Assembly (NCBI GenBank): GCA_038886995.1
Contig: JAWALG010000001.1
Span: 1 to 52,144 of the forward strand
Origin: Candidatus Iainarchaeum sp.
Lineage (GTDB): Archaea; Iainarchaeota; Iainarchaeia; Iainarchaeales; DTGL01
Direction of reading: 5' to 3'
DNA length: 52,144 nt
Made by a program: the position numbers and the translations under genes. The notes below the pieces were generated by a model, which worked only from the letters and a program-made list of their open reading frames with translations, was not told the DNA's origin and ran no database searches. Positions 1 to 52,144 of the stretch are shown here, one piece after another. Position 1 is the stretch's first letter. Every line of letters begins with the position of its first letter.

Positions 1-92
1 AACAGGTACATTCCTTGGAAAATTTTTCCCTTGCAAGTTTTAAGGTGTGCTGCCGTTCATTATGCATAAATTCATTCATGGGAAGAGATTTT

Positions 93-884
93 TTAAAGTA
101 TTGCAAAGTATAGCCAATAAACCAAAATATTCAACAGTGTGAGTGGAACACCAATCTTTGAAAACTCAAAGAAAGATAATGACTCTTTGGCTCTTTTCTC
201 TGCGTTTTGTATTATTATAACATTGCTTGCCGCACCAAGTATGCTCAGATTGCCTGCGATTGTGCTGCCTGCAGCCAAAGCCATAAGCTCAGTCAATGAG
301 GCGTTTGCATGGGAAAGTATTGGTATAAAGAGCGCAACCAAAGGAACATTTGAGATAAACTGGCTCAAAATTACACTTATTGCAAAAATAATTGGAACAG
401 AGGAGATATCCAAGTGCAAGTCATTTAGCACAGATTGAAAGAAACCAGTGTCCCAAACGCTTTGCATCAGTACAAACATGCTTGCAAAGTAAATTAGCGT
501 ATGCCAGTCAACCTTTTTTATTATAAAAATTCTTTTGTTGCTAAAGGCAAGTGCAACAGCTGCAACAAAAATGGTAATGTGGACAAGCTCTATTGTGAAA
601 CCAAGGCCTAAAAAGGATGATAAAATTTTGATGAATATGAGAAATAACAAAGCGGACAAAGAAAACCTGGCTATTGAAGCTAACTGTTTGTCTTTTATCT
701 GTTCTCGTCCGTGGAACAAGTAGCCACTCCTAAAATGCTCTCTGTAAAAAATTTTTATAACAAAAAACAAAAGAAACATGTTAATTATAGTCGGTACCAG
801 AAGATAGCTTAAGAATATTATGAATGGGTTTTCAATCCTGCCTTGCGTTGCAATCATAAAGTTCTGTGGGTTGCCTAGAGGCAT
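93..884 (-). pseudogene. ArsB/NhaD/CitM-like (IT superfamily) anion permease, N-terminally truncated
   Basis: Begins at the internal P-x-GNPQN motif. Contains SQFISNVP and GSTIAGNLSILGAASN motifs. An in-frame stop lies about 14 codons upstream and lonB starts 76 nt away, so there is no room for the N-terminal third. Confidence 0.7.
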
Positions 885-960
885 CAGCCAGTAGAAAAAA
901 CAACAATGATAAACCTTTTTAACTTTTCAATCTTAAAATGTATTACGAGTCTGGTTCCTT

Positions 961-2880
961 ATGGATATTCCTGAAAACTACAAAACTACGGCAGAAGTGC
1001 CTGTGCCTGAAAACTTATATGATCAGGTCATAGGGCAGGAAAAAGCAGTTGAGCTTATAAAAAAGGCGGCAGCACAGCGCAGAAATGTTTTGCTTATTGG
1101 ACAACCAGGCACAGGAAAAAGCATGCTTGCTCAAGCAATGGCTGAAATAATGCCTGTGGAACAGCTCGAGGACATACTTGTTTATCCAAACCCCATTGAT
1201 TCAAATAATCCGAAAATCAGGGTTGTGAAGGCCGGCCAAGGCAAAGAGATTGTGAACGAGGAGCGTATAGAAGCAATGCGTGCAGACAGCTCAATGCGCC
1301 TCTTTTCCTTGCTTTTGCCTTTGCTTTGGTTCATCTTCAGCTTTGTGATATGGCAGCTCAAGTGGATACCTGATGTTGTTTATGCAGCACTTTTAATACT
1401 TGGCGGATTCATTCTTATAGCAGCTGCCTTGAGTTCCCAGATGAAGTCAAGGGAAGCAATAACAACTCCAAAGCTCCTTGTAGACAACTCTGGAAAAACT
1501 ACTGCGCCTTTTATAGAAGCAACTGGTGCAAAGGCAGGTGCCCTGCTTGGTGATGTTAGGCACGATCCACTGCAAAGCGGCGGCTTAGGAACGCCTGCAC
1601 ACTTGCGTGTTGAGCCAGGCATGATTCATAGAACACATAAGGGAGTGCTTTTTATAGATGAAATTGCCTCACTTTCTATGAAATCGCAGCAAGAATTGCT
1701 AACAGCAATGCAGGAAAAGAAATACGCGATAACAGGCCAGAGCGAGTTAAGCTCTGGCTCTATGGTTCGCACAGAGCCAGTGCCATGTGACTTTGTTCTT
1801 GTTGCCGCTGGCAATTATGAGGACCTGGCAAGGGTTCATCCTGCACTAAGATCAAGGATAAGGGGATATGGCTATGAGATATACCTAAACCTTGATATGC
1901 CTGATACACCTGAAAACAGGGCAAAGCTTGTAAGGTTTGTTGCCCAAGAAGTGAAAAAAGACGGAAAAATACCTCACTTCACAAAAGAAGCTGTTGATGA
2001 AATAATTCTTGAAGCAAAAAAAAGAGCTCACAGGAAAGACCGCCTTACACTAAAGCTTAGAGACCTTGGCGGTCTTGTAAGGGCTGCTGGCGATATTGCT
2101 AAAAGCAAAGGTAAAGAATTCGTGGAAAGAGCAGACATAATCGAAGCGAAGCTTTCAGCAGTTACGCTTGAGCAGCAAATTATGGAAAAGCTAATAGAAT
2201 TCCGCAAGGACTATGAAGTTTACATAACAGAAGGCTCGGCCATTGGCAGGGTAAATGGCCTTGCTGTAAGCCCTGATGGCTCTGCTGGTTTAGTATTGCC
2301 AATAGAAGCAGAGATAGCACCTGCTGCTTCAAGAGAAGAGGGCAAAATAATTGCAACAGGCAAGCTTGGTGAAATTGCCAGGGAAGCTGTGCAGAATGTG
2401 TCAGCAATAATTAAGAAAGTCAGTGGCAAAGACATAAGCAGGCATGACCTGCACATACAATTCATCCAAACCTATGAGGGGGTTGAAGGTGATTCTGCTT
2501 CTGTAAGCGTTGCCACTGCAGTGATTTCAGCACTCGAAAAAATACCTGTGAAACAAGGCGTTGCAATGACTGGTTCATTGTCAGTAAGAGGTGAAGTGCT
2601 TCCGGTAGGTGGCATAACACCAAAGATAGAAGCAGCAATAAAGGCAGGCTTCAAAGAAGTCATAATACCTAAAGCTAACCTCGCAGATATAGTGATACCA
2701 AAAGAGGAGTTGAAAAAGATAAAAGTCATTCCTGTTTTAACCCTAAATGATGTCCTTGAAAATGCATTGGTGAAAACAAGTGCAAAGAAAAAGTTAATGG
2801 ACTCGCTTAGAAAAATGATTGTTGGGCTACCGAAAATTGACATTGCTGAAGGGCTGAAGGGAAAGGTTACTACTGCTTAA
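961..2880 (+). CDS. lonB: Archaeal membrane-anchored ATP-dependent protease LonB
   Basis: Walker A GQPGTGKS, two-TM insertion, LFIDEI Walker B, catalytic VEGDSAS and PVGGITPK. Confidence 0.97.
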   Translation: MDIPENYKTTAEVPVPENLYDQVIGQEKAVELIKKAAAQRRNVLLIGQPGTGKSMLAQAMAEIMPVEQLEDILVYPNPIDSNNPKIRVVKAGQGKEIVNEERIEAMRADSSMRLFSLLLPLLWFIFSFVIWQLKWIPDVVYAALLILGGFILIAAALSSQMKSREAITTPKLLVDNSGKTTAPFIEATGAKAGALLGDVRHDPLQSGGLGTPAHLRVEPGMIHRTHKGVLFIDEIASLSMKSQQELLTAMQEKKYAITGQSELSSGSMVRTEPVPCDFVLVAAGNYEDLARVHPALRSRIRGYGYEIYLNLDMPDTPENRAKLVRFVAQEVKKDGKIPHFTKEAVDEIILEAKKRAHRKDRLTLKLRDLGGLVRAAGDIAKSKGKEFVERADIIEAKLSAVTLEQQIMEKLIEFRKDYEVYITEGSAIGRVNGLAVSPDGSAGLVLPIEAEIAPAASREEGKIIATGKLGEIAREAVQNVSAIIKKVSGKDISRHDLHIQFIQTYEGVEGDSASVSVATAVISALEKIPVKQGVAMTGSLSVRGEVLPVGGITPKIEAAIKAGFKEVIIPKANLADIVIPKEELKKIKVIPVLTLNDVLENALVKTSAKKKLMDSLRKMIVGLPKIDIAEGLKGKVTTA

Positions 2881-2911
2881 AAACATTGAATAAAAATTGG
2901 GGGGTGTAAAA

Positions 2912-3475
2912 ATGGATAATGCTGCAAATCCTGCACCATTAGGCCTTATGGGCTTCGGGCTTACAACAGTGCTACTGAACTTGCATAATGCAGGTTTCTT
3001 CGGTTTAGGTTCAATGATCCTCGGCATGGGAATCTTTTACGGTGGCCTTGCACAGGTCATTGCAGGAATTATGGAGTTCAAAAATAAGAATACTTTTGGC
3101 GCAACTGCATTTACTTCTTATGGGCTCTTCTGGCTCTCGCTTGTTGCTTTAATTGTGCTTCCGAAGATTGGTTGGGCTGCTGAAACTGACAAAACCGCGA
3201 TGGGCTTTTACCTTTTCATGTGGGGCCTTTTCACTTTGTTGATGTTCATGGGCACGCTCAAAACAAACAGAGCATTACAGTTTGTTTTCGCATCCCTAAC
3301 AATTTTGTTTTTCTTGCTAGCTGCTGGCGACTTCACTGGCAATGCAACTGTAACAAAGGTTGCTGGTTATGAGGGCATAATATGCGGCCTTTCAGCCGTT
3401 TATCTTGGAATAGCGCAGATTCTAAACGAAACATACAACAAAAACGTGCTACCGATATTCCCAGTAAAGAAATAA
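2912..3475 (+). CDS. satP: Acetate/succinate transporter, SatP/YaaH (GPR1/FUN34) family
   Basis: [15 protein letters not shown] signature, [22 protein letters not shown] at 2912 follows GGGGTG. Confidence 0.93.
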
Positions 3476-4165
3476 CTAACCAAGCAGTGGATTTTTTATC
3501 GCGCCAACAGCTAGCGCATAGTAGTAAAATTCTCCCCAAAGCTCATAATACTGTAGCGACTTGTCCTCAAGCTCAGAGTATTTACAAACAAAATCCTTGA
3601 AATTCAACCAAGCATTTCTGTGTTCCTTAAATTCCCTATTCTGAAGGAAAACGCGATAGATTACGCTGTCTAAAAAGCTAGTTCTAGATGGCGGAGTATA
3701 AAGAGGTTCGCGTATATTGGTGCTATAGTAAGTATGGCTGATTTCGGGTGGTTTACTTCCATAGGGGCTCTTTAACTTTACAGTTCGACTTACTTTGTCA
3801 TATTCAAAAACAGATTTTAGCTCGTAATCCGGTGAAAACAAAGACTTCATATACTCCCAACTTTCAAAGGAAACTAAATTGTCACGAGTTATCAACATGT
3901 ACCCCTTGCGATAATTTGGCAAAAGAATTAGAAAGTCCCATATACTACGTTCAGAAGGATGTAGATTCTATTTGCTTACTAGCTTCAAAAGTATACTATC
4001 TGAGGAATATCTTTCTATGTTTATGCACTTTTTATGGTCAAGATAAAGCAAATCTGCAATAAAACCGGATGTGGTTACTCTTAACTTTACAAGAAGTTCT
4101 GCCACTGCGGGCCTGTAATGATAAGGCGGTTCAACGTAGAAGCGTTCTTCTGTAAGTGAAGCCAT
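3476..4165 (-). pseudogene. DUF2207-like C-terminal domain protein interrupted by one in-frame TAG (3968-3970)
   Basis: ORFs 3968..4165 and 3476..3922 are in the same frame and joined by 15 open codons (NLHPSERSIWDFLIL). Motifs PPYHYRPA..ADLLYL..I and W..FKDFV..LWGEFYYYALAVG resemble DUF2207. Confidence 0.65.
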
Positions 4166-4280
4166 GCAAGAATAATACTTTTACCCCTTTTAAATGTTTT
4201 CCATACAGAAAAAGATTATAAACATTCAACCGTTTAGATATATGTGAAAGCAACAATTAAGCTATGTGTGTTGGTTTAGG

Positions 4281-5738
4281 ATGAAAAGTGTAGAAGATAT
4301 TGCAAAGGCACTTAGCGAAATTGAAGTTATTGCGCTTGAAGCTCTAAAGGACGGCTCTGCTTTAGATGAAAGCAGAGTTGCAGAAAAGTCATCATTGAAC
4401 ATAGATTCTGTGCGTAGGGCTCTTGCATGGCTTGGGGAAAAAGGCCTTGTGGAGCTTGAAAAGAGAGAAGAGGAACAGGCAATACTTACAGAGAAAGGTC
4501 TCAAAGCGCTTTCTGAAGGCCTTCCTGAAGAAAAGCTTTTAGGGGCACTCCAAAAGCTTGGCGGCAACGCGGATTTCGGCTCTTTGCTCAAAGAAAGCGG
4601 CTTGAGCAAAATTGAATTTGATGCAGCTTTTGGTAAGCTTAGGCGCAACAATCTAATTGTGCTCAGTGAGGAGAGGAAGGTAACTCTTACCGGTCTCGAA
4701 AAGGAATATTTTGCTCAAGACAAAATAAAACAGCTATTAGCTGAAGTAAAAAACTTTAGAAAAGTCGATGAAAAAAGCCCTGAGTTTGAAGATGCAGCCA
4801 GAAGAGGTCTCTTGGAAAGAAGAAAGAAAATTGTTCTTTTCGCAAGGATAAATGAAAAAGGCCTAAAAGCCATTGAGATATCAAAGAAGATAAGCAAAAG
4901 GGAGTATAACCTGGATGCACAAGTTCAGAGGTTTTTTTTGGGAAAAAAACAGCCATATACAAGGTTTCTTGATGAGGTTAGAGCAAAGCTTATTGCCCTT
5001 GGCTTCAAGGAGATGGAAAGCCCGCTAATAGTGGAAGAGTTTTATAACTTTGATGTGCTGTTCCAGCCGCAGAATCACCCAGCGAGGGACTGGGCAAGCA
5101 CATTTCGGCTCAAGAGCCCAAAGCATGGAAAACTTCCAGAGGAGAAGATAGTGAATGCTGTTAAGGGGGCACATGAAAATGGTGCTAAAACAGGTAGCAG
5201 CGGCTGGGGTTACAAATGGAATGCTGAGCTTGCAAGGCGCCTTATGCCGGCAGCGCATGGCACAGCACACAGCGCAAGGCAGATGGTTAAAGGCGTTGAA
5301 ATTCCCCAAAAATATTTTGCAATAGCTAGATGCTACAGACCTGATAAGATAGATAAGACACACCTAATGGAATTCAACCAGCTTGAAGGAATAATAGTTG
5401 CTGACCTAAGCTTTAGGCACCTTCTTGGAATGCTTAAGGAATTTGCAGAAGAAATTGCTGGTGCTAATGAGGTTAGGTTCAAGCCAGATTATTACCCATT
5501 CACAGAGCCAAGCGTTGAGCTCTCGGCAAAGCACCCCGGGCTTGGGTGGATTGAATTCGGGGGTGCTGGCCTATTTAGGCCAGAGGTAGTAAGGCCGTTA
5601 GGCATAAAATGCAATGTGCTTGCATGGGGCCTTGGGATTGACAGGTTAGCAATGTTTAAGCTTGGCATAGATGATATGAGGGATTTATTCAGCACAGACC
5701 TTGAATGGCTTAGAAACCATGAGATTGTGAGGTTATGA
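4281..5738 (+). CDS. pheS: Phenylalanyl-tRNA synthetase alpha subunit
   Basis: NFDVLFQPQNHPARD, YYPFTEPS, WIEFGGAGLFRPEV, AWGLGIDR; archaeal N-terminal wHTH extension. Confidence 0.97.
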   Translation: MKSVEDIAKALSEIEVIALEALKDGSALDESRVAEKSSLNIDSVRRALAWLGEKGLVELEKREEEQAILTEKGLKALSEGLPEEKLLGALQKLGGNADFGSLLKESGLSKIEFDAAFGKLRRNNLIVLSEERKVTLTGLEKEYFAQDKIKQLLAEVKNFRKVDEKSPEFEDAARRGLLERRKKIVLFARINEKGLKAIEISKKISKREYNLDAQVQRFFLGKKQPYTRFLDEVRAKLIALGFKEMESPLIVEEFYNFDVLFQPQNHPARDWASTFRLKSPKHGKLPEEKIVNAVKGAHENGAKTGSSGWGYKWNAELARRLMPAAHGTAHSARQMVKGVEIPQKYFAIARCYRPDKIDKTHLMEFNQLEGIIVADLSFRHLLGMLKEFAEEIAGANEVRFKPDYYPFTEPSVELSAKHPGLGWIEFGGAGLFRPEVVRPLGIKCNVLAWGLGIDRLAMFKLGIDDMRDLFSTDLEWLRNHEIVRL

Positions 5739-5739
5739 A

Positions 5740-7383
5740 ATGCCAACGATTGAAATAAGCAAAAAAGACCTTGAGATGCTTTTAGGAAAAAAGCTCAGCA
5801 ATGAGGAGTTGCAAGAAAGGGCAATGCCTTTCGTTAAATCAGATATTGAAGACATTCAAGAAGATCTGCTCAAGGTTGAGATAAAAGACACTAACAGGCC
5901 TGATCTTCTAAGCGTTGAAGGAATTGCTAGGGAGCTTCAGGGTTTCTATGGGATAAAAAAAGGTGTGCCAAAGTTCAAAGTCAAAAAAAGCGATGTGAAG
6001 GTTACTGTAGACCCAAAGCTCACCAACATAAGGCCTAAAGGTGCATATGCAATTGCAAAAAATGTAAAGGTTACAGAGCATTTACTAAAGCAGATGATCC
6101 AGCTACAGGAGAAAATATGCGAAACATTCGGAAGAAAAAGAAAAGAAATTGCAATAGGCCTTTTTGACTATGATAAGGTTTGCGGAAATCTTAGGTATTA
6201 TGCTGCAGACCCTAAAACAAAGTTTGTGCCTTTGGACTTTAGCGAAGAGCTTAGCTTGGATGAAATTATTAAGCAGCACCCAAAAGGGCAAGAATATGGA
6301 AGGCTGTTAAGGGATTATGAAAAGTATCCACTGCTTGTTGATGAGAAAGGCGAAGTTCTTTCAATGCCGCCAATAATAAACTCAGAATATTCAGGCAAGG
6401 TTACAACTAATACAAGAAATCTATTTGTTGATGTCACTGGCTTTGACCAGAAAACAATAAACACCGCTTTAGACATAATTTGTGCAGCATTGCACGACAG
6501 GGGCGCAAAAATAGAAAGCGTCATAGTTGAGTACAAAGACAAAAAAATAATTACGCCCATGCTTGGAACTAAAAGAATAAGTGTTGCGAGCGATCTTATT
6601 GAAAATATCGCTGGCATGGAATTCAGAAAAGAGGATATTAAGAAGTATGCAAGCATGAAGAGAATGGACTGCTCATTAAAGAATAAGGCCTTTGAGTTCA
6701 AATATTGTTCTTACAGGGCAGACATAATGCATGCTGTTGACATAATAGAAGACATACTCATAGCTGCAGATTACAACAAGATTAGGCCAGCTCAGGTGCA
6801 GGTGCCATCCAAAGGTTCTGAGCTACCTTTGCGCTCCCACATAACAGCACTAAGAGAGGCCTGCATTGGCCTGGGACTGCAGGAAGTGCTCACATTCACA
6901 CTGACTTCAAAAGAAAGGCAAAGCACGAATGTGATGCTTCCAGAAGAAGGCCTTGTCGAGCTTGAGAACCCACTTTCTACAGAGTATGCTGTCTTTAGGA
7001 GAAGCATACTTCCAGAACTTCTTGCTGTTCTTTCGAGAAATAAGCACCGTGAGTACCCACACAAGATATTTGAGGTTGGAAAAGTTGCACTGAAAAAAAG
7101 CTCGGGAAATGAAGAGTTCGTTGAGGAGAAGGAGCTTGTCTCTATAGCAATTTCACACTCTAAAGCGGACTTCAATGAAATTAAAGCAATATTTGATTCA
7201 ATCTGTTGTGCTATGGGGTATAAGTACAAGGTTGAAAAAATAGAACATGAGTCTTTTGAAAAAGGCCTTTGTGCCAGAGCGTTAATAGGGGGAAAGAGTG
7301 CTATTTTTGGGGTTTTGAGAAAAGAGGTCCTGAAAAACTTCAACTTGGATATGCCTGTAGTTGCGCTCGAGATGGGGATATAG
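5740..7383 (+). CDS. pheT: Phenylalanyl-tRNA synthetase beta subunit
   Basis: MPTI N-terminus, NRPDLLSVEGIAR, LSMPPIINS, YRADIMHAVDIIED; directly follows pheS. Confidence 0.97.
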   Translation: MPTIEISKKDLEMLLGKKLSNEELQERAMPFVKSDIEDIQEDLLKVEIKDTNRPDLLSVEGIARELQGFYGIKKGVPKFKVKKSDVKVTVDPKLTNIRPKGAYAIAKNVKVTEHLLKQMIQLQEKICETFGRKRKEIAIGLFDYDKVCGNLRYYAADPKTKFVPLDFSEELSLDEIIKQHPKGQEYGRLLRDYEKYPLLVDEKGEVLSMPPIINSEYSGKVTTNTRNLFVDVTGFDQKTINTALDIICAALHDRGAKIESVIVEYKDKKIITPMLGTKRISVASDLIENIAGMEFRKEDIKKYASMKRMDCSLKNKAFEFKYCSYRADIMHAVDIIEDILIAADYNKIRPAQVQVPSKGSELPLRSHITALREACIGLGLQEVLTFTLTSKERQSTNVMLPEEGLVELENPLSTEYAVFRRSILPELLAVLSRNKHREYPHKIFEVGKVALKKSSGNEEFVEEKELVSIAISHSKADFNEIKAIFDSICCAMGYKYKVEKIEHESFEKGLCARALIGGKSAIFGVLRKEVLKNFNLDMPVVALEMGI

Positions 7384-7393
7384 GTGCTTATTG

Positions 7394-8056
7394 ATGAACG
7401 AGCCAGAAGGGTTTGATTTGCATCAAAAAGCGCTTTTTATAATTGCACTTGTATTGCTGTATCTTTCATTTCTTGGCGGTTTTTTTGGTTTAGCATTATT
7501 TATTTCATTTTTTTGTTGCATTTTCGGGATAGTGGCCTTAGAGAAAAACAAAGTTGGCGATTTAAAGAAAGCTGCTGCCAAGACATTTGGCTTTTTTTCT
7601 AAGTTGGGCAATCCTTTGCTAATGTGCTTTCTTATAGTATTCCTTGTAGGTTTATTTTTTTACTATGCTTTTGGTGCTGAAGTTGAAAATGTTAGCGACA
7701 TTGGTTATAGCAGCAGATCTGTGTTCATTATTCTTTTAACTGCGCCCATTTTAGAAGAAATTGTGTTTAGGTGGTTTATGCTAAACCAAACTAAGAAGTT
7801 TCTTGAGCGCTTAAACTTTAAGCATGCCGCATTAGCTGCTTTGTTGTTTAGTTCTTTTGCCTTTGGCATAGCTCATACTCTTGGTACAGTTTTATCAGTT
7901 AGAGATGTTGGCATTATAATGGCAACATTTCTGGTTGGAATAATAATTGGAAAGCAATTCTTAAAGGAAGGCCTCGTATCTGCCATGTGGCTCCATGGAA
8001 CCTACAACCTAATACTTTTTCTAGCGCTTTACAACTATTTTTGGGTGTCACTATGA
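7394..8056 (+). CDS. CPBP (CAAX/Abi) intramembrane glutamic protease
   Basis: APILEEIVFR, FGIAH and HGTYN motifs; multiple TM helices. Confidence 0.88.
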   Translation: MNEPEGFDLHQKALFIIALVLLYLSFLGGFFGLALFISFFCCIFGIVALEKNKVGDLKKAAAKTFGFFSKLGNPLLMCFLIVFLVGLFFYYAFGAEVENVSDIGYSSRSVFIILLTAPILEEIVFRWFMLNQTKKFLERLNFKHAALAALLFSSFAFGIAHTLGTVLSVRDVGIIMATFLVGIIIGKQFLKEGLVSAMWLHGTYNLILFLALYNYFWVSL

Positions 8057-8997
8057 AGGAAATCCTTGGTTCAGCAGTAATTTTGATTGTTTTTGCTCTC
8101 TTCTTTTTCTACTTCTTTCACATTTTACTCTATGTTGCACCTTTTGAGGAACTTTCAAAAGGCGTTGGCTTAACGCTTTCATCAGAGGATTTAAACATTA
8201 TTAAGGAATGCGGACTTTTGCTTTTTGACGCAAACGAACTGAGCTGTAATAAAAAAGTATTTATTGGTGAAGGGCGAATTTCGTGCGATTTATACTTTTA
8301 CAATGATGACGCAAACTTTAATATAATTTTTGAGATTACAAAAACTTTGTCAAATGGTAAGAGTTCAATAAAAGATTGCAACGCTGACTTGATTCTGGAA
8401 AAAGGCAAGGATGAGAACTGCGGCATACGCGTATTAATGCATGGGGAAGTCAGCCTTTCAGGTGATGGAAAATCCCGTTTTGTGACACAAACAGAGTGCG
8501 AAAAAAAATACCGCAGAAGATTAGATTTAAACAGCTTGGAGTGTGAACCATACTTTGAAACAATTAAGAGCATTAATCACCTTAAAGACAAAAATACTGA
8601 ATATTTGGTTTTGGGCGAGATTCCATTGGGTGTGGGTGGCGCTAAATTAACAAGCATAAGTTTTAACAAAAAGGAGACAAACACAGCATATCTTAGCTAT
8701 ACAGATTTCCAGCTTTATGAAGGTGCTGCACATAAGAACTTCCTAAAGGTTTCTGGCTTGAGCAGAGAAAGCCTTGAAGGTATCCGTATCAAAAAAATAG
8801 AAGACTGGAATTGCACTAACGAAGAAATTCCAAAATGCTGTTCAAATGGTGTTTGCGTTTATCATACAGGCATAATATCATTCTTTGTTGAAAGCCCTTT
8901 CAACCCAAACACGCGTGTTGACTTCCAATATGATGCCAATGAAGAAAAAAAGCTTGAATTTGTCAAAGCTTTTGCAGTAAAATTAGGCAAAAAATAA
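8053..8997 (+). CDS. Membrane-anchored Cys-rich extracellular protein, D-x-N rich
   Basis: ATGA overlap with the upstream stop, N-terminal TM helix, multiple Cys, 9 D-x-N tripeptides. Confidence 0.75.
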   Translation: MKEILGSAVILIVFALFFFYFFHILLYVAPFEELSKGVGLTLSSEDLNIIKECGLLLFDANELSCNKKVFIGEGRISCDLYFYNDDANFNIIFEITKTLSNGKSSIKDCNADLILEKGKDENCGIRVLMHGEVSLSGDGKSRFVTQTECEKKYRRRLDLNSLECEPYFETIKSINHLKDKNTEYLVLGEIPLGVGGAKLTSISFNKKETNTAYLSYTDFQLYEGAAHKNFLKVSGLSRESLEGIRIKKIEDWNCTNEEIPKCCSNGVCVYHTGIISFFVESPFNPNTRVDFQYDANEEKKLEFVKAFAVKLGKK

Positions 8998-9000
8998 TTT

Positions 9001-10320
9001 TCATTTTATGCGTGCTTTTCCAATTTTGGTTTGCTTGTTGATCTTGTCCATAACTAATTTGGCTTTTATATCCTCAGCCCCATCTAATATTTCTTGAACA
9101 TCTTCGGCCTTTTCCTTTGGCAATAAGAAAGAAACCTCTTTTTCATCGAAGCCGAACAAGGCAGTCAATGCGGCCGCACGGGCTTTATCAGAAAAAAGGA
9201 GCATTATTAGTGGAAGCTCGTTTTGGGAAACGCTTTTTGCAGATTCATTTATTAGCAAAGAAATCTTCTTGCATATGCTTCTCTTTATGGCTCTTTGTTC
9301 AGCACTTTTGCTCAGTTCATTTATAACCTTCGGAAACTGATATTTAACCCACCCATGGTATTCCTTGCTTCGGCTTAAGACAGCACAAGAAGTGGAAAGT
9401 TCTGAGACATAGCGCTTAAGCCCAAAATACTGCCTTTTCAGTATGCGGCCTTCAAAAACATCTGCTAGTGAAACATAGTTTAGTGATTTTGCTGTGTCAG
9501 CAGAATCATACTGCAATGGAATGTTCTCGGCAACCCAGGCAGTAAGTAATTCATCATCAACATCTGATTGTGCCCTTGCCTTTTGAACATCTTTAAATGT
9601 CTTTGCGCGCATTATCATTGCAAGGACATTAAATATGTTCTGTTCCCTTTCTCTGTAGCTCAAATGCTTCACAGCATCAATAGTAATTCCACCTGCAAAG
9701 GATAGGGTCTGCAGGTCAAGGATTGCTGCTCTTACATCTCCAGAAGATTCTTTTGCCAAAAGTTCAATTGCTGCTTCTTCAAATACAAGATTCTCTGCTG
9801 TACAAATCTTTTTTAGCAATGAGAATATTTGCGTATGCATAACCCGGTCCATCTTTATTATTTCACAGCTAGCCCTGATTGGGAGAAGCTTTTTGTTTTC
9901 GTAAATATCATTTGCTGTTAATATAATGGGGTTCATTGAACTCTTGATTAGCTTCGCTATGGCTTCGGCACCACCTTTATCCTGCGGTTGCAAACCATCT
10001 ATCTCATCAAGAAGGATGAGGCGCAATGAGCCAAAAAGCGAGGCGCCTTGTGCAGCATTACCTGCAAATTTTTCTATCAAATCCTTTGTGCGGAAATCGC
10101 TGGCATTCATTTCAAATAGCTGCCAGCCCATTTCTTTCGCGCAAAGATGAGCAAGCGTTGTTTTTCCATTACCTACGGGGCCGTGCAATAGAATTGGTTT
10201 TTGCGGCTTTCCATTTTGCCATGAGTTGGCCCATTCTTTGACCCTCAACACTGCTTGCCCATTTCCTATAAAATCAGGCCATTTTTCAGGAGCATACTTT
10301 TCAGTCCATAGTTCTGACAT
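9001..10320 (-). CDS. rfcL: Replication factor C large subunit
   Basis: WTEKYAP, GPVGNGKTT, EMNASD, LLDEIDG, GDVRAAILDLQ. Confidence 0.95.
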   Translation of the reverse strand: MSELWTEKYAPEKWPDFIGNGQAVLRVKEWANSWQNGKPQKPILLHGPVGNGKTTLAHLCAKEMGWQLFEMNASDFRTKDLIEKFAGNAAQGASLFGSLRLILLDEIDGLQPQDKGGAEAIAKLIKSSMNPIILTANDIYENKKLLPIRASCEIIKMDRVMHTQIFSLLKKICTAENLVFEEAAIELLAKESSGDVRAAILDLQTLSFAGGITIDAVKHLSYREREQNIFNVLAMIMRAKTFKDVQKARAQSDVDDELLTAWVAENIPLQYDSADTAKSLNYVSLADVFEGRILKRQYFGLKRYVSELSTSCAVLSRSKEYHGWVKYQFPKVINELSKSAEQRAIKRSICKKISLLINESAKSVSQNELPLIMLLFSDKARAAALTALFGFDEKEVSFLLPKEKAEDVQEILDGAEDIKAKLVMDKINKQTKIGKARIK

Positions 10321-10359
10321 TAAAATAGTATTGTTGAAAAAGGTTAAATTAGTTCTTGT

Positions 10360-10746
10360 TTAAATTAGGCCAAGCTCTTTTTTTATTGCAGCGATTCTTT
10401 CGTCTAGTGAACTTGAGCTGCTGCTAAACGAGCTCGAACTGTTAGCAGAGGTTGTCTTTTGCTGGACCTCAGCAGATGTTGTGATTCTCTCCTCTGTGGG
10501 TACTTCAAGCGCTTTTTGAAGCTCTTTCTTTACATTTGAAACCTCTTTTTTCTCTTTTGTTTGGGCTTTTGGGTAGTCCTCTTCTAACTGTGACTCAAGC
10601 TCTGAAAATATATCTTGTTGCTCTTCGTCTTTAAGAAAAGGAGAAGGTGAGCCAATATTGCCTTCAAGCCCTGGAAACGAACTTTTGCCCAGCTCGATTG
10701 AAACCTCTTCTTCTTCCTTTTTCTTTCCGAATAATGGCAGTTTTAT
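10360..10746 (-). CDS. Unannotated charged, Ser-rich protein (about 127 aa) with non-canonical start (ATA 10746 or CTG 10740)
   Basis: Open frame (IK)LPLFGKKKEEEEVSIELG...SSSLDERIAAIKKELGLI* fills the gap. GAGGGG lies just upstream. No in-frame ATG/GTG/TTG. Confidence 0.75.
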   Translation of the reverse strand: MKLPLFGKKKEEEEVSIELGKSSFPGLEGNIGSPSPFLKDEEQQDIFSELESQLEEDYPKAQTKEKKEVSNVKKELQKALEVPTEERITTSAEVQQKTTSANSSSSFSSSSSSLDERIAAIKKELGLI

Positions 10747-10801
10747 TCTGATCCCCTCTTTAATATTTATGTTTTCTTAGTTTAAAAATATAAGCAAATC
10801 G

Positions 10802-12025
10802 TTATTTTTCTAGAGGTATTTCTGTTGGTGGGCATACTCGGACTATGTTTGCATAAACACCAATATTTAGCATATATGGCTCAACTCTGTGTTCCATGGC
10901 TATACTTCTTGTGGTATCTCTGCACTTGAATTTTACTGTAAAAGCAACATAAGGGTTAGCGCCAACTATTTCTATTTTGCACTCGCCCGCAGTGCAGGAT
11001 TTTGTGTAGTTGTGCTCAACGGTGCCCACAGGTGGTGCTACCCAAGGGCCAAGAGCTTCCCTTGGTGGGCAAGCTGTGCCATGCCTTTCATCCTGAGTGC
11101 CACAAGCACCTTCGACATTGTATTCCTGAATTTGAAGGCCTAAACAGCCTGGAGTAACACAATTCTGGTCCCTGCTTATTGCAAGGTCTTTCTTTTCAGC
11201 AATCTTTTCGTATTCACATTCAAAGCCAATTGGGTTCATTATCTGGTTCAAATAATCAAGCTGCTTGTCAAGTGCAGTGTCAATATTTACATCATTTAGG
11301 TCTATCTTGGACCGTACATAGTCATCTGTTACTACTATGTGATATGTTGGATCTGCTTTGCTAACAAAAAGGCAGGGGCCTTTTGCTTTCCTCAGCTCCT
11401 CACAAACATCAGCACCAAGAATTGATAGGTAATTTTGCCCCCACTCAAGGTATTTTTTGTAAGCATGCCAAGTCCTGTAAGGATACGACAGAGCATAACT
11501 GTTTGAAAATTTTCTTTCGCCGCTTTCAATCTTTGCACCGGCAACAACATACGAAATATTAACATCAAAGCGATCATTGGGCAATGACATCATTCTGTCA
11601 AGCTGTTCCTGGAAAGTGTTGCCATCATAAAGCCCGAGAGTTACATTAAAATCAGAATTATATTCGTAACCAACCTCTTCATTGATTCTCCTGAAACAAC
11701 CGCCAAGCTCCTTGCTTATCAAAAAAACTCCGTTTGTGTCAATTTCGTTTGCAACCGGTGGCATAAAAATGTTGCAAACCCAAAGGTTGGATTGCACAGA
11801 AAGGCCTTCTTTAGAGAAGTTCTGTATGCTTTGCCTTACAGAACGCACTGCATTTTCCATTGTTATTGTCTCCACTTTTGTTTCGGTATTTATATCCTTT
11901 GGAATGCTAATTGGCTCATGTCTTGTAAGGATGAGTATAAAAACAAGTGAGATTATTGCTATTACAATAAAGGCCAAAATATTTCCTTTCTGGCCAATCT
12001 TGAAACCCAGAAAAGTTATGGGCAT
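10802..12025 (-). CDS. Large Cys-rich pilin-like protein with class III signal peptide
   Basis: QKG|NILAFIVIAIISLVFIL; many Cys; 8 D-x-N; overlaps the stop of the upstream gene. Confidence 0.7.
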   Translation of the reverse strand: MPITFLGFKIGQKGNILAFIVIAIISLVFILILTRHEPISIPKDINTETKVETITMENAVRSVRQSIQNFSKEGLSVQSNLWVCNIFMPPVANEIDTNGVFLISKELGGCFRRINEEVGYEYNSDFNVTLGLYDGNTFQEQLDRMMSLPNDRFDVNISYVVAGAKIESGERKFSNSYALSYPYRTWHAYKKYLEWGQNYLSILGADVCEELRKAKGPCLFVSKADPTYHIVVTDDYVRSKIDLNDVNIDTALDKQLDYLNQIMNPIGFECEYEKIAEKKDLAISRDQNCVTPGCLGLQIQEYNVEGACGTQDERHGTACPPREALGPWVAPPVGTVEHNYTKSCTAGECKIEIVGANPYVAFTVKFKCRDTTRSIAMEHRVEPYMLNIGVYANIVRVCPPTEIPLEK

Positions 12026-14178
12026 TTCAATGCACTCCTTATAACTGGCTCTTCAAAGCAGTCAAACAACCTCGGCGCTGGTACTCCGCCAGGACCCATT
12101 ATGCTTCTCCCAACTGAACTTCCAACAAGTATTTTTCGTCCAAGGCAGTCAGGCAAATTACCTGGATATTCTGGGCAATTTGTTGTGAGAGAACCATATG
12201 CAGAGCAATGGTTCGTGCCGTCAGGATACTTGTTTTTACAACCACCGATTGAAGAAAGCCGTGAATTTTGGCCATGCCATGCCCCTTGGTGATATTGCTC
12301 ACAGAAGTAAAATTGGTGTCCTAGTTCATGCGCAGAGCATTCATTATAGCCGGCTTCGCAGACTGTGGGATAAGTACCAAACTCTGTAAAGCCGATTATG
12401 CCATATTCAGCGTGCGGAATGTAGAAACAAATATCGCTTTTTGTAATGGCTACAATACGCATGCTTGCCCAATTTATTGTATAGCCCGCATTTTGTACAC
12501 ATTTTAAAATCTGGTTAAAGACATCGAAGCGCATGCTTTCCCGCATACAAGAATTAAGCAAAGAAACTGAACAATTGTGAGAGTCAGGCGGTATTATAAC
12601 AATTGAGTAGTTATTTTGACAATTGTCAAGGCGGGCGCCATCCACGAAAGCCTTAAAATGTGCCCTTGCAGTTGATTCAAAGCTTGCATTTGATCCAGAC
12701 CAGTTCACTGGAACAAATATAAATTCAAAAGTTGGCTTTTTGCCAACAATAATAGTTATAGTTGCAGAGCCCTTTTGGCCTTCATCATCAGTAACAGTCA
12801 GCTTAACCGTGTATTGCCCTGGCTGTGAAAATGTGTATGAAAACCTCTGTTGTGTGCTCACAATTGTGCCGTTTATATCCCATTCATAAGAAACAATATC
12901 GCCACCATCAGGGTCATAAGAGGCAGAGCCATCAAGGATTGTAGTGTAGGGTTCTTGAGCCAAAACCCTTGGGTCTGCATTTATTATTGCAATTGGGGGC
13001 ATCTTTACAACAACGGTTTTCATTTGATGTGGCACTCTTTCCTTGTAGATCCACAATGTAATGTGGGCTGGTTTTCTGCTTGGCATAAGCACTACACGAT
13101 CAAATGAGTAGCGTTCAGCAGTTTCTTTCTTTGTGCCTATCTCTATCAAGCCCTCTCTTTTTACCGTGGAGCCGAAAATCATTTTCTCAAGAACAAGGTC
13201 AAGCTTAGATTGTGAGTATCCTTTAGAGAAGTCAATAAACTCACCATGCAGAGCATTTGCTAACCTGTTCATATCTTCTATTATCGCATTTTCATCATGC
13301 ACCTGAGGCAATGAGTTTGGAGTGTTAACATTTAGCGGATCACAAAGGATTGGGTAAGCATAAAGGTTTTTGTGGTTCTTTGCTGAATTAATACCAAAAT
13401 CTATGCTTTTGTCAGCATAAGCCGTGCCACCGTATGAAACGCCTTGGTATATGAACTCATCAGAGCATGAGAGCTCATCAGACATTGGAATCAGAATACG
13501 GACATTTTCTGAATCAATAGGCAAATTTTGTGCAACCCAGGCAACCCCCAAGCCATAAGCTTCCTGCAGAACACAATGCTCGGGAGGTATGCCTGCTTGC
13601 TGACAAAGATTTTGCAGGTCTGATGCTGGAATTACTTTGCATTCAACATTTGGCATAGAGCACTGTGAAACAGTCATTACTGAGGCAAGAGTATAAATAT
13701 GGAAGTTTATATCACCTGTAAAATTGTTTGTAATATATACAATTGATTGCCCTATCTTGCTTATGTCATCGGTCATGCTTTGTGAAGAATCAACAATGAA
13801 ATATATTTCTACGCCTTTGTTTATGTCACTGCTGTGCTGAGGTACCTTAGCATAGTAATTCTCATGCCCGTAAAAGCTGTCAAAGAGTTCCTCTAAAACA
13901 TCGCGGCAATTAACCATTATGCCGCCATAGTTTTTATCTTCTGCGCCGTAGTATGCGCAGTTTGCAAACAACTCCCCGATAGTTTCTTTTGTTCTTGGTT
14001 CTGTCATCTTGAGCAGGGCATCGAAGCTTTCCTCAAAGCGCCTTTCTTCAGCATATGTTTCCATTTCTTTTGTCTGCTGGGCAACATGCTGATACCTGCT
14101 TATCTCAACAGCAAAGAGTGCAACAAAGAAAAGCCCAACTACTATGGCTGCAGAAATTACCTGCGAAGTATCAGCCAT
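12016..14178 (-). CDS. Membrane-anchored/pilin-like vWA-PKD-zinc metalloprotease protein
   Basis: N-terminal hydrophobic helix; vWA MIDAS FIVDSSQS; PKD LDGSASYDPDG..YEWD..PGQYTVKLTVTDDEG; AHELGHQFYFCEQY zincin motif. GGTGA precedes ATG 14178. Confidence 0.8.
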   Translation of the reverse strand: MADTSQVISAAIVVGLFFVALFAVEISRYQHVAQQTKEMETYAEERRFEESFDALLKMTEPRTKETIGELFANCAYYGAEDKNYGGIMVNCRDVLEELFDSFYGHENYYAKVPQHSSDINKGVEIYFIVDSSQSMTDDISKIGQSIVYITNNFTGDINFHIYTLASVMTVSQCSMPNVECKVIPASDLQNLCQQAGIPPEHCVLQEAYGLGVAWVAQNLPIDSENVRILIPMSDELSCSDEFIYQGVSYGGTAYADKSIDFGINSAKNHKNLYAYPILCDPLNVNTPNSLPQVHDENAIIEDMNRLANALHGEFIDFSKGYSQSKLDLVLEKMIFGSTVKREGLIEIGTKKETAERYSFDRVVLMPSRKPAHITLWIYKERVPHQMKTVVVKMPPIAIINADPRVLAQEPYTTILDGSASYDPDGGDIVSYEWDINGTIVSTQQRFSYTFSQPGQYTVKLTVTDDEGQKGSATITIIVGKKPTFEFIFVPVNWSGSNASFESTARAHFKAFVDGARLDNCQNNYSIVIIPPDSHNCSVSLLNSCMRESMRFDVFNQILKCVQNAGYTINWASMRIVAITKSDICFYIPHAEYGIIGFTEFGTYPTVCEAGYNECSAHELGHQFYFCEQYHQGAWHGQNSRLSSIGGCKNKYPDGTNHCSAYGSLTTNCPEYPGNLPDCLGRKILVGSSVGRSIMGPGGVPAPRLFDCFEEPVIRSALKCP

Positions 14179-14179
14179 C

Positions 14180-14923
14180 TTAATCACCTTTAATTCTCTT
14201 TAGGTAAATGAAAGCAAATACCACAAGCAATGCCACTGCTATGAAAACATATGGCAGTATACCTAAGCCTTGCTCATCCTTTCGCCCAATAGGTGATGTA
14301 CTTGTTGTTTCTTGCATAGTTGGGGTTGCCTTTGGCGGAATTTTCAAGCAGTCAGAGTCAACACCGATGAGACAATCAGGATCACAAACGCCATCATTAT
14401 GAGCAACACAAACGCCATCTTTCTCATTTGGCTTGCAGTCAGAGCAAGATATTGTGCTTTCCTCCTTGTCGCATATTCCATTCCTGTTGCATAGGCGCTC
14501 TTTTATGTCAAATACGATTTCCTTATTGATGTCAAAAACAATTCTAATTTTAGCAGCGTCTTCAAAGTATGGCAAGAATATTTGCTTTATTGTATCATTA
14601 GGATATATAACTCCAGTTCCAGCATTTGCGTTATAGTTAATATCGGCTCTCGGTGGGCTAACAACAAGTATTGGCTCTATAAAACCGAACCTTCCTTTGT
14701 AAAGCTCTTGCCCATCTCCGGCAAGAAGAAACAAGGTGGCATTGCCTGGAAACTCTTCAACACTAACATAACCATAAATTGCCTTTATTTCCACCAATTC
14801 AACATTCAAAAAATTTATGTCATAGTAAATCGAGGCACTTATTACTTTTGTTTCATCTGAATACGCCCCAGCAAGAAAAAAAGCGAGTAAGATAAAAATA
14901 AGCAAGGTTGTTTTCGTTACCAT
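14180..14923 (-). CDS. Secreted surface protein with Cys/Asp-rich module and C-terminal membrane anchor
   Basis: Signal peptide; CNRNGICD..SCSDC..DGVC..DGVCDPDC..DSDC; Thr/Pro linker; C-terminal TM with basic tail. Confidence 0.8.
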   Translation of the reverse strand: MVTKTTLLIFILLAFFLAGAYSDETKVISASIYYDINFLNVELVEIKAIYGYVSVEEFPGNATLFLLAGDGQELYKGRFGFIEPILVVSPPRADINYNANAGTGVIYPNDTIKQIFLPYFEDAAKIRIVFDINKEIVFDIKERLCNRNGICDKEESTISCSDCKPNEKDGVCVAHNDGVCDPDCLIGVDSDCLKIPPKATPTMQETTSTSPIGRKDEQGLGILPYVFIAVALLVVFAFIYLKRIKGD

Positions 14924-14995
14924 GCGCTCACATCCATAAGTTCTTAATTTATAATGAATTATTAAAATTTAATACTTTGCTTCGGCATTCATTCT

Positions 14996-15418
14996 TCAGT
15001 TTGAGATTATTATGCTGTTTAGGTCATCTGAACACGAAAGTTCAACTATTGCCGGAAAAACCAATGGCTCATTCTTTATAATTATGTTGCAGTCCTCGCA
15101 TACTTTGTTCTTTTTAAAGTATGCTTTTAGCGCATTTAGGTCAAATGTTTCGCCAGTAATCTTTTCGGTTTTTACATTATACACACCGCAATTTGCATCT
15201 CTGGCGCCAAAAGCACACGATTTCCAGCATTTTGACATTTCAATGAAAAACTGCTGGTATTGAATGTCATTCATAGGTCCTTTGCAACTATCAGGTATGA
15301 AAAGGCATGTAATTGATTTTTGAAGCCCGCTGAAGTCAATGCCCACTATAAAAGCTAACACCACCATGCCAACCGCAAACGCAAAAATAAAGAATATCAC
15401 CACTTCTATTGCCTGCAT
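14996..15418 (-). CDS. Pilin-like protein without a basic leader
   Basis: AGGTG then MQAIEVVIFFIFAFAVG; Cys-rich C-terminus. The longer track ORF overlaps the 30-aa ORF. Confidence 0.7.
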   Translation of the reverse strand: MQAIEVVIFFIFAFAVGMVVLAFIVGIDFSGLQKSITCLFIPDSCKGPMNDIQYQQFFIEMSKCWKSCAFGARDANCGVYNVKTEKITGETFDLNALKAYFKKNKVCEDCNIIIKNEPLVFPAIVELSCSDDLNSIIISN

Positions 15419-15426
15419 ACAAACAC

Positions 15427-15519
15427 CTACTTCAATGCTGAGTAAACATACATTAAGATAAGGCCGACTACGGCAAGGCCAACTATAACTTCTATGATCT
15501 GCCAAGTTGTTTTGCTCAT
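15427..15519 (-). CDS. Unannotated 30-aa single-helix (mini-pilin-like) peptide
   Basis: MSKTTWQIIEVIVGLAVVGLILMYVYSALK*. ATGA-coupled to the tadC-like stop; its own stop overlaps the next RBS. Confidence 0.7.
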   Translation of the reverse strand: MSKTTWQIIEVIVGLAVVGLILMYVYSALK

Positions 15520-17408
15520 CTTGTCAACACCCCCTCAAATATGAATGTTGTAAACATCATAACTCCGATGAAGAAAAGCGCGCTGAATATTAAGAAGCCA
15601 GCAAGAAGGTTGCTGAAAATGGTTTTACCTATCTTGTAACGGTCAGTCCCATATTTAACATTCGCTAGGAATAAACTCAGGACTACTATTGTTAGTATAA
15701 GATATATGCCAACGATAACCAAAACTACAGTTGGCGGTATTATCTGGGAAATTTCTACAAGCTGCAAAGAAAGTTGTATCCCGAAAGCTTTACCAACCCC
15801 CTCAATAAGACCAATTATATACTCTAAAGACATCACTATTGCCACAGCCATTATTATGGCTGTTGCTGCAAGTATTGGTGCTAATATTTTGCCTGAAAGT
15901 TCAATGGTTGCACTTGTATCACTTAAAAGCGTCTGCATGTAATTGTCAAGCCTAAAGACGGAAAGCGTGTGACTCCTTATCATCTTTGCCGCTTTTGCAG
16001 CATTCCTTATATCTGTTTCCGAAAAGTGTATCAAGCGCCTAAATATCTGTATAAGGCGCTTTGAGGCAACTATTTCGGGTAGCTTAGTATCAACAAAGTC
16101 CGCAAGTGTCTTTTTTGTGTTATAAAGAGCATCAGTTATTTCGCCAAATATCTTAACTACAGCATGTCTCTTAAAGCCATGTCTAATGTAATCTTCCTTA
16201 ACATCTTCGATTATACTTTCCATTGGCCTGTTAAGCACAAGGTAACTGCTTACAACCTGAAGAAGATGTGGTATATCATCTTCAACCTCGCGCATCTCAA
16301 GCCATATTTTTTCATTAAGTTTAACATAGAATAACAAGTAAACTTCTATTGCTAAGAACATGCCAAAAGGCACGCACCACGCTGCAATTAAGCTACCAAG
16401 TGAGTATTGCTTTACAATATCCTCTCTTGAACTCATGTTTAGGCCTAAAAATTGAATAAGACCAAACCCACAAATGAGTACCGCAATACTTGCACATATT
16501 ACATATACTGCTGGCGGCATCTTCTTGAATTTTGGTGAAAGAGATAAGTCGATTGTGTTAACCTGCACCCTATTTAGCGCAAAGTTCATGGCAAAAAGCA
16601 AGAGCAATGCTGGACAAAGAATATCGTAAATAAATATCAGCATTGGCACATTAACCATGTTTGGGAGAAATATTGAAATCATTGGCAAAAGTATGAGTGA
16701 CATCATTGGCAACATAACTCCAACAGAAACTAAATTTTTTGCCTGGTTTGAAAGAGTTTCAGTTGTTCTTTTTCCCATTGTATAGTAGCCCTGCATTATT
16801 GTCTTTATGCCCTCTTTTAGCATATTGTCCCTTTCGCTGAGAGGCGCCAAGCTTGCTGTTTGCAGGATAGTAAGACCTTTTACGAAATCAGGATTTATTT
16901 CCATCCATATTGGGATATAATCCTCAAAGGCATCGCCGAGAGTGGCATATTGCTGGAGCTCCATTTTGGCAACAATATCCCTAAACTGTTTACCTAAAAC
17001 ACCCGTAAGGCCTTTTGAAGTTTCTGTAAAAGCAAATTCTATGCTTGTGTTCAAGCTTATGTAATTAGCCATTTCAAGCAAGGCTTGAAGCATCTCTTCT
17101 TTTTGCTGCATTATACCTTGGGTATAGTAGATGCTTGCACCGTAGAGATAAGAGGATATTGCTAGAAGGGCTGATGTAAAAATAAAGATATAGCCAAAAA
17201 GCTCAAATAGCCAAAGCTTTGCGGCAGCACCAACAATAAAAAAGAATATCCCTGCAAAAGCAGGCAATATAAACCATATGAATATCCCTGAGAGGAACTC
17301 CGCTGAACTATATGGAAACTCAACCTGTTTGAATTTTTTTTCGAGGGAAGGCGATTTTGGAAAAATTTTTATTGTCTTGCCAGTATTGTAAACAAAATCA
17401 AAATACAT
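15516..17408 (-). CDS. TadC/PilC/ArlJ-like platform protein with two T2SS-F-like domains (system 1)
   Basis: Two repeats of TM pair + soluble domain + TM cluster (EMLQALLEMANY.. and DDIPHLLQVVSSY..); directly downstream of the secretion ATPase. Confidence 0.8.
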   Translation of the reverse strand: MYFDFVYNTGKTIKIFPKSPSLEKKFKQVEFPYSSAEFLSGIFIWFILPAFAGIFFFIVGAAAKLWLFELFGYIFIFTSALLAISSYLYGASIYYTQGIMQQKEEMLQALLEMANYISLNTSIEFAFTETSKGLTGVLGKQFRDIVAKMELQQYATLGDAFEDYIPIWMEINPDFVKGLTILQTASLAPLSERDNMLKEGIKTIMQGYYTMGKRTTETLSNQAKNLVSVGVMLPMMSLILLPMISIFLPNMVNVPMLIFIYDILCPALLLLFAMNFALNRVQVNTIDLSLSPKFKKMPPAVYVICASIAVLICGFGLIQFLGLNMSSREDIVKQYSLGSLIAAWCVPFGMFLAIEVYLLFYVKLNEKIWLEMREVEDDIPHLLQVVSSYLVLNRPMESIIEDVKEDYIRHGFKRHAVVKIFGEITDALYNTKKTLADFVDTKLPEIVASKRLIQIFRRLIHFSETDIRNAAKAAKMIRSHTLSVFRLDNYMQTLLSDTSATIELSGKILAPILAATAIIMAVAIVMSLEYIIGLIEGVGKAFGIQLSLQLVEISQIIPPTVVLVIVGIYLILTIVVLSLFLANVKYGTDRYKIGKTIFSNLLAGFLIFSALFFIGVMMFTTFIFEGVLTR

Positions 17409-17431
17409 TTCAAATCATCCTAAAACATAAC

Positions 17432-19096
17432 CTATTTCCAAAGCAATTGCAAGCGTTTTTCATACTCTTCCTTGAACTTATTCTCTGCCTCTTCGCTTTG
17501 AAGCGGCTTTATTTTTTCAAAGGCCTCGGCAAACCACTTGTTTGCTTTTAGCACGTAAGGCCCTTCAAGCTTCTCCTTGAAAACTGACATTGTCTCCACA
17601 AACCTTTGTTTAGCCCATGCTCTCAAACTGATATCACGCCAAACCTTCTCGTAAGAGTCATATTCCATGCTAGTTTCCATTATGTTTTGAATGGTAACAG
17701 AGTTGCCTTTTAGCAATGCTTGCGTAGGAACCAAAGAGTCCTCTTTTTTATCATAAGTCATGAGTGTTCTGAAAACAGGTTCATCCTGCCAGTCCTTAAG
17801 GACTTCAACAACTTGGGTAACACGCCTCACATGGTAAAGGCCTGTTGGCGATTTAATCTGCTTTATTATTATAATAAGGTCTGTTACCTTGAATGACCCT
17901 TTTGGAACACCTAAGTCATTTACAACACGGTCAAAAACACCGTATGGGTTGTCAGCATGTATAGTGCCAGCAACAGTATTTGCCATTGCGCCTACGCGCA
18001 TTGCTTCATAAAGGACTTTTGCTTCCTGAGAACGTACTTCACCCAGTATGAGGCATGAGTTGCCCAACCTTAAGCAGGTCCTAAGGCCTTTTTCGAAAGG
18101 TATTTCTAGGCCCTCTGGTGAAAGCGCTGAACGAACTTTAAAGGAAAGTATATCGTAGCCATACTCTTTGTAGAAGTTTATTGGAAGCTCTTGGGTGTCT
18201 TCAATTGTTATAATCCTATATTTTGGAAGTATTTCGAGCATGCATGCACTGAGCAGAGATGTCTTTCCTGAGCCACGAGGCCCAGCCGTTAGGAAAGTCC
18301 TGCCGTGTGTGATCATGAATGACATGAAACCTGCGAAAAGAGGGCTTATGGTCCTATTAGCTATAAAAAGAGGCAAAGTCCATGGTTTTTCCCTGTGGCG
18401 CCTTATTGAATAACCAATGCCGTGTATTGAAAATGGCTGCACAACAGCAGCAACCCTTGCCCTTTGATTTTCTACAACTAGTTCAGCGTCAAGCTGCGGC
18501 TGTGCCTTGTTAAGAGGCCTTCCAGAATTTATTTTAAGGTAAGTTGCTAAATAGTTTAAGAAGTCGATTGAAGGGTATAGGTTTGTTCTGCATTCATCAA
18601 AATCATCATGTACAACCCTAAAAGGGCTTTGGAATTCGGGAGGATTTATATTTATCTCCTGAACTTTTGGATCACACATTAAGTAGTCGAGAATTCCGTG
18701 TTGCTTTATCCAACGCACAAGTACAGGATCCTTAAGCTCTCTGCTTTCATATTCTTTGTACAGGTAGAGCAATTGCTCCATGTTTGGCTCCAGATGTGGT
18801 ATCGTTATCGTGTAAGTTGGCTCAAGGTTCTCTTCTTCCTGCACAATCTTTACATTTGCATCTTTTATCTTGTATGACTTGAGTACTTTGCCGCGAACTG
18901 GCTTTATAAGGCAATCAACAAAGAATGGGTAAATTACATAAGAGTTATCCTTAAGGTATTGCTGCTTTGTAAAAATCTTATTTTTATAAACAATAAGGTC
19001 AAGGTCCTTTTGTGGCTTAATGCATTGCTCACACATTGGAAAGCTCTTATCGCCGAGACCTACGCAATTGCTGCAATCCCTAATTACATACTTCAT
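17432..19096 (-). CDS. Type II/IV secretion (PilB/TadA/ArlI-like) ATPase, system 1
   Basis: GPRGSGKTS, ITIEDTQEL, LILGEVRSQEA, GTIHAD; N-terminal CxxC..CxxC. Confidence 0.92.
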   Translation of the reverse strand: MKYVIRDCSNCVGLGDKSFPMCEQCIKPQKDLDLIVYKNKIFTKQQYLKDNSYVIYPFFVDCLIKPVRGKVLKSYKIKDANVKIVQEEENLEPTYTITIPHLEPNMEQLLYLYKEYESRELKDPVLVRWIKQHGILDYLMCDPKVQEININPPEFQSPFRVVHDDFDECRTNLYPSIDFLNYLATYLKINSGRPLNKAQPQLDAELVVENQRARVAAVVQPFSIHGIGYSIRRHREKPWTLPLFIANRTISPLFAGFMSFMITHGRTFLTAGPRGSGKTSLLSACMLEILPKYRIITIEDTQELPINFYKEYGYDILSFKVRSALSPEGLEIPFEKGLRTCLRLGNSCLILGEVRSQEAKVLYEAMRVGAMANTVAGTIHADNPYGVFDRVVNDLGVPKGSFKVTDLIIIIKQIKSPTGLYHVRRVTQVVEVLKDWQDEPVFRTLMTYDKKEDSLVPTQALLKGNSVTIQNIMETSMEYDSYEKVWRDISLRAWAKQRFVETMSVFKEKLEGPYVLKANKWFAEAFEKIKPLQSEEAENKFKEEYEKRLQLLWK

Positions 19097-19674
19097 TGTG
19101 AAGCACCTTTTTCAGATACCTCTTTGCCATAATAATCAATATATCTTTTTGCACGCTCCAATCGATCTTTAAGTGCGATATCGACTGTTGCGCCAACAAC
19201 ATCCTCAATCTTCTTTACCCTTGAGTTCATGTTTTCAAGGTCGCGCATCATTGATTCGAAAAGGTCTGGGGCGCGTATGGATGCAAGCCCACCAAATGTC
19301 TTTTCAACCTGGAGTATTTGTTCCCTTACTGCCGTATACCTTTGCAAAAGTTCTCCTGATAGGGCACGCTTTTTTAGTTCGCTTTCAGCGGCTTCTAGTT
19401 CCTCTATCGATGTAGATATTAGATTGGACTTTGATGCAAGTATTTCTGTTCTTTTGCTAAGTTCATTTATCTTAGATTCAATCTCAAATGCAGAATACGA
19501 TGTTCCTGCAATTATTGCATTTCTTAACTTTTCAAGCCTTGCTTTCTGCATCATTACTTGCGCACTTATATACCTGCATTTCTCTAGAATCATTGGGTCG
19601 CCATCAAATCTTACTTGCTCAAAGTCCGCTATGTTTGGATTGTAAAATTTTACCTTTGGTTTCTCGTCTGACAT
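19093..19674 (-). CDS. Coiled-coil protein in pilus operon 1
   Basis: Heptad-rich and charged; ATGA-coupled to the ATPase. Confidence 0.75.
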   Translation of the reverse strand: MSDEKPKVKFYNPNIADFEQVRFDGDPMILEKCRYISAQVMMQKARLEKLRNAIIAGTSYSAFEIESKINELSKRTEILASKSNLISTSIEELEAAESELKKRALSGELLQRYTAVREQILQVEKTFGGLASIRAPDLFESMMRDLENMNSRVKKIEDVVGATVDIALKDRLERAKRYIDYYGKEVSEKGASQ

Positions 19675-19685
19675 CTTAACACACT

Positions 19686-20315
19686 TTAACGCTTAAAAAG
19701 CCCTTTAAGGCCTCCTGAAGGCTTTGGTTGCTGTGGTTGAGAAAATGGCTGCTGGGGGTATTGTGGCATATACTGCGGCGGATATTGTGCTATTTGTGCC
19801 TCAGAAATCTTGCTTATCTTGAAAAGCTCTTCTATCCTTTTTAACCTGTGGTTGAGTTCGTCAATTATTTCTACAAGCTCAACAAGTATTTTTGTTGATT
19901 TAGATCCCATAAGCTTCTCCTGAAGCTCTTCAATATTTTTTATCCTCGACTCTAAGAGCTGAACCTGCTTCTCAGAAATGCCCTCTTGCAGAAGATTTTT
20001 CAAAACCTCTTGATCCTTCCTAATTTCAGCAATTTTCTCAACCGCTAACTCAAGCTTTGATTCAACGCTATCAATGGTTTCCTCAATGGAAGTTAGCTTC
20101 TCAACATTCTCGCTATATTCGGTTAGCGGCGATCCTAAAACAATTGTCTTGTCGAGGTTGTCAAGCTCTACGCGCAAATTTTCAAGCTGGCCGACAAGAA
20201 AGTTCAGGTTTGCGTTTACCTCTGAAAGATTTTTCTGCTTTGACTGCGATATAATGGCAAGAGAACTTTCAACGCCGCCAATCTTATTCTTCACGGATTC
20301 AATCTTTGGGTCCAT
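19686..20315 (-). CDS. Coiled-coil protein with Q/P-rich linker and C-terminal amphipathic tail
   Basis: Long heptads, then QYPPQYMPQYPQQP, ending GGLKGLFKR. ATG 20315 preferred. Confidence 0.75.
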   Translation of the reverse strand: MDPKIESVKNKIGGVESSLAIISQSKQKNLSEVNANLNFLVGQLENLRVELDNLDKTIVLGSPLTEYSENVEKLTSIEETIDSVESKLELAVEKIAEIRKDQEVLKNLLQEGISEKQVQLLESRIKNIEELQEKLMGSKSTKILVELVEIIDELNHRLKRIEELFKISKISEAQIAQYPPQYMPQYPQQPFSQPQQPKPSGGLKGLFKR

Positions 20316-20450
20316 AAAAATCCCTATTCTTATTCTTAGTGTTTGCCTATATATAAATGTTTTCATAGCGGCTAAAGGCCAAATACCTGGTTCAGTAAAA
20401 GATAAATTTAAATATAAAAATGGTAATATGTATAAGCAAGAGGCGAAAAA

Positions 20451-20849
20451 ATGGAGCTTCCCATCTCTGTAATGATAACAATTTTTGTAGCCCTTGCCGT
20501 AGGTGCTATGCTCTTAACATTAAGCCAAGGTTGGCTCTCAGGCCTAGAGCTTCCTTGGGTGCCCCAAAATAAAGGTGAAACTAAAATTATCCAGCAGATA
20601 AGCATAACAAACTCACAAATAGGCAAGCTTCTAAGGTCATGTTATGAAGAAATGAATCAAAAGCCAAAAATGGAATATTATACTTGTTATGCGATAACTG
20701 TTGAAAACCCAGTAACTGTGGATCCTGCTGAAGTTGCAAAGGAATTGCCTGGAATTGACACTAATAGCTACCACATAGACAGCGGCACTACAAGAAGCAT
20801 AACAATATTTTGGAACTACCCAAGCAGTAAGGTGGAGGTGAGGGTATGA
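20451..20849 (+). CDS. Pilin-like protein without a basic leader
   Basis: MELPISVMITIFVALAVGAMLL; in-frame TAA 6 codons upstream. Confidence 0.7.
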   Translation: MELPISVMITIFVALAVGAMLLTLSQGWLSGLELPWVPQNKGETKIIQQISITNSQIGKLLRSCYEEMNQKPKMEYYTCYAITVENPVTVDPAEVAKELPGIDTNSYHIDSGTTRSITIFWNYPSSKVEVRV

Positions 20850-21406
20850 ATCAGAAAGGAATGGAAATGGCAATACAGGTCTTCATAATTCTTTTTGTGC
20901 TATTAGCTGTAGCGTTGCTTGTTTTGCAGATGGTTTCACAGCAAGTGATAAAAGTTGGCGGTGAACTCGAAAAGAAGACAATTGATGAGTGGAAACAAGA
21001 ATGCCAAAACCTATGCATAAAGGCAAAAGATATGGCAGGAAAGGTCAATTTCTGCAAACATGTTTTTACCCAAGGTGTGGATCTGACAAAAAATCAGCTC
21101 AAAAACGATTATGATGAGGAGCTACTTGCAGGTATTGGTATCTGCGAAAACCGCATACCATGCCCTATTTTGGTTGATTGTGATGCTGACGGCGCATTGC
21201 TGAAAATGGAGAGTTGTAAAAGCATAATGTGCAGTTACTGGAAGACACAGGGCTTTTCTACTGAAGAGGCAAGTGCAAACCTGAAAAAATTTATACAGCC
21301 GGGAGACTGCTATTCTGATCCAATGAACCAGCCAAACCATTGGTTCACGAGGTTATTTGACAAAAACAAAGATGGCAAAGCAAGCGATGATGAAGTGGTC
21401 TGCTAA
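20846..21406 (+). CDS. Cys-rich class III signal peptide pilin
   Basis: MNQKG|MEMAIQVFIILFVLLAVALLVL. Confidence 0.8.
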   Translation: MNQKGMEMAIQVFIILFVLLAVALLVLQMVSQQVIKVGGELEKKTIDEWKQECQNLCIKAKDMAGKVNFCKHVFTQGVDLTKNQLKNDYDEELLAGIGICENRIPCPILVDCDADGALLKMESCKSIMCSYWKTQGFSTEEASANLKKFIQPGDCYSDPMNQPNHWFTRLFDKNKDGKASDDEVVC

Positions 21407-21426
21407 AAAATCAGCGGTAGGGAAAA

Positions 21427-21837
21427 ATGGAGAATGCTGTTTGGGTAGTTTTTGGAATAATAACGGTTTTCTTAGCCATGGGGATATTGCTTACGATGGT
21501 TGAAAACAATAGGGAACAAACCAAGATAAAGACCAACGAAAATGCAGTAAAGGCCTTTGCGCAATGGTGCAATTTTGTATGTGACTCAGAGGTTGAAACG
21601 CGCCTAGGCAAAGAAATTGAAATTTCATCAGGCGCAGTCATGAGTGGCCATGGCAAAGGGGTTTGCATTGACTACAAAAACAATAAAAATTGTGAATACT
21701 GCAAATGCGATGTGAACGCTATAGAACTAAACCTAAATGAACCAGATATAATAAAAGCATACGATACCCACGCTTTCAGGTGCATATTTGAAAAAACAGA
21801 CATAGAGGTTGTGGCAATTGAATGCAGAGGTACCTAA
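21427..21837 (+). CDS. Cys-rich pilin-like protein without a basic leader
   Basis: MENAVWVVFGIITVFLAMG; in-frame TAG 3 codons upstream. Confidence 0.7.
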   Translation: MENAVWVVFGIITVFLAMGILLTMVENNREQTKIKTNENAVKAFAQWCNFVCDSEVETRLGKEIEISSGAVMSGHGKGVCIDYKNNKNCEYCKCDVNAIELNLNEPDIIKAYDTHAFRCIFEKTDIEVVAIECRGT

Positions 21838-21841
21838 GCAA

Positions 21842-22222
21842 ATGCTTCAGAAAGGCAGCATTTCAATAAATGTAATGATTTACATAGGCGTTGCCCTTGC
21901 TTGTGGCATTGCTTTGTTTTGGTTTTTGCAGAATTTCTTCAGCGCACAGATGCTTTTTGAGAAGATGGACAATGACTTAATGCATATGGCCTCAAGGATC
22001 AATGAAAACTGCGATTCTAACTATTTTTTATTTTACCACAACCCAGTAATAGAAGAAGGTAAAATTGACTTCAACAAGGACTCTGCATGCATGGAAAATA
22101 GAAATGTAAGGCGATGTGTAAAGCTTCTCTGCGGCCCAGAGTTTTTGGTAAGCTTCAAGCTTGAGGACTTAAACATAATAATTTTTGAGAAAGCTCAGAC
22201 CTTAACAATCTGGACGCAATAG
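21842..22222 (+). CDS. Class III signal peptide pilin
   Basis: MLQKG|SISINVMIYIGVALACGIALFW. Confidence 0.75.
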   Translation: MLQKGSISINVMIYIGVALACGIALFWFLQNFFSAQMLFEKMDNDLMHMASRINENCDSNYFLFYHNPVIEEGKIDFNKDSACMENRNVRRCVKLLCGPEFLVSFKLEDLNIIIFEKAQTLTIWTQ

Positions 22223-22264
22223 TTTGCAGAACCTATTTTATGCGTTTTGCCATACTCATCTTTT

Positions 22265-23446
22265 ATGGAGATTGGCATTGTTGGAGCACCAAACTCTGGA
22301 AAAAGCACCTTCTTTAATGCTTTAACATTGTGCAACGCTGAAACCGGTAACAGGCCTTTTGTCACCATAAAGCCAAATCAAGGAATTGCATATGTTAAGA
22401 TCAAATGTCCTCACACTGAAATAGGACAAAATTGCAAACCCGTGCATGGCTACTGCAAAAATGGCTGGCGATTCGTGCCAATAAAAGTTTGGGATGTCGC
22501 TGGCTTAGTGCCTGATGCGTGGCAAGGAAAAGGCCTGGGCAATCAATTTCTAAATGATATAATGGTTGCGGATGGCCTAATACATGTTTTAGATGCAAGT
22601 GGATCAACAGATACCCATGGGAATGTTGTTGGCCCGGGCAGATTTGATCCTGAGGAAACAGTAGTTTTTCTAAAAAAAGAGATGCAGTATTGGATAAAAG
22701 GAATAATAGACAGGGCTTGGCCTAACCTTAGGCATGTCAAAAATGAAATGGCTGCAAGCGTACTTGCAAAGCAGATAAGCGGCCTTGGCATAGGCGAGGA
22801 CTACATAAAGAAATGCCTTGCAGAGATAAACTCTGGCGAAAGGATATGTGATTGGAATGATGAAAGTAAGCTTGAATTTGCTGAGCTTTTGAGGCAGGAA
22901 AGCAAGCCCATGGTCATAGCGGCAAACAAAGCAGACCTCAAGGAATCTGAAGAAAACATAAAAAACCTTAGGGAAAAATTCCCTGATGAAACAATAATTC
23001 CTGTTTCTGCTGAGGCAGAGCTTGCTTTGAGAAAGGCCTCAGAGCACGGACTAATAGAATATGTTCCTGGTGAAAACGATTTTAAAATTCTAAAAGATAT
23101 TCCTGGAAAGCAGAAAGATGCGCTTGAGTTTATAAGGGAAAATGTTCTAAAAAAGTTTGGTAGCACTGGTGTGCAGCAGGTTCTGAACAAGGTTGCTTTT
23201 GATATTCTGGGAATGATTGTAGTTTTTCCGGTAGAAGACCAAGCAAAGCTTTCTGACTCTAAAGGCAATGTGCTGCCAGACGCTATGCTGCTAAAAAAAG
23301 GTTCTACTGCAATTGAACTTGCTTACAAAGTACACACAAGCATAGGTGAATCTTTTGTTGCAGCAATAAACTGCAAAACAGGGCAGAAAATAGGGAAAGA
23401 CACTGAACTCAAAAATGGTGATATTGTGAAAATAATTGCGAGGTAG
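22265..23446 (+). CDS. ychF: OBG-family ATPase YchF (archaeal type)
   Basis: GAPNSGKST, PFVTIKPN, DVAGLVPDA..GKGLGNQFL, NKAD, C-terminal TGS domain. Confidence 0.95.
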   Translation: MEIGIVGAPNSGKSTFFNALTLCNAETGNRPFVTIKPNQGIAYVKIKCPHTEIGQNCKPVHGYCKNGWRFVPIKVWDVAGLVPDAWQGKGLGNQFLNDIMVADGLIHVLDASGSTDTHGNVVGPGRFDPEETVVFLKKEMQYWIKGIIDRAWPNLRHVKNEMAASVLAKQISGLGIGEDYIKKCLAEINSGERICDWNDESKLEFAELLRQESKPMVIAANKADLKESEENIKNLREKFPDETIIPVSAEAELALRKASEHGLIEYVPGENDFKILKDIPGKQKDALEFIRENVLKKFGSTGVQQVLNKVAFDILGMIVVFPVEDQAKLSDSKGNVLPDAMLLKKGSTAIELAYKVHTSIGESFVAAINCKTGQKIGKDTELKNGDIVKIIAR

Positions 23447-23450
23447 AAAA

Positions 23451-23687
23451 TCAGGGATTTTGATCTTTTGCTGGTTCTTCTGTTATGCTTTCCTTAACCA
23501 TTTTGCAGACCCTCGCAATCTCGCTTTTCTTGTTTTTTAGTTTATGCAGAGTGTAAAAGTACGCGTTAAGTATTGAGTCCAGTGTAAGGTTCCTCTTTAT
23601 CCCAATCCTTGCAATCTCCTCAAAATAAAGCTTAACTATGCGCAATGCTATCTCTTCATCGCTAAGCTCTGATTTCTTGCTTTGCAT
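23451..23687 (-). CDS. Small hypothetical protein coupled to cdc6
   Basis: TAATG overlap with the cdc6 stop; GGAGG RBS; 78 aa, helical. Confidence 0.75.
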   Translation of the reverse strand: MQSKKSELSDEEIALRIVKLYFEEIARIGIKRNLTLDSILNAYFYTLHKLKNKKSEIARVCKMVKESITEEPAKDQNP

Positions 23688-24820
23688 TATAAAACCTCCT
23701 TTTTGGTTATCTGCTTGATTATTAACTCTTTTGGCTGTGCAAGGTCTATTTGCCTTGTCCTTCCACGAATGCCTTCCTTAATATCTTTTAATTTTATTAG
23801 CTTGAGATCTGCTAACCTGTTGAGCTTTTCCCTAAAGCTTCTTTCGGTTAATGGGCTCTGTGATTTTTCAGAGTAAAGCTTATAGAGTTCCCCTGAAAAA
23901 AGAGTGCCTTTATCGCACAAAATCCTTAGGAGTTCTTTTTCGTGTTCATCAAGAAATGGCGCGGCCTTTTGCAGTGCCCTCGGCTCTATTGTTTGAAATG
24001 CACTTTTGAGGTGTTCAACCTTTATTGCCTTAGAACCCTTATTTTCTGCAATCCTTGCAGCAGAGAGAAGGACTTCTATTGCAATCCTAGCATCGCCATT
24101 GCATTTTGCACCATATGCTGCTGCGAGGTTTATTGTGTCTTGGTCAAAAGCGTTCTCAAAGAAAGCGAGCTTTGCCCTTTCAGCAAGTATCTGCTTAAGC
24201 TGCTCCGGGGTATAGCTTGCAAATTCAATTGATTTTGCTGCCAATGAGCTTTTGACTCTTGCATCGAGAAAAGAGAGTATCTCAGTAATGTTTGAAATCA
24301 AAATCATCCCAATTTGAATACCATGCTGTTCGTTTGCCCTAAGCAAATCGTAAAGAAGCAACGAAGATGTCCTATCTTTAATAAGTTGGTCTGCCTCATC
24401 AAATACAATAACTGGACTTACCTTCTTGGCTTTGAGTGTCTGCAAAAGTTCATTGTACAATTCATCTGCTGCAAGGCCACGCCTCGGCACAGCATTGCCT
24501 AGAGATATGCAAAGCTTGTTCAATATGGCATTTCTTGTGTGATCCTCAAAGCAATTTATGTAAAGGCCTTTTGCTTTGCAAGAATGTGCTTCGAGCTCCT
24601 TTATGACATACTTTGCAGTAACTGTTTTGCCTGTGCCTGGTTGCCCAAAAATAAAAAGGTTCTGGGGTTTGCCATTTCTTAGCAAAGGCCTTAACGAACT
24701 TACAATTTCTTCTATCTGTGCATCCCTAAAAGGCAGCCGCTCAGGAACATAATCAGGGTAGAGAAATTTTTCATCTTTTATTATGCAAGCATCCTCAAAT
24801 CGGAACATATTTTTGCGCAT
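23687..24820 (-). CDS. cdc6: Orc1/Cdc6 replication initiator
   Basis: YVPERLPFRD, GQPGTGKT, YINC, VFDEAD, GDARIAI, C-terminal winged helix (GIRGRTR). Confidence 0.95.
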   Translation of the reverse strand: MRKNMFRFEDACIIKDEKFLYPDYVPERLPFRDAQIEEIVSSLRPLLRNGKPQNLFIFGQPGTGKTVTAKYVIKELEAHSCKAKGLYINCFEDHTRNAILNKLCISLGNAVPRRGLAADELYNELLQTLKAKKVSPVIVFDEADQLIKDRTSSLLLYDLLRANEQHGIQIGMILISNITEILSFLDARVKSSLAAKSIEFASYTPEQLKQILAERAKLAFFENAFDQDTINLAAAYGAKCNGDARIAIEVLLSAARIAENKGSKAIKVEHLKSAFQTIEPRALQKAAPFLDEHEKELLRILCDKGTLFSGELYKLYSEKSQSPLTERSFREKLNRLADLKLIKLKDIKEGIRGRTRQIDLAQPKELIIKQITKKEVL

Positions 24821-24864
24821 AAAAAATACCTGATGCGATTTATTTTAATTTATTAACTTTGTCC

Positions 24865-24880
24865 TTCAGCGGAAATTGGG
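24865..24880 (+). promoter_or_regulatory. ORB-like box upstream of cdc6
   Basis: TTCAGCGGAAATTGGG resembles the ORB consensus TTCCAGTGGAAA..GGG and sits next to an AT-rich tract (about 24838-24860). Confidence 0.4.
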
Positions 24881-24931
24881 TGTCATAAGGCAGTTAAGCT
24901 TGGTAAGCAGTAAAAGTATTGAGGTGATGTA

Positions 24932-25111
24932 ATGAAGGTTCCAAGGAAAGTTGATTTTGAGGAGCTTACCATTGAAACCCTTGAGTTGGAAAAAGAAAAG
25001 CTTTTTGAAAAGCTTTTCAGAAGCAAGGAACCAAAAAAGCACAGGAACATGCTCTATGAACTGCTCGGCGTGATCGACTTCAAAAAGAGGTTTGAGATAA
25101 ACGGAAGCTGA
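24932..25111 (+). CDS. Unannotated 59-aa charged protein divergent from cdc6
   Basis: GAGGTGAT RBS; MKVPRKVDFEELTIETLELEKEKLFEKLF...FKKRFEINGS*; followed by a hairpin. Confidence 0.75.
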   Translation: MKVPRKVDFEELTIETLELEKEKLFEKLFRSKEPKKHRNMLYELLGVIDFKKRFEINGS

Positions 25112-25124
25112 CTTTACAAAGGAA

Positions 25125-25146
25125 GGCAGCAGCTTTGGCTGCTGCC
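25125..25146 (+). terminator. GC-rich hairpin after the 59-aa ORF
   Basis: Perfect 9-bp stem GGCAGCAGC-TTTG-GCTGCTGCC; no U-tract. Confidence 0.45.
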
Positions 25147-25230
25147 ACCTCACCCCAACAAAGCGCCTAATGAATTCAGGCAAGAAAAGTATACGAAAGG
25201 TATTAAAATGTAAAGAACAAAGAATATCTT

Positions 25231-25521
25231 ATGGGGGAAGAGAAAAAAGAGGAAAAAAAGTCAGCACCTGCTCTAAGCACAGATGAATTTTTTAAGAAGA
25301 TTTCTGCGAGTGCAAACAAAAGTGTAGGAAATTTTGCTGCTTTTATTTTTATAGTGCTTTTTATTGGAGTGGCAATAGGCACGTACGTTGCTAGCCGACA
25401 TTCAAGGTACATAGAGCTTTCGCTTATTGCTCCATTGCTTATTGGAATAATAGCATACTACAATAGGGATTTTGCTATTTTGCTCTCGGCTATCCTAATA
25501 GGAGCGCTAATTTTCCTCTGA
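25231..25521 (+). CDS. Small membrane protein
   Basis: Charged N-terminus followed by 3 hydrophobic segments. Confidence 0.75.
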   Translation: MGEEKKEEKKSAPALSTDEFFKKISASANKSVGNFAAFIFIVLFIGVAIGTYVASRHSRYIELSLIAPLLIGIIAYYNRDFAILLSAILIGALIFL

Positions 25522-25589
25522 GCTTTTACGCAGAAAAAAATAAAATAATTCCCTTGCAGCAATATATTTGCTGCTAAGGGGTTGGTATA

Positions 25590-26126
25590 GTGGTGCCTAA
25601 ATTTAAGCCAACTGGCTTCTTTTCATCAGCTTTGGTTGTTATTTTTACTGCTGCATTAATTTCTATAATCGCATCTTATGTTAGGGAGCTTGCATTATTG
25701 AGAGAAGCCCACATAACAGCCATTGAAATGGAACAAGCCAGCTTTGCAAGGTTTCAGGTGGAGGAGAATATTTCAAAAGTAATAAAGGAAACATTAGAAT
25801 CAGAGTTATCAAAAAACAACACTGACTCGGTTATTCTTAACAGCATTGTTAGCAAAAAGGTTTCAGATGTCTATGAGAGATTCAAAAAGCATTTTGGATG
25901 CGAGTTATACATAACTGATGGCACTAGCAGATACCCTTTCACAGGCCTCAACGAACTATCCAGAACCATTGTATTTGATTCAGATGGCCTTACCATAGCA
26001 GAATATACTTACACTGGCGGCGCCATGAAAAACAAAAGCGTTGTTTGCAAAATACAGAAAGGCAGTGCATATGCTTTTGCATCACTAGTTCCAGGGTACA
26101 CTGTGAGGGCAACAAAAGTTGGTTAA
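25590..26126 (+). CDS. Minor pilin-like protein (cassette A)
   Basis: KFKPTG|FFSSALVVIFTAALISII. Confidence 0.7.
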   Translation: MVPKFKPTGFFSSALVVIFTAALISIIASYVRELALLREAHITAIEMEQASFARFQVEENISKVIKETLESELSKNNTDSVILNSIVSKKVSDVYERFKKHFGCELYITDGTSRYPFTGLNELSRTIVFDSDGLTIAEYTYTGGAMKNKSVVCKIQKGSAYAFASLVPGYTVRATKVG

Positions 26127-26127
26127 G

Positions 26128-26499
26128 ATGCATAAGAACATAGCACTAAAAAATCAAAAGGGTGTCGCAGCACTTGAAATGTTGCTATGCATAATGCTGG
26201 TAATAGTACTGCTCTCAATTGCATTGGAAAGCATTCAGAGTACTGGAAAAACTTCTTATGAAAAGCACAAAAGATTAGAGGCATATGCTAAAGCAAAAAG
26301 TTGCAGCACACTAGTGGATTCGCACTACACAAACCCACAGGTAAGTGCTTCCTTGGGGATTGATTGTGCAATTTTTGAAGGGGCAGTTGGAAGCGATTAC
26401 AATGGAAGCTTTGTGTATTCAGAGATATTCTCTGGTGCAACAATAGTCACGAAGAAGCAAGGTACCGAGGTAAAGGTTCATGGTACGCACTACAAGTAA
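26128..26499 (+). CDS. Class III signal peptide minor pilin (cassette A)
   Basis: NQKG|VAALEMLLCIMLVIVLL with E5. Confidence 0.8.
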   Translation: MHKNIALKNQKGVAALEMLLCIMLVIVLLSIALESIQSTGKTSYEKHKRLEAYAKAKSCSTLVDSHYTNPQVSASLGIDCAIFEGAVGSDYNGSFVYSEIFSGATIVTKKQGTEVKVHGTHYK

Positions 26500-26941
26500 A
26501 AAAGGCATGTTCTTTGCCTTAGACCTCTGTACAGCGTTCATAATAATACTCCTTGTTTGTTTTCTATCATTTTTCGTTTTTGTAAGAGTATCACAGTTCA
26601 GGTTAATACGCAGCAACTTTTTCGAAAATGAGCATAACGCACTTTTTGTGGATTCGCTTCTCAAAAGAAGCGTCGATGAGAATGGCTTTGCAGATGTAAG
26701 CTTTGATGAGCGGCGCGTTCTTGAGAATCGTGTAGCTGACTTTGAAGTGGCATTTGAGAAAAACAGGGAAAACCTCCTCAGGAACAAGGTTATTGCATTA
26801 AAGCTAAGCAGCAATGAGATTGTTTTGGATAAGGAAAAAATTTCTGAATGCAGAGACATGGCTATATTCAGGCGAGCATTTTTGCTCAAAGGAAAATTTA
26901 GCATTTTGGAGGTGGCCTTTTGCAATGACACAAAGCATTAA
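26480..26941 (+). CDS. Class III signal peptide minor pilin (cassette A)
   Basis: SKKG|MFFALDLCTAFIIILLV. Confidence 0.8.
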   Translation: MVRTTSKKGMFFALDLCTAFIIILLVCFLSFFVFVRVSQFRLIRSNFFENEHNALFVDSLLKRSVDENGFADVSFDERRVLENRVADFEVAFEKNRENLLRNKVIALKLSSNEIVLDKEKISECRDMAIFRRAFLLKGKFSILEVAFCNDTKH

Positions 26942-27293
26942 CGGCTTTGTATTCACAATGGAATCTTCTATTTCAGCAATGCTTTTCGCAGTAGTTGCGT
27001 TTTCTGCATTGAGCATATTTTATTTTAGCGAAGGTCCTAGAACAGAGGAGCTAATAATATTGCAAAAAGAGCACGACCTGTTGAAGATATGGCTTTTGCA
27101 AAGGCCTACTAAGGAAGAAATGGTAAATGATGCGAAACAGATATTCGGAGAAAGATTTTCACTAATCACAGATGGGATAAAAGTTTTTGATGGAAACAAA
27201 AGCAGAGGAAATTCAAATGCGATATCAAGCAAGCTTTTGGTTATAGACAAAAACCTAAAAGAAACGGAAATAATTCTTATAGCATATGATTGA
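26925..27293 (+). CDS. Minor pilin-like protein (cassette A)
   Basis: MTQSING|FVFTMESSISAMLFAVV; degenerate leader. Confidence 0.7.
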   Translation: MTQSINGFVFTMESSISAMLFAVVAFSALSIFYFSEGPRTEELIILQKEHDLLKIWLLQRPTKEEMVNDAKQIFGERFSLITDGIKVFDGNKSRGNSNAISSKLLVIDKNLKETEIILIAYD

Positions 27294-27295
27294 GT

Positions 27296-27703
27296 TTAGC
27301 AGTTTTGCACCTTTAAAAAAATAGCATCTTTTTGGCGCTTAAGCAAAAAGCAAGAGGTTTTATTCAAAGAGAGGGTGCTATTTGAAGAGATTACTTTAAA
27401 TGCAGTATCAACATTAATGTCAGAACCATTGACTGAAAGTGTTATAAGCCCAGGCCTTATTGAAAAGTTCCAATCTTGCAAGGGATTGCATCTAAGTTCA
27501 AGTTCAGAGCCCTCGGAAAGTTGTTCCATTAGCTTTATTGAGCTTTTAAGCTCTGAGGCAAAAAGCTTTGCATTTGCCAAATCAATTGCTTTAATGGATT
27601 TGCTATAGGCCCTACTGGCTGAAGGTAGAATAAGGCACATGGCAGCAATTGCCACGGCAAGCACTATCAAAAACTCCAAGGAAATTTGCGCTTTTTGGTT
27701 CAT
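27296..27703 (-). CDS. Class III signal peptide pilin (QxSLE type)
   Basis: MNQKA|QISLEFLIVLAVAIAAM. Confidence 0.85.
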   Translation of the reverse strand: MNQKAQISLEFLIVLAVAIAAMCLILPSASRAYSKSIKAIDLANAKLFASELKSSIKLMEQLSEGSELELRCNPLQDWNFSIRPGLITLSVNGSDINVDTAFKVISSNSTLSLNKTSCFLLKRQKDAIFLKVQNC

Positions 27704-27710
27704 TAGACCA

Positions 27711-27896
27711 CTAGCTTAAGTTGCCTATATCATCTACCTTCTTGAAAAGCTCTTGCGAGCGCTTGTCTATGGACTTGCTTGCTTGAGTTGCTGATGCTTG
27801 AAGCTTTGATACAACAAGCAATGCAACCACTATAAGCGCTGCTAGCACAAGAATCATTTCAAGGGAAATCTGTGCTTTATTGCCTATGCCTCTCAT
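27711..27896 (-). CDS. Short Flp-sized class III signal peptide pilin
   Basis: NKA|QISLEMILVLAALIVVALLVV; 61 aa; GGGGT RBS. Confidence 0.85.
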   Translation of the reverse strand: MRGIGNKAQISLEMILVLAALIVVALLVVSKLQASATQASKSIDKRSQELFKKVDDIGNLS

Positions 27897-27966
27897 ACCA
27901 ACCCCCTTGCAGCATAAAGGAATTGCTGAGCAAAATGTTTAAAAAATATGTTTGTAAAAGCTTGAT

Positions 27967-28548
27967 ATGAAGAGAAGAGAGTTACAGGATCTCATAATAA
28001 GCTGGCTTACAATAAGCATTGCTTTCACAAGGATAGGCCGTCTTCTTGACTTAGGGCATTTTTTCTACCTTTTCCCAATTAGCTTGATCGCGGTGGGTAC
28101 TGGTTTTGTAGCACATGAACTAGCGCACAGAGCAGTAGCAAGAAAATATGGCTGCCACGCAGAGTTTGTGATGTGGCCTGAAGGCCTGATTATCGCGCTT
28201 ATATCTTCTCTCATTGGCTTTATCTTTGCTGCACCTGGCGCAGTATATGTATATGGCCCTCACTTAACAAGGAGGCAAAACGCAAAGATCTCGCTTGCTG
28301 GACCTGTGATGAATACTGCAATTGGTATTTTTTTCCTTTTTATATCTTTCTTCTTTATTGGAAACAGGGGCACATACATTGGTGAACTTTTTTTCGGAGT
28401 TGCAACTTTAAACCTTTGGTTTGCAACTTTCAATCTTATTCCGTTTCCACCATTAGATGGGAGTAAGATATTGACATACTTCCCGGGCATTTGGCTGATG
28501 CTTTTATTGGGAAATATTTCAATGCTTGCATTTGTTGGCTTCTTTTAA
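27967..28548 (+). CDS. Site-2 protease (M50) family metalloprotease
   Basis: HELAH, ISLAGP, NLIPFPPLDG. Confidence 0.93.
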   Translation: MKRRELQDLIISWLTISIAFTRIGRLLDLGHFFYLFPISLIAVGTGFVAHELAHRAVARKYGCHAEFVMWPEGLIIALISSLIGFIFAAPGAVYVYGPHLTRRQNAKISLAGPVMNTAIGIFFLFISFFFIGNRGTYIGELFFGVATLNLWFATFNLIPFPPLDGSKILTYFPGIWLMLLLGNISMLAFVGFF

Positions 28549-28553
28549 TTAGT

Positions 28554-30728
28554 TTAGCGCACATAGCTTGGCGAAAACTCTGATGCCTTTACCTTGAAAT
28601 CCTCGTATGCCTTTTTTGTGTTTTCAGTTATTGATGGCTTTACTTTTGCTAAGGCCTTTTCAAAGTGCTTCATTGATACAAGGCACTTTTTCATCTTGTT
28701 TTCCTTTATCGCTATTAGCGTTGCTTCTCTTACAAGGTTTTCAAGGTCTGCGCCACTAAAATTTTCAGTTACCTCTGCAAGTTCCTTTATTGAAACATCT
28801 TGGGCAAGAGGCACCGCTTTTGTGTGTATCTCGAGTATCTTATTTCTTGCTTTGATGTCTGGCACAGGCACCTCGATTAGCCGATCTATGCGCCCTGGTC
28901 TTAGCAAAGCTTTGTCAACTAGGTCAGGCCTATTTGTTGCGCAGATGAAAACAACATTTTGCAGTATTTCAGTGCCATCAAGTTCCGTGAGCAGTTGATT
29001 CAAAACCCTGTTGCTAACGCCTGAGTCAAGATGTTCGCCACGCTCAGAGGCAATTGCATCTATCTCATCAAAGAATACTATTGCAGGAGCAACCTGCCTT
29101 GCTTTCCTGAATATCTTCCTTATGCCTCTTTCGCTTTCGCCAACATACATTGAAAGAAGCTCAGGGCCTTTTACTGCAATGAAGTTGGCTTCGCTTTCAC
29201 TTGCAACTGCCTTAGCTAACAATGTTTTTCCCGTGCCTGGTGGCCCATAAAGCATTATGCCTTTTGCTGGCTTTATGCCCATTTCCTTGAATAGGTCAGG
29301 ATACTTAAGAGGCCACTCAACTGCCTGCCTGAGTTCTTCCTTTACGCTTTCAAGGCCGCCAATATCACTCCACTTTACTTTGGGTATTTGCACAGCAATT
29401 TCCCTTAGAGCGCTTGGCTGTACATCTTTGAGTGCTTCCATGAAGTCCTCAGCCCTTACCTCTAAGCTCTCAAGGATTTCCGCAGGAATCTCATCTTCAT
29501 CAAGGTTTATTTTTGGCAAGTACCTGCGCAACGCTTTCATTGCTGCCTCTTTCGAAAGCGCTTCAAGGTCTGCGCCAACAAAGCCGTGAGTGATTGAAGC
29601 AAGATAGTCCAAATCAACATCTTTTGCTAAGGGCATGCCTCTTGTGTGTATCTGCAATATTTCCTTGCGCTCCATCCTGTCCGGAATGCCGAATTCTATT
29701 TCTCTATCGAATCTTCCAGGCCTTCGCAATGCTTCGTCAAGAGAATTAACTCGGTTAGTAGCAGCCATTACAATTACATTGCCTCTTGCCTCTAAGCCAT
29801 CCATCATTGCAAGAAGCTGTGCAACAACACGCCTTTCAACCTCGCCTATCACTTCATCTCTCTTAGGTGCAATAGCATCAATTTCATCTATGAAGATTAT
29901 ACTTGGTGCATTTTCCTCTGCTTCTTTGAAGATGCGCCTTATGCGCTCTTCTGCCTCGCCAACATATTTGCTCATTATGCTCGGTGCATTAACGCTTATG
30001 AAGTTCGCATTTGTTTCATTTGCAACTGCTTTCGCAAGCAATGTTTTTCCTGTGCCTGGGGGGCCATAAAGGAGCACTCCTTTCGGTGGTATTATACCTA
30101 AGCGTCTGAAAAGCTCCGGGTGTCTCATTGGCAACTCAACCATTTCCCTTATTTTCATTACTTGCTCTTTTAGCCCGCCTATGTCTTCATAAGCAACAGT
30201 CGGTATGCCTTCTGGAACTTCTTTTGCTGGTTTTTCCTTAAGAATAAATTCAGTAAGCTCAGTAACCTTTACAATGCCCCTTGGCTTTGTGCCAGTAACC
30301 TTATAGACAAAGCCAGAGCCAAATACACTTATCCAGACACTGTCGCCTTGGCATAGAGGCCTTCCGAGGAAAGTCCTCTTAAGAATCTTGTTGTAGCTTG
30401 ATGCAATGATTCTTATGCGCTGCGTTGGTGCCAGCACAACCTCTTGTGCTTCTTTGTAATCTGCAGCCCTTACTATAACTGTGTCGTTGAGGCCTATGCC
30501 TGCGTTGTGCCTTATGAAGTGATCCATCCTTATTATTTCCTTACCTTCATCTTCTGCCCTAGCAGGCCAGACAATTGCTGCTGTTGTCCTTGCGCCTTTT
30601 ATTTCAACAATGTCACCGCTGCTTATGCCAAGGGCTTCCCTAAGTTTTGAGTCCAAAGTAACTATGTTCCTGCCAACATGCGCAGGGTCTGCATCTTGAA
30701 CTCTTAACTTGAGCTCCTTTTTTTGCAT
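28554..30728 (-). CDS. cdc48: CDC48/VAT AAA+ ATPase
   Basis: N-domain plus two AAA modules (GPPGTGKT twice; RRPGRFDRE and LRPGRIDR). Confidence 0.97.
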
Positions 30729-30759
30729 CTTTACACCTTTTTTACACCTTTACAAGGTC

Positions 30760-30800
30760 TTCACTAATGTTCCATTATATTCCACTAATATCCACTAATA
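30760..30800. repeat. Four tandem 10-11 bp direct repeats upstream of cdc48
   Basis: TTCACTAATG(T), TCCATTATAT, TCCACTAATA, TCCACTAATA. Confidence 0.7.
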
Positions 30801-30872
30801 TAATTGATTTAATCCTTATAAATGTTGCCTTAAAGTTCGGGAAAAAACAGCAAAAGCATCTTGACGATTTTA

Positions 30873-30929
30873 AAAACAAAAATAAGAAAAATAAAAATAA
30901 GATAAGGAGAGGTGCAAAAAGCACCTTCC
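30873..30929 (-). terminator. Hairpin plus long U-rich tract downstream of the probable major pilin
   Basis: GGAGAGGTGC-AAAAA-GCACCTTCC (30906-30929), followed on the minus strand by a T-rich run. Confidence 0.6.
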
Positions 30930-30980
30930 AATTCACAACAGACCAATTTATCTTGCCATTAGTTGCCCGTTAGCCAGATG

Positions 30981-31439
30981 TTAGCCGCATGTTCCGACTA
31001 TTGGCTTTGCACCGACTAGCTTCTTATCATAGGTACTGCCTTCAATTCTATACGTTATTATAAGAGGGTACTGATAGCCTGATCCTGCATTACACCCTAA
31101 ACCTGAAAAAGTCAGTGATGAAAGAGTTTTTGATTCACCTGCATTTAAAACCAGATCATTCGCTGATGCTACCTTGCCATTTAGGTTGATATCTATAACA
31201 GTTATTTTTTCAGTACCTACATTCTTAAGTGTAAAGTTGCCCGTATTACCACCGATCTGCCAGTCCGTTACTGCTATTGGTGAAGTTCCTTGCCAATAGG
31301 CCTTGCTCTGTTGTTCTGTTATGGCTCCGCCAAGGCCTGGGAACCAGCCCATCACTCCTGCAACAACAAGTGCAATTATTATTATTACAGCCAAAATAAT
31401 CAAATACTCGGTTGTTCCTTGTCCTCTATTTTTCATCAC
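30981..31439 (-). CDS. Stand-alone class III signal peptide pilin, probable major pilin
   Basis: KNRG|QGTTEYLIILAVIIIIALVV; strong GGAGGT RBS; own terminator. Confidence 0.85.
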   Translation of the reverse strand: MMKNRGQGTTEYLIILAVIIIIALVVAGVMGWFPGLGGAITEQQSKAYWQGTSPIAVTDWQIGGNTGNFTLKNVGTEKITVIDINLNGKVASANDLVLNAGESKTLSSLTFSGLGCNAGSGYQYPLIITYRIEGSTYDKKLVGAKPIVGTCG

Positions 31440-31589
31440 ATTACCTCCTTACAGTATTGTTTAAGTAATATTTATTGATACACCGGAGTTTAAAATACTT
31501 ACTTTTTGCCAAATTGGTTTAAATCAGGCCTTTAAACGCTTTGTTTTTATTGATAATCAGCAAAAATATAGGTAGCAACCGGTGTCCTT

Positions 31590-32396
31590 ATGGAGATTGA
31601 ACTTAACCTTGATGAAAGCATTCACAAGAACATTGGCAACTATTTTGAGAAGGCAAAAAAGGCAGAAGCGAAGGCAAAAAAAATCAGGGACGCAATGAAA
31701 GTCGTTGAGCAAAAGATTAAAGAGCTTGAAAGCAAAAAGCAATCTGAAGAGAAAAAGCTTCCTGTTGTGAAAAGACCTCGTGCATGGTACGAAAAATTCC
31801 GTTGGTTTTTCTCAAGTGAGGGCTTCTTGGTATTAGCAGGCAGGGATGCCGCCACAAATGAGATCTTGGTCAGCAAGCACATGAATCCAGAAGATTTGTA
31901 TTTCCATGCAGATATTTATGGCGCAGCACATTGTGTTCTTAAAACTGAAGGTAAAAAACCTGGAGAAAATACTATGCAAGAGGCAGCAGTTTTTGCAGCA
32001 GTTTGTAGCAAGGCCTGGCCTCAAGGATTGGCAGCAGTAGATGTATACTCTGTGAAACCAGAACAGGTTTCAAAAAAAGCACCTAGTGGCGAGGCACTTG
32101 GTTTCGGCGCATACATGATTTACGGAAAAAGGAACTGGTTCAAGAACACGCCTTTAAAATTTTCAATAGGAATAGAAAAGGCGGGTGATTATTACAGGGT
32201 AATTTCAGGGCCACCTGAAGCTATAGAAAAAAAAGCAATAGTTTTTTTCAGTGTTTTTCAAGGCAAAAAGAAAAAAAGCGAAGTAGCAAAGCAGCTCAAG
32301 GCTGCCTTTGAAAAACACGCAGAGTGCCAGATAAGCATTGATGAGATAATGCAAATGCTGCCAGCAGACAATGTTGAAATCCAAAAAAGCGAATGA
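31590..32396 (+). CDS. NFACT-R (DUF814) domain protein; short Rqc2-like, lacking NFACT-N
   Basis: N..YFEKAKK coiled coil, WYEKFRWFFSSEGFLVLAGRDA..NE, YFHADIYGA, QVSKKAPSGE..GAYMIYGKRN. Confidence 0.88.
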   Translation: MEIELNLDESIHKNIGNYFEKAKKAEAKAKKIRDAMKVVEQKIKELESKKQSEEKKLPVVKRPRAWYEKFRWFFSSEGFLVLAGRDAATNEILVSKHMNPEDLYFHADIYGAAHCVLKTEGKKPGENTMQEAAVFAAVCSKAWPQGLAAVDVYSVKPEQVSKKAPSGEALGFGAYMIYGKRNWFKNTPLKFSIGIEKAGDYYRVISGPPEAIEKKAIVFFSVFQGKKKKSEVAKQLKAAFEKHAECQISIDEIMQMLPADNVEIQKSE

Positions 32397-32447
32397 AAAG
32401 CTTAGATAAGATTATAAAGCAGTTTAAATAATATATTCTTGGTGAAT

Positions 32448-32768
32448 ATGATACTGCTGTATGCATTTGTGGTTCTTCTTTATATCTTGGCATTTGCCAT
32501 AACACTTGCAATATGCAAAAAGCTATATGGCGGTGGCTTTTCAATGGCCTTGCCATACCTTATATCTGCAGTAGGCCTGTTCGCGGTTGTAAACATAATA
32601 AAGCTATTTGCAAGCGTCAATGGAGTTCCTTACAACATAACTGATGCACCTGACCTTTGGGTCAGCATAGAGATAGTTTATATTCTTGCAGGCGTAATGT
32701 TTGTCTCAATGCTCTACCAGTTTTATCACACCAGCTATGTAACACGCGGCTGGGAGGAATGTAAATGA
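32448..32768 (+). CDS. Small 3-TM membrane protein
   Basis: GGTGA RBS; three hydrophobic helices; first gene of a three-gene operon. Confidence 0.7.
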   Translation: MILLYAFVVLLYILAFAITLAICKKLYGGGFSMALPYLISAVGLFAVVNIIKLFASVNGVPYNITDAPDLWVSIEIVYILAGVMFVSMLYQFYHTSYVTRGWEECK

Positions 32769-33079
32769 TTGAGCCAATGTTCTTTTCTCTAATAGCTGGC
32801 ATAAAACTTGGAATTTTCCTAATAGCTTTTTTCCACTCAATAATAGTTGCTAGGTTTGCGAAGCTAAAGGAGTTGGAACTTTTCATATCAGTGAGCTTAA
32901 TCTATGTCTCAATTGCAGCAATAGAAGTTGTATACATTTACCAGCATTTTGGAAAAATACCCAATGCAATTCCTGAGCAGTTTGTAATTTACAGCGGCCT
33001 TTTTCTTGACGCTATAGCAGCCATAGGCATAATATGGACTCTCCTGTGGATAAACAGGGATATAAAGAAGTGGAAGTAA
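32765..33079 (+). CDS. Small 3-TM membrane protein
   Basis: Overlaps the upstream stop; GGAGG RBS; hydrophobic helices. Confidence 0.7.
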   Translation: MIEPMFFSLIAGIKLGIFLIAFFHSIIVARFAKLKELELFISVSLIYVSIAAIEVVYIYQHFGKIPNAIPEQFVIYSGLFLDAIAAIGIIWTLLWINRDIKKWK

Positions 33080-33082
33080 GTC

Positions 33083-33637
33083 GTGGTTTTGGTGGCAAAA
33101 AAGATCGACTTTGCTTCAATAGCCGAGGACCAAATAACCCTTTTCATAGTGCCAGCCAAGGACTATGTTGAGGTTGACAATGAGCTTCTTCATTATTTCA
33201 TAAATGTTAAGAAGATGGGCTGCATATATGTTGCTGCAAACAAACCGGCACAGCTTGTAAATAAAATACTAGAGAATGCAAAGGTAAACACTGAAAAGAT
33301 ATGGTACATTGATTGTGTCTCAGGAAGGGTTTCTTCGCCACACAGGATTGAAAAAGTTATTTTTCTTGAAACACCGAGGGACCTAACAAACATGAGCATT
33401 GCAATAACAAATTTTGTAAAGAACATGCCTGAAAAAAGCAAGATGCTTTTCATAGACAGCTTGACAACGCTAACAATCCATAACGACATAAACACTATTG
33501 CTAAGTTTACCCATTTCATAATAAACCAAGCAAGGAACTGGGGCGTATCAATGGCCCTGATATCAATTGAAGAAGAGGCAGAAGCAGAGCTTATAAACAA
33601 GATATCCATAATTGTGGATAAAGTTGTAAAGCTTTAA
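33083..33637 (+). CDS. Inactivated KaiC/RecA-fold protein (DUF835-like)
   Basis: CIYVAAN, WYIDCVS, LFIDSLTTL and IVDKVV strands of the RecA/KaiC fold; no Walker A. Confidence 0.7.
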   Translation: MVLVAKKIDFASIAEDQITLFIVPAKDYVEVDNELLHYFINVKKMGCIYVAANKPAQLVNKILENAKVNTEKIWYIDCVSGRVSSPHRIEKVIFLETPRDLTNMSIAITNFVKNMPEKSKMLFIDSLTTLTIHNDINTIAKFTHFIINQARNWGVSMALISIEEEAEAELINKISIIVDKVVKL

Positions 33638-34686
33638 TAAGATGCTAAAAGAATTCCTCTAAGGAAAATCCTCGCGAAGAAGAAAATCACTGCAGAAACG
33701 AGGAATATTGCTGGAAAATATTTAAGGCCGAATTTTGCTTTGCCTCTGGAGATTACTCCCATAAACGCGCTCGCAAATAGAGAATTTCCAAAAAGGAGCA
33801 AATATGCTGCAATGCTCATGAAAGCCGGGTCTATGCTTATGCCCGAAGACAAGAAACCGAGGTTGAACGATCCGCTTGTGTCCCTTGCAATATCTGCTTG
33901 CATATTCGAAAGAAGCTCTAGGAAAATAACTGAAACAGAAAGAAGCACCGGTGTCATTATTACAACAATGAAAAGAAGAAACATCTCATACATCTTGGTG
34001 CCTGATATTAGCGCTTTTTTAAGTTCTTGTGTTTGCCTCATGTCTTCTGCTGATGTCTCAAGAAGCTCAGCAATTTTGCCTCCAGCACGCATTGACTGTA
34101 TCATGAAAGGCACCATTTGCTTAAGGTTTTCTGAGTCAATACTTTCAGAAAGGGCTTTAAGCGACTCTGTAAATGATTCTGTGCCAAGGGATTTTGATGT
34201 AGCAATCTTAATCTCCTCAGCCAAAGGACCAAATTCTTCCCTTGCAGCGCTCCTGAAAGCAAAGAAAGGAACCATGCCTGCTCTTATGTTGTTTGAAACT
34301 AAAAGCATGAAATCGGGCAAAATCTTGTCAACGAGGTTTGCCCTTGAGTCAATCTTATAATAGAGCATAAGCTGGTATATAACTGCTATGACACAAAATG
34401 AAATTATGCCAACGAGGAGAGCAGTTAGGTAAATAAGCCCGGTTGGAAACAATGATGAAAAAAGACCACTAAAAACAGTTAGGGGCAAAAGGAAAAACAA
34501 AATTGATAAAAGTATTGCAAGGAGAAGCTTTCGCCCAATATATAGATCAAAATCGCCTTTTATTCCGGCATAAGTTAGCATCTGGTACAAAACCCTTTGC
34601 CTTATTTTTGTGGGAACTGCTCTGCTTAGCCCTAAGCAAACCCTTCTATAGAAGCGTTCAATTGACTTGGAAAGACTCCCGTTCAA
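33634..34686 (-). CDS. TadC-like (T2SS-F) platform protein, system 2
   Basis: LPDFMLLVSNNIRAG, FGPLAEEI, GGKIAELLE. Confidence 0.9.
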   Translation of the reverse strand: MNGSLSKSIERFYRRVCLGLSRAVPTKIRQRVLYQMLTYAGIKGDFDLYIGRKLLLAILLSILFFLLPLTVFSGLFSSLFPTGLIYLTALLVGIISFCVIAVIYQLMLYYKIDSRANLVDKILPDFMLLVSNNIRAGMVPFFAFRSAAREEFGPLAEEIKIATSKSLGTESFTESLKALSESIDSENLKQMVPFMIQSMRAGGKIAELLETSAEDMRQTQELKKALISGTKMYEMFLLFIVVIMTPVLLSVSVIFLELLSNMQADIARDTSGSFNLGFLSSGISIDPAFMSIAAYLLLFGNSLFASAFMGVISRGKAKFGLKYFPAIFLVSAVIFFFARIFLRGILLASY

Positions 34687-35573
34687 GTCAAAAACACCTT
34701 CGGAACTCGGCTTTTAACAAAGCCGATTATTGATAGCTGTATTGCAAATGAAAGCACTACTATAAATAAAATTGTTGCAGGACCTATTGATGCACCTGCA
34801 AGTGAAGAAAGTATGACGATAAATGTAATGCCTAAGCTTGGTATGGCTGCTGCAAAAAGCATATACATCAAAACCCACACATTGAGTTCTGCGGAATAAT
34901 CCCTTATAGCCCTTTCTTGCTCTTTCACAAGCATTGCTACAATTGACTGCAAAGCACCTTTAACAGAGGCACCGCTTCTTATGGCGCTCAGCAACTGCCA
35001 GCAGGTCTTTTTTAGATGCTCAGAGCTTGTCTTTATTGCCATCTTTTCAAGGGCTTTTGCTTCTGATTCGCCAGCATTTATCTCCTTTACAACATACTCA
35101 AATTCTTCCGAAACACCAGCATAGCCTGACTTAGCAACATAAACTAAGGTATTGTAGAGGCTTATGCCAGAGCAAACCTGGACATACATTGATTTTACCG
35201 CAAAGAGGAGGTTATTATCTATGGTCCTTGCTCGGTTATTCGCTATTATGCGCGGATAAAAAACATGCAACAGAAAGAACACAACGCCAAATATTAGACC
35301 AAAGAAAAGTGCACTAACAAGTACTGAAGCATCAAATTGCAGGGATCTTAAAAATAAAAGCGTAGCAAACAAGGCAAAAAAAAGCGCAAAGTATGCAAGC
35401 GCTGAAAAAAAAGCAGCAGTAAGGTATTTTTCTGGGTCAATTTTTATGCCAGCTAGGTGCAAATCATATTTAAGCGGATAGAATAAGTCACTCAGCTTTT
35501 CACCAATCCAAAGAAAACGCCTATTGATCCTGTTTGCGCGTTCAATTGAGAAAAGCATGAACTTTACGCGCAT
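34683..35573 (-). CDS. TadB/C-like (T2SS-F) platform protein, system 2
   Basis: SGISLY, YAGVSEEF..INAGESE..AL, AIRSGA. Confidence 0.88.
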   Translation of the reverse strand: MRVKFMLFSIERANRINRRFLWIGEKLSDLFYPLKYDLHLAGIKIDPEKYLTAAFFSALAYFALFFALFATLLFLRSLQFDASVLVSALFFGLIFGVVFFLLHVFYPRIIANNRARTIDNNLLFAVKSMYVQVCSGISLYNTLVYVAKSGYAGVSEEFEYVVKEINAGESEAKALEKMAIKTSSEHLKKTCWQLLSAIRSGASVKGALQSIVAMLVKEQERAIRDYSAELNVWVLMYMLFAAAIPSLGITFIVILSSLAGASIGPATILFIVVLSFAIQLSIIGFVKSRVPKVFLT

Positions 35574-35574
35574 C

Positions 35575-37482
35575 TTATGCCTCCAAAAACATTGCTGGCT
35601 TTTTATTCTGCTTTGCTGCCTCTAAAACCTCATCTGGATTGGCGTAAAATGCCTTCATTATGCTGCCAACCTGGTTTATATCGCTTACGTTGTTGTTAAG
35701 CATCCACTCTATGATGTGGGCCCTACCATCAAGGTCTTCGGCAATTTCCTGTTCAGTGAGGCCTGTGTGCAGATTAATGTTCCCAACAAGCTTAGTTGGC
35801 TTGTTGAGCATATCCCACTTATCAGTCCTTGGAGACCATTTGAATACAGTGTTTATTCGCAACTGTGCTCCTGTTGTTCCTGTCTCAATCTCGCAGATTT
35901 CATAGCTACGCCTTCTGTTCGTTTTCCTATCCCTGTACTGCACTAGTATGAGATCAAGACCTTCAACCTCTAGCGGAGGCAATGATATTGGTGGCTCCAG
36001 CAGGCGTCTTAAAACCTGTTGGCCTGAGTTTGCGTGCAGCGTACTGTATACGCTGTGGCCTGTGTGCAACGCTTCAAACAATACCTCTGCTTCTTTCTTC
36101 TTTCTTATCTCACCAAGGATTATTCTGTCAGGCCTCATCCTAAGTGAAGCATGCATAAGGTCAAGCATTTTAACCTCGCCAAGGCCTTCAGGGTTTGGGT
36201 TCCTTGTTGTCATTGGCACCCAGTTCCACTGAAGGTGGCTTGGAAGCATTATTTCGCGCACATCTTCTATTGAAATGATTCTGTGGTAGGGTGGCATGAA
36301 AACGCACAAGGCATTTAGCATTGCGGTTTTTCCTGAAGCCGTGCCGCCTGCAACAAGCATGCTCATTTCGTATTGCATTGCAAGCCAGAGCAAAGAGGCC
36401 ATCTCTATGCTAAGCGTATGCCTTACGCCAATTAAATCAACAATTGTCCAAGGCCTTCTTGCAAAGCGCCTTATTGTTAAGGTGTTTCCAAAGGAAGATA
36501 TTGGGAATAGAGAGGCATGGACCCTGTCGCCAGTAATTATGTGGGCATCGAGCAGCGGATTGAGCGTTGTTATCTCTCTGCCAACTTTCCTTGCAATTTG
36601 TGAAGCATAGTTTGCTATTGCATCCTCAGAAAGAGGCATTATATTTGTTCTCATCCAGCCGTATTCCTTGTGGTAAACAGTAATGTGCGTTTTAGAGGAA
36701 TTTATTGCTACTTCTTCAAGGTCATTATCACCCATTATTAGTTCAATTATGCCAAGGCCATACATTTCATGTAGAAGCAGCCCTGCAAGGATATCCTGAA
36801 GTTTAGGGTCTGAGCCGAAATACTCCTGAAGGACCTTTTTGGCCTCATCAAAGTATCTTCTCTTGAGCTCTTGGCTTTTCTTAGTATCGGTTATTTCTGA
36901 AACCTCAACAGGCACGTGCTCAACAATTTTGTTCTTTATTTCATCAAGGAATATTTTAGTATAAGGCCTAAAGGTTGGCGGAATCAGGTTGTAGTAAAGC
37001 ATTCGGTCCTCTGTGGAGCGAACAATTTCAACACGCACTGGCACATTATCAACTGAATGTTTTTTTTGCTCAACTTTCTTGCCATCAAAAACAAAGAGTT
37101 TTGGTTCTGTAATAAGGGTAAGAAGCACGACCCTCGGGCGCTTGATGACTGTTGTGGGGTAAACAAGCTTTACAACGCTTGACATCTCAAGGATCCTGCC
37201 TATGTTTTCTACGGCATCTATGCTGAGACCAAGCTTGCTAGCGAGCTCATTCAAGGACGCGCTTTTCTTCACCTTGAGTATATCTACTAGAGAGTCAACT
37301 GGCGTAGTTATTGGGTCTCTTAAGTCGTCATAGTCATTTTGCTTTTTCTCTTTTTCTTCAGTTTGGTGCTTTGGGCTATAATAATGCTCTTCTTCCGCAT
37401 TTGGTTCTTCCTTAGGCCTAAGTGGAAGAACAATACTTTGGCCTTCTTCTGAAGCTTTTACTATTTTGCTCTTTTTCTTCAC
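35575..37482 (-). CDS. CpaF/TadA-like secretion ATPase with N-terminal wHTH-like extension, system 2
   Basis: GGTASGKT, ISIEDVRE, LRMRPDRIILGEIR, HTGHSVYSTLHAN. Confidence 0.94.
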   Translation of the reverse strand: MKKKSKIVKASEEGQSIVLPLRPKEEPNAEEEHYYSPKHQTEEKEKKQNDYDDLRDPITTPVDSLVDILKVKKSASLNELASKLGLSIDAVENIGRILEMSSVVKLVYPTTVIKRPRVVLLTLITEPKLFVFDGKKVEQKKHSVDNVPVRVEIVRSTEDRMLYYNLIPPTFRPYTKIFLDEIKNKIVEHVPVEVSEITDTKKSQELKRRYFDEAKKVLQEYFGSDPKLQDILAGLLLHEMYGLGIIELIMGDNDLEEVAINSSKTHITVYHKEYGWMRTNIMPLSEDAIANYASQIARKVGREITTLNPLLDAHIITGDRVHASLFPISSFGNTLTIRRFARRPWTIVDLIGVRHTLSIEMASLLWLAMQYEMSMLVAGGTASGKTAMLNALCVFMPPYHRIISIEDVREIMLPSHLQWNWVPMTTRNPNPEGLGEVKMLDLMHASLRMRPDRIILGEIRKKKEAEVLFEALHTGHSVYSTLHANSGQQVLRRLLEPPISLPPLEVEGLDLILVQYRDRKTNRRRSYEICEIETGTTGAQLRINTVFKWSPRTDKWDMLNKPTKLVGNINLHTGLTEQEIAEDLDGRAHIIEWMLNNNVSDINQVGSIMKAFYANPDEVLEAAKQNKKPAMFLEA

Positions 37483-37526
37483 TTAAAACACCTTTAGTCA
37501 ATATATCTCATACCATATTAATAAAC

Positions 37527-38372
37527 TTATCCGCTGAAAAGCGTAACTTCAGAAGACCATTTCGAGTTGCCCATAGCAATGTTGAGATCGCAAGGCCAAT
37601 ATATTCTGACTGGGTTTGTGGCTTTTATAGAAGCACTAAGGTTTAAGTCCAAATTCCTTTCAGATAAGTTGTTTTGGACTCTTATTGCACCAGTCCCCCC
37701 AGCAATGCTTCCGAAAGAAACATTAATGTCTCCGCTTAAATCCTTGAATTTTATAATGTATTCTTTGTCATCAGAATTTGATGCATTGCAAACAGTTTCA
37801 AGAGGAAGTCCGCTGGCATCTCTCAACCTCAAAATAATCTTTGTAGTGCCCAGGTCACAGCTCCACTCAATCGAATTTTCATCATCATAATAACCACCAG
37901 AGAAATAAAGATTTATGTCATAAGAGTAAGCTTCAGTATCAGATGATGGGGCATAAAATAGAACATAGTTTTCATCAATGCTGCGCACGTATCTGATTCC
38001 ATTTGAAAATTGTAGCTCAGTGGAAGGAGTTAAGTTGCACATGGAAATTTTAACATTTCTCTTTTCGGAGTATGGCCCTTCAATGAATCCCTTCCAGGAG
38101 CTTATATTGCTGTGTGAGGTCTTTATTGGAATTGAATCTTGTATTTTTATCTCATAAGAGTTTGCAGAGCTTTCAGCAGATATTCTAAAGCCAAAGACGC
38201 TTTTTGTGTCTTCAGCAATATCTGAAGCAATGTCAGAAACCTTTAATGCAGATGTGCTCTCTAAAATAAGCTTTTGTTCTGCCTGGTTTGACCTTAAATA
38301 ATATACTGATGCGATTAGAAGCACTGAAAGCAGTATTGCAACTGAAATCGTAACAACAAAGCCCTTTTTCAA
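37527..38372 (-). CDS. Class III signal peptide minor pilin (cassette B)
   Basis: MKKG|FVVTISVAILLSVLL; 6 D-x-N. Confidence 0.8.
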   Translation of the reverse strand: MKKGFVVTISVAILLSVLLIASVYYLRSNQAEQKLILESTSALKVSDIASDIAEDTKSVFGFRISAESSANSYEIKIQDSIPIKTSHSNISSWKGFIEGPYSEKRNVKISMCNLTPSTELQFSNGIRYVRSIDENYVLFYAPSSDTEAYSYDINLYFSGGYYDDENSIEWSCDLGTTKIILRLRDASGLPLETVCNASNSDDKEYIIKFKDLSGDINVSFGSIAGGTGAIRVQNNLSERNLDLNLSASIKATNPVRIYWPCDLNIAMGNSKWSSEVTLFSG

Positions 38373-38378
38373 AAAAAA

Positions 38379-38792
38379 TCACCTGTACCAGGCAAGTACC
38401 TCTGCAAGGTATGCCTTTCCTGTTTTATTGGAGAAGAAGCTCCTCTTGTATGAGGCCCTCTCAGTATACTTTGAAATGCAGCCAACCTTGTATGTGCTAA
38501 AAAGCACACCGTTGATGTCTTCAGAGCTATAAATCCTGATTTCAAGGCAAAGCCTCCGCGGAGAAACATTAATTATTGTACTAAGCTCAGTCATTTCATT
38601 TTCATCAATTGCTCTTTCGAAATAGCCGCCTTTTTCAAGAGCTGCCCCTATGTCGGAAGCGAAGTCGTAAAGTGCAGCGCTTTGGAAAGCGCTGAAGCTT
38701 ATGCCTGAGAAATAAAATGTAACTATGCCGAGAAGAATCATTAGGACAGTAAGAGAGAACAATGCGTCCATTGAAAGTACAAAGCCCTTCAC
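38379..38792 (-). CDS. Class III signal peptide minor pilin (cassette B)
   Basis: MKG|FVLSMDALFSLTVLMILL. Confidence 0.82.
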   Translation of the reverse strand: MKGFVLSMDALFSLTVLMILLGIVTFYFSGISFSAFQSAALYDFASDIGAALEKGGYFERAIDENEMTELSTIINVSPRRLCLEIRIYSSEDINGVLFSTYKVGCISKYTERASYKRSFFSNKTGKAYLAEVLAWYR

Positions 38793-39310
38793 TCAAAAAC
38801 CCCCACATCCACAAAGACAACAGCATTGTTCAAAAGGCCTGCCCTACTGACCTTTGCAATCGCGGATTCCTGCGTTTCTGAAGCACCAATAGAATAAAGA
38901 GTGCTGCCTGAAGTATCAGTAACCTTAAGCACAATATCGTATTTTTGCAATCCGAGAATTTCTTTTAGAAAAGCATAATTCTCATCAGCAAGCTTTTCAA
39001 AGCGTTTTATTTTTTCTTCTGATAGGACGTTCGGTTCTAAAGCTAGGCCTATTGCCTTGATGTTTTCATCTGGTAGTGTGTGCCAATTACTTGGAATTCC
39101 TTCGGAGACAACAAGCATTTGCGCTGTTCGCCTTGCAGCATATTCTCTGTCTTGAATTAGTTGGGCTTCATTGATGCGCATAGAAGCCAAGTTTGAATAA
39201 CCGTAAACAATTACAAGCGCTGCCACAAACATTGCGGAAGCGAAGATAAAGTCGCTAGTGAAAAGCTGGCCTTTTTCACTGTGCGGCGGCAATTGAAATT
39301 CCTCCGCCAC
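38789..39310 (-). CDS. Class III signal peptide minor pilin (cassette B)
   Basis: EKG|QLFTSDFIFASAMF; SEGIPSNW..IGLA motif. Confidence 0.82.
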   Translation of the reverse strand: MAEEFQLPPHSEKGQLFTSDFIFASAMFVAALVIVYGYSNLASMRINEAQLIQDREYAARRTAQMLVVSEGIPSNWHTLPDENIKAIGLALEPNVLSEEKIKRFEKLADENYAFLKEILGLQKYDIVLKVTDTSGSTLYSIGASETQESAIAKVSRAGLLNNAVVFVDVGVFE

Positions 39311-39668
39311 TGTTTTTTATGAGTAGCTCTTTGCCCTGTACTGCTTGCGGTGCGTTAACATCCGGCGCAATTATAAATTCACTTACATACTGGCCTTGCC
39401 ATTCAACGAAAACCCTGTTCTTAGCAAAAGATATGTTGTAGTCGCCAAAACTCCTGAGAAAAAGTGATTTTTCCGTGCCATTGCCGCCAAGATAAACTGC
39501 ATTTATTTCAGATGCAAGTGTCCTTGCAAGAAGCTTTGCTTCCTGGGTCTTTTTAGATTGCATAAAAACATCGTGCTGGCCTGATGCAACCGAAAGCGAA
39601 AAAACAAAAATCAATAAAAAAAAGGAAAGAAGAACCATAAATTCAACAGACGCCTGAGCTTTTTGCAA
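39276..39668 (-). CDS. Class III signal peptide minor pilin (cassette B)
   Basis: MQKA|QASVEFMVLLSFFLLIF; GGTGA RBS. Confidence 0.85.
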   Translation of the reverse strand: MQKAQASVEFMVLLSFFLLIFVFSLSVASGQHDVFMQSKKTQEAKLLARTLASEINAVYLGGNGTEKSLFLRSFGDYNISFAKNRVFVEWQGQYVSEFIIAPDVNAPQAVQGKELLIKNSGGGISIAAAQ

Positions 39669-39689
39669 AAGGTCACCTTAAATATTTTA

Positions 39690-41867
39690 TCAGCCACATT
39701 TGTAGTCGATAGGCCATGGTGGCGTTGTCAATATGCTCCCATCCGAAAACATAAAGTGAATTGTAAACACGTCGTTTGAATTTATAGTGCCATCAAAAGT
39801 GATTTTTGATGTTTGAGACCTTATGACTTCTCCAGACTCTATTACAAATCCACCCCCATCTTTTATTGGGAACCACGCTCCAGGTGGTGCTTTGCCATTT
39901 TTCAAAACACCATTCTCATCAAAGTACTTTTTACCGTCATATATCGTTACTTGGTTTTTTATAAAAAAACTCACAGATGCTACTTTAGCATTACTGTTAA
40001 AATCTACTTTCATTCTTATTAGATTTAGATCTACTGGATAACTGTTCCAAAAAGTCCACCATTCGAGACCGCCACTGCTGCTTATACAAGCTGGCGACCA
40101 TGAGAAGTTTAACATGTCAGCGTATGTTGCAATCTTTATGCTCAAATTAGAGTCATCAATGTTTGCATTGCTCTGGCCTGTGATATTAGCATTAAATTGG
40201 CCCGTTGCATTTTTGTTTGCGTCAACCCTGACTGTTATAAGATTGCAGTCGCCACCTTGCAAAACACCTAAGCTTGAAGGTTCTAATGAAATGGAGATCA
40301 AATTGTTTGGATCATTAAATACTTGGTAGGAAAAGTTTGCATACTGAAGCGGACTGAAGCCGGTGTTGCAAGCAAAAATCTCAAGCTCTTGCGCGGAATC
40401 TGGAAGCATAGTGAATATTGTAACCTGCTGCCTTTCTGGGAAAAGCGATAGGAAGCCGTTTTTGTCTGGCAGTGACAGAGTCCTTATTGAAATCCTTGAT
40501 GTGTCAGAGTTTATGCTGCTTAGGCCTTCGATAAGGCCATTGTAGTCGCCATTTGCATCTTGTGGTACGCTTATTGTTATTTTTACAGGTTCACAGGCTC
40601 CTCTCTGAAGAGGCGCAATGTTTGTTGGGCTTATTGAAACCCAGTCATTTGCGTCGCGCTCCATTGAGCGCAAAAGGTTAACATCATCAAGGTCTTTAAG
40701 CCCTAAGTTGCAAGCATAGATATTGACATCCTCAGTAGAGCCCTTAAATATTGAAAGTGGATAATAGTCCGGGAAAAGGTACAGTTCGCCATCTTCTTCT
40801 GGTAAGGTAAGAACCTTTATAATAAGCACAGATGAGTCACTGTTAACACTGCTATTGCCATAAACTGTGCCAGTATAAATGCCATTTGCATCATTTGGAA
40901 CAGCCATGGTTACTTTAACAGGCATACAACTTTCTCTCACCAGGGGGGTAATATTTGAGGGGCTAAGTGATATCCAACTGTTTGCGTTGCGGTCCATTGA
41001 AATGGAAAGGGTCACACTATTTAGGTCTTCCATGCCAACATTACATGCGTAAAAATTGATGTCTTGCGTAGAGCCAGCCAATATTGATATAGGGTATTGT
41101 TCAGGGTAAAGTTCAAGCCAAGCTTTCTTTATTATTGTAGCGGAAACTTCTATTGTTACAGGCACAAATATCTCGTGTGTTTGGTTTGGGGTTATTGCAG
41201 TAAAAACTAATGATCCGGGATAAGCGCCTGCTGCAAACGCATCCGAATAGAAGTTTATGTCAAGTGTCTTTGAGCTACCTGGCTCAAGTTCAAAAGATGA
41301 GGTGTTTATATCAAAGTTTGCGTGCGTATGGCTCCAATTCTTAACTAAAGAAACCTGCGCTTTGCCATCGCCATCATTGTATATTGTGATTGTTTCCTGC
41401 TTGTCGCCACCTCTGGAAATATGCACAAAAAGTGATGTCTTGTCAAGGTAGATTTCCTCAAGGCCGAAAACAACATAGCCCTCCTTTGCCTCAACCCATA
41501 CGCGGTGCTCTCCTGGCTTCAGAGGTATTGTGCCTACTAAGTTAGCATCTCCTTTGGCATAGATATCACTGCCGGCAACATTGAACACTATGCTTGTACC
41601 TTCAATGCCGCTTTTGCTTGGGTCAATTGCGCTTGGCACTGAAAAGAAAACCCTTTTTCGTGCACCTTCGCCTTGCCTATAAACATCATTTGCCGCGTTT
41701 ATAAGGTCATTGACACTTGTAAGCGCAATCTGCTGTTGTCTCTCGAGCTGAATCTCGGATAATGAAGTGTTAGAGTATGCAATTATGGCTATAAGAATAA
41801 CAAGGCCAACTGCAAGGATAACCATAACCTCAACTGAGCTTTGGCCTTTTGAACTTTTTGAAAACAT
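39690..41867 (-). CDS. Large pilin/adhesin with tandem Ig-like repeats
   Basis: SKG|QSSVEVMVILAVGLVIL; three roughly 111-aa repeats (L.LxP..ACNxG..SP..C..V..DANG); 20 D-x-N. Confidence 0.85.
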   Translation of the reverse strand: MFSKSSKGQSSVEVMVILAVGLVILIAIIAYSNTSLSEIQLERQQQIALTSVNDLINAANDVYRQGEGARKRVFFSVPSAIDPSKSGIEGTSIVFNVAGSDIYAKGDANLVGTIPLKPGEHRVWVEAKEGYVVFGLEEIYLDKTSLFVHISRGGDKQETITIYNDGDGKAQVSLVKNWSHTHANFDINTSSFELEPGSSKTLDINFYSDAFAAGAYPGSLVFTAITPNQTHEIFVPVTIEVSATIIKKAWLELYPEQYPISILAGSTQDINFYACNVGMEDLNSVTLSISMDRNANSWISLSPSNITPLVRESCMPVKVTMAVPNDANGIYTGTVYGNSSVNSDSSVLIIKVLTLPEEDGELYLFPDYYPLSIFKGSTEDVNIYACNLGLKDLDDVNLLRSMERDANDWVSISPTNIAPLQRGACEPVKITISVPQDANGDYNGLIEGLSSINSDTSRISIRTLSLPDKNGFLSLFPERQQVTIFTMLPDSAQELEIFACNTGFSPLQYANFSYQVFNDPNNLISISLEPSSLGVLQGGDCNLITVRVDANKNATGQFNANITGQSNANIDDSNLSIKIATYADMLNFSWSPACISSSGGLEWWTFWNSYPVDLNLIRMKVDFNSNAKVASVSFFIKNQVTIYDGKKYFDENGVLKNGKAPPGAWFPIKDGGGFVIESGEVIRSQTSKITFDGTINSNDVFTIHFMFSDGSILTTPPWPIDYKCG

Positions 41868-41931
41868 ACTTAACACTATTATTATAACAATAGGAAGTTA
41901 TTAATAATAACGATTATTGCAAATAGCCAAC

Positions 41932-42882
41932 TTAGAAAATCTCAACATCTGGGTAGACCTTTATTCCGTTTGCTTCAAAGTCCAATGCAAGAACCTTATT
42001 TGTGTGCCTTGTGCCGCGCATCTTCAATATTTCGCAACAATGAACTCTAGGCCCTTTTTCGCCTTCTTTTCTGTAATACAAAGCAATAATTGCATCTGAA
42101 AGGAAGCCAAGCGAATCTGCCTTTGTCAGATGCGTGTCAGCAGGTGTTTCAGAAATTACAATGGTTGTGGTCCCCCATTTATGCAACAGATCAAAAAATT
42201 CAAGTATGCTTTGCCTTTTCACATATTCATCATGGAACAAAAGCGCATATGAAGTTATTGAATCAACAACAAGGCGTTTGGCACCAATTTCATTTATTGC
42301 ATCCTTTATTGGGCCACCACCCTCCTTCATCAGTTTTTCAACCTGGTGCGGCCTATACTCCAAAACTCTCAAAAGATTCTTCTGCTCCAAAGCCCTAAAA
42401 TCCCAACCAAAAACAAGCGCATGCCTATAAAGTGACTCCTTGTCTTCTTCAAAGGTTATGTAAATGCCTGGCTCTTTGCTTACAGTAATGCCATAGTACA
42501 AAAACTGAAGTGCAAATATTGTCTTGCCTGTGCCTGGCGCACCAACAAAAAGCACTACTGAACCTTTTTCAAAGCCACCCTCAATTAGCTCATCAAATGA
42601 CTCAACACCCGTGGAAACCCTTTCTATAACTTTTTGCGCTGGCTTATTCTCTGGAATTTTTATTTCACCTAACTGCTGTGCGCTCTTGCCTAATATAACA
42701 TTATCAAACTTTCGTGCTTGCTGAACCTGCTGTGCTGCTTCCTGCTTGGCCTCTTTTTTTGCAAGGTCTTCTGGCTTTATCTCTTGAAGCATCTCTTCCT
42801 TTTTTGAGCCCTCTTGCTTGTGTTCAGCACCAAAGGATTGAAATATTTTGCCAATGCCTTCTTTCTCTTGTTTTTCTGGCAT
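41932..42882 (-). CDS. KaiC/RAD55-family ATPase
   Basis: RVSTGVESFDELIEGG, GAPGTGKT, YITFEE, RLVVDSIT, KMRGT; low-complexity N-terminus. Confidence 0.92.
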   Translation of the reverse strand: MPEKQEKEGIGKIFQSFGAEHKQEGSKKEEMLQEIKPEDLAKKEAKQEAAQQVQQARKFDNVILGKSAQQLGEIKIPENKPAQKVIERVSTGVESFDELIEGGFEKGSVVLFVGAPGTGKTIFALQFLYYGITVSKEPGIYITFEEDKESLYRHALVFGWDFRALEQKNLLRVLEYRPHQVEKLMKEGGGPIKDAINEIGAKRLVVDSITSYALLFHDEYVKRQSILEFFDLLHKWGTTTIVISETPADTHLTKADSLGFLSDAIIALYYRKEGEKGPRVHCCEILKMRGTRHTNKVLALDFEANGIKVYPDVEIF

Positions 42883-42957
42883 AAAAGCACCAATAACGCT
42901 GAGAAATATTAAAGGAATAATTAAAGAAATATATTGAAATTAAATGCAAAATAATTA

Positions 42958-42979
42958 AAATACCAAAACTTTGGTATTT
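42958..42979. promoter_or_regulatory. Perfect 10-bp inverted repeat, candidate operator
   Basis: AAATACCAAA-AC-TTTGGTATTT upstream of the kaiC-like/pilus 2 operon. Confidence 0.6.
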
Positions 42980-42990
42980 CTCTGTAAATC

Positions 42991-43527
42991 TTATTTCTCT
43001 TCTACACGCTTTATAAGCTCTATTATTGACTTTGTTCTGGAAGCGCTTTTATAAACTGGCTCGGTTGTGAAAAACATGTTTCGGTCCCTTATGAAGTTAT
43101 ATATCCCTGGAATGCTCTCGTAGTAGTAGCTTTCAATGTGCTTCCTGTAGGACTCAACATCTTTGTAGACATGCCTTGTAAGTAGATTCCAATTGCCAGA
43201 ACCAAGCATTCCAGAAAACCAGTAAAGGTGATGGTCCTGCATTGCCTTATCAATGAATGCATTAAATGCTTCTTTTTGCGATAGGTCTGCTTGAAGAAGC
43301 ATCGTTACCTCAAGGTTATAGCCAAGTGACCTGAAATTTATTTTTGGACCATAACCCTGTATGATGCCTGCTTTATTGAGGAAGTCCAAGGAACTGATTA
43401 TTGTTGCCTTGTGGAAGCCAGTATGCTTCTTTATTCGCTCTATGCTTGGTCTTACAGACCCCTCTTTGAGAAGAGCTTCAAGAATCTTAACACGCACAGG
43501 GTCAACAACAGATTTTTTTAATACCAT
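42991..43527 (-). CDS. Lrp/AsnC-like transcriptional regulator
   Basis: N-terminal wHTH (DPVRVKILEALLKEG..GIIQGY.P.IN..LGY) plus RAM-like domain (GNWNLL); GGTGAT RBS. Confidence 0.8.
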   Translation of the reverse strand: MVLKKSVVDPVRVKILEALLKEGSVRPSIERIKKHTGFHKATIISSLDFLNKAGIIQGYGPKINFRSLGYNLEVTMLLQADLSQKEAFNAFIDKAMQDHHLYWFSGMLGSGNWNLLTRHVYKDVESYRKHIESYYYESIPGIYNFIRDRNMFFTTEPVYKSASRTKSIIELIKRVEEK

Positions 43528-43634
43528 AACATCACCAATATGATATAATAGTACATTAATAACAGTTATAAATGTTATTTTTTTACATATCAATTCGATG
43601 AATTGCTTTATATGGGTTAGTTAATAATATATAC

Positions 43635-43754
43635 GCAAAACCAAAAGGAGGGTTGTTGCAAGAACCAAAGTCGGTTAGAGGGATGGGGCAGCTCACCAGG
43701 CTAAAATGGTTTCTGAAGAGGCCCCTTCTTCCTCTAATACTTTTTCTAATATAA
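43635..43754 (+). ncRNA. Candidate structured small RNA (alternatively a 32-aa sORF at 43656-43754)
   Basis: TTTATA box at about 43607; long hairpin at 43675-43737 followed by a T-tract. Confidence 0.4.
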
Positions 43755-43763
43755 GTGGCCAGT

Positions 43764-44603
43764 TTAGCAGTTATTCAAGTCGCTATATAGTTGTTTTATC
43801 TCATTGAGCAGAGAAACCACGCTTGAATGTAAATCGTAAAGACCCCCAGTGTCTGTGCCAAGGGATTCTAGTTCATCTATTAGCTTTTCAGATTCTGAAA
43901 CAAGTGATTCCGCACCTTTTATTTTATCATAAAGGTCAGCCATGTTATTGCAATCTATTCTTTCAAAATCAATACCCTGAAAAAAGGCCTTTGATTTTTG
44001 GTAAAGAAGGCATGCTTCACCAATTACTGCCCTGGCCTTTGCTTTATTTGCCAATATACTAAAGCCGGTTTCATCCAAAAGCAATGAGTTGACATTGAAC
44101 TCTTTTGCTTTTTCAGGATACTTCAAAGAAAAAGATTTGATGCTGCTGTTGTTCTTCGCAGCTTCTTCCTTGAGAATTTTGAGTTTATCCGCAAGACCTG
44201 AAAATGATTTAAAGTAAGTGCATTCTGTAGGAGATGCTTTACTTATCTCGATAGAAACACTCTGTTTGAGCATCACAGAGTTGTTTGAGCTAAAGATATC
44301 TATCTTTTTAATCAAAAATTCTGCAAAGTTGAAATGCAGTGACCAATATTCTTTCATCATGCCAGAGCTTTTATCACGTAAGGATTCGGCCTTTTTCAAA
44401 ACAGATTTAACCTCTAAGAGAATTTTTTCTTTTGCCATGTTATTAATGTCAATTTCATGTGGACTCTTGAGTTTTTCCAAATCAACGCCTTGCCAAATGT
44501 CTGCTGGCTTGTCTTCAGTTTGGACACAGCCAGCGATAAAAAAAGAAAACAACAAAAGCATTAGGAGTATAAAAGTGGATTTATGCCTAAAGCGAAAGCT
44601 CAT
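43764..44603 (-). CDS. Predicted lipoprotein, helical
   Basis: Basic N-region, hydrophobic core, IAGC lipobox; coupled to topA. Confidence 0.75.
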   Translation of the reverse strand: MSFRFRHKSTFILLMLLLFSFFIAGCVQTEDKPADIWQGVDLEKLKSPHEIDINNMAKEKILLEVKSVLKKAESLRDKSSGMMKEYWSLHFNFAEFLIKKIDIFSSNNSVMLKQSVSIEISKASPTECTYFKSFSGLADKLKILKEEAAKNNSSIKSFSLKYPEKAKEFNVNSLLLDETGFSILANKAKARAVIGEACLLYQKSKAFFQGIDFERIDCNNMADLYDKIKGAESLVSESEKLIDELESLGTDTGGLYDLHSSVVSLLNEIKQLYSDLNNC

Positions 44604-46654
44604 TTCAGCCCACCAGTGCTCTTTGCTGTTTCTACTTTATTCTTCCAAGAATCCTTGCTTGGGCATGCTGGATCAATGCACATCTCATAGCGGAAGTTTT
44701 TTGAGTTTACTCTTATCATTGGCTTTTGGCATGTTGGGCATTTCTTTTCTAAGGGCTCGATTTTCCCTTTTTGTGGCAGAGGATATGTTACGCGACATTC
44801 TGGGTACTTTGTACAACCGAGAAAGCGTTTTCCGCTCTTACTATTTCTAACTAGAAGCATTCCCTCACAACCAGATCTTGTACACTGGAATTGCTTGCGG
44901 TCAGCCATCAGTGCTTCTCTCAACGCTTTTCCTATTTCATTTTTTTTCTCAAGGAGATCTTCTAACGCTCTCTGCAACATCTTCCTTGAATCTTCAACAA
45001 CCTCATCCTTTTCCTTTTTTGCAATTGCAATTTCATCCATTTCTTTCTCAATCTGTGCTGTCATGTCTGGCTTGATTATTGCGCTATTCTGCTTTTCAAG
45101 AGCATCCACTGTTGCAAAGGCAATCTTGTTTGGGATTATTGCCTTATTGCCCTTTATGTAGCCCCTTGCATATAACTTCTGTATTATTTCGTGCCTTGTT
45201 GACTTTGTGCCAAGGCCTAGGTCTGCCATCAATTTTATGAGAGCACCCTGGGAATACCTTGGCTTTGGTTTGGTCTCTTTTTCATGAACCCTCATTTCAA
45301 TTAGCTTTATAATGTCACCTTCTTTAAGGGCTGGCAAGATAACCTCTTCGGTGCTGCTGTAAGGGTAAATCTTCTTCCAGCCAAGCTTAAGATAGCGCTT
45401 GCCTGTTGCCACAAAGGGCTCTTTTCCAACAAGAATTTCTGTGTTTATAAATTCAGCAAGTGCATCATCGCCAAGCGTTGCTAAGAAGTGTCTGCTTATG
45501 AGCTCATATATCTTTGCATGGTTGCCGCTAAGTGGGCTTCTCGGCAGATCAACAGGATGTATCGGTGGATGATCCTTTGTTGCCTTTCCAGCTGAAGGCA
45601 TAATCTTCTTGTTCAGTATTTCACGACAATATTCTGAAAATTCTTTTTTTGAAGAAAGCTTTTCAACGATTTTTCTCAGGCCTATTGTTGCAGGATACGC
45701 CTCATTGTCGGTTCTTGGATAGCTTATGTAACCTAACTGATAAAGCTCTTCAGCAATGTTCATTGCTTGTGGTGCTGAAATGCCTATTGAGCTTGCCGCT
45801 TTCAAAAAAGCAGTTGTGTTAAAAGGCACTGGGCGCTTTATAGTTTTTTCAGAAATAATTACTTTTGCAACACGGCCATGGGGCTCTTTGCTTTTAAGAA
45901 CTTCGAGTGCCTTTTCTTTTTCCCAGAAACGCCCTTCCTTGTGCATTGCACTGAAACGCTTTCCATCCTTTTCAAACAATGCCTCAACTTCCCAGTATGG
46001 CTTTGGCTTGAACGCAAGTATCTCCTTTTCTCTGTCAACTATTAGCGCTAAGACAGGGCTTTGTACACGGCCTGCGGAAAGAAATTCCTTGCCTAGTTGC
46101 CCTGAAACTATGGAAAGAAAACGTGTTAGTACAGCGCCCCAGATAAGGTCTGTCTCACGCCTTGCGTTTGCAGAATTTGCAAGATTGAAATCTAGCTTTG
46201 TTGGATTTCTAAATGCCTCTTCAATATCCTCCTTGGTTATAGCAGAGAAAACAACCCTCTTTGTTTTTATAGCTGGATTTGCTTCATGTGCACATTGCAG
46301 TGCCTCAAGGGCAATGCTTTCTCCCTCCCTGTCATAGTCAGTTGCAAATATTATTTCGTCTGCTTCTTTTGCATACTTTATAAGTGCAGATATTATGCTT
46401 TTTTCCTTCTTAACATATTCAATCTCGCTGAAAACTAGTTTGCGCAGATCCGTGCCAACCCAAGGAGAATATTGCTTTGGAAAATCAACGTCAAGAATAT
46501 GGCCGCGCAGTGGCACTACCACATACTCTTCGCCAGCTCTGCGGAATCTGTATGCTGGTGCACTACCAACCCGCTCTTCACGAACATTGCCCTCTGCTAG
46601 AAGCTCGGCAATCCTTCTTCCAGCAATGTTTTTCTCAGCAATAATAAGTTTCAC
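44600..46654 (-). CDS. topA: DNA topoisomerase I (type IA)
   Basis: IIAEK TOPRIM, ATDYDREGE, SAGRVQSP, GYISYPRTD, GLGTKSTR, C-terminal Zn ribbons; GTG 46654 preferred. Confidence 0.97.
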   Translation of the reverse strand: MKLIIAEKNIAGRRIAELLAEGNVREERVGSAPAYRFRRAGEEYVVVPLRGHILDVDFPKQYSPWVGTDLRKLVFSEIEYVKKEKSIISALIKYAKEADEIIFATDYDREGESIALEALQCAHEANPAIKTKRVVFSAITKEDIEEAFRNPTKLDFNLANSANARRETDLIWGAVLTRFLSIVSGQLGKEFLSAGRVQSPVLALIVDREKEILAFKPKPYWEVEALFEKDGKRFSAMHKEGRFWEKEKALEVLKSKEPHGRVAKVIISEKTIKRPVPFNTTAFLKAASSIGISAPQAMNIAEELYQLGYISYPRTDNEAYPATIGLRKIVEKLSSKKEFSEYCREILNKKIMPSAGKATKDHPPIHPVDLPRSPLSGNHAKIYELISRHFLATLGDDALAEFINTEILVGKEPFVATGKRYLKLGWKKIYPYSSTEEVILPALKEGDIIKLIEMRVHEKETKPKPRYSQGALIKLMADLGLGTKSTRHEIIQKLYARGYIKGNKAIIPNKIAFATVDALEKQNSAIIKPDMTAQIEKEMDEIAIAKKEKDEVVEDSRKMLQRALEDLLEKKNEIGKALREALMADRKQFQCTRSGCEGMLLVRNSKSGKRFLGCTKYPECRVTYPLPQKGKIEPLEKKCPTCQKPMIRVNSKNFRYEMCIDPACPSKDSWKNKVETAKSTGGLK

Positions 46655-46793
46655 TTTACCACTAAAATAGCTATTTGTGTGCAAAACATAAAAAATGTAG
46701 GGGTTTTTGTTTAGTGGTAGAAGTCTAGCTTTGTTTTACAACTAGTAGTTCAATAGTTCTTTAGATAGTTTTATAAATTGAAAAAATAAAAAT

Positions 46794-47522
46794 ATGGTAA
46801 TTATGGCGAGGGGGATGTTTCCTTCTGCGGCAGAAATTGTTAGAGAGGCTGAAAGAAGCGCCCCACAAGCAGATATTAATGAAATACACTCTAAGACATT
46901 TGAACTAATTAAAAAATATAGGGAACGCTATTATAAGGATAAAGTAAAGTCTTTTCTATCAAGGAAAAGTTTGTCTGGTATTCCTCAGGATATAAAAGTA
47001 AAGCTAAAGAAAGAATTGTTAAGACCAATTAGGGTCGATGATAAAATTTACAGCAATTTTATGGAAGAGACATCCAGAAGAATCAGCCAAGTATTCCAAG
47101 TTATTTCGGGTAATATTGCTGAAATATGTGTTGAAAGAGAATTGATAAAAAATGGGTTAAAAATAGGGAAGCACTATGATAAAAAGATAGAAAGAACAGA
47201 TATAATAGTTTATTACCCTCGAAAGGATTGCTTTAAGAAAAAGCACAGAGTAGAAGTTAAAAATGTCAAATTAAGAGAAAGGGGATTACGCGGTTTGGCA
47301 TTTGATGGGGATAGTATGGTGGGTTTCTTTAATGAACCGTCAGAGTTTACAACTTCAACTATAAAACTCATAGAAAAACATTGCAAAAATACTGGTGGTT
47401 ATTGTTATGTACCACAAGAAATACTACAATATATTGACTCAAAGGGCGGAGCTTCGAGATTTAGGCTAAATACAGAATTCTCTAAAGACATAAAAAAATT
47501 TGTTGAAGAGGGAAATATCTAA
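46794..47522 (+). CDS. Putative Type II restriction endonuclease (PD-(D/E)xK, RER motif)
   Basis: SGNIAE, RTDII, VEVK..LRER; convergent with a DNA methyltransferase; AT-rich. Confidence 0.7.
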   Translation: MVIMARGMFPSAAEIVREAERSAPQADINEIHSKTFELIKKYRERYYKDKVKSFLSRKSLSGIPQDIKVKLKKELLRPIRVDDKIYSNFMEETSRRISQVFQVISGNIAEICVERELIKNGLKIGKHYDKKIERTDIIVYYPRKDCFKKKHRVEVKNVKLRERGLRGLAFDGDSMVGFFNEPSEFTTSTIKLIEKHCKNTGGYCYVPQEILQYIDSKGGASRFRLNTEFSKDIKKFVEEGNI

Positions 47523-47572
47523 AGAAAATAAAAAGGACTTTTTATACGCGAAACAGGGTCACTAAAAATTAA

Positions 47573-48445
47573 TTAGTCGATTGGGGGTCTCCAAAAGTCT
47601 AGGATATATTCAAAGGTAGTACCTAATGTTATATAATTACTTGGAAAACCAAATATGCCTGCCCCGTTTATCAGATTCCTTCTATCCCATATTATAATAT
47701 TCCTTAGCTCATATCCGGCCTTTTTCATAGCTTCTATAACATAGATATGTAGTAAAACCCTTTTATTTTCCCACCATAAATCAGTAATATTGATAACACA
47801 GTGGGCTTTTGGTTTCAACAAAGGAAAGATTTTCTTGTATATTTTAGTTAATTCCATTGCATATTTTTTTGGTTGCATAGTCCCCAAATCTCTAGGATTA
47901 TTAGAATATTGTTGTATCTTCATAAATTGCTCGTTCAGCCTCTTATCACCCCTAAGACTTTTATTTAATCTCGGCCTATTTAACATATTAGCATACGGGG
48001 GGGAGGTTACACATAATGAAACAGTCTCATCATAAAGATAATTGGAAATATTTATCGCGTCATCACAAATCATAATCTGTCGTGTGTCAGATAGCGTTTG
48101 TTGTAATAAGCGCTTTTTTGCAAATTCTACATACTTTTCACTTAAATCAAAACCAACTGCATTTCGCCCCAAATCTTTTGCAGCTAGCAGGGTAGTGCCT
48201 ACGCCAGCAAAAGGGTCTAGCACTAGCTCACCCTTGTGGGTGAATAATTCTATACATTTTTTAGGGAGAGCTATTGGGAAAACTGCCGGGTGTATGCTTT
48301 TATCTCTAATATCTCTGGCCTCATAATAAAATTCCCAAATAGCCACCTGGTTCTTTAACCATTCTTTTGGAGTTAAACAATTAATGCGTTTCTCATCACA
48401 ATTACAGGTTTTTTTATAATTTATGTCTAACTTTTTATGTATCAT
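47573..48445 (-). CDS. N4-cytosine (or N6-adenine) DNA methyltransferase
   Basis: HPAVFP, VLDPFAGVGTT (motif I), then VTSPPY (motif IV). Confidence 0.92.
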   Translation of the reverse strand: MIHKKLDINYKKTCNCDEKRINCLTPKEWLKNQVAIWEFYYEARDIRDKSIHPAVFPIALPKKCIELFTHKGELVLDPFAGVGTTLLAAKDLGRNAVGFDLSEKYVEFAKKRLLQQTLSDTRQIMICDDAINISNYLYDETVSLCVTSPPYANMLNRPRLNKSLRGDKRLNEQFMKIQQYSNNPRDLGTMQPKKYAMELTKIYKKIFPLLKPKAHCVINITDLWWENKRVLLHIYVIEAMKKAGYELRNIIIWDRRNLINGAGIFGFPSNYITLGTTFEYILDFWRPPID

Positions 48446-48594
48446 TTTCTTCCCCTATTATTATTTACCGGTTTATCCCAATACGGGCTTTTACACTTTG
48501 GGCACACGATTGGAATATCTTCGCTTCTTGTAATCCACTCATGCCCACATCTTTCACAACTACAACTATAGACCTTTATCTCTTTTATACCCAT
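48442..48594 (-). CDS. Unannotated 50-aa zinc-ribbon protein coupled to the methyltransferase
   Basis: MGIKEIKVYSCSCERCGHEWITRSEDIPIVCPKCKSPYWDKPVNNNRGRK*; its TGA overlaps the MTase ATG. Confidence 0.85.
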   Translation of the reverse strand: MGIKEIKVYSCSCERCGHEWITRSEDIPIVCPKCKSPYWDKPVNNNRGRK

Positions 48595-48791
48595 AATTAT
48601 CTTATGGAGGGGCATACTTTAAATATTTTACTACAGTCGTATCTTATAATCTAAAAAGCAACGTGGGTGTTTACTATTTAATTGTTGCTCGGGGGTTTTT
48701 CTCTGAGCAGGGCGCAGTAGCATTAAAAGATATGAAAGACGGGCATAGCGGAAAAAATATATAATAAAATGTGCTTAATTTTACGGGAAGT

Positions 48792-50063
48792 ATGGCTGCT
48801 GAACTTGGAAATGTGATTGTTGTAATAAACCAGATTGCAATAATACTTTTCTTAGGGGTAATCTGCAAAATATTGAACAAAAAAACAGGCATCCCATACA
48901 TAATTTTGCTTATTTTGGCCGGAACGATACTTGCTAGCATTTCTCTGATCGATATCTACCAGCTCGGCATAATACCAGATACCTTAAGAATGCTTGCAAT
49001 AGTGATAATTGTTTTTGCAAACGGCTTTTACCTTAAAGTAGAAAATATCCGAAAACAAGGCGCACTAATAATTGGATTGTCAACCGTTGGTGTAATAATA
49101 ACCGCAGGCATAATAGCCTCTGTTGTGCACTTAACGCTTGGGCTTGCTTTGTTACCAGCACTTTTTCTTGGCGCATTGCTTTGTGACATAGATCCTAGTG
49201 CTATTGATAGCTTCATTTGGAAATATCCAAAAAAGGCACAGGAGATCCTAAACGCTGAATCAATAATGAATGCACCTCTCACCATAATACTTCCGCTAAT
49301 GATATATGATTTTGCAGTTTATACTCCGCCCATAAACATTGCTTTGCCGCTATATTTGGCAAAGCTTGTGCTTCTAGCAGGAGTCGGTTTTTTGGTTGGG
49401 GTTATTGGCTTCTTCTTTGGACAAAAAGCCCTAAAGGCTTCTGGGTCGGATCTAGAGGAACTTGTGGGTCTTGCAATTGCGCTACTTGTTTTTATTTCTG
49501 CTGAGAACCTTGGCGGTTCTGGCATTGTCGCGGTTGGAATAACAAGCATACTTCTTAATTCTTCAAAGGCGCCAAAAAAGGAATTTTTTATGGAGTTCAA
49601 CAAGGATATCGCAACTTTATTCACAATTTTTGTTTTTGTGCTTCTTGGTGCAGAATTCCCAATAAAAATGCTTGGTATTCTCGAGATAACACACACTGAT
49701 TTTATCACAGTAATCGGCTTTATAATTATAGCCAGAATTGTTACGGCATTTGTTGTTTCTTACAAAAGCGACTTAAGTTTGTGGGATCGCCTTATCATAG
49801 GCATGAGTTCTCCTAAAGGCATTGGGCCTGCTGCTTTGGCGCCTTTAGCATTAATCATGGCCGACAAATCACTGTTCATGGACTATGCAAGCGCATATAC
49901 AATAATCAAGATAACATACATAACAATTATTCTTAGCATAATCCTTTCTATCGCAACTGCCCAGATTTATTCGATGATCCAAAAAAGATGCAAAGGAATT
50001 CAGGATTTAAAAATTCCAAAAGAGCCTGAAGCAAAAGATGGCCAACAGGGGAGAGGCGCTTAA
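48792..50063 (+). CDS. Cation:proton antiporter (CPA1/NhaP-like)
   Basis: About 12 TM; IPYIILLILAG, DIDP, LNAESIMN, FVFVLLG, PKGIGPAAL. Confidence 0.88.
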   Translation: MAAELGNVIVVINQIAIILFLGVICKILNKKTGIPYIILLILAGTILASISLIDIYQLGIIPDTLRMLAIVIIVFANGFYLKVENIRKQGALIIGLSTVGVIITAGIIASVVHLTLGLALLPALFLGALLCDIDPSAIDSFIWKYPKKAQEILNAESIMNAPLTIILPLMIYDFAVYTPPINIALPLYLAKLVLLAGVGFLVGVIGFFFGQKALKASGSDLEELVGLAIALLVFISAENLGGSGIVAVGITSILLNSSKAPKKEFFMEFNKDIATLFTIFVFVLLGAEFPIKMLGILEITHTDFITVIGFIIIARIVTAFVVSYKSDLSLWDRLIIGMSSPKGIGPAALAPLALIMADKSLFMDYASAYTIIKITYITIILSIILSIATAQIYSMIQKRCKGIQDLKIPKEPEAKDGQQGRGA

Positions 50064-50533
50064 AACCTTTTTTGCATTACGCTTGCTGGCAGCGTATTGG
50101 TTTTTCTTACTTCATCAAGGACTACAAGTGTTTTCATATCAAGAACGCCACTTATGGAACTGAGGCGCTCCACAAAATCCTTCACTGCTGAAAGGTCTGG
50201 AAGAACTGCCTTAACAAGGAGGTTATATTCTCCCAAAACCTGGTATATCTCAAGCACATGTTCGAAGGATTCTATGCGTTTGAGAACATCTTTTGTTTGT
50301 GCTAATTCAGTTCTGAGCTGTAGATAAACCGGCTTCTCGTAACCCAGAACACCATAGTTTATCTCCGCCCTTATTGCCTTTATGATGCCGCGCCTTTTTA
50401 GAGAATCAACTCTTTTTCTTATTGCAACATCTGTAAGCTGGGCCTCTTTTGCTATGGCCTTATAGCTCGTGCGACCGTCTTCCAAAAGCTTTTTTAATAT
50501 AAGAACCTCAATCCTGTCAAGAGACGCTATCAT
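50060..50533 (-). CDS. Lrp/AsnC family transcriptional regulator
   Basis: LD..ILKKLLEDGRTSY..IA..AIRKRV..L..GII, VLGEYNLL. Confidence 0.93.
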   Translation of the reverse strand: MIASLDRIEVLILKKLLEDGRTSYKAIAKEAQLTDVAIRKRVDSLKRRGIIKAIRAEINYGVLGYEKPVYLQLRTELAQTKDVLKRIESFEHVLEIYQVLGEYNLLVKAVLPDLSAVKDFVERLSSISGVLDMKTLVVLDEVRKTNTLPASVMQKRF

Positions 50534-51318
50534 TTCATCAAAACCTGCCTTTTTATGAGGTCAAACTTGAGCATATAGAAAAATGTCTTAAGGATTTCAA
50601 TGAAAGGCACCACAAAGATAAGGGTTATTGCAATTGAAATTATTTGCCCAACGATAAATTCGCTCGCAACAAATGAACCAAAAATGCCAGTAAGCGCAAT
50701 TGTGTCAAGAACAAATTCAATAAGGCCAACGAGAAGCAGCAATGCAGCCATTAAAAAGACAACCTTTAAAGAAATAACTGGGTTTTTTCTCACGAAAATG
50801 ACGCTCTCAGAAAGTGCCTTTTCAAGCGGCACTTCATCAATCACTATTGCCTGTGGCACAAACATGAAAAAAACCGAAAAGATAAAAACCAAGGCCAAAA
50901 AGGCCATTAGAAGGTTTAAGCTTATTGAAGACAAGATAAGTGCTGGAATAAAAACTAAAGCCAGGGTAATTGCATAAAAGCTAAATATATTAAAAGCGAA
51001 TTTTCTAACCATCTCTTTAAGGTAGAAATGCACCTTTACTTTGCTAAGGTCACGCCTTACTGCCAGGCAGATAAGGCCTATCAAAAAAGAGTAGAAAAAT
51101 AAGAAGACCAAAGCCAAAACAAAGATTGGTATTGATTGTGGGCTAAGCATGTAATCTATGAGAATCGTACCTGAAGAAAGCGTAACGCCTGTTTCGAAGA
51201 AGGGCACTCTGAAAAATGGCAATATAAATGCTGGCACAAAGACCAGCAGGAGTGCAAATAGAAGACATATTTTGAAATTGCTCTTGTACTCATCAATGGC
51301 CTTTGCAATTACATCCAT
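50530..51318 (-). CDS. Multi-pass membrane protein
   Basis: About 6 TM; FVPQAIVIDE..ALSES motif; coupled to the Lrp gene. Confidence 0.75.
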   Translation of the reverse strand: MDVIAKAIDEYKSNFKICLLFALLLVFVPAFILPFFRVPFFETGVTLSSGTILIDYMLSPQSIPIFVLALVFLFFYSFLIGLICLAVRRDLSKVKVHFYLKEMVRKFAFNIFSFYAITLALVFIPALILSSISLNLLMAFLALVFIFSVFFMFVPQAIVIDEVPLEKALSESVIFVRKNPVISLKVVFLMAALLLLVGLIEFVLDTIALTGIFGSFVASEFIVGQIISIAITLIFVVPFIEILKTFFYMLKFDLIKRQVLMK

Positions 51319-51377
51319 AGATGTATTTTAAAAGAAAAAGCTATTTAAACAAAACGCACCTAAAAAAATCAGTTAAT

Positions 51378-51989
51378 ATGATTGAGATTGTTACCGGACC
51401 TATGTTCAGCGGCAAATCTGAAGAGCTCATGAGGCGCATAAGGCGTCTACAGATTGCGGGCAGGAAAGTACAGGTTTTCTCACCAGAGATTGACTTCAGG
51501 GGTGGAAAAAATTGCATATACTCACATGATGACAGGCGAATAGAAGCCATACCAATAAACGATAGCTCTGAAATAATTGAGCACCTTGACAGGGATACAA
51601 AAGCAATTGGCATAGATGAAATACAATTTTTAGATGATGGGATAATTGATGTTGCAATTGGGTTGGCTGAAAAGGATATTGATGTTATACTTGCTTGCCT
51701 CAACCTTGACTTTCGTGGCGAACCATTCAGGTTTAGAAATTCTGAGAGGACTGTTGCTGAAATAATTGCCTTGAGCGAATCCGTAACAAAGCTGCATGCA
51801 ATATGCACTGAAAAAGTAAAAGTAAATGGCACTGAAAGCATCTGTGGAAAAAATGCGTACTTTACCCAGCGCTTGATAAATGGCAAACCAGCACCTTACA
51901 ACAGCCCACTTATAGTGGTTGGCAGCGAAGATTTGTATGTTGCTAGGTGCAGAAAACACCACAAGGTTCCTGGCAAGCCAAAAAAGTAG
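51378..51989 (+). CDS. tdk: Thymidine kinase
   Basis: GPMFSGKSEEL, IGIDEIQF, LDFRGEPF, C-terminal Zn/lasso YVARCRKH. Confidence 0.96.
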   Translation: MIEIVTGPMFSGKSEELMRRIRRLQIAGRKVQVFSPEIDFRGGKNCIYSHDDRRIEAIPINDSSEIIEHLDRDTKAIGIDEIQFLDDGIIDVAIGLAEKDIDVILACLNLDFRGEPFRFRNSERTVAEIIALSESVTKLHAICTEKVKVNGTESICGKNAYFTQRLINGKPAPYNSPLIVVGSEDLYVARCRKHHKVPGKPKK

Positions 51990-52144
51990 CCAAAGCGGTT
52001 TGAATTCCTAACTGAATATTAATAAATTAAAAACGCAGCCCAATCATTTTAATCTCCCAACACTGATTCTGTTCAGAGGAAAAGAACCCTGCAAAGCTTA
52101 ATGCAAGCATTGCAGCATAGATGTGGTAAGCATGCCTGCCCTTG

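Follow-up and report, generated by a model that had tools for sequence, protein, structure and literature searches.

To our knowledge, N-x-S/T is treated as the universal sequon of N-glycosylation and WWD as a hallmark of every oligosaccharyltransferase, and in all characterised enzymes known to us WWD and the Lys of the DK motif bind the hydroxyl of the +2 Ser or Thr. In the MI variant of the DK motif, an Ile in the place of the Lys completes the +2 pocket. The catalytic Asp of the first external loop is D56 in PglB and D47 in AglB, and Arg331 of PglB sits 12 residues after the catalytic Glu. In Halobacterium salinarum, Zeitler and colleagues reportedly found in 1998 that the S-layer Asn-2 was still glycosylated after replacement of the +2 Ser. 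One passage on these enzymes has WWD and the DK Lys binding the +2 Ser/Thr and R331 of PglB reading the -2 Asp (PMC7226087), and another gives Pro at +1 as forbidden in the canonical sequon (PMC8342417). A 2024 review, in the section concerned, describes WWDXG as a feature of AglB that is variable at the fourth position only (PMC11407970), while a passage of a 2010 review states that the extended bacterial motif is not used by archaea and mentions an unexplained variation (PMC2952790).

Results

D-x-N is in excess in exported proteins

The 52,144-nucleotide stretch analysed here (the window) belongs to an 866-kb assembly of Iainarchaeota (DPANN; G000 below), estimated to be 88.6% complete. Open reading frames were taken from our own home-made, crude caller and compartments from a hydrophobicity rule rather than a trained predictor, which gave 154 proteins with one N-terminal helix, 567 without a helix (cytoplasmic) and 127 with several. 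Across the genome, the N-terminal-helix proteins contain 389 D-x-N where 141.9 are expected (2.74-fold, z 20.7), and D-x-N ranks first among about 400 x-spaced residue pairs, the runner-up having a z of 6.6; proteins without a helix contain 287 against 276.7 expected, so that the contrast between secreted and cytoplasmic proteins drawn by the initial annotation holds genome-wide, and multi-helix proteins contain 86 against 48.0. Within the window, where the expectation was computed from each protein's own composition, 20 N-terminal-helix proteins carry 73 D-x-N (14.3 expected) and 25 cytoplasmic proteins carry 12 (14.7 expected; Table 1), and the earlier hand counts (20, 9, 8, 6 and 4, with 0 in the putative Cdc48) were all correct on recount. 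The excess in exported proteins is thereby confirmed, and is far stronger than could be seen from the window. It lies after the membrane helix (387 observed, 143.2 expected) and not before it (2 and 2.4); loops of multi-helix proteins, a weak test of topology, contain 27 D-x-N outside (15.6 expected) and 29 inside (22.2 expected). In exported proteins of G000 the density is 0.73 per 100 aa, or about one per 137 residues, that of N-x-S/T being 0.80, and the excess amounts to about 250 sites per genome in about 150 exported proteins, with up to 28 per protein. Large surface proteins make up many of those rich in D-x-N, and one of these has Ig-like domains.

Table 1. Proteins of the window and their D-x-N content
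Feature	Position	Strand	D-x-N	Expected	Remarks
314-aa N-terminal-helix protein	8053..8997	+	9	1.0	no Pfam family
407-aa N-terminal-helix protein	10802..12025	-	8	1.3	no Pfam family
723-aa N-terminal-helix protein	12016..14187	-	6	2.0	
247-aa protein, signal-peptide-like N-terminus	14180..14923	-	3	0.9	
Small pilin-like protein, longest ORF 169 aa	14996..15505	-	4	0.5	N-x-S/T: 0
Four short N-terminal-helix proteins	20451..22222	+	1, 1, 1, 3		N-x-S/T in none
Cytoplasmic internal control, 724 aa, putative Cdc48	28554..30728	-	0	1.2	label from the initial annotation
281-aa N-terminal-helix protein	37527..38372	-	6	1.1	no Pfam family
Three small N-terminal-helix proteins, 137/173/130 aa	38379..39668	-	2 each	0.1-0.3	
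Secreted pilin-like protein, Ig-like modules, 728 aa from GTG start	39690..41876	-	20	3.3	2/20 with +2 S/T; Pfam Ig-like match PF22544, 37.5 bits
Lipoprotein-like protein, 279 aa	43764..44603	-	3	0.9	
ORF	44600..46684	-	1		

The home-made calling of genes and compartments might favour an artefact, whether of composition, repeats, paralogues, gene calling or some motif in the DNA itself, but the controls refute such a reading and leave it only the slimmest chance. The enrichment survives composition-preserving shuffling genome-wide: 500 within-protein shuffles, restricted to mature parts, gave a mean of 142.5 (sd 11.2) and a maximum of 175, against 387 observed. As the initial annotation had held, repeats are not the cause of the signal: one representative from each of 142 sequence clusters still gives 319 D-x-N (114.2 expected), and singleton proteins alone give 268 (97.1 expected). 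Neighbouring spacings are flat (observed/expected 0.75 to 1.10 for the other D..N spacings and 0.84 to 1.04 for N..D), Asp and Asn of the motif are each encoded by both of their codons, and cytoplasmic genes on the same DNA show no excess. Paralogy, composition and codon bias thus do not explain it.

Among all D..N and N..D spacings compared, only the order D before N at spacing 1 is enriched, and D-x-N also stands alone in the comparison that the initial annotation had proposed with E-x-N (146 observed, 180.4 expected in N-terminal-helix proteins), N-x-D (119 and 141.9 in the same proteins) and N-x-S/T, which is barely enriched in G000 (446 and 400.0). In G000, Ser or Thr follows at +2 in 59 of 389 D-x-N sites (0.15), and at the remaining Asn in 387 of 2390 cases (0.16); pooled over 10 genomes, the frequencies at D-x-N and other Asn are 0.097 and 0.095 for Ser and 0.071 and 0.070 for Thr. 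Most sites therefore lack the hydroxyl residue, as had been noticed in the window, where just DINTS and DSNLS of the 20 sites in the 728-aa protein have it. Two exclusions are evident around the motif: Pro at +1 (15 of 746 D-x-N sites, 250 of 4560 other Asn, p 1e-5) and Lys, not Arg, at +2 (22 of 746 and 319 of 4560, p 8e-6). Pro at +2 is not depleted at D-x-N sites, and no strong consensus around them was found. Hydrophobic residues are preferred at -1, +1 and +3 of excess sites, and Pro and Gly are avoided at +3, a periodicity that resembles a beta-strand context, which alone could produce the Pro depletion at +1. Acidic residues are scarce beside the motif: these sites show a deficit of Asp at -3, -1 and +1 and no surplus of it at +2. 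Gly at +3 of D-x-N is not enriched, and a D/N/G-rich loop context is absent. In relatives other than the closest one, Asn in D-x-N is conserved no better than other Asn (0.44 against 0.56 in G004, 0.17 against 0.34 in G007), and sites turn over.

AglB has lost the WWD Asp and the DK-like Lys

The genome has a single clear AglB of the STT3 family, outside the window (G000:C7:38035-40404), which scores 33.9 bits against Pfam STT3 (PF02516; cut-off 24.5) and 52.9 bits in the genome scan; the profile of its orthologues matches human STT3A (E 1.2e-28) and A. fulgidus AglB (9e-27), and a dN/dS of 0.064 against G002 indicates purifying selection. Catalytic motifs are present: FEFD116 aligns with EFD of STT3A, the first-external-loop Asp D116 being invariant in 26 orthologues; FE235-D-D237, the second metal-binding motif, aligns with YDNE of STT3A, its last acidic residue being absent in G013, G020, G034 and G036. 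T-V-G-E439, the putative TIXE/SVSE motif of external loop 5, lies outside the solved-structure alignments; its G438 and E439 are invariant in the 26 orthologues. The sequence aligned to WWDYG of STT3A, by contrast, is WWGSG. A column 64 residues after WW (70 in STT3A), which by its spacing, its D-x-x-x-K-x-x-S-L/M pattern and its co-variation with WWD is probably that of the DK motif, has Gly in G000 and K/R in 57 of 62 WWD loci.

WWG, WWS or WWN replaces WWD in 16 of the 34 AglB open reading frames read in relatives and in 34 of 120 representatives. Loss of the WWD Asp and loss of the DK-like Lys go together in every set examined: 78 loci comprise 57 with WWD and K/R, 5 with WWD without K/R, none without WWD but with K/R and 16 with neither, and the corresponding counts among the 120 representatives are 66, 20, 0 and 34. 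The initial annotation had proposed to inspect AglB for altered WWD and DK motifs and for an R331-like basic residue. The changes from WWDXG to WWGSG and from Lys to Gly are as predicted in kind, but among the 26 orthologues no R331-like basic residue follows the trait: in the sequence alignment, E439+12 is Tyr451, and Lys450 at +11 is invariant in 26 of 26, in trait-positive and trait-negative genomes alike.

The excess is a trait of some lineages

We compared 24 related genomes, 14 without and 10 with the WWD Asp, and counted a D-x-N excess at z >= 3. It is present in 11 of the 14 and in 2 of the 10, so that pocket loss is neither necessary nor sufficient for it; pooled without G000 (a hand sum), D-x-N stands at 435 observed against 217.7 expected without the WWD Asp and 145 against 125.7 with it. 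Exceptions run both ways: G020 (29 observed, 11.9 expected), G025 (22 and 9.2) and, more weakly, G034 (19 and 10.5) have an excess despite intact WWD and Lys, and G009 (8 and 19.9) and G018 (9 and 8.9) lack both residues yet have none. Mapped on the AglB tree, the trait shows no fewer than 6 changes, and over independent pairs (n=3) its link to WWD is not significant (1.5 the same way, 0.2 opposite, 1.3 without difference). The link between AglB and the motif is thus correlative and imperfect. In several relatives, two proteins carry the excess; once these are dropped it falls to 0.68 in G008, 0.74 in G021, 0.95 in G034 and 1.30 in G025.

Among over 1,000 spaced pairs, D-x-N takes first place in G000, G002, G004, G003, G011, G013, G020 and G025. 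It ranks 546th to 1232nd in G016, G023, G028, G035 and G037, and exported proteins of nine related genomes of the same order show no excess; four genomes of that order with WWD and Lys (G027, G028, G037 and G014) have N-x-S/T at 1.36-1.49 and no D-x-N excess. The comparison with other secretomes therefore bears out that the excess belongs to some lineages and is not general in archaeal surface proteins.

Discussion

We propose, at a probability of about one half, that D-x-N is an N-glycosylation sequon of this Iainarchaeota lineage, read at -2, as in PglB, with no need of a +2 hydroxyl. Somewhat more tentatively, and at a little under even odds, a clade of DPANN archaea, the Iainarchaeota, may have an oligosaccharyltransferase that has come to recognise its acceptor by the -2 carboxylate and no longer by the +2 hydroxyl, the sequon being D-x-N in place of N-x-S/T, with Pro barred from +1 and Lys from +2. 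Exported proteins would cross the membrane and meet the single AglB at its outer face, where an enzyme that retains its predicted catalytic residues and has lost the WWD Asp and DK-like Lys, the +2 pocket, could draw binding energy from Asp at -2 instead, the position read by Arg331 in PglB. Selection for a glycan coat might then maintain about one D-x-N per 137 residues while single sites come and go, and G020 and G025 may be examples of relatives still in an intermediate state, with D-x-N in use and the pocket intact. The genome encodes two Glycos_transf_4 and at least six GT2 genes, which makes a lipid-linked glycan pathway plausible; a search of the genome (88.6% complete) for a PF01943 flippase gave no match. 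The suggestion of the initial annotation that an oligosaccharyltransferase reads D-x-N without the hydroxyl gains from the changed pocket residues, but the tie between enzyme and motif is correlative, with exceptions in both directions.

A structural motif of beta-rich surface proteins, in which Asp and Asn, spaced by two, lie next to each other on the exposed side of a strand and the pairing serves stability, solubility or edge-strand protection in the environment of this lineage, with no enzyme involved, is unlikely. In its favour, the hydrophobic residues at -1, +1 and +3 and the scarcity of Pro and Gly at +3 fit alternating strand faces, large surface proteins are numerous among those rich in D-x-N, one being Ig-like, and a few proteins hold the excess in several relatives. 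However, cytoplasmic proteins of the same genome also have strands and show no excess, nor do exported proteins of the nine same-order genomes, and a structural motif should be conserved in orthologues, where D-x-N positions are not. It would also have to account for the failure of Glu and of the reversed order to substitute, and for a +2 exclusion that hits Lys, not Arg, and tolerates Pro. Calcium-binding loops such as DxDxDG, DxNxD or EF-hand ones, which the initial annotation had offered as an alternative, are very improbable, because Asp is depleted beside the motif, Gly at +3 is not enriched and the flanks are hydrophobic, even though Asp and Asn often serve as Ca ligands and a few sites read D-x-N-G.

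Another extracytoplasmic reader, whether an Asn- or Asp-modifying enzyme, an Asp-assisted cross-link of the isopeptide type or a binding partner, with the change in AglB a separate matter, seems improbable to us, more so than a strand motif. It would fit the two or three genomes that have the excess with canonical AglB motifs and the two that lack both, and the +2 Lys exclusion has no obvious explanation in an oligosaccharyltransferase. Yet no candidate for such a reader was found, AglB is the only archaeal enzyme known to us to recognise a short Asn motif in exported proteins, and about 250 excess sites per genome, with up to 28 in one protein, would be many for cross-links. The only other GT-C enzyme, PMT_2-like (G000:C19:14012-15586), was rejected because its distribution does not fit the trait: clear orthologues (E <1e-70) occur only in G002, G004, G008 and G009, with weaker matches (E 1e-6 to 1e-11) in 10 more genomes.

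If glycosylation of D-x-N by AglB is correct, AglB here would be the first natural enzyme of the STT3 family to do without a +2 requirement, and the sequon itself could evolve, a change legible in the proteome, where some 150 exported proteins carry about 250 extra D-x-N. Glycosylation sites of a whole archaeal phylum would at present be mispredicted, and glyco-engineers would gain a catalyst whose tag is shorter and orthogonal. Even with a reader other than AglB, a three-residue motif with z of about 20, found in exported proteins only and in some lineages, would point to an undescribed surface modification; a full-text literature search of main texts found no paper on a D-x-N excess or a D-x-N sequon.

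Compared with canonical AglB/STT3 (N-X-S/T), the enzyme described here is homologous, keeps the catalytic Asp, the E-x-D and a putative TIXE-like Glu, and would act on exported substrates as they do, but it has WWGSG for WWDXG and Gly for the DK-like Lys, in a genome where N-x-S/T is barely enriched. Asn-2 of H. salinarum is a likeness in being archaeal N-glycosylation independent of a +2 Ser; it differs as a single site in a single protein, for which neither a -2 Asp rule nor a proteome-wide signature has been reported. The sequon of Campylobacter PglB (D/E-X-N-X-S/T) differs in needing S/T at +2, found here at 15% of D-x-N sites and 16% of other Asn, and in admitting Glu, which cannot stand for Asp here (146/180.4), and the enzyme differs in being an archaeal AglB that lacks the WWD Asp and an assigned R331 equivalent. 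What the two would share is an STT3-family enzyme, here the putative reader, an acidic residue at -2, a footprint from -2 to +2 and a Pro disfavoured at +1.

D-x-N excess in exported proteins

The D-x-N (Asp-x-Asn) excess that the initial annotation reported in extracellular proteins is present in the window and extends to the whole Candidatus Iainarchaeum sp. genome (G000) and to part of its order. Using our own codon-usage score, we called 872 ORFs (90.6% coding) in the G000 assembly (866 kb, 38 contigs, 88.6% complete), and a Kyte-Doolittle rule sorted them into 154 proteins with one N-terminal helix, either alone or together with a C-terminal anchor (the exported class), 567 with no helix, 127 with several helices, and 24 others. 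Against an expectation derived for each protein from its own composition, D-x-N occurs 389 times versus 141.9 expected in the exported class (ratio 2.74, z 20.7), 287 versus 276.7 in proteins with no helix (1.04), and 86 versus 48.0 in those with several helices (1.79). D-x-N ranks first of all x-spaced residue pairs in these exported proteins, followed by T-x-T (z 6.6); observed and expected counts there are 146/180.4 for E-x-N, 119/141.9 for N-x-D, 263/227.6 for N-x-S, and 183/172.3 for N-x-T.

Composition does not account for the signal: the mature parts contain 387 D-x-N, while 500 within-protein shuffles gave a mean of 142.5 (sd 11.2, maximum 175). Other D..N spacings (D-N, D-xx-N, and wider) give ratios of 0.75-1.10, and the segment through the helix end holds 2 D-x-N versus 2.4 expected. 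Paralogy has little effect, with 319/114.2 among representatives of the 142 BLAST clusters into which the 154 exported proteins fall, and 268/97.1 in the 136 singletons. The motif uses both Asp codons and both Asn codons and is therefore not a DNA word. Of the 105 exported proteins with 150 aa or more, 73 have counts above expectation, and because Sec-type, lipoprotein-like, and pilin-like N-termini all occur among these, the excess is not peculiar to pilins. Two weaker tests that rely on a crude topology rule point the same way: charge bias separates exported proteins with the C-terminus predicted outside (211/74.7) from those with it inside (8/5.1), and multi-helix proteins have 27/15.6 in outside loops and 29/22.2 in inside loops.

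ORF translation reproduced every hand count of the initial annotation in the window, including the observation that DINTS and DSNLS are the only ones of the 20 sites in the 728-aa protein with Ser or Thr at +2. The 20 window proteins with an N-terminal membrane helix contain 73 D-x-N versus 14.3 expected, and the 25 without a helix contain 12 versus 14.7. The further claim that the signal spans unrelated folds is supported only to the extent that clustering does not place the D-x-N-rich proteins in one sequence family; 8 of the 10 tested match no Pfam family. Many of the window's D-x-N-rich genes lie in two gene clusters.

Three large exported G000 proteins, on contigs C19, C5, and C11, lack a D-x-N excess; they may be recent acquisitions, or could serve as internal negative controls for glycoproteomics. 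C-x-D is likewise enriched in G000 (exported 91/57.0, multi-helix 27/11.9), and Cys is the middle residue of D-x-N 19 times versus 8 expected; a sub-motif, D-C-N or C-x-D-x-N, may exist.

Features of the G000 genome, with D-x-N counts; the window is contig C1
Feature	Location	Strand	D-x-N observed	D-x-N expected	Remark
314-aa protein	C1:8053-8997	+	9	1.0	
ORF	C1:10802-12025	-	8		
ORF	C1:14996-15505	-	4		
Gene cluster	C1:14996-22222				
Four short pilin-like proteins	C1:20451-22222		1-3 each		N-x-S/T absent
724-aa ORF	C1:28554-30728	-	0		
Gene cluster	C1:33634-42882				
ORF	C1:37527-38372	-	6		
728-aa ORF	C1:39690-41876	-	20	3.3	Expected from own composition
ORF	C1:44600-46684	-	1		
Exported protein, 898 aa	C5:32234-34930		1	2.7	
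Exported protein, 835 aa	C11:24966-27473		2	3.2	
Exported protein, 752 aa	C19:6204-8462		0	1.5	
AglB, 789 aa	C7:38035-40404				STT3 33.9 bits, cut-off 24.5
PMT_2-type GT-C enzyme	C19:14012-15586				

Sequence context and turnover of the sites

The flanks of D-x-N in G000 contain no long consensus. When the background share is subtracted from the composition of the 746 sites (295.4 expected) pooled over 10 genomes with the excess (trait-positive genomes), the excess sites prefer hydrophobic residues at -1, +1, and +3. They disfavour Asp and His at -1, Lys at +2, and Pro and Gly at +3, and at +1 they disfavour Pro, Gln, Asp, and Glu. Pro stands at +1 of 15 of the 746 motif Asn versus 250 of 4560 other Asn in the same proteins (p 1e-5), and Lys stands at +2 of 22 versus 319 (p 8e-6); the flank tests were picked post hoc, and these two would remain significant after correcting for about 140 comparisons. 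In the same comparison the frequencies of Arg, Ser, and Thr at +2 match those at other Asn, and +2 Ser/Thr has no role in the motif. These biases give D-x-N a footprint from -2 to about +3. The hydrophobic periodicity suggests that many sites lie in strands, which makes the exclusion of Pro weaker as an enzyme signature.

Motif Asn are retained at a rate of 0.78 in the closest relative, G002, versus 0.67 for other Asn, and at 0.44 versus 0.56 in G004, 0.17 versus 0.34 in G007, and 0 of 12 in G018. D-x-N density is kept while positions drift, which is how glycosylation sites behave rather than structural or metal-binding residues. Among the sites that align with trait-negative orthologues (12 in G027, 9 in G035, too few to be informative), no Asn switched between D-x-N and N-x-S/T.

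The oligosaccharyltransferase AglB

A scan for STT3 (PF02516) found two genes in G000, a PMT_2-type GT-C enzyme and AglB, whose AglB core domain scores 22.4 bits, under the cut-off of 27. An alignment to human STT3A matches the catalytic FEFD and the metal motif FEDD and places WWGSG opposite WWDYG. The gene is not decaying: all 26 AglB orthologues share D116, E439, both Trp, and G592-H593, and dN/dS between G000 and G002 is 0.064. About 64 residues downstream of WW, relatives that keep WWD have D-x-x-x-K/R-x-x-S-L/M, which we take to be the DK motif from its pattern, its co-variation, and its spacing (in STT3A, 70 residues); its Lys position is Gly in the G000 group. As described in PMC7226087, the hydroxyl of the +2 Ser/Thr is hydrogen-bonded by the Asp and Trp of WWD, and the Lys of the DK motif (K586 in yeast, corresponding to I572 of PglB) makes further contacts to the +2 residue. 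In G000, then, the +2 pocket appears to have lost both of its halves. The same source has the -2 Asp bound by PglB R331, 12 residues past the catalytic Glu, where yeast has Asp362. Of the AglB features that the initial annotation proposed to inspect, the WWD and DK motifs are altered in G000. The residue 12 positions past E439 is Tyr451; the adjacent Lys450 (+11) does not vary within the order, whether or not a genome shows the trait, and so cannot alone account for the difference in trait.

None of the AglB columns matches the trait throughout, and phylogeny confounds every one; the best are position 664 of G000 when basic (9/12 trait-positive vs 0/10 trait-negative), Gln557 (11/12 vs 2/10), and a basic residue at 149 (8/12 vs 0/10). 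A search of solved structures with residues 400-520 for a -2 reader returned spurious MsbA matches alone, and the profile alignments shown for AglB did not span this stretch or the DK stretch. For homologues of the AglB C-terminus, a full HMMER search replaced a word-based one that gave 4 proteins.

AglB orthologues were found in 39 of the 41 genomes of the order, including G000. The third residue of WWx is Gly in G000, G002, and G004 and independently in G022, Ser in G001, G003, G005-G012, and G026, Asn in G013, G018, G021, and G036, and Asp in the other 17 AglBs read. WWD Asp and DK Lys co-vary. The ORF is readable in 78 of the 80 named loci, and of these 57 have WWD with K/R, 5 WWD without it, 16 neither, and none K/R without WWD; the corresponding numbers are 66, 20, 34, and 0 for the 120 that could be read among 153 proteins (the best 150 representatives of 50%-identity clusters and three others). 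On a tree of 31 AglBs (G005, G012, and G021, under 600 aa, omitted), the WWD state and the Lys state each changed at least six times. Supported branches provide 4 independent pairs, too few for significance; the two states changed in the same direction in 3.8 of them (mean of 200 pairings) and never in opposite directions.

In the AglBs of G013, G020, G034, and G036, Y/F-E-(A/G/P)-(G/A/T/S)-(T/S) replaces F-E-D/E-D as the second metal-binding motif, so that the last acidic ligand is missing; all four genomes have some D-x-N excess. Six-frame AglB matches contain in-frame stops (TAA in G040 (5), G032 (2), G034 (1), and G015 (1); TGA in G017 (1); TAG in G030 (1)), which may reflect alignments running over into a different frame and not recoding or pseudogenes; G040, G032, and G034 have full-length ORFs of 699-763 aa despite them. 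Five loci (L190, L193, L195, L232, and L251) encode AglBs 36% identical (L232 33%) to the Iainarchaeota query on contigs titled Thaumarchaeota, Chloroflexi/Chloroflexota, or "bacterium", which are probably mis-binned or mislabelled.

Distribution of the excess across the order

With the pipeline used for G000, we analysed samples of 23-224 kb per genome from 23 relatives; the 31 kb sampled from G026 yielded no usable protein (first sample without an N-terminal-helix protein). Cytoplasmic D-x-N ratios were 0.61-1.54, the highest from the 23-kb sample of G036. Of the 14 genomes that lack the WWD Asp, 11 have an excess with z of at least 3, versus 2 of the 10 that keep it. Nine related genomes have none, and the excess is not general to the archaeal secretomes compared. 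Enrichment of N-x-S/T tends to occur in genomes without D-x-N enrichment, and its ratio is close to 1.0 in those with it.

D-x-N in exported proteins by AglB state (observed/expected; rank among more than 1,000 spaced pairs)
Genome	WWD Asp	D-x-N ratio	Without top two proteins	D-x-N rank	N-x-S/T ratio
G000	absent	2.74	2.53	1	
G002	absent	3.30	2.41	1	0.98
G004	absent	2.51	1.56	1	
G022	absent	1.58	1.46		
G003	absent	2.37	1.59	1	0.96
G011	absent	3.61	1.80	1	1.01
G008	absent	1.91	excess gone		0.98
G001	absent	1.75	1.14 (weak)		
G013	absent	2.30	1.66	1	
G021	absent	1.93	excess gone		
G036	absent	3.0 (8/2.7, tiny sample)			
G007	absent	1.66 (z 2.0)	excess gone		
G018	absent	1.01			
G009	absent	0.40			
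G020	kept	2.45	1.83	1	
G025	kept	2.40	1.30 (weak)	1	
G034	kept	1.81 (z 2.6)	excess gone		
G014	kept	1.15			1.44
G016	kept	0.94		hundreds or lower	
G035	kept	0.90		hundreds or lower	
G028	kept	0.88		hundreds or lower	1.41
G027	kept	0.61			1.36
G023	kept	0.44		hundreds or lower	
G037	kept	0.42		hundreds or lower	1.49

The association has exceptions, with an excess despite an intact pocket in three genomes and none in two pocket-less genomes. The trait changed at least six times on the AglB tree, and an independent-pair comparison of trait and enzyme gave no clear result. In several relatives two proteins carry the excess; it stays broad without the top two in eight genomes, and the two independent WWG lineages are those with the broadest and strongest signals. 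Exported proteins flanking AglB, pooled over the 78 named loci, differ in the expected direction (20/10.7 for non-WWD, 69/58.5 for WWD with K/R), with few proteins and low power. In genus g2 (G007 and G009), WWD Asp and DK Lys are lost and D-x-N shows no excess (23/29.0 combined); the top pairs in G007 are T-x-T, P-xxx-P, and T-P, as in Thr/Pro-rich linkers, and AglB of this genus may read something else.

Explanations for the excess

Glycosylation at D-x-N, as the initial annotation proposed, is the best available explanation, although unproven, and we put its probability at roughly 0.5, making D-x-N a candidate sequon. The loss of both Ser/Thr pocket elements in AglB is a specific and independent point in favour of this reading, and the clear exceptions to the enzyme-motif correlation speak against it. 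Recognition of the -2 Asp would have arisen first, alongside the +2 pocket, which would then have decayed wherever D-x-N took over.

A purely structural preference could draw on the strand-like periodicity around the sites, but cytoplasmic proteins and nine related genomes have no excess, site positions are not conserved, and the polarity is strict, Asp then Asn; we regard it as unlikely. Calcium-binding loops, the annotation's alternative, are highly improbable given that acidic residues are rarer around the motif. That D-x-N is glycosylated by AglB also competes with action by another reader, to which we assign a small chance. The PMT_2-like GT-C enzyme was considered in this role and set aside, as it has clear orthologues in G002, G004, G008, and G009 alone and does not track the trait.

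Comparison with known systems

A 2010 review (PMC2952790) has archaea rely on plain N-x-S/T, as opposed to the extended motif of bacteria, and flags the Halobacterium Asn-2 site as unexplained; a 2024 review (PMC11407970) presents WWDXG as a feature of AglB in which the fourth position alone is variable. In full-text searches of the main text of openly accessible papers, we found no report of a D-x-N sequon, of an AglB lacking the WWD Asp, or of Iainarchaeota glycosylation. Ollis et al. (2015; PMC4894442) reported PglB variants from nature that are less strict at -2, a change in the direction opposite to the D-x-N case.
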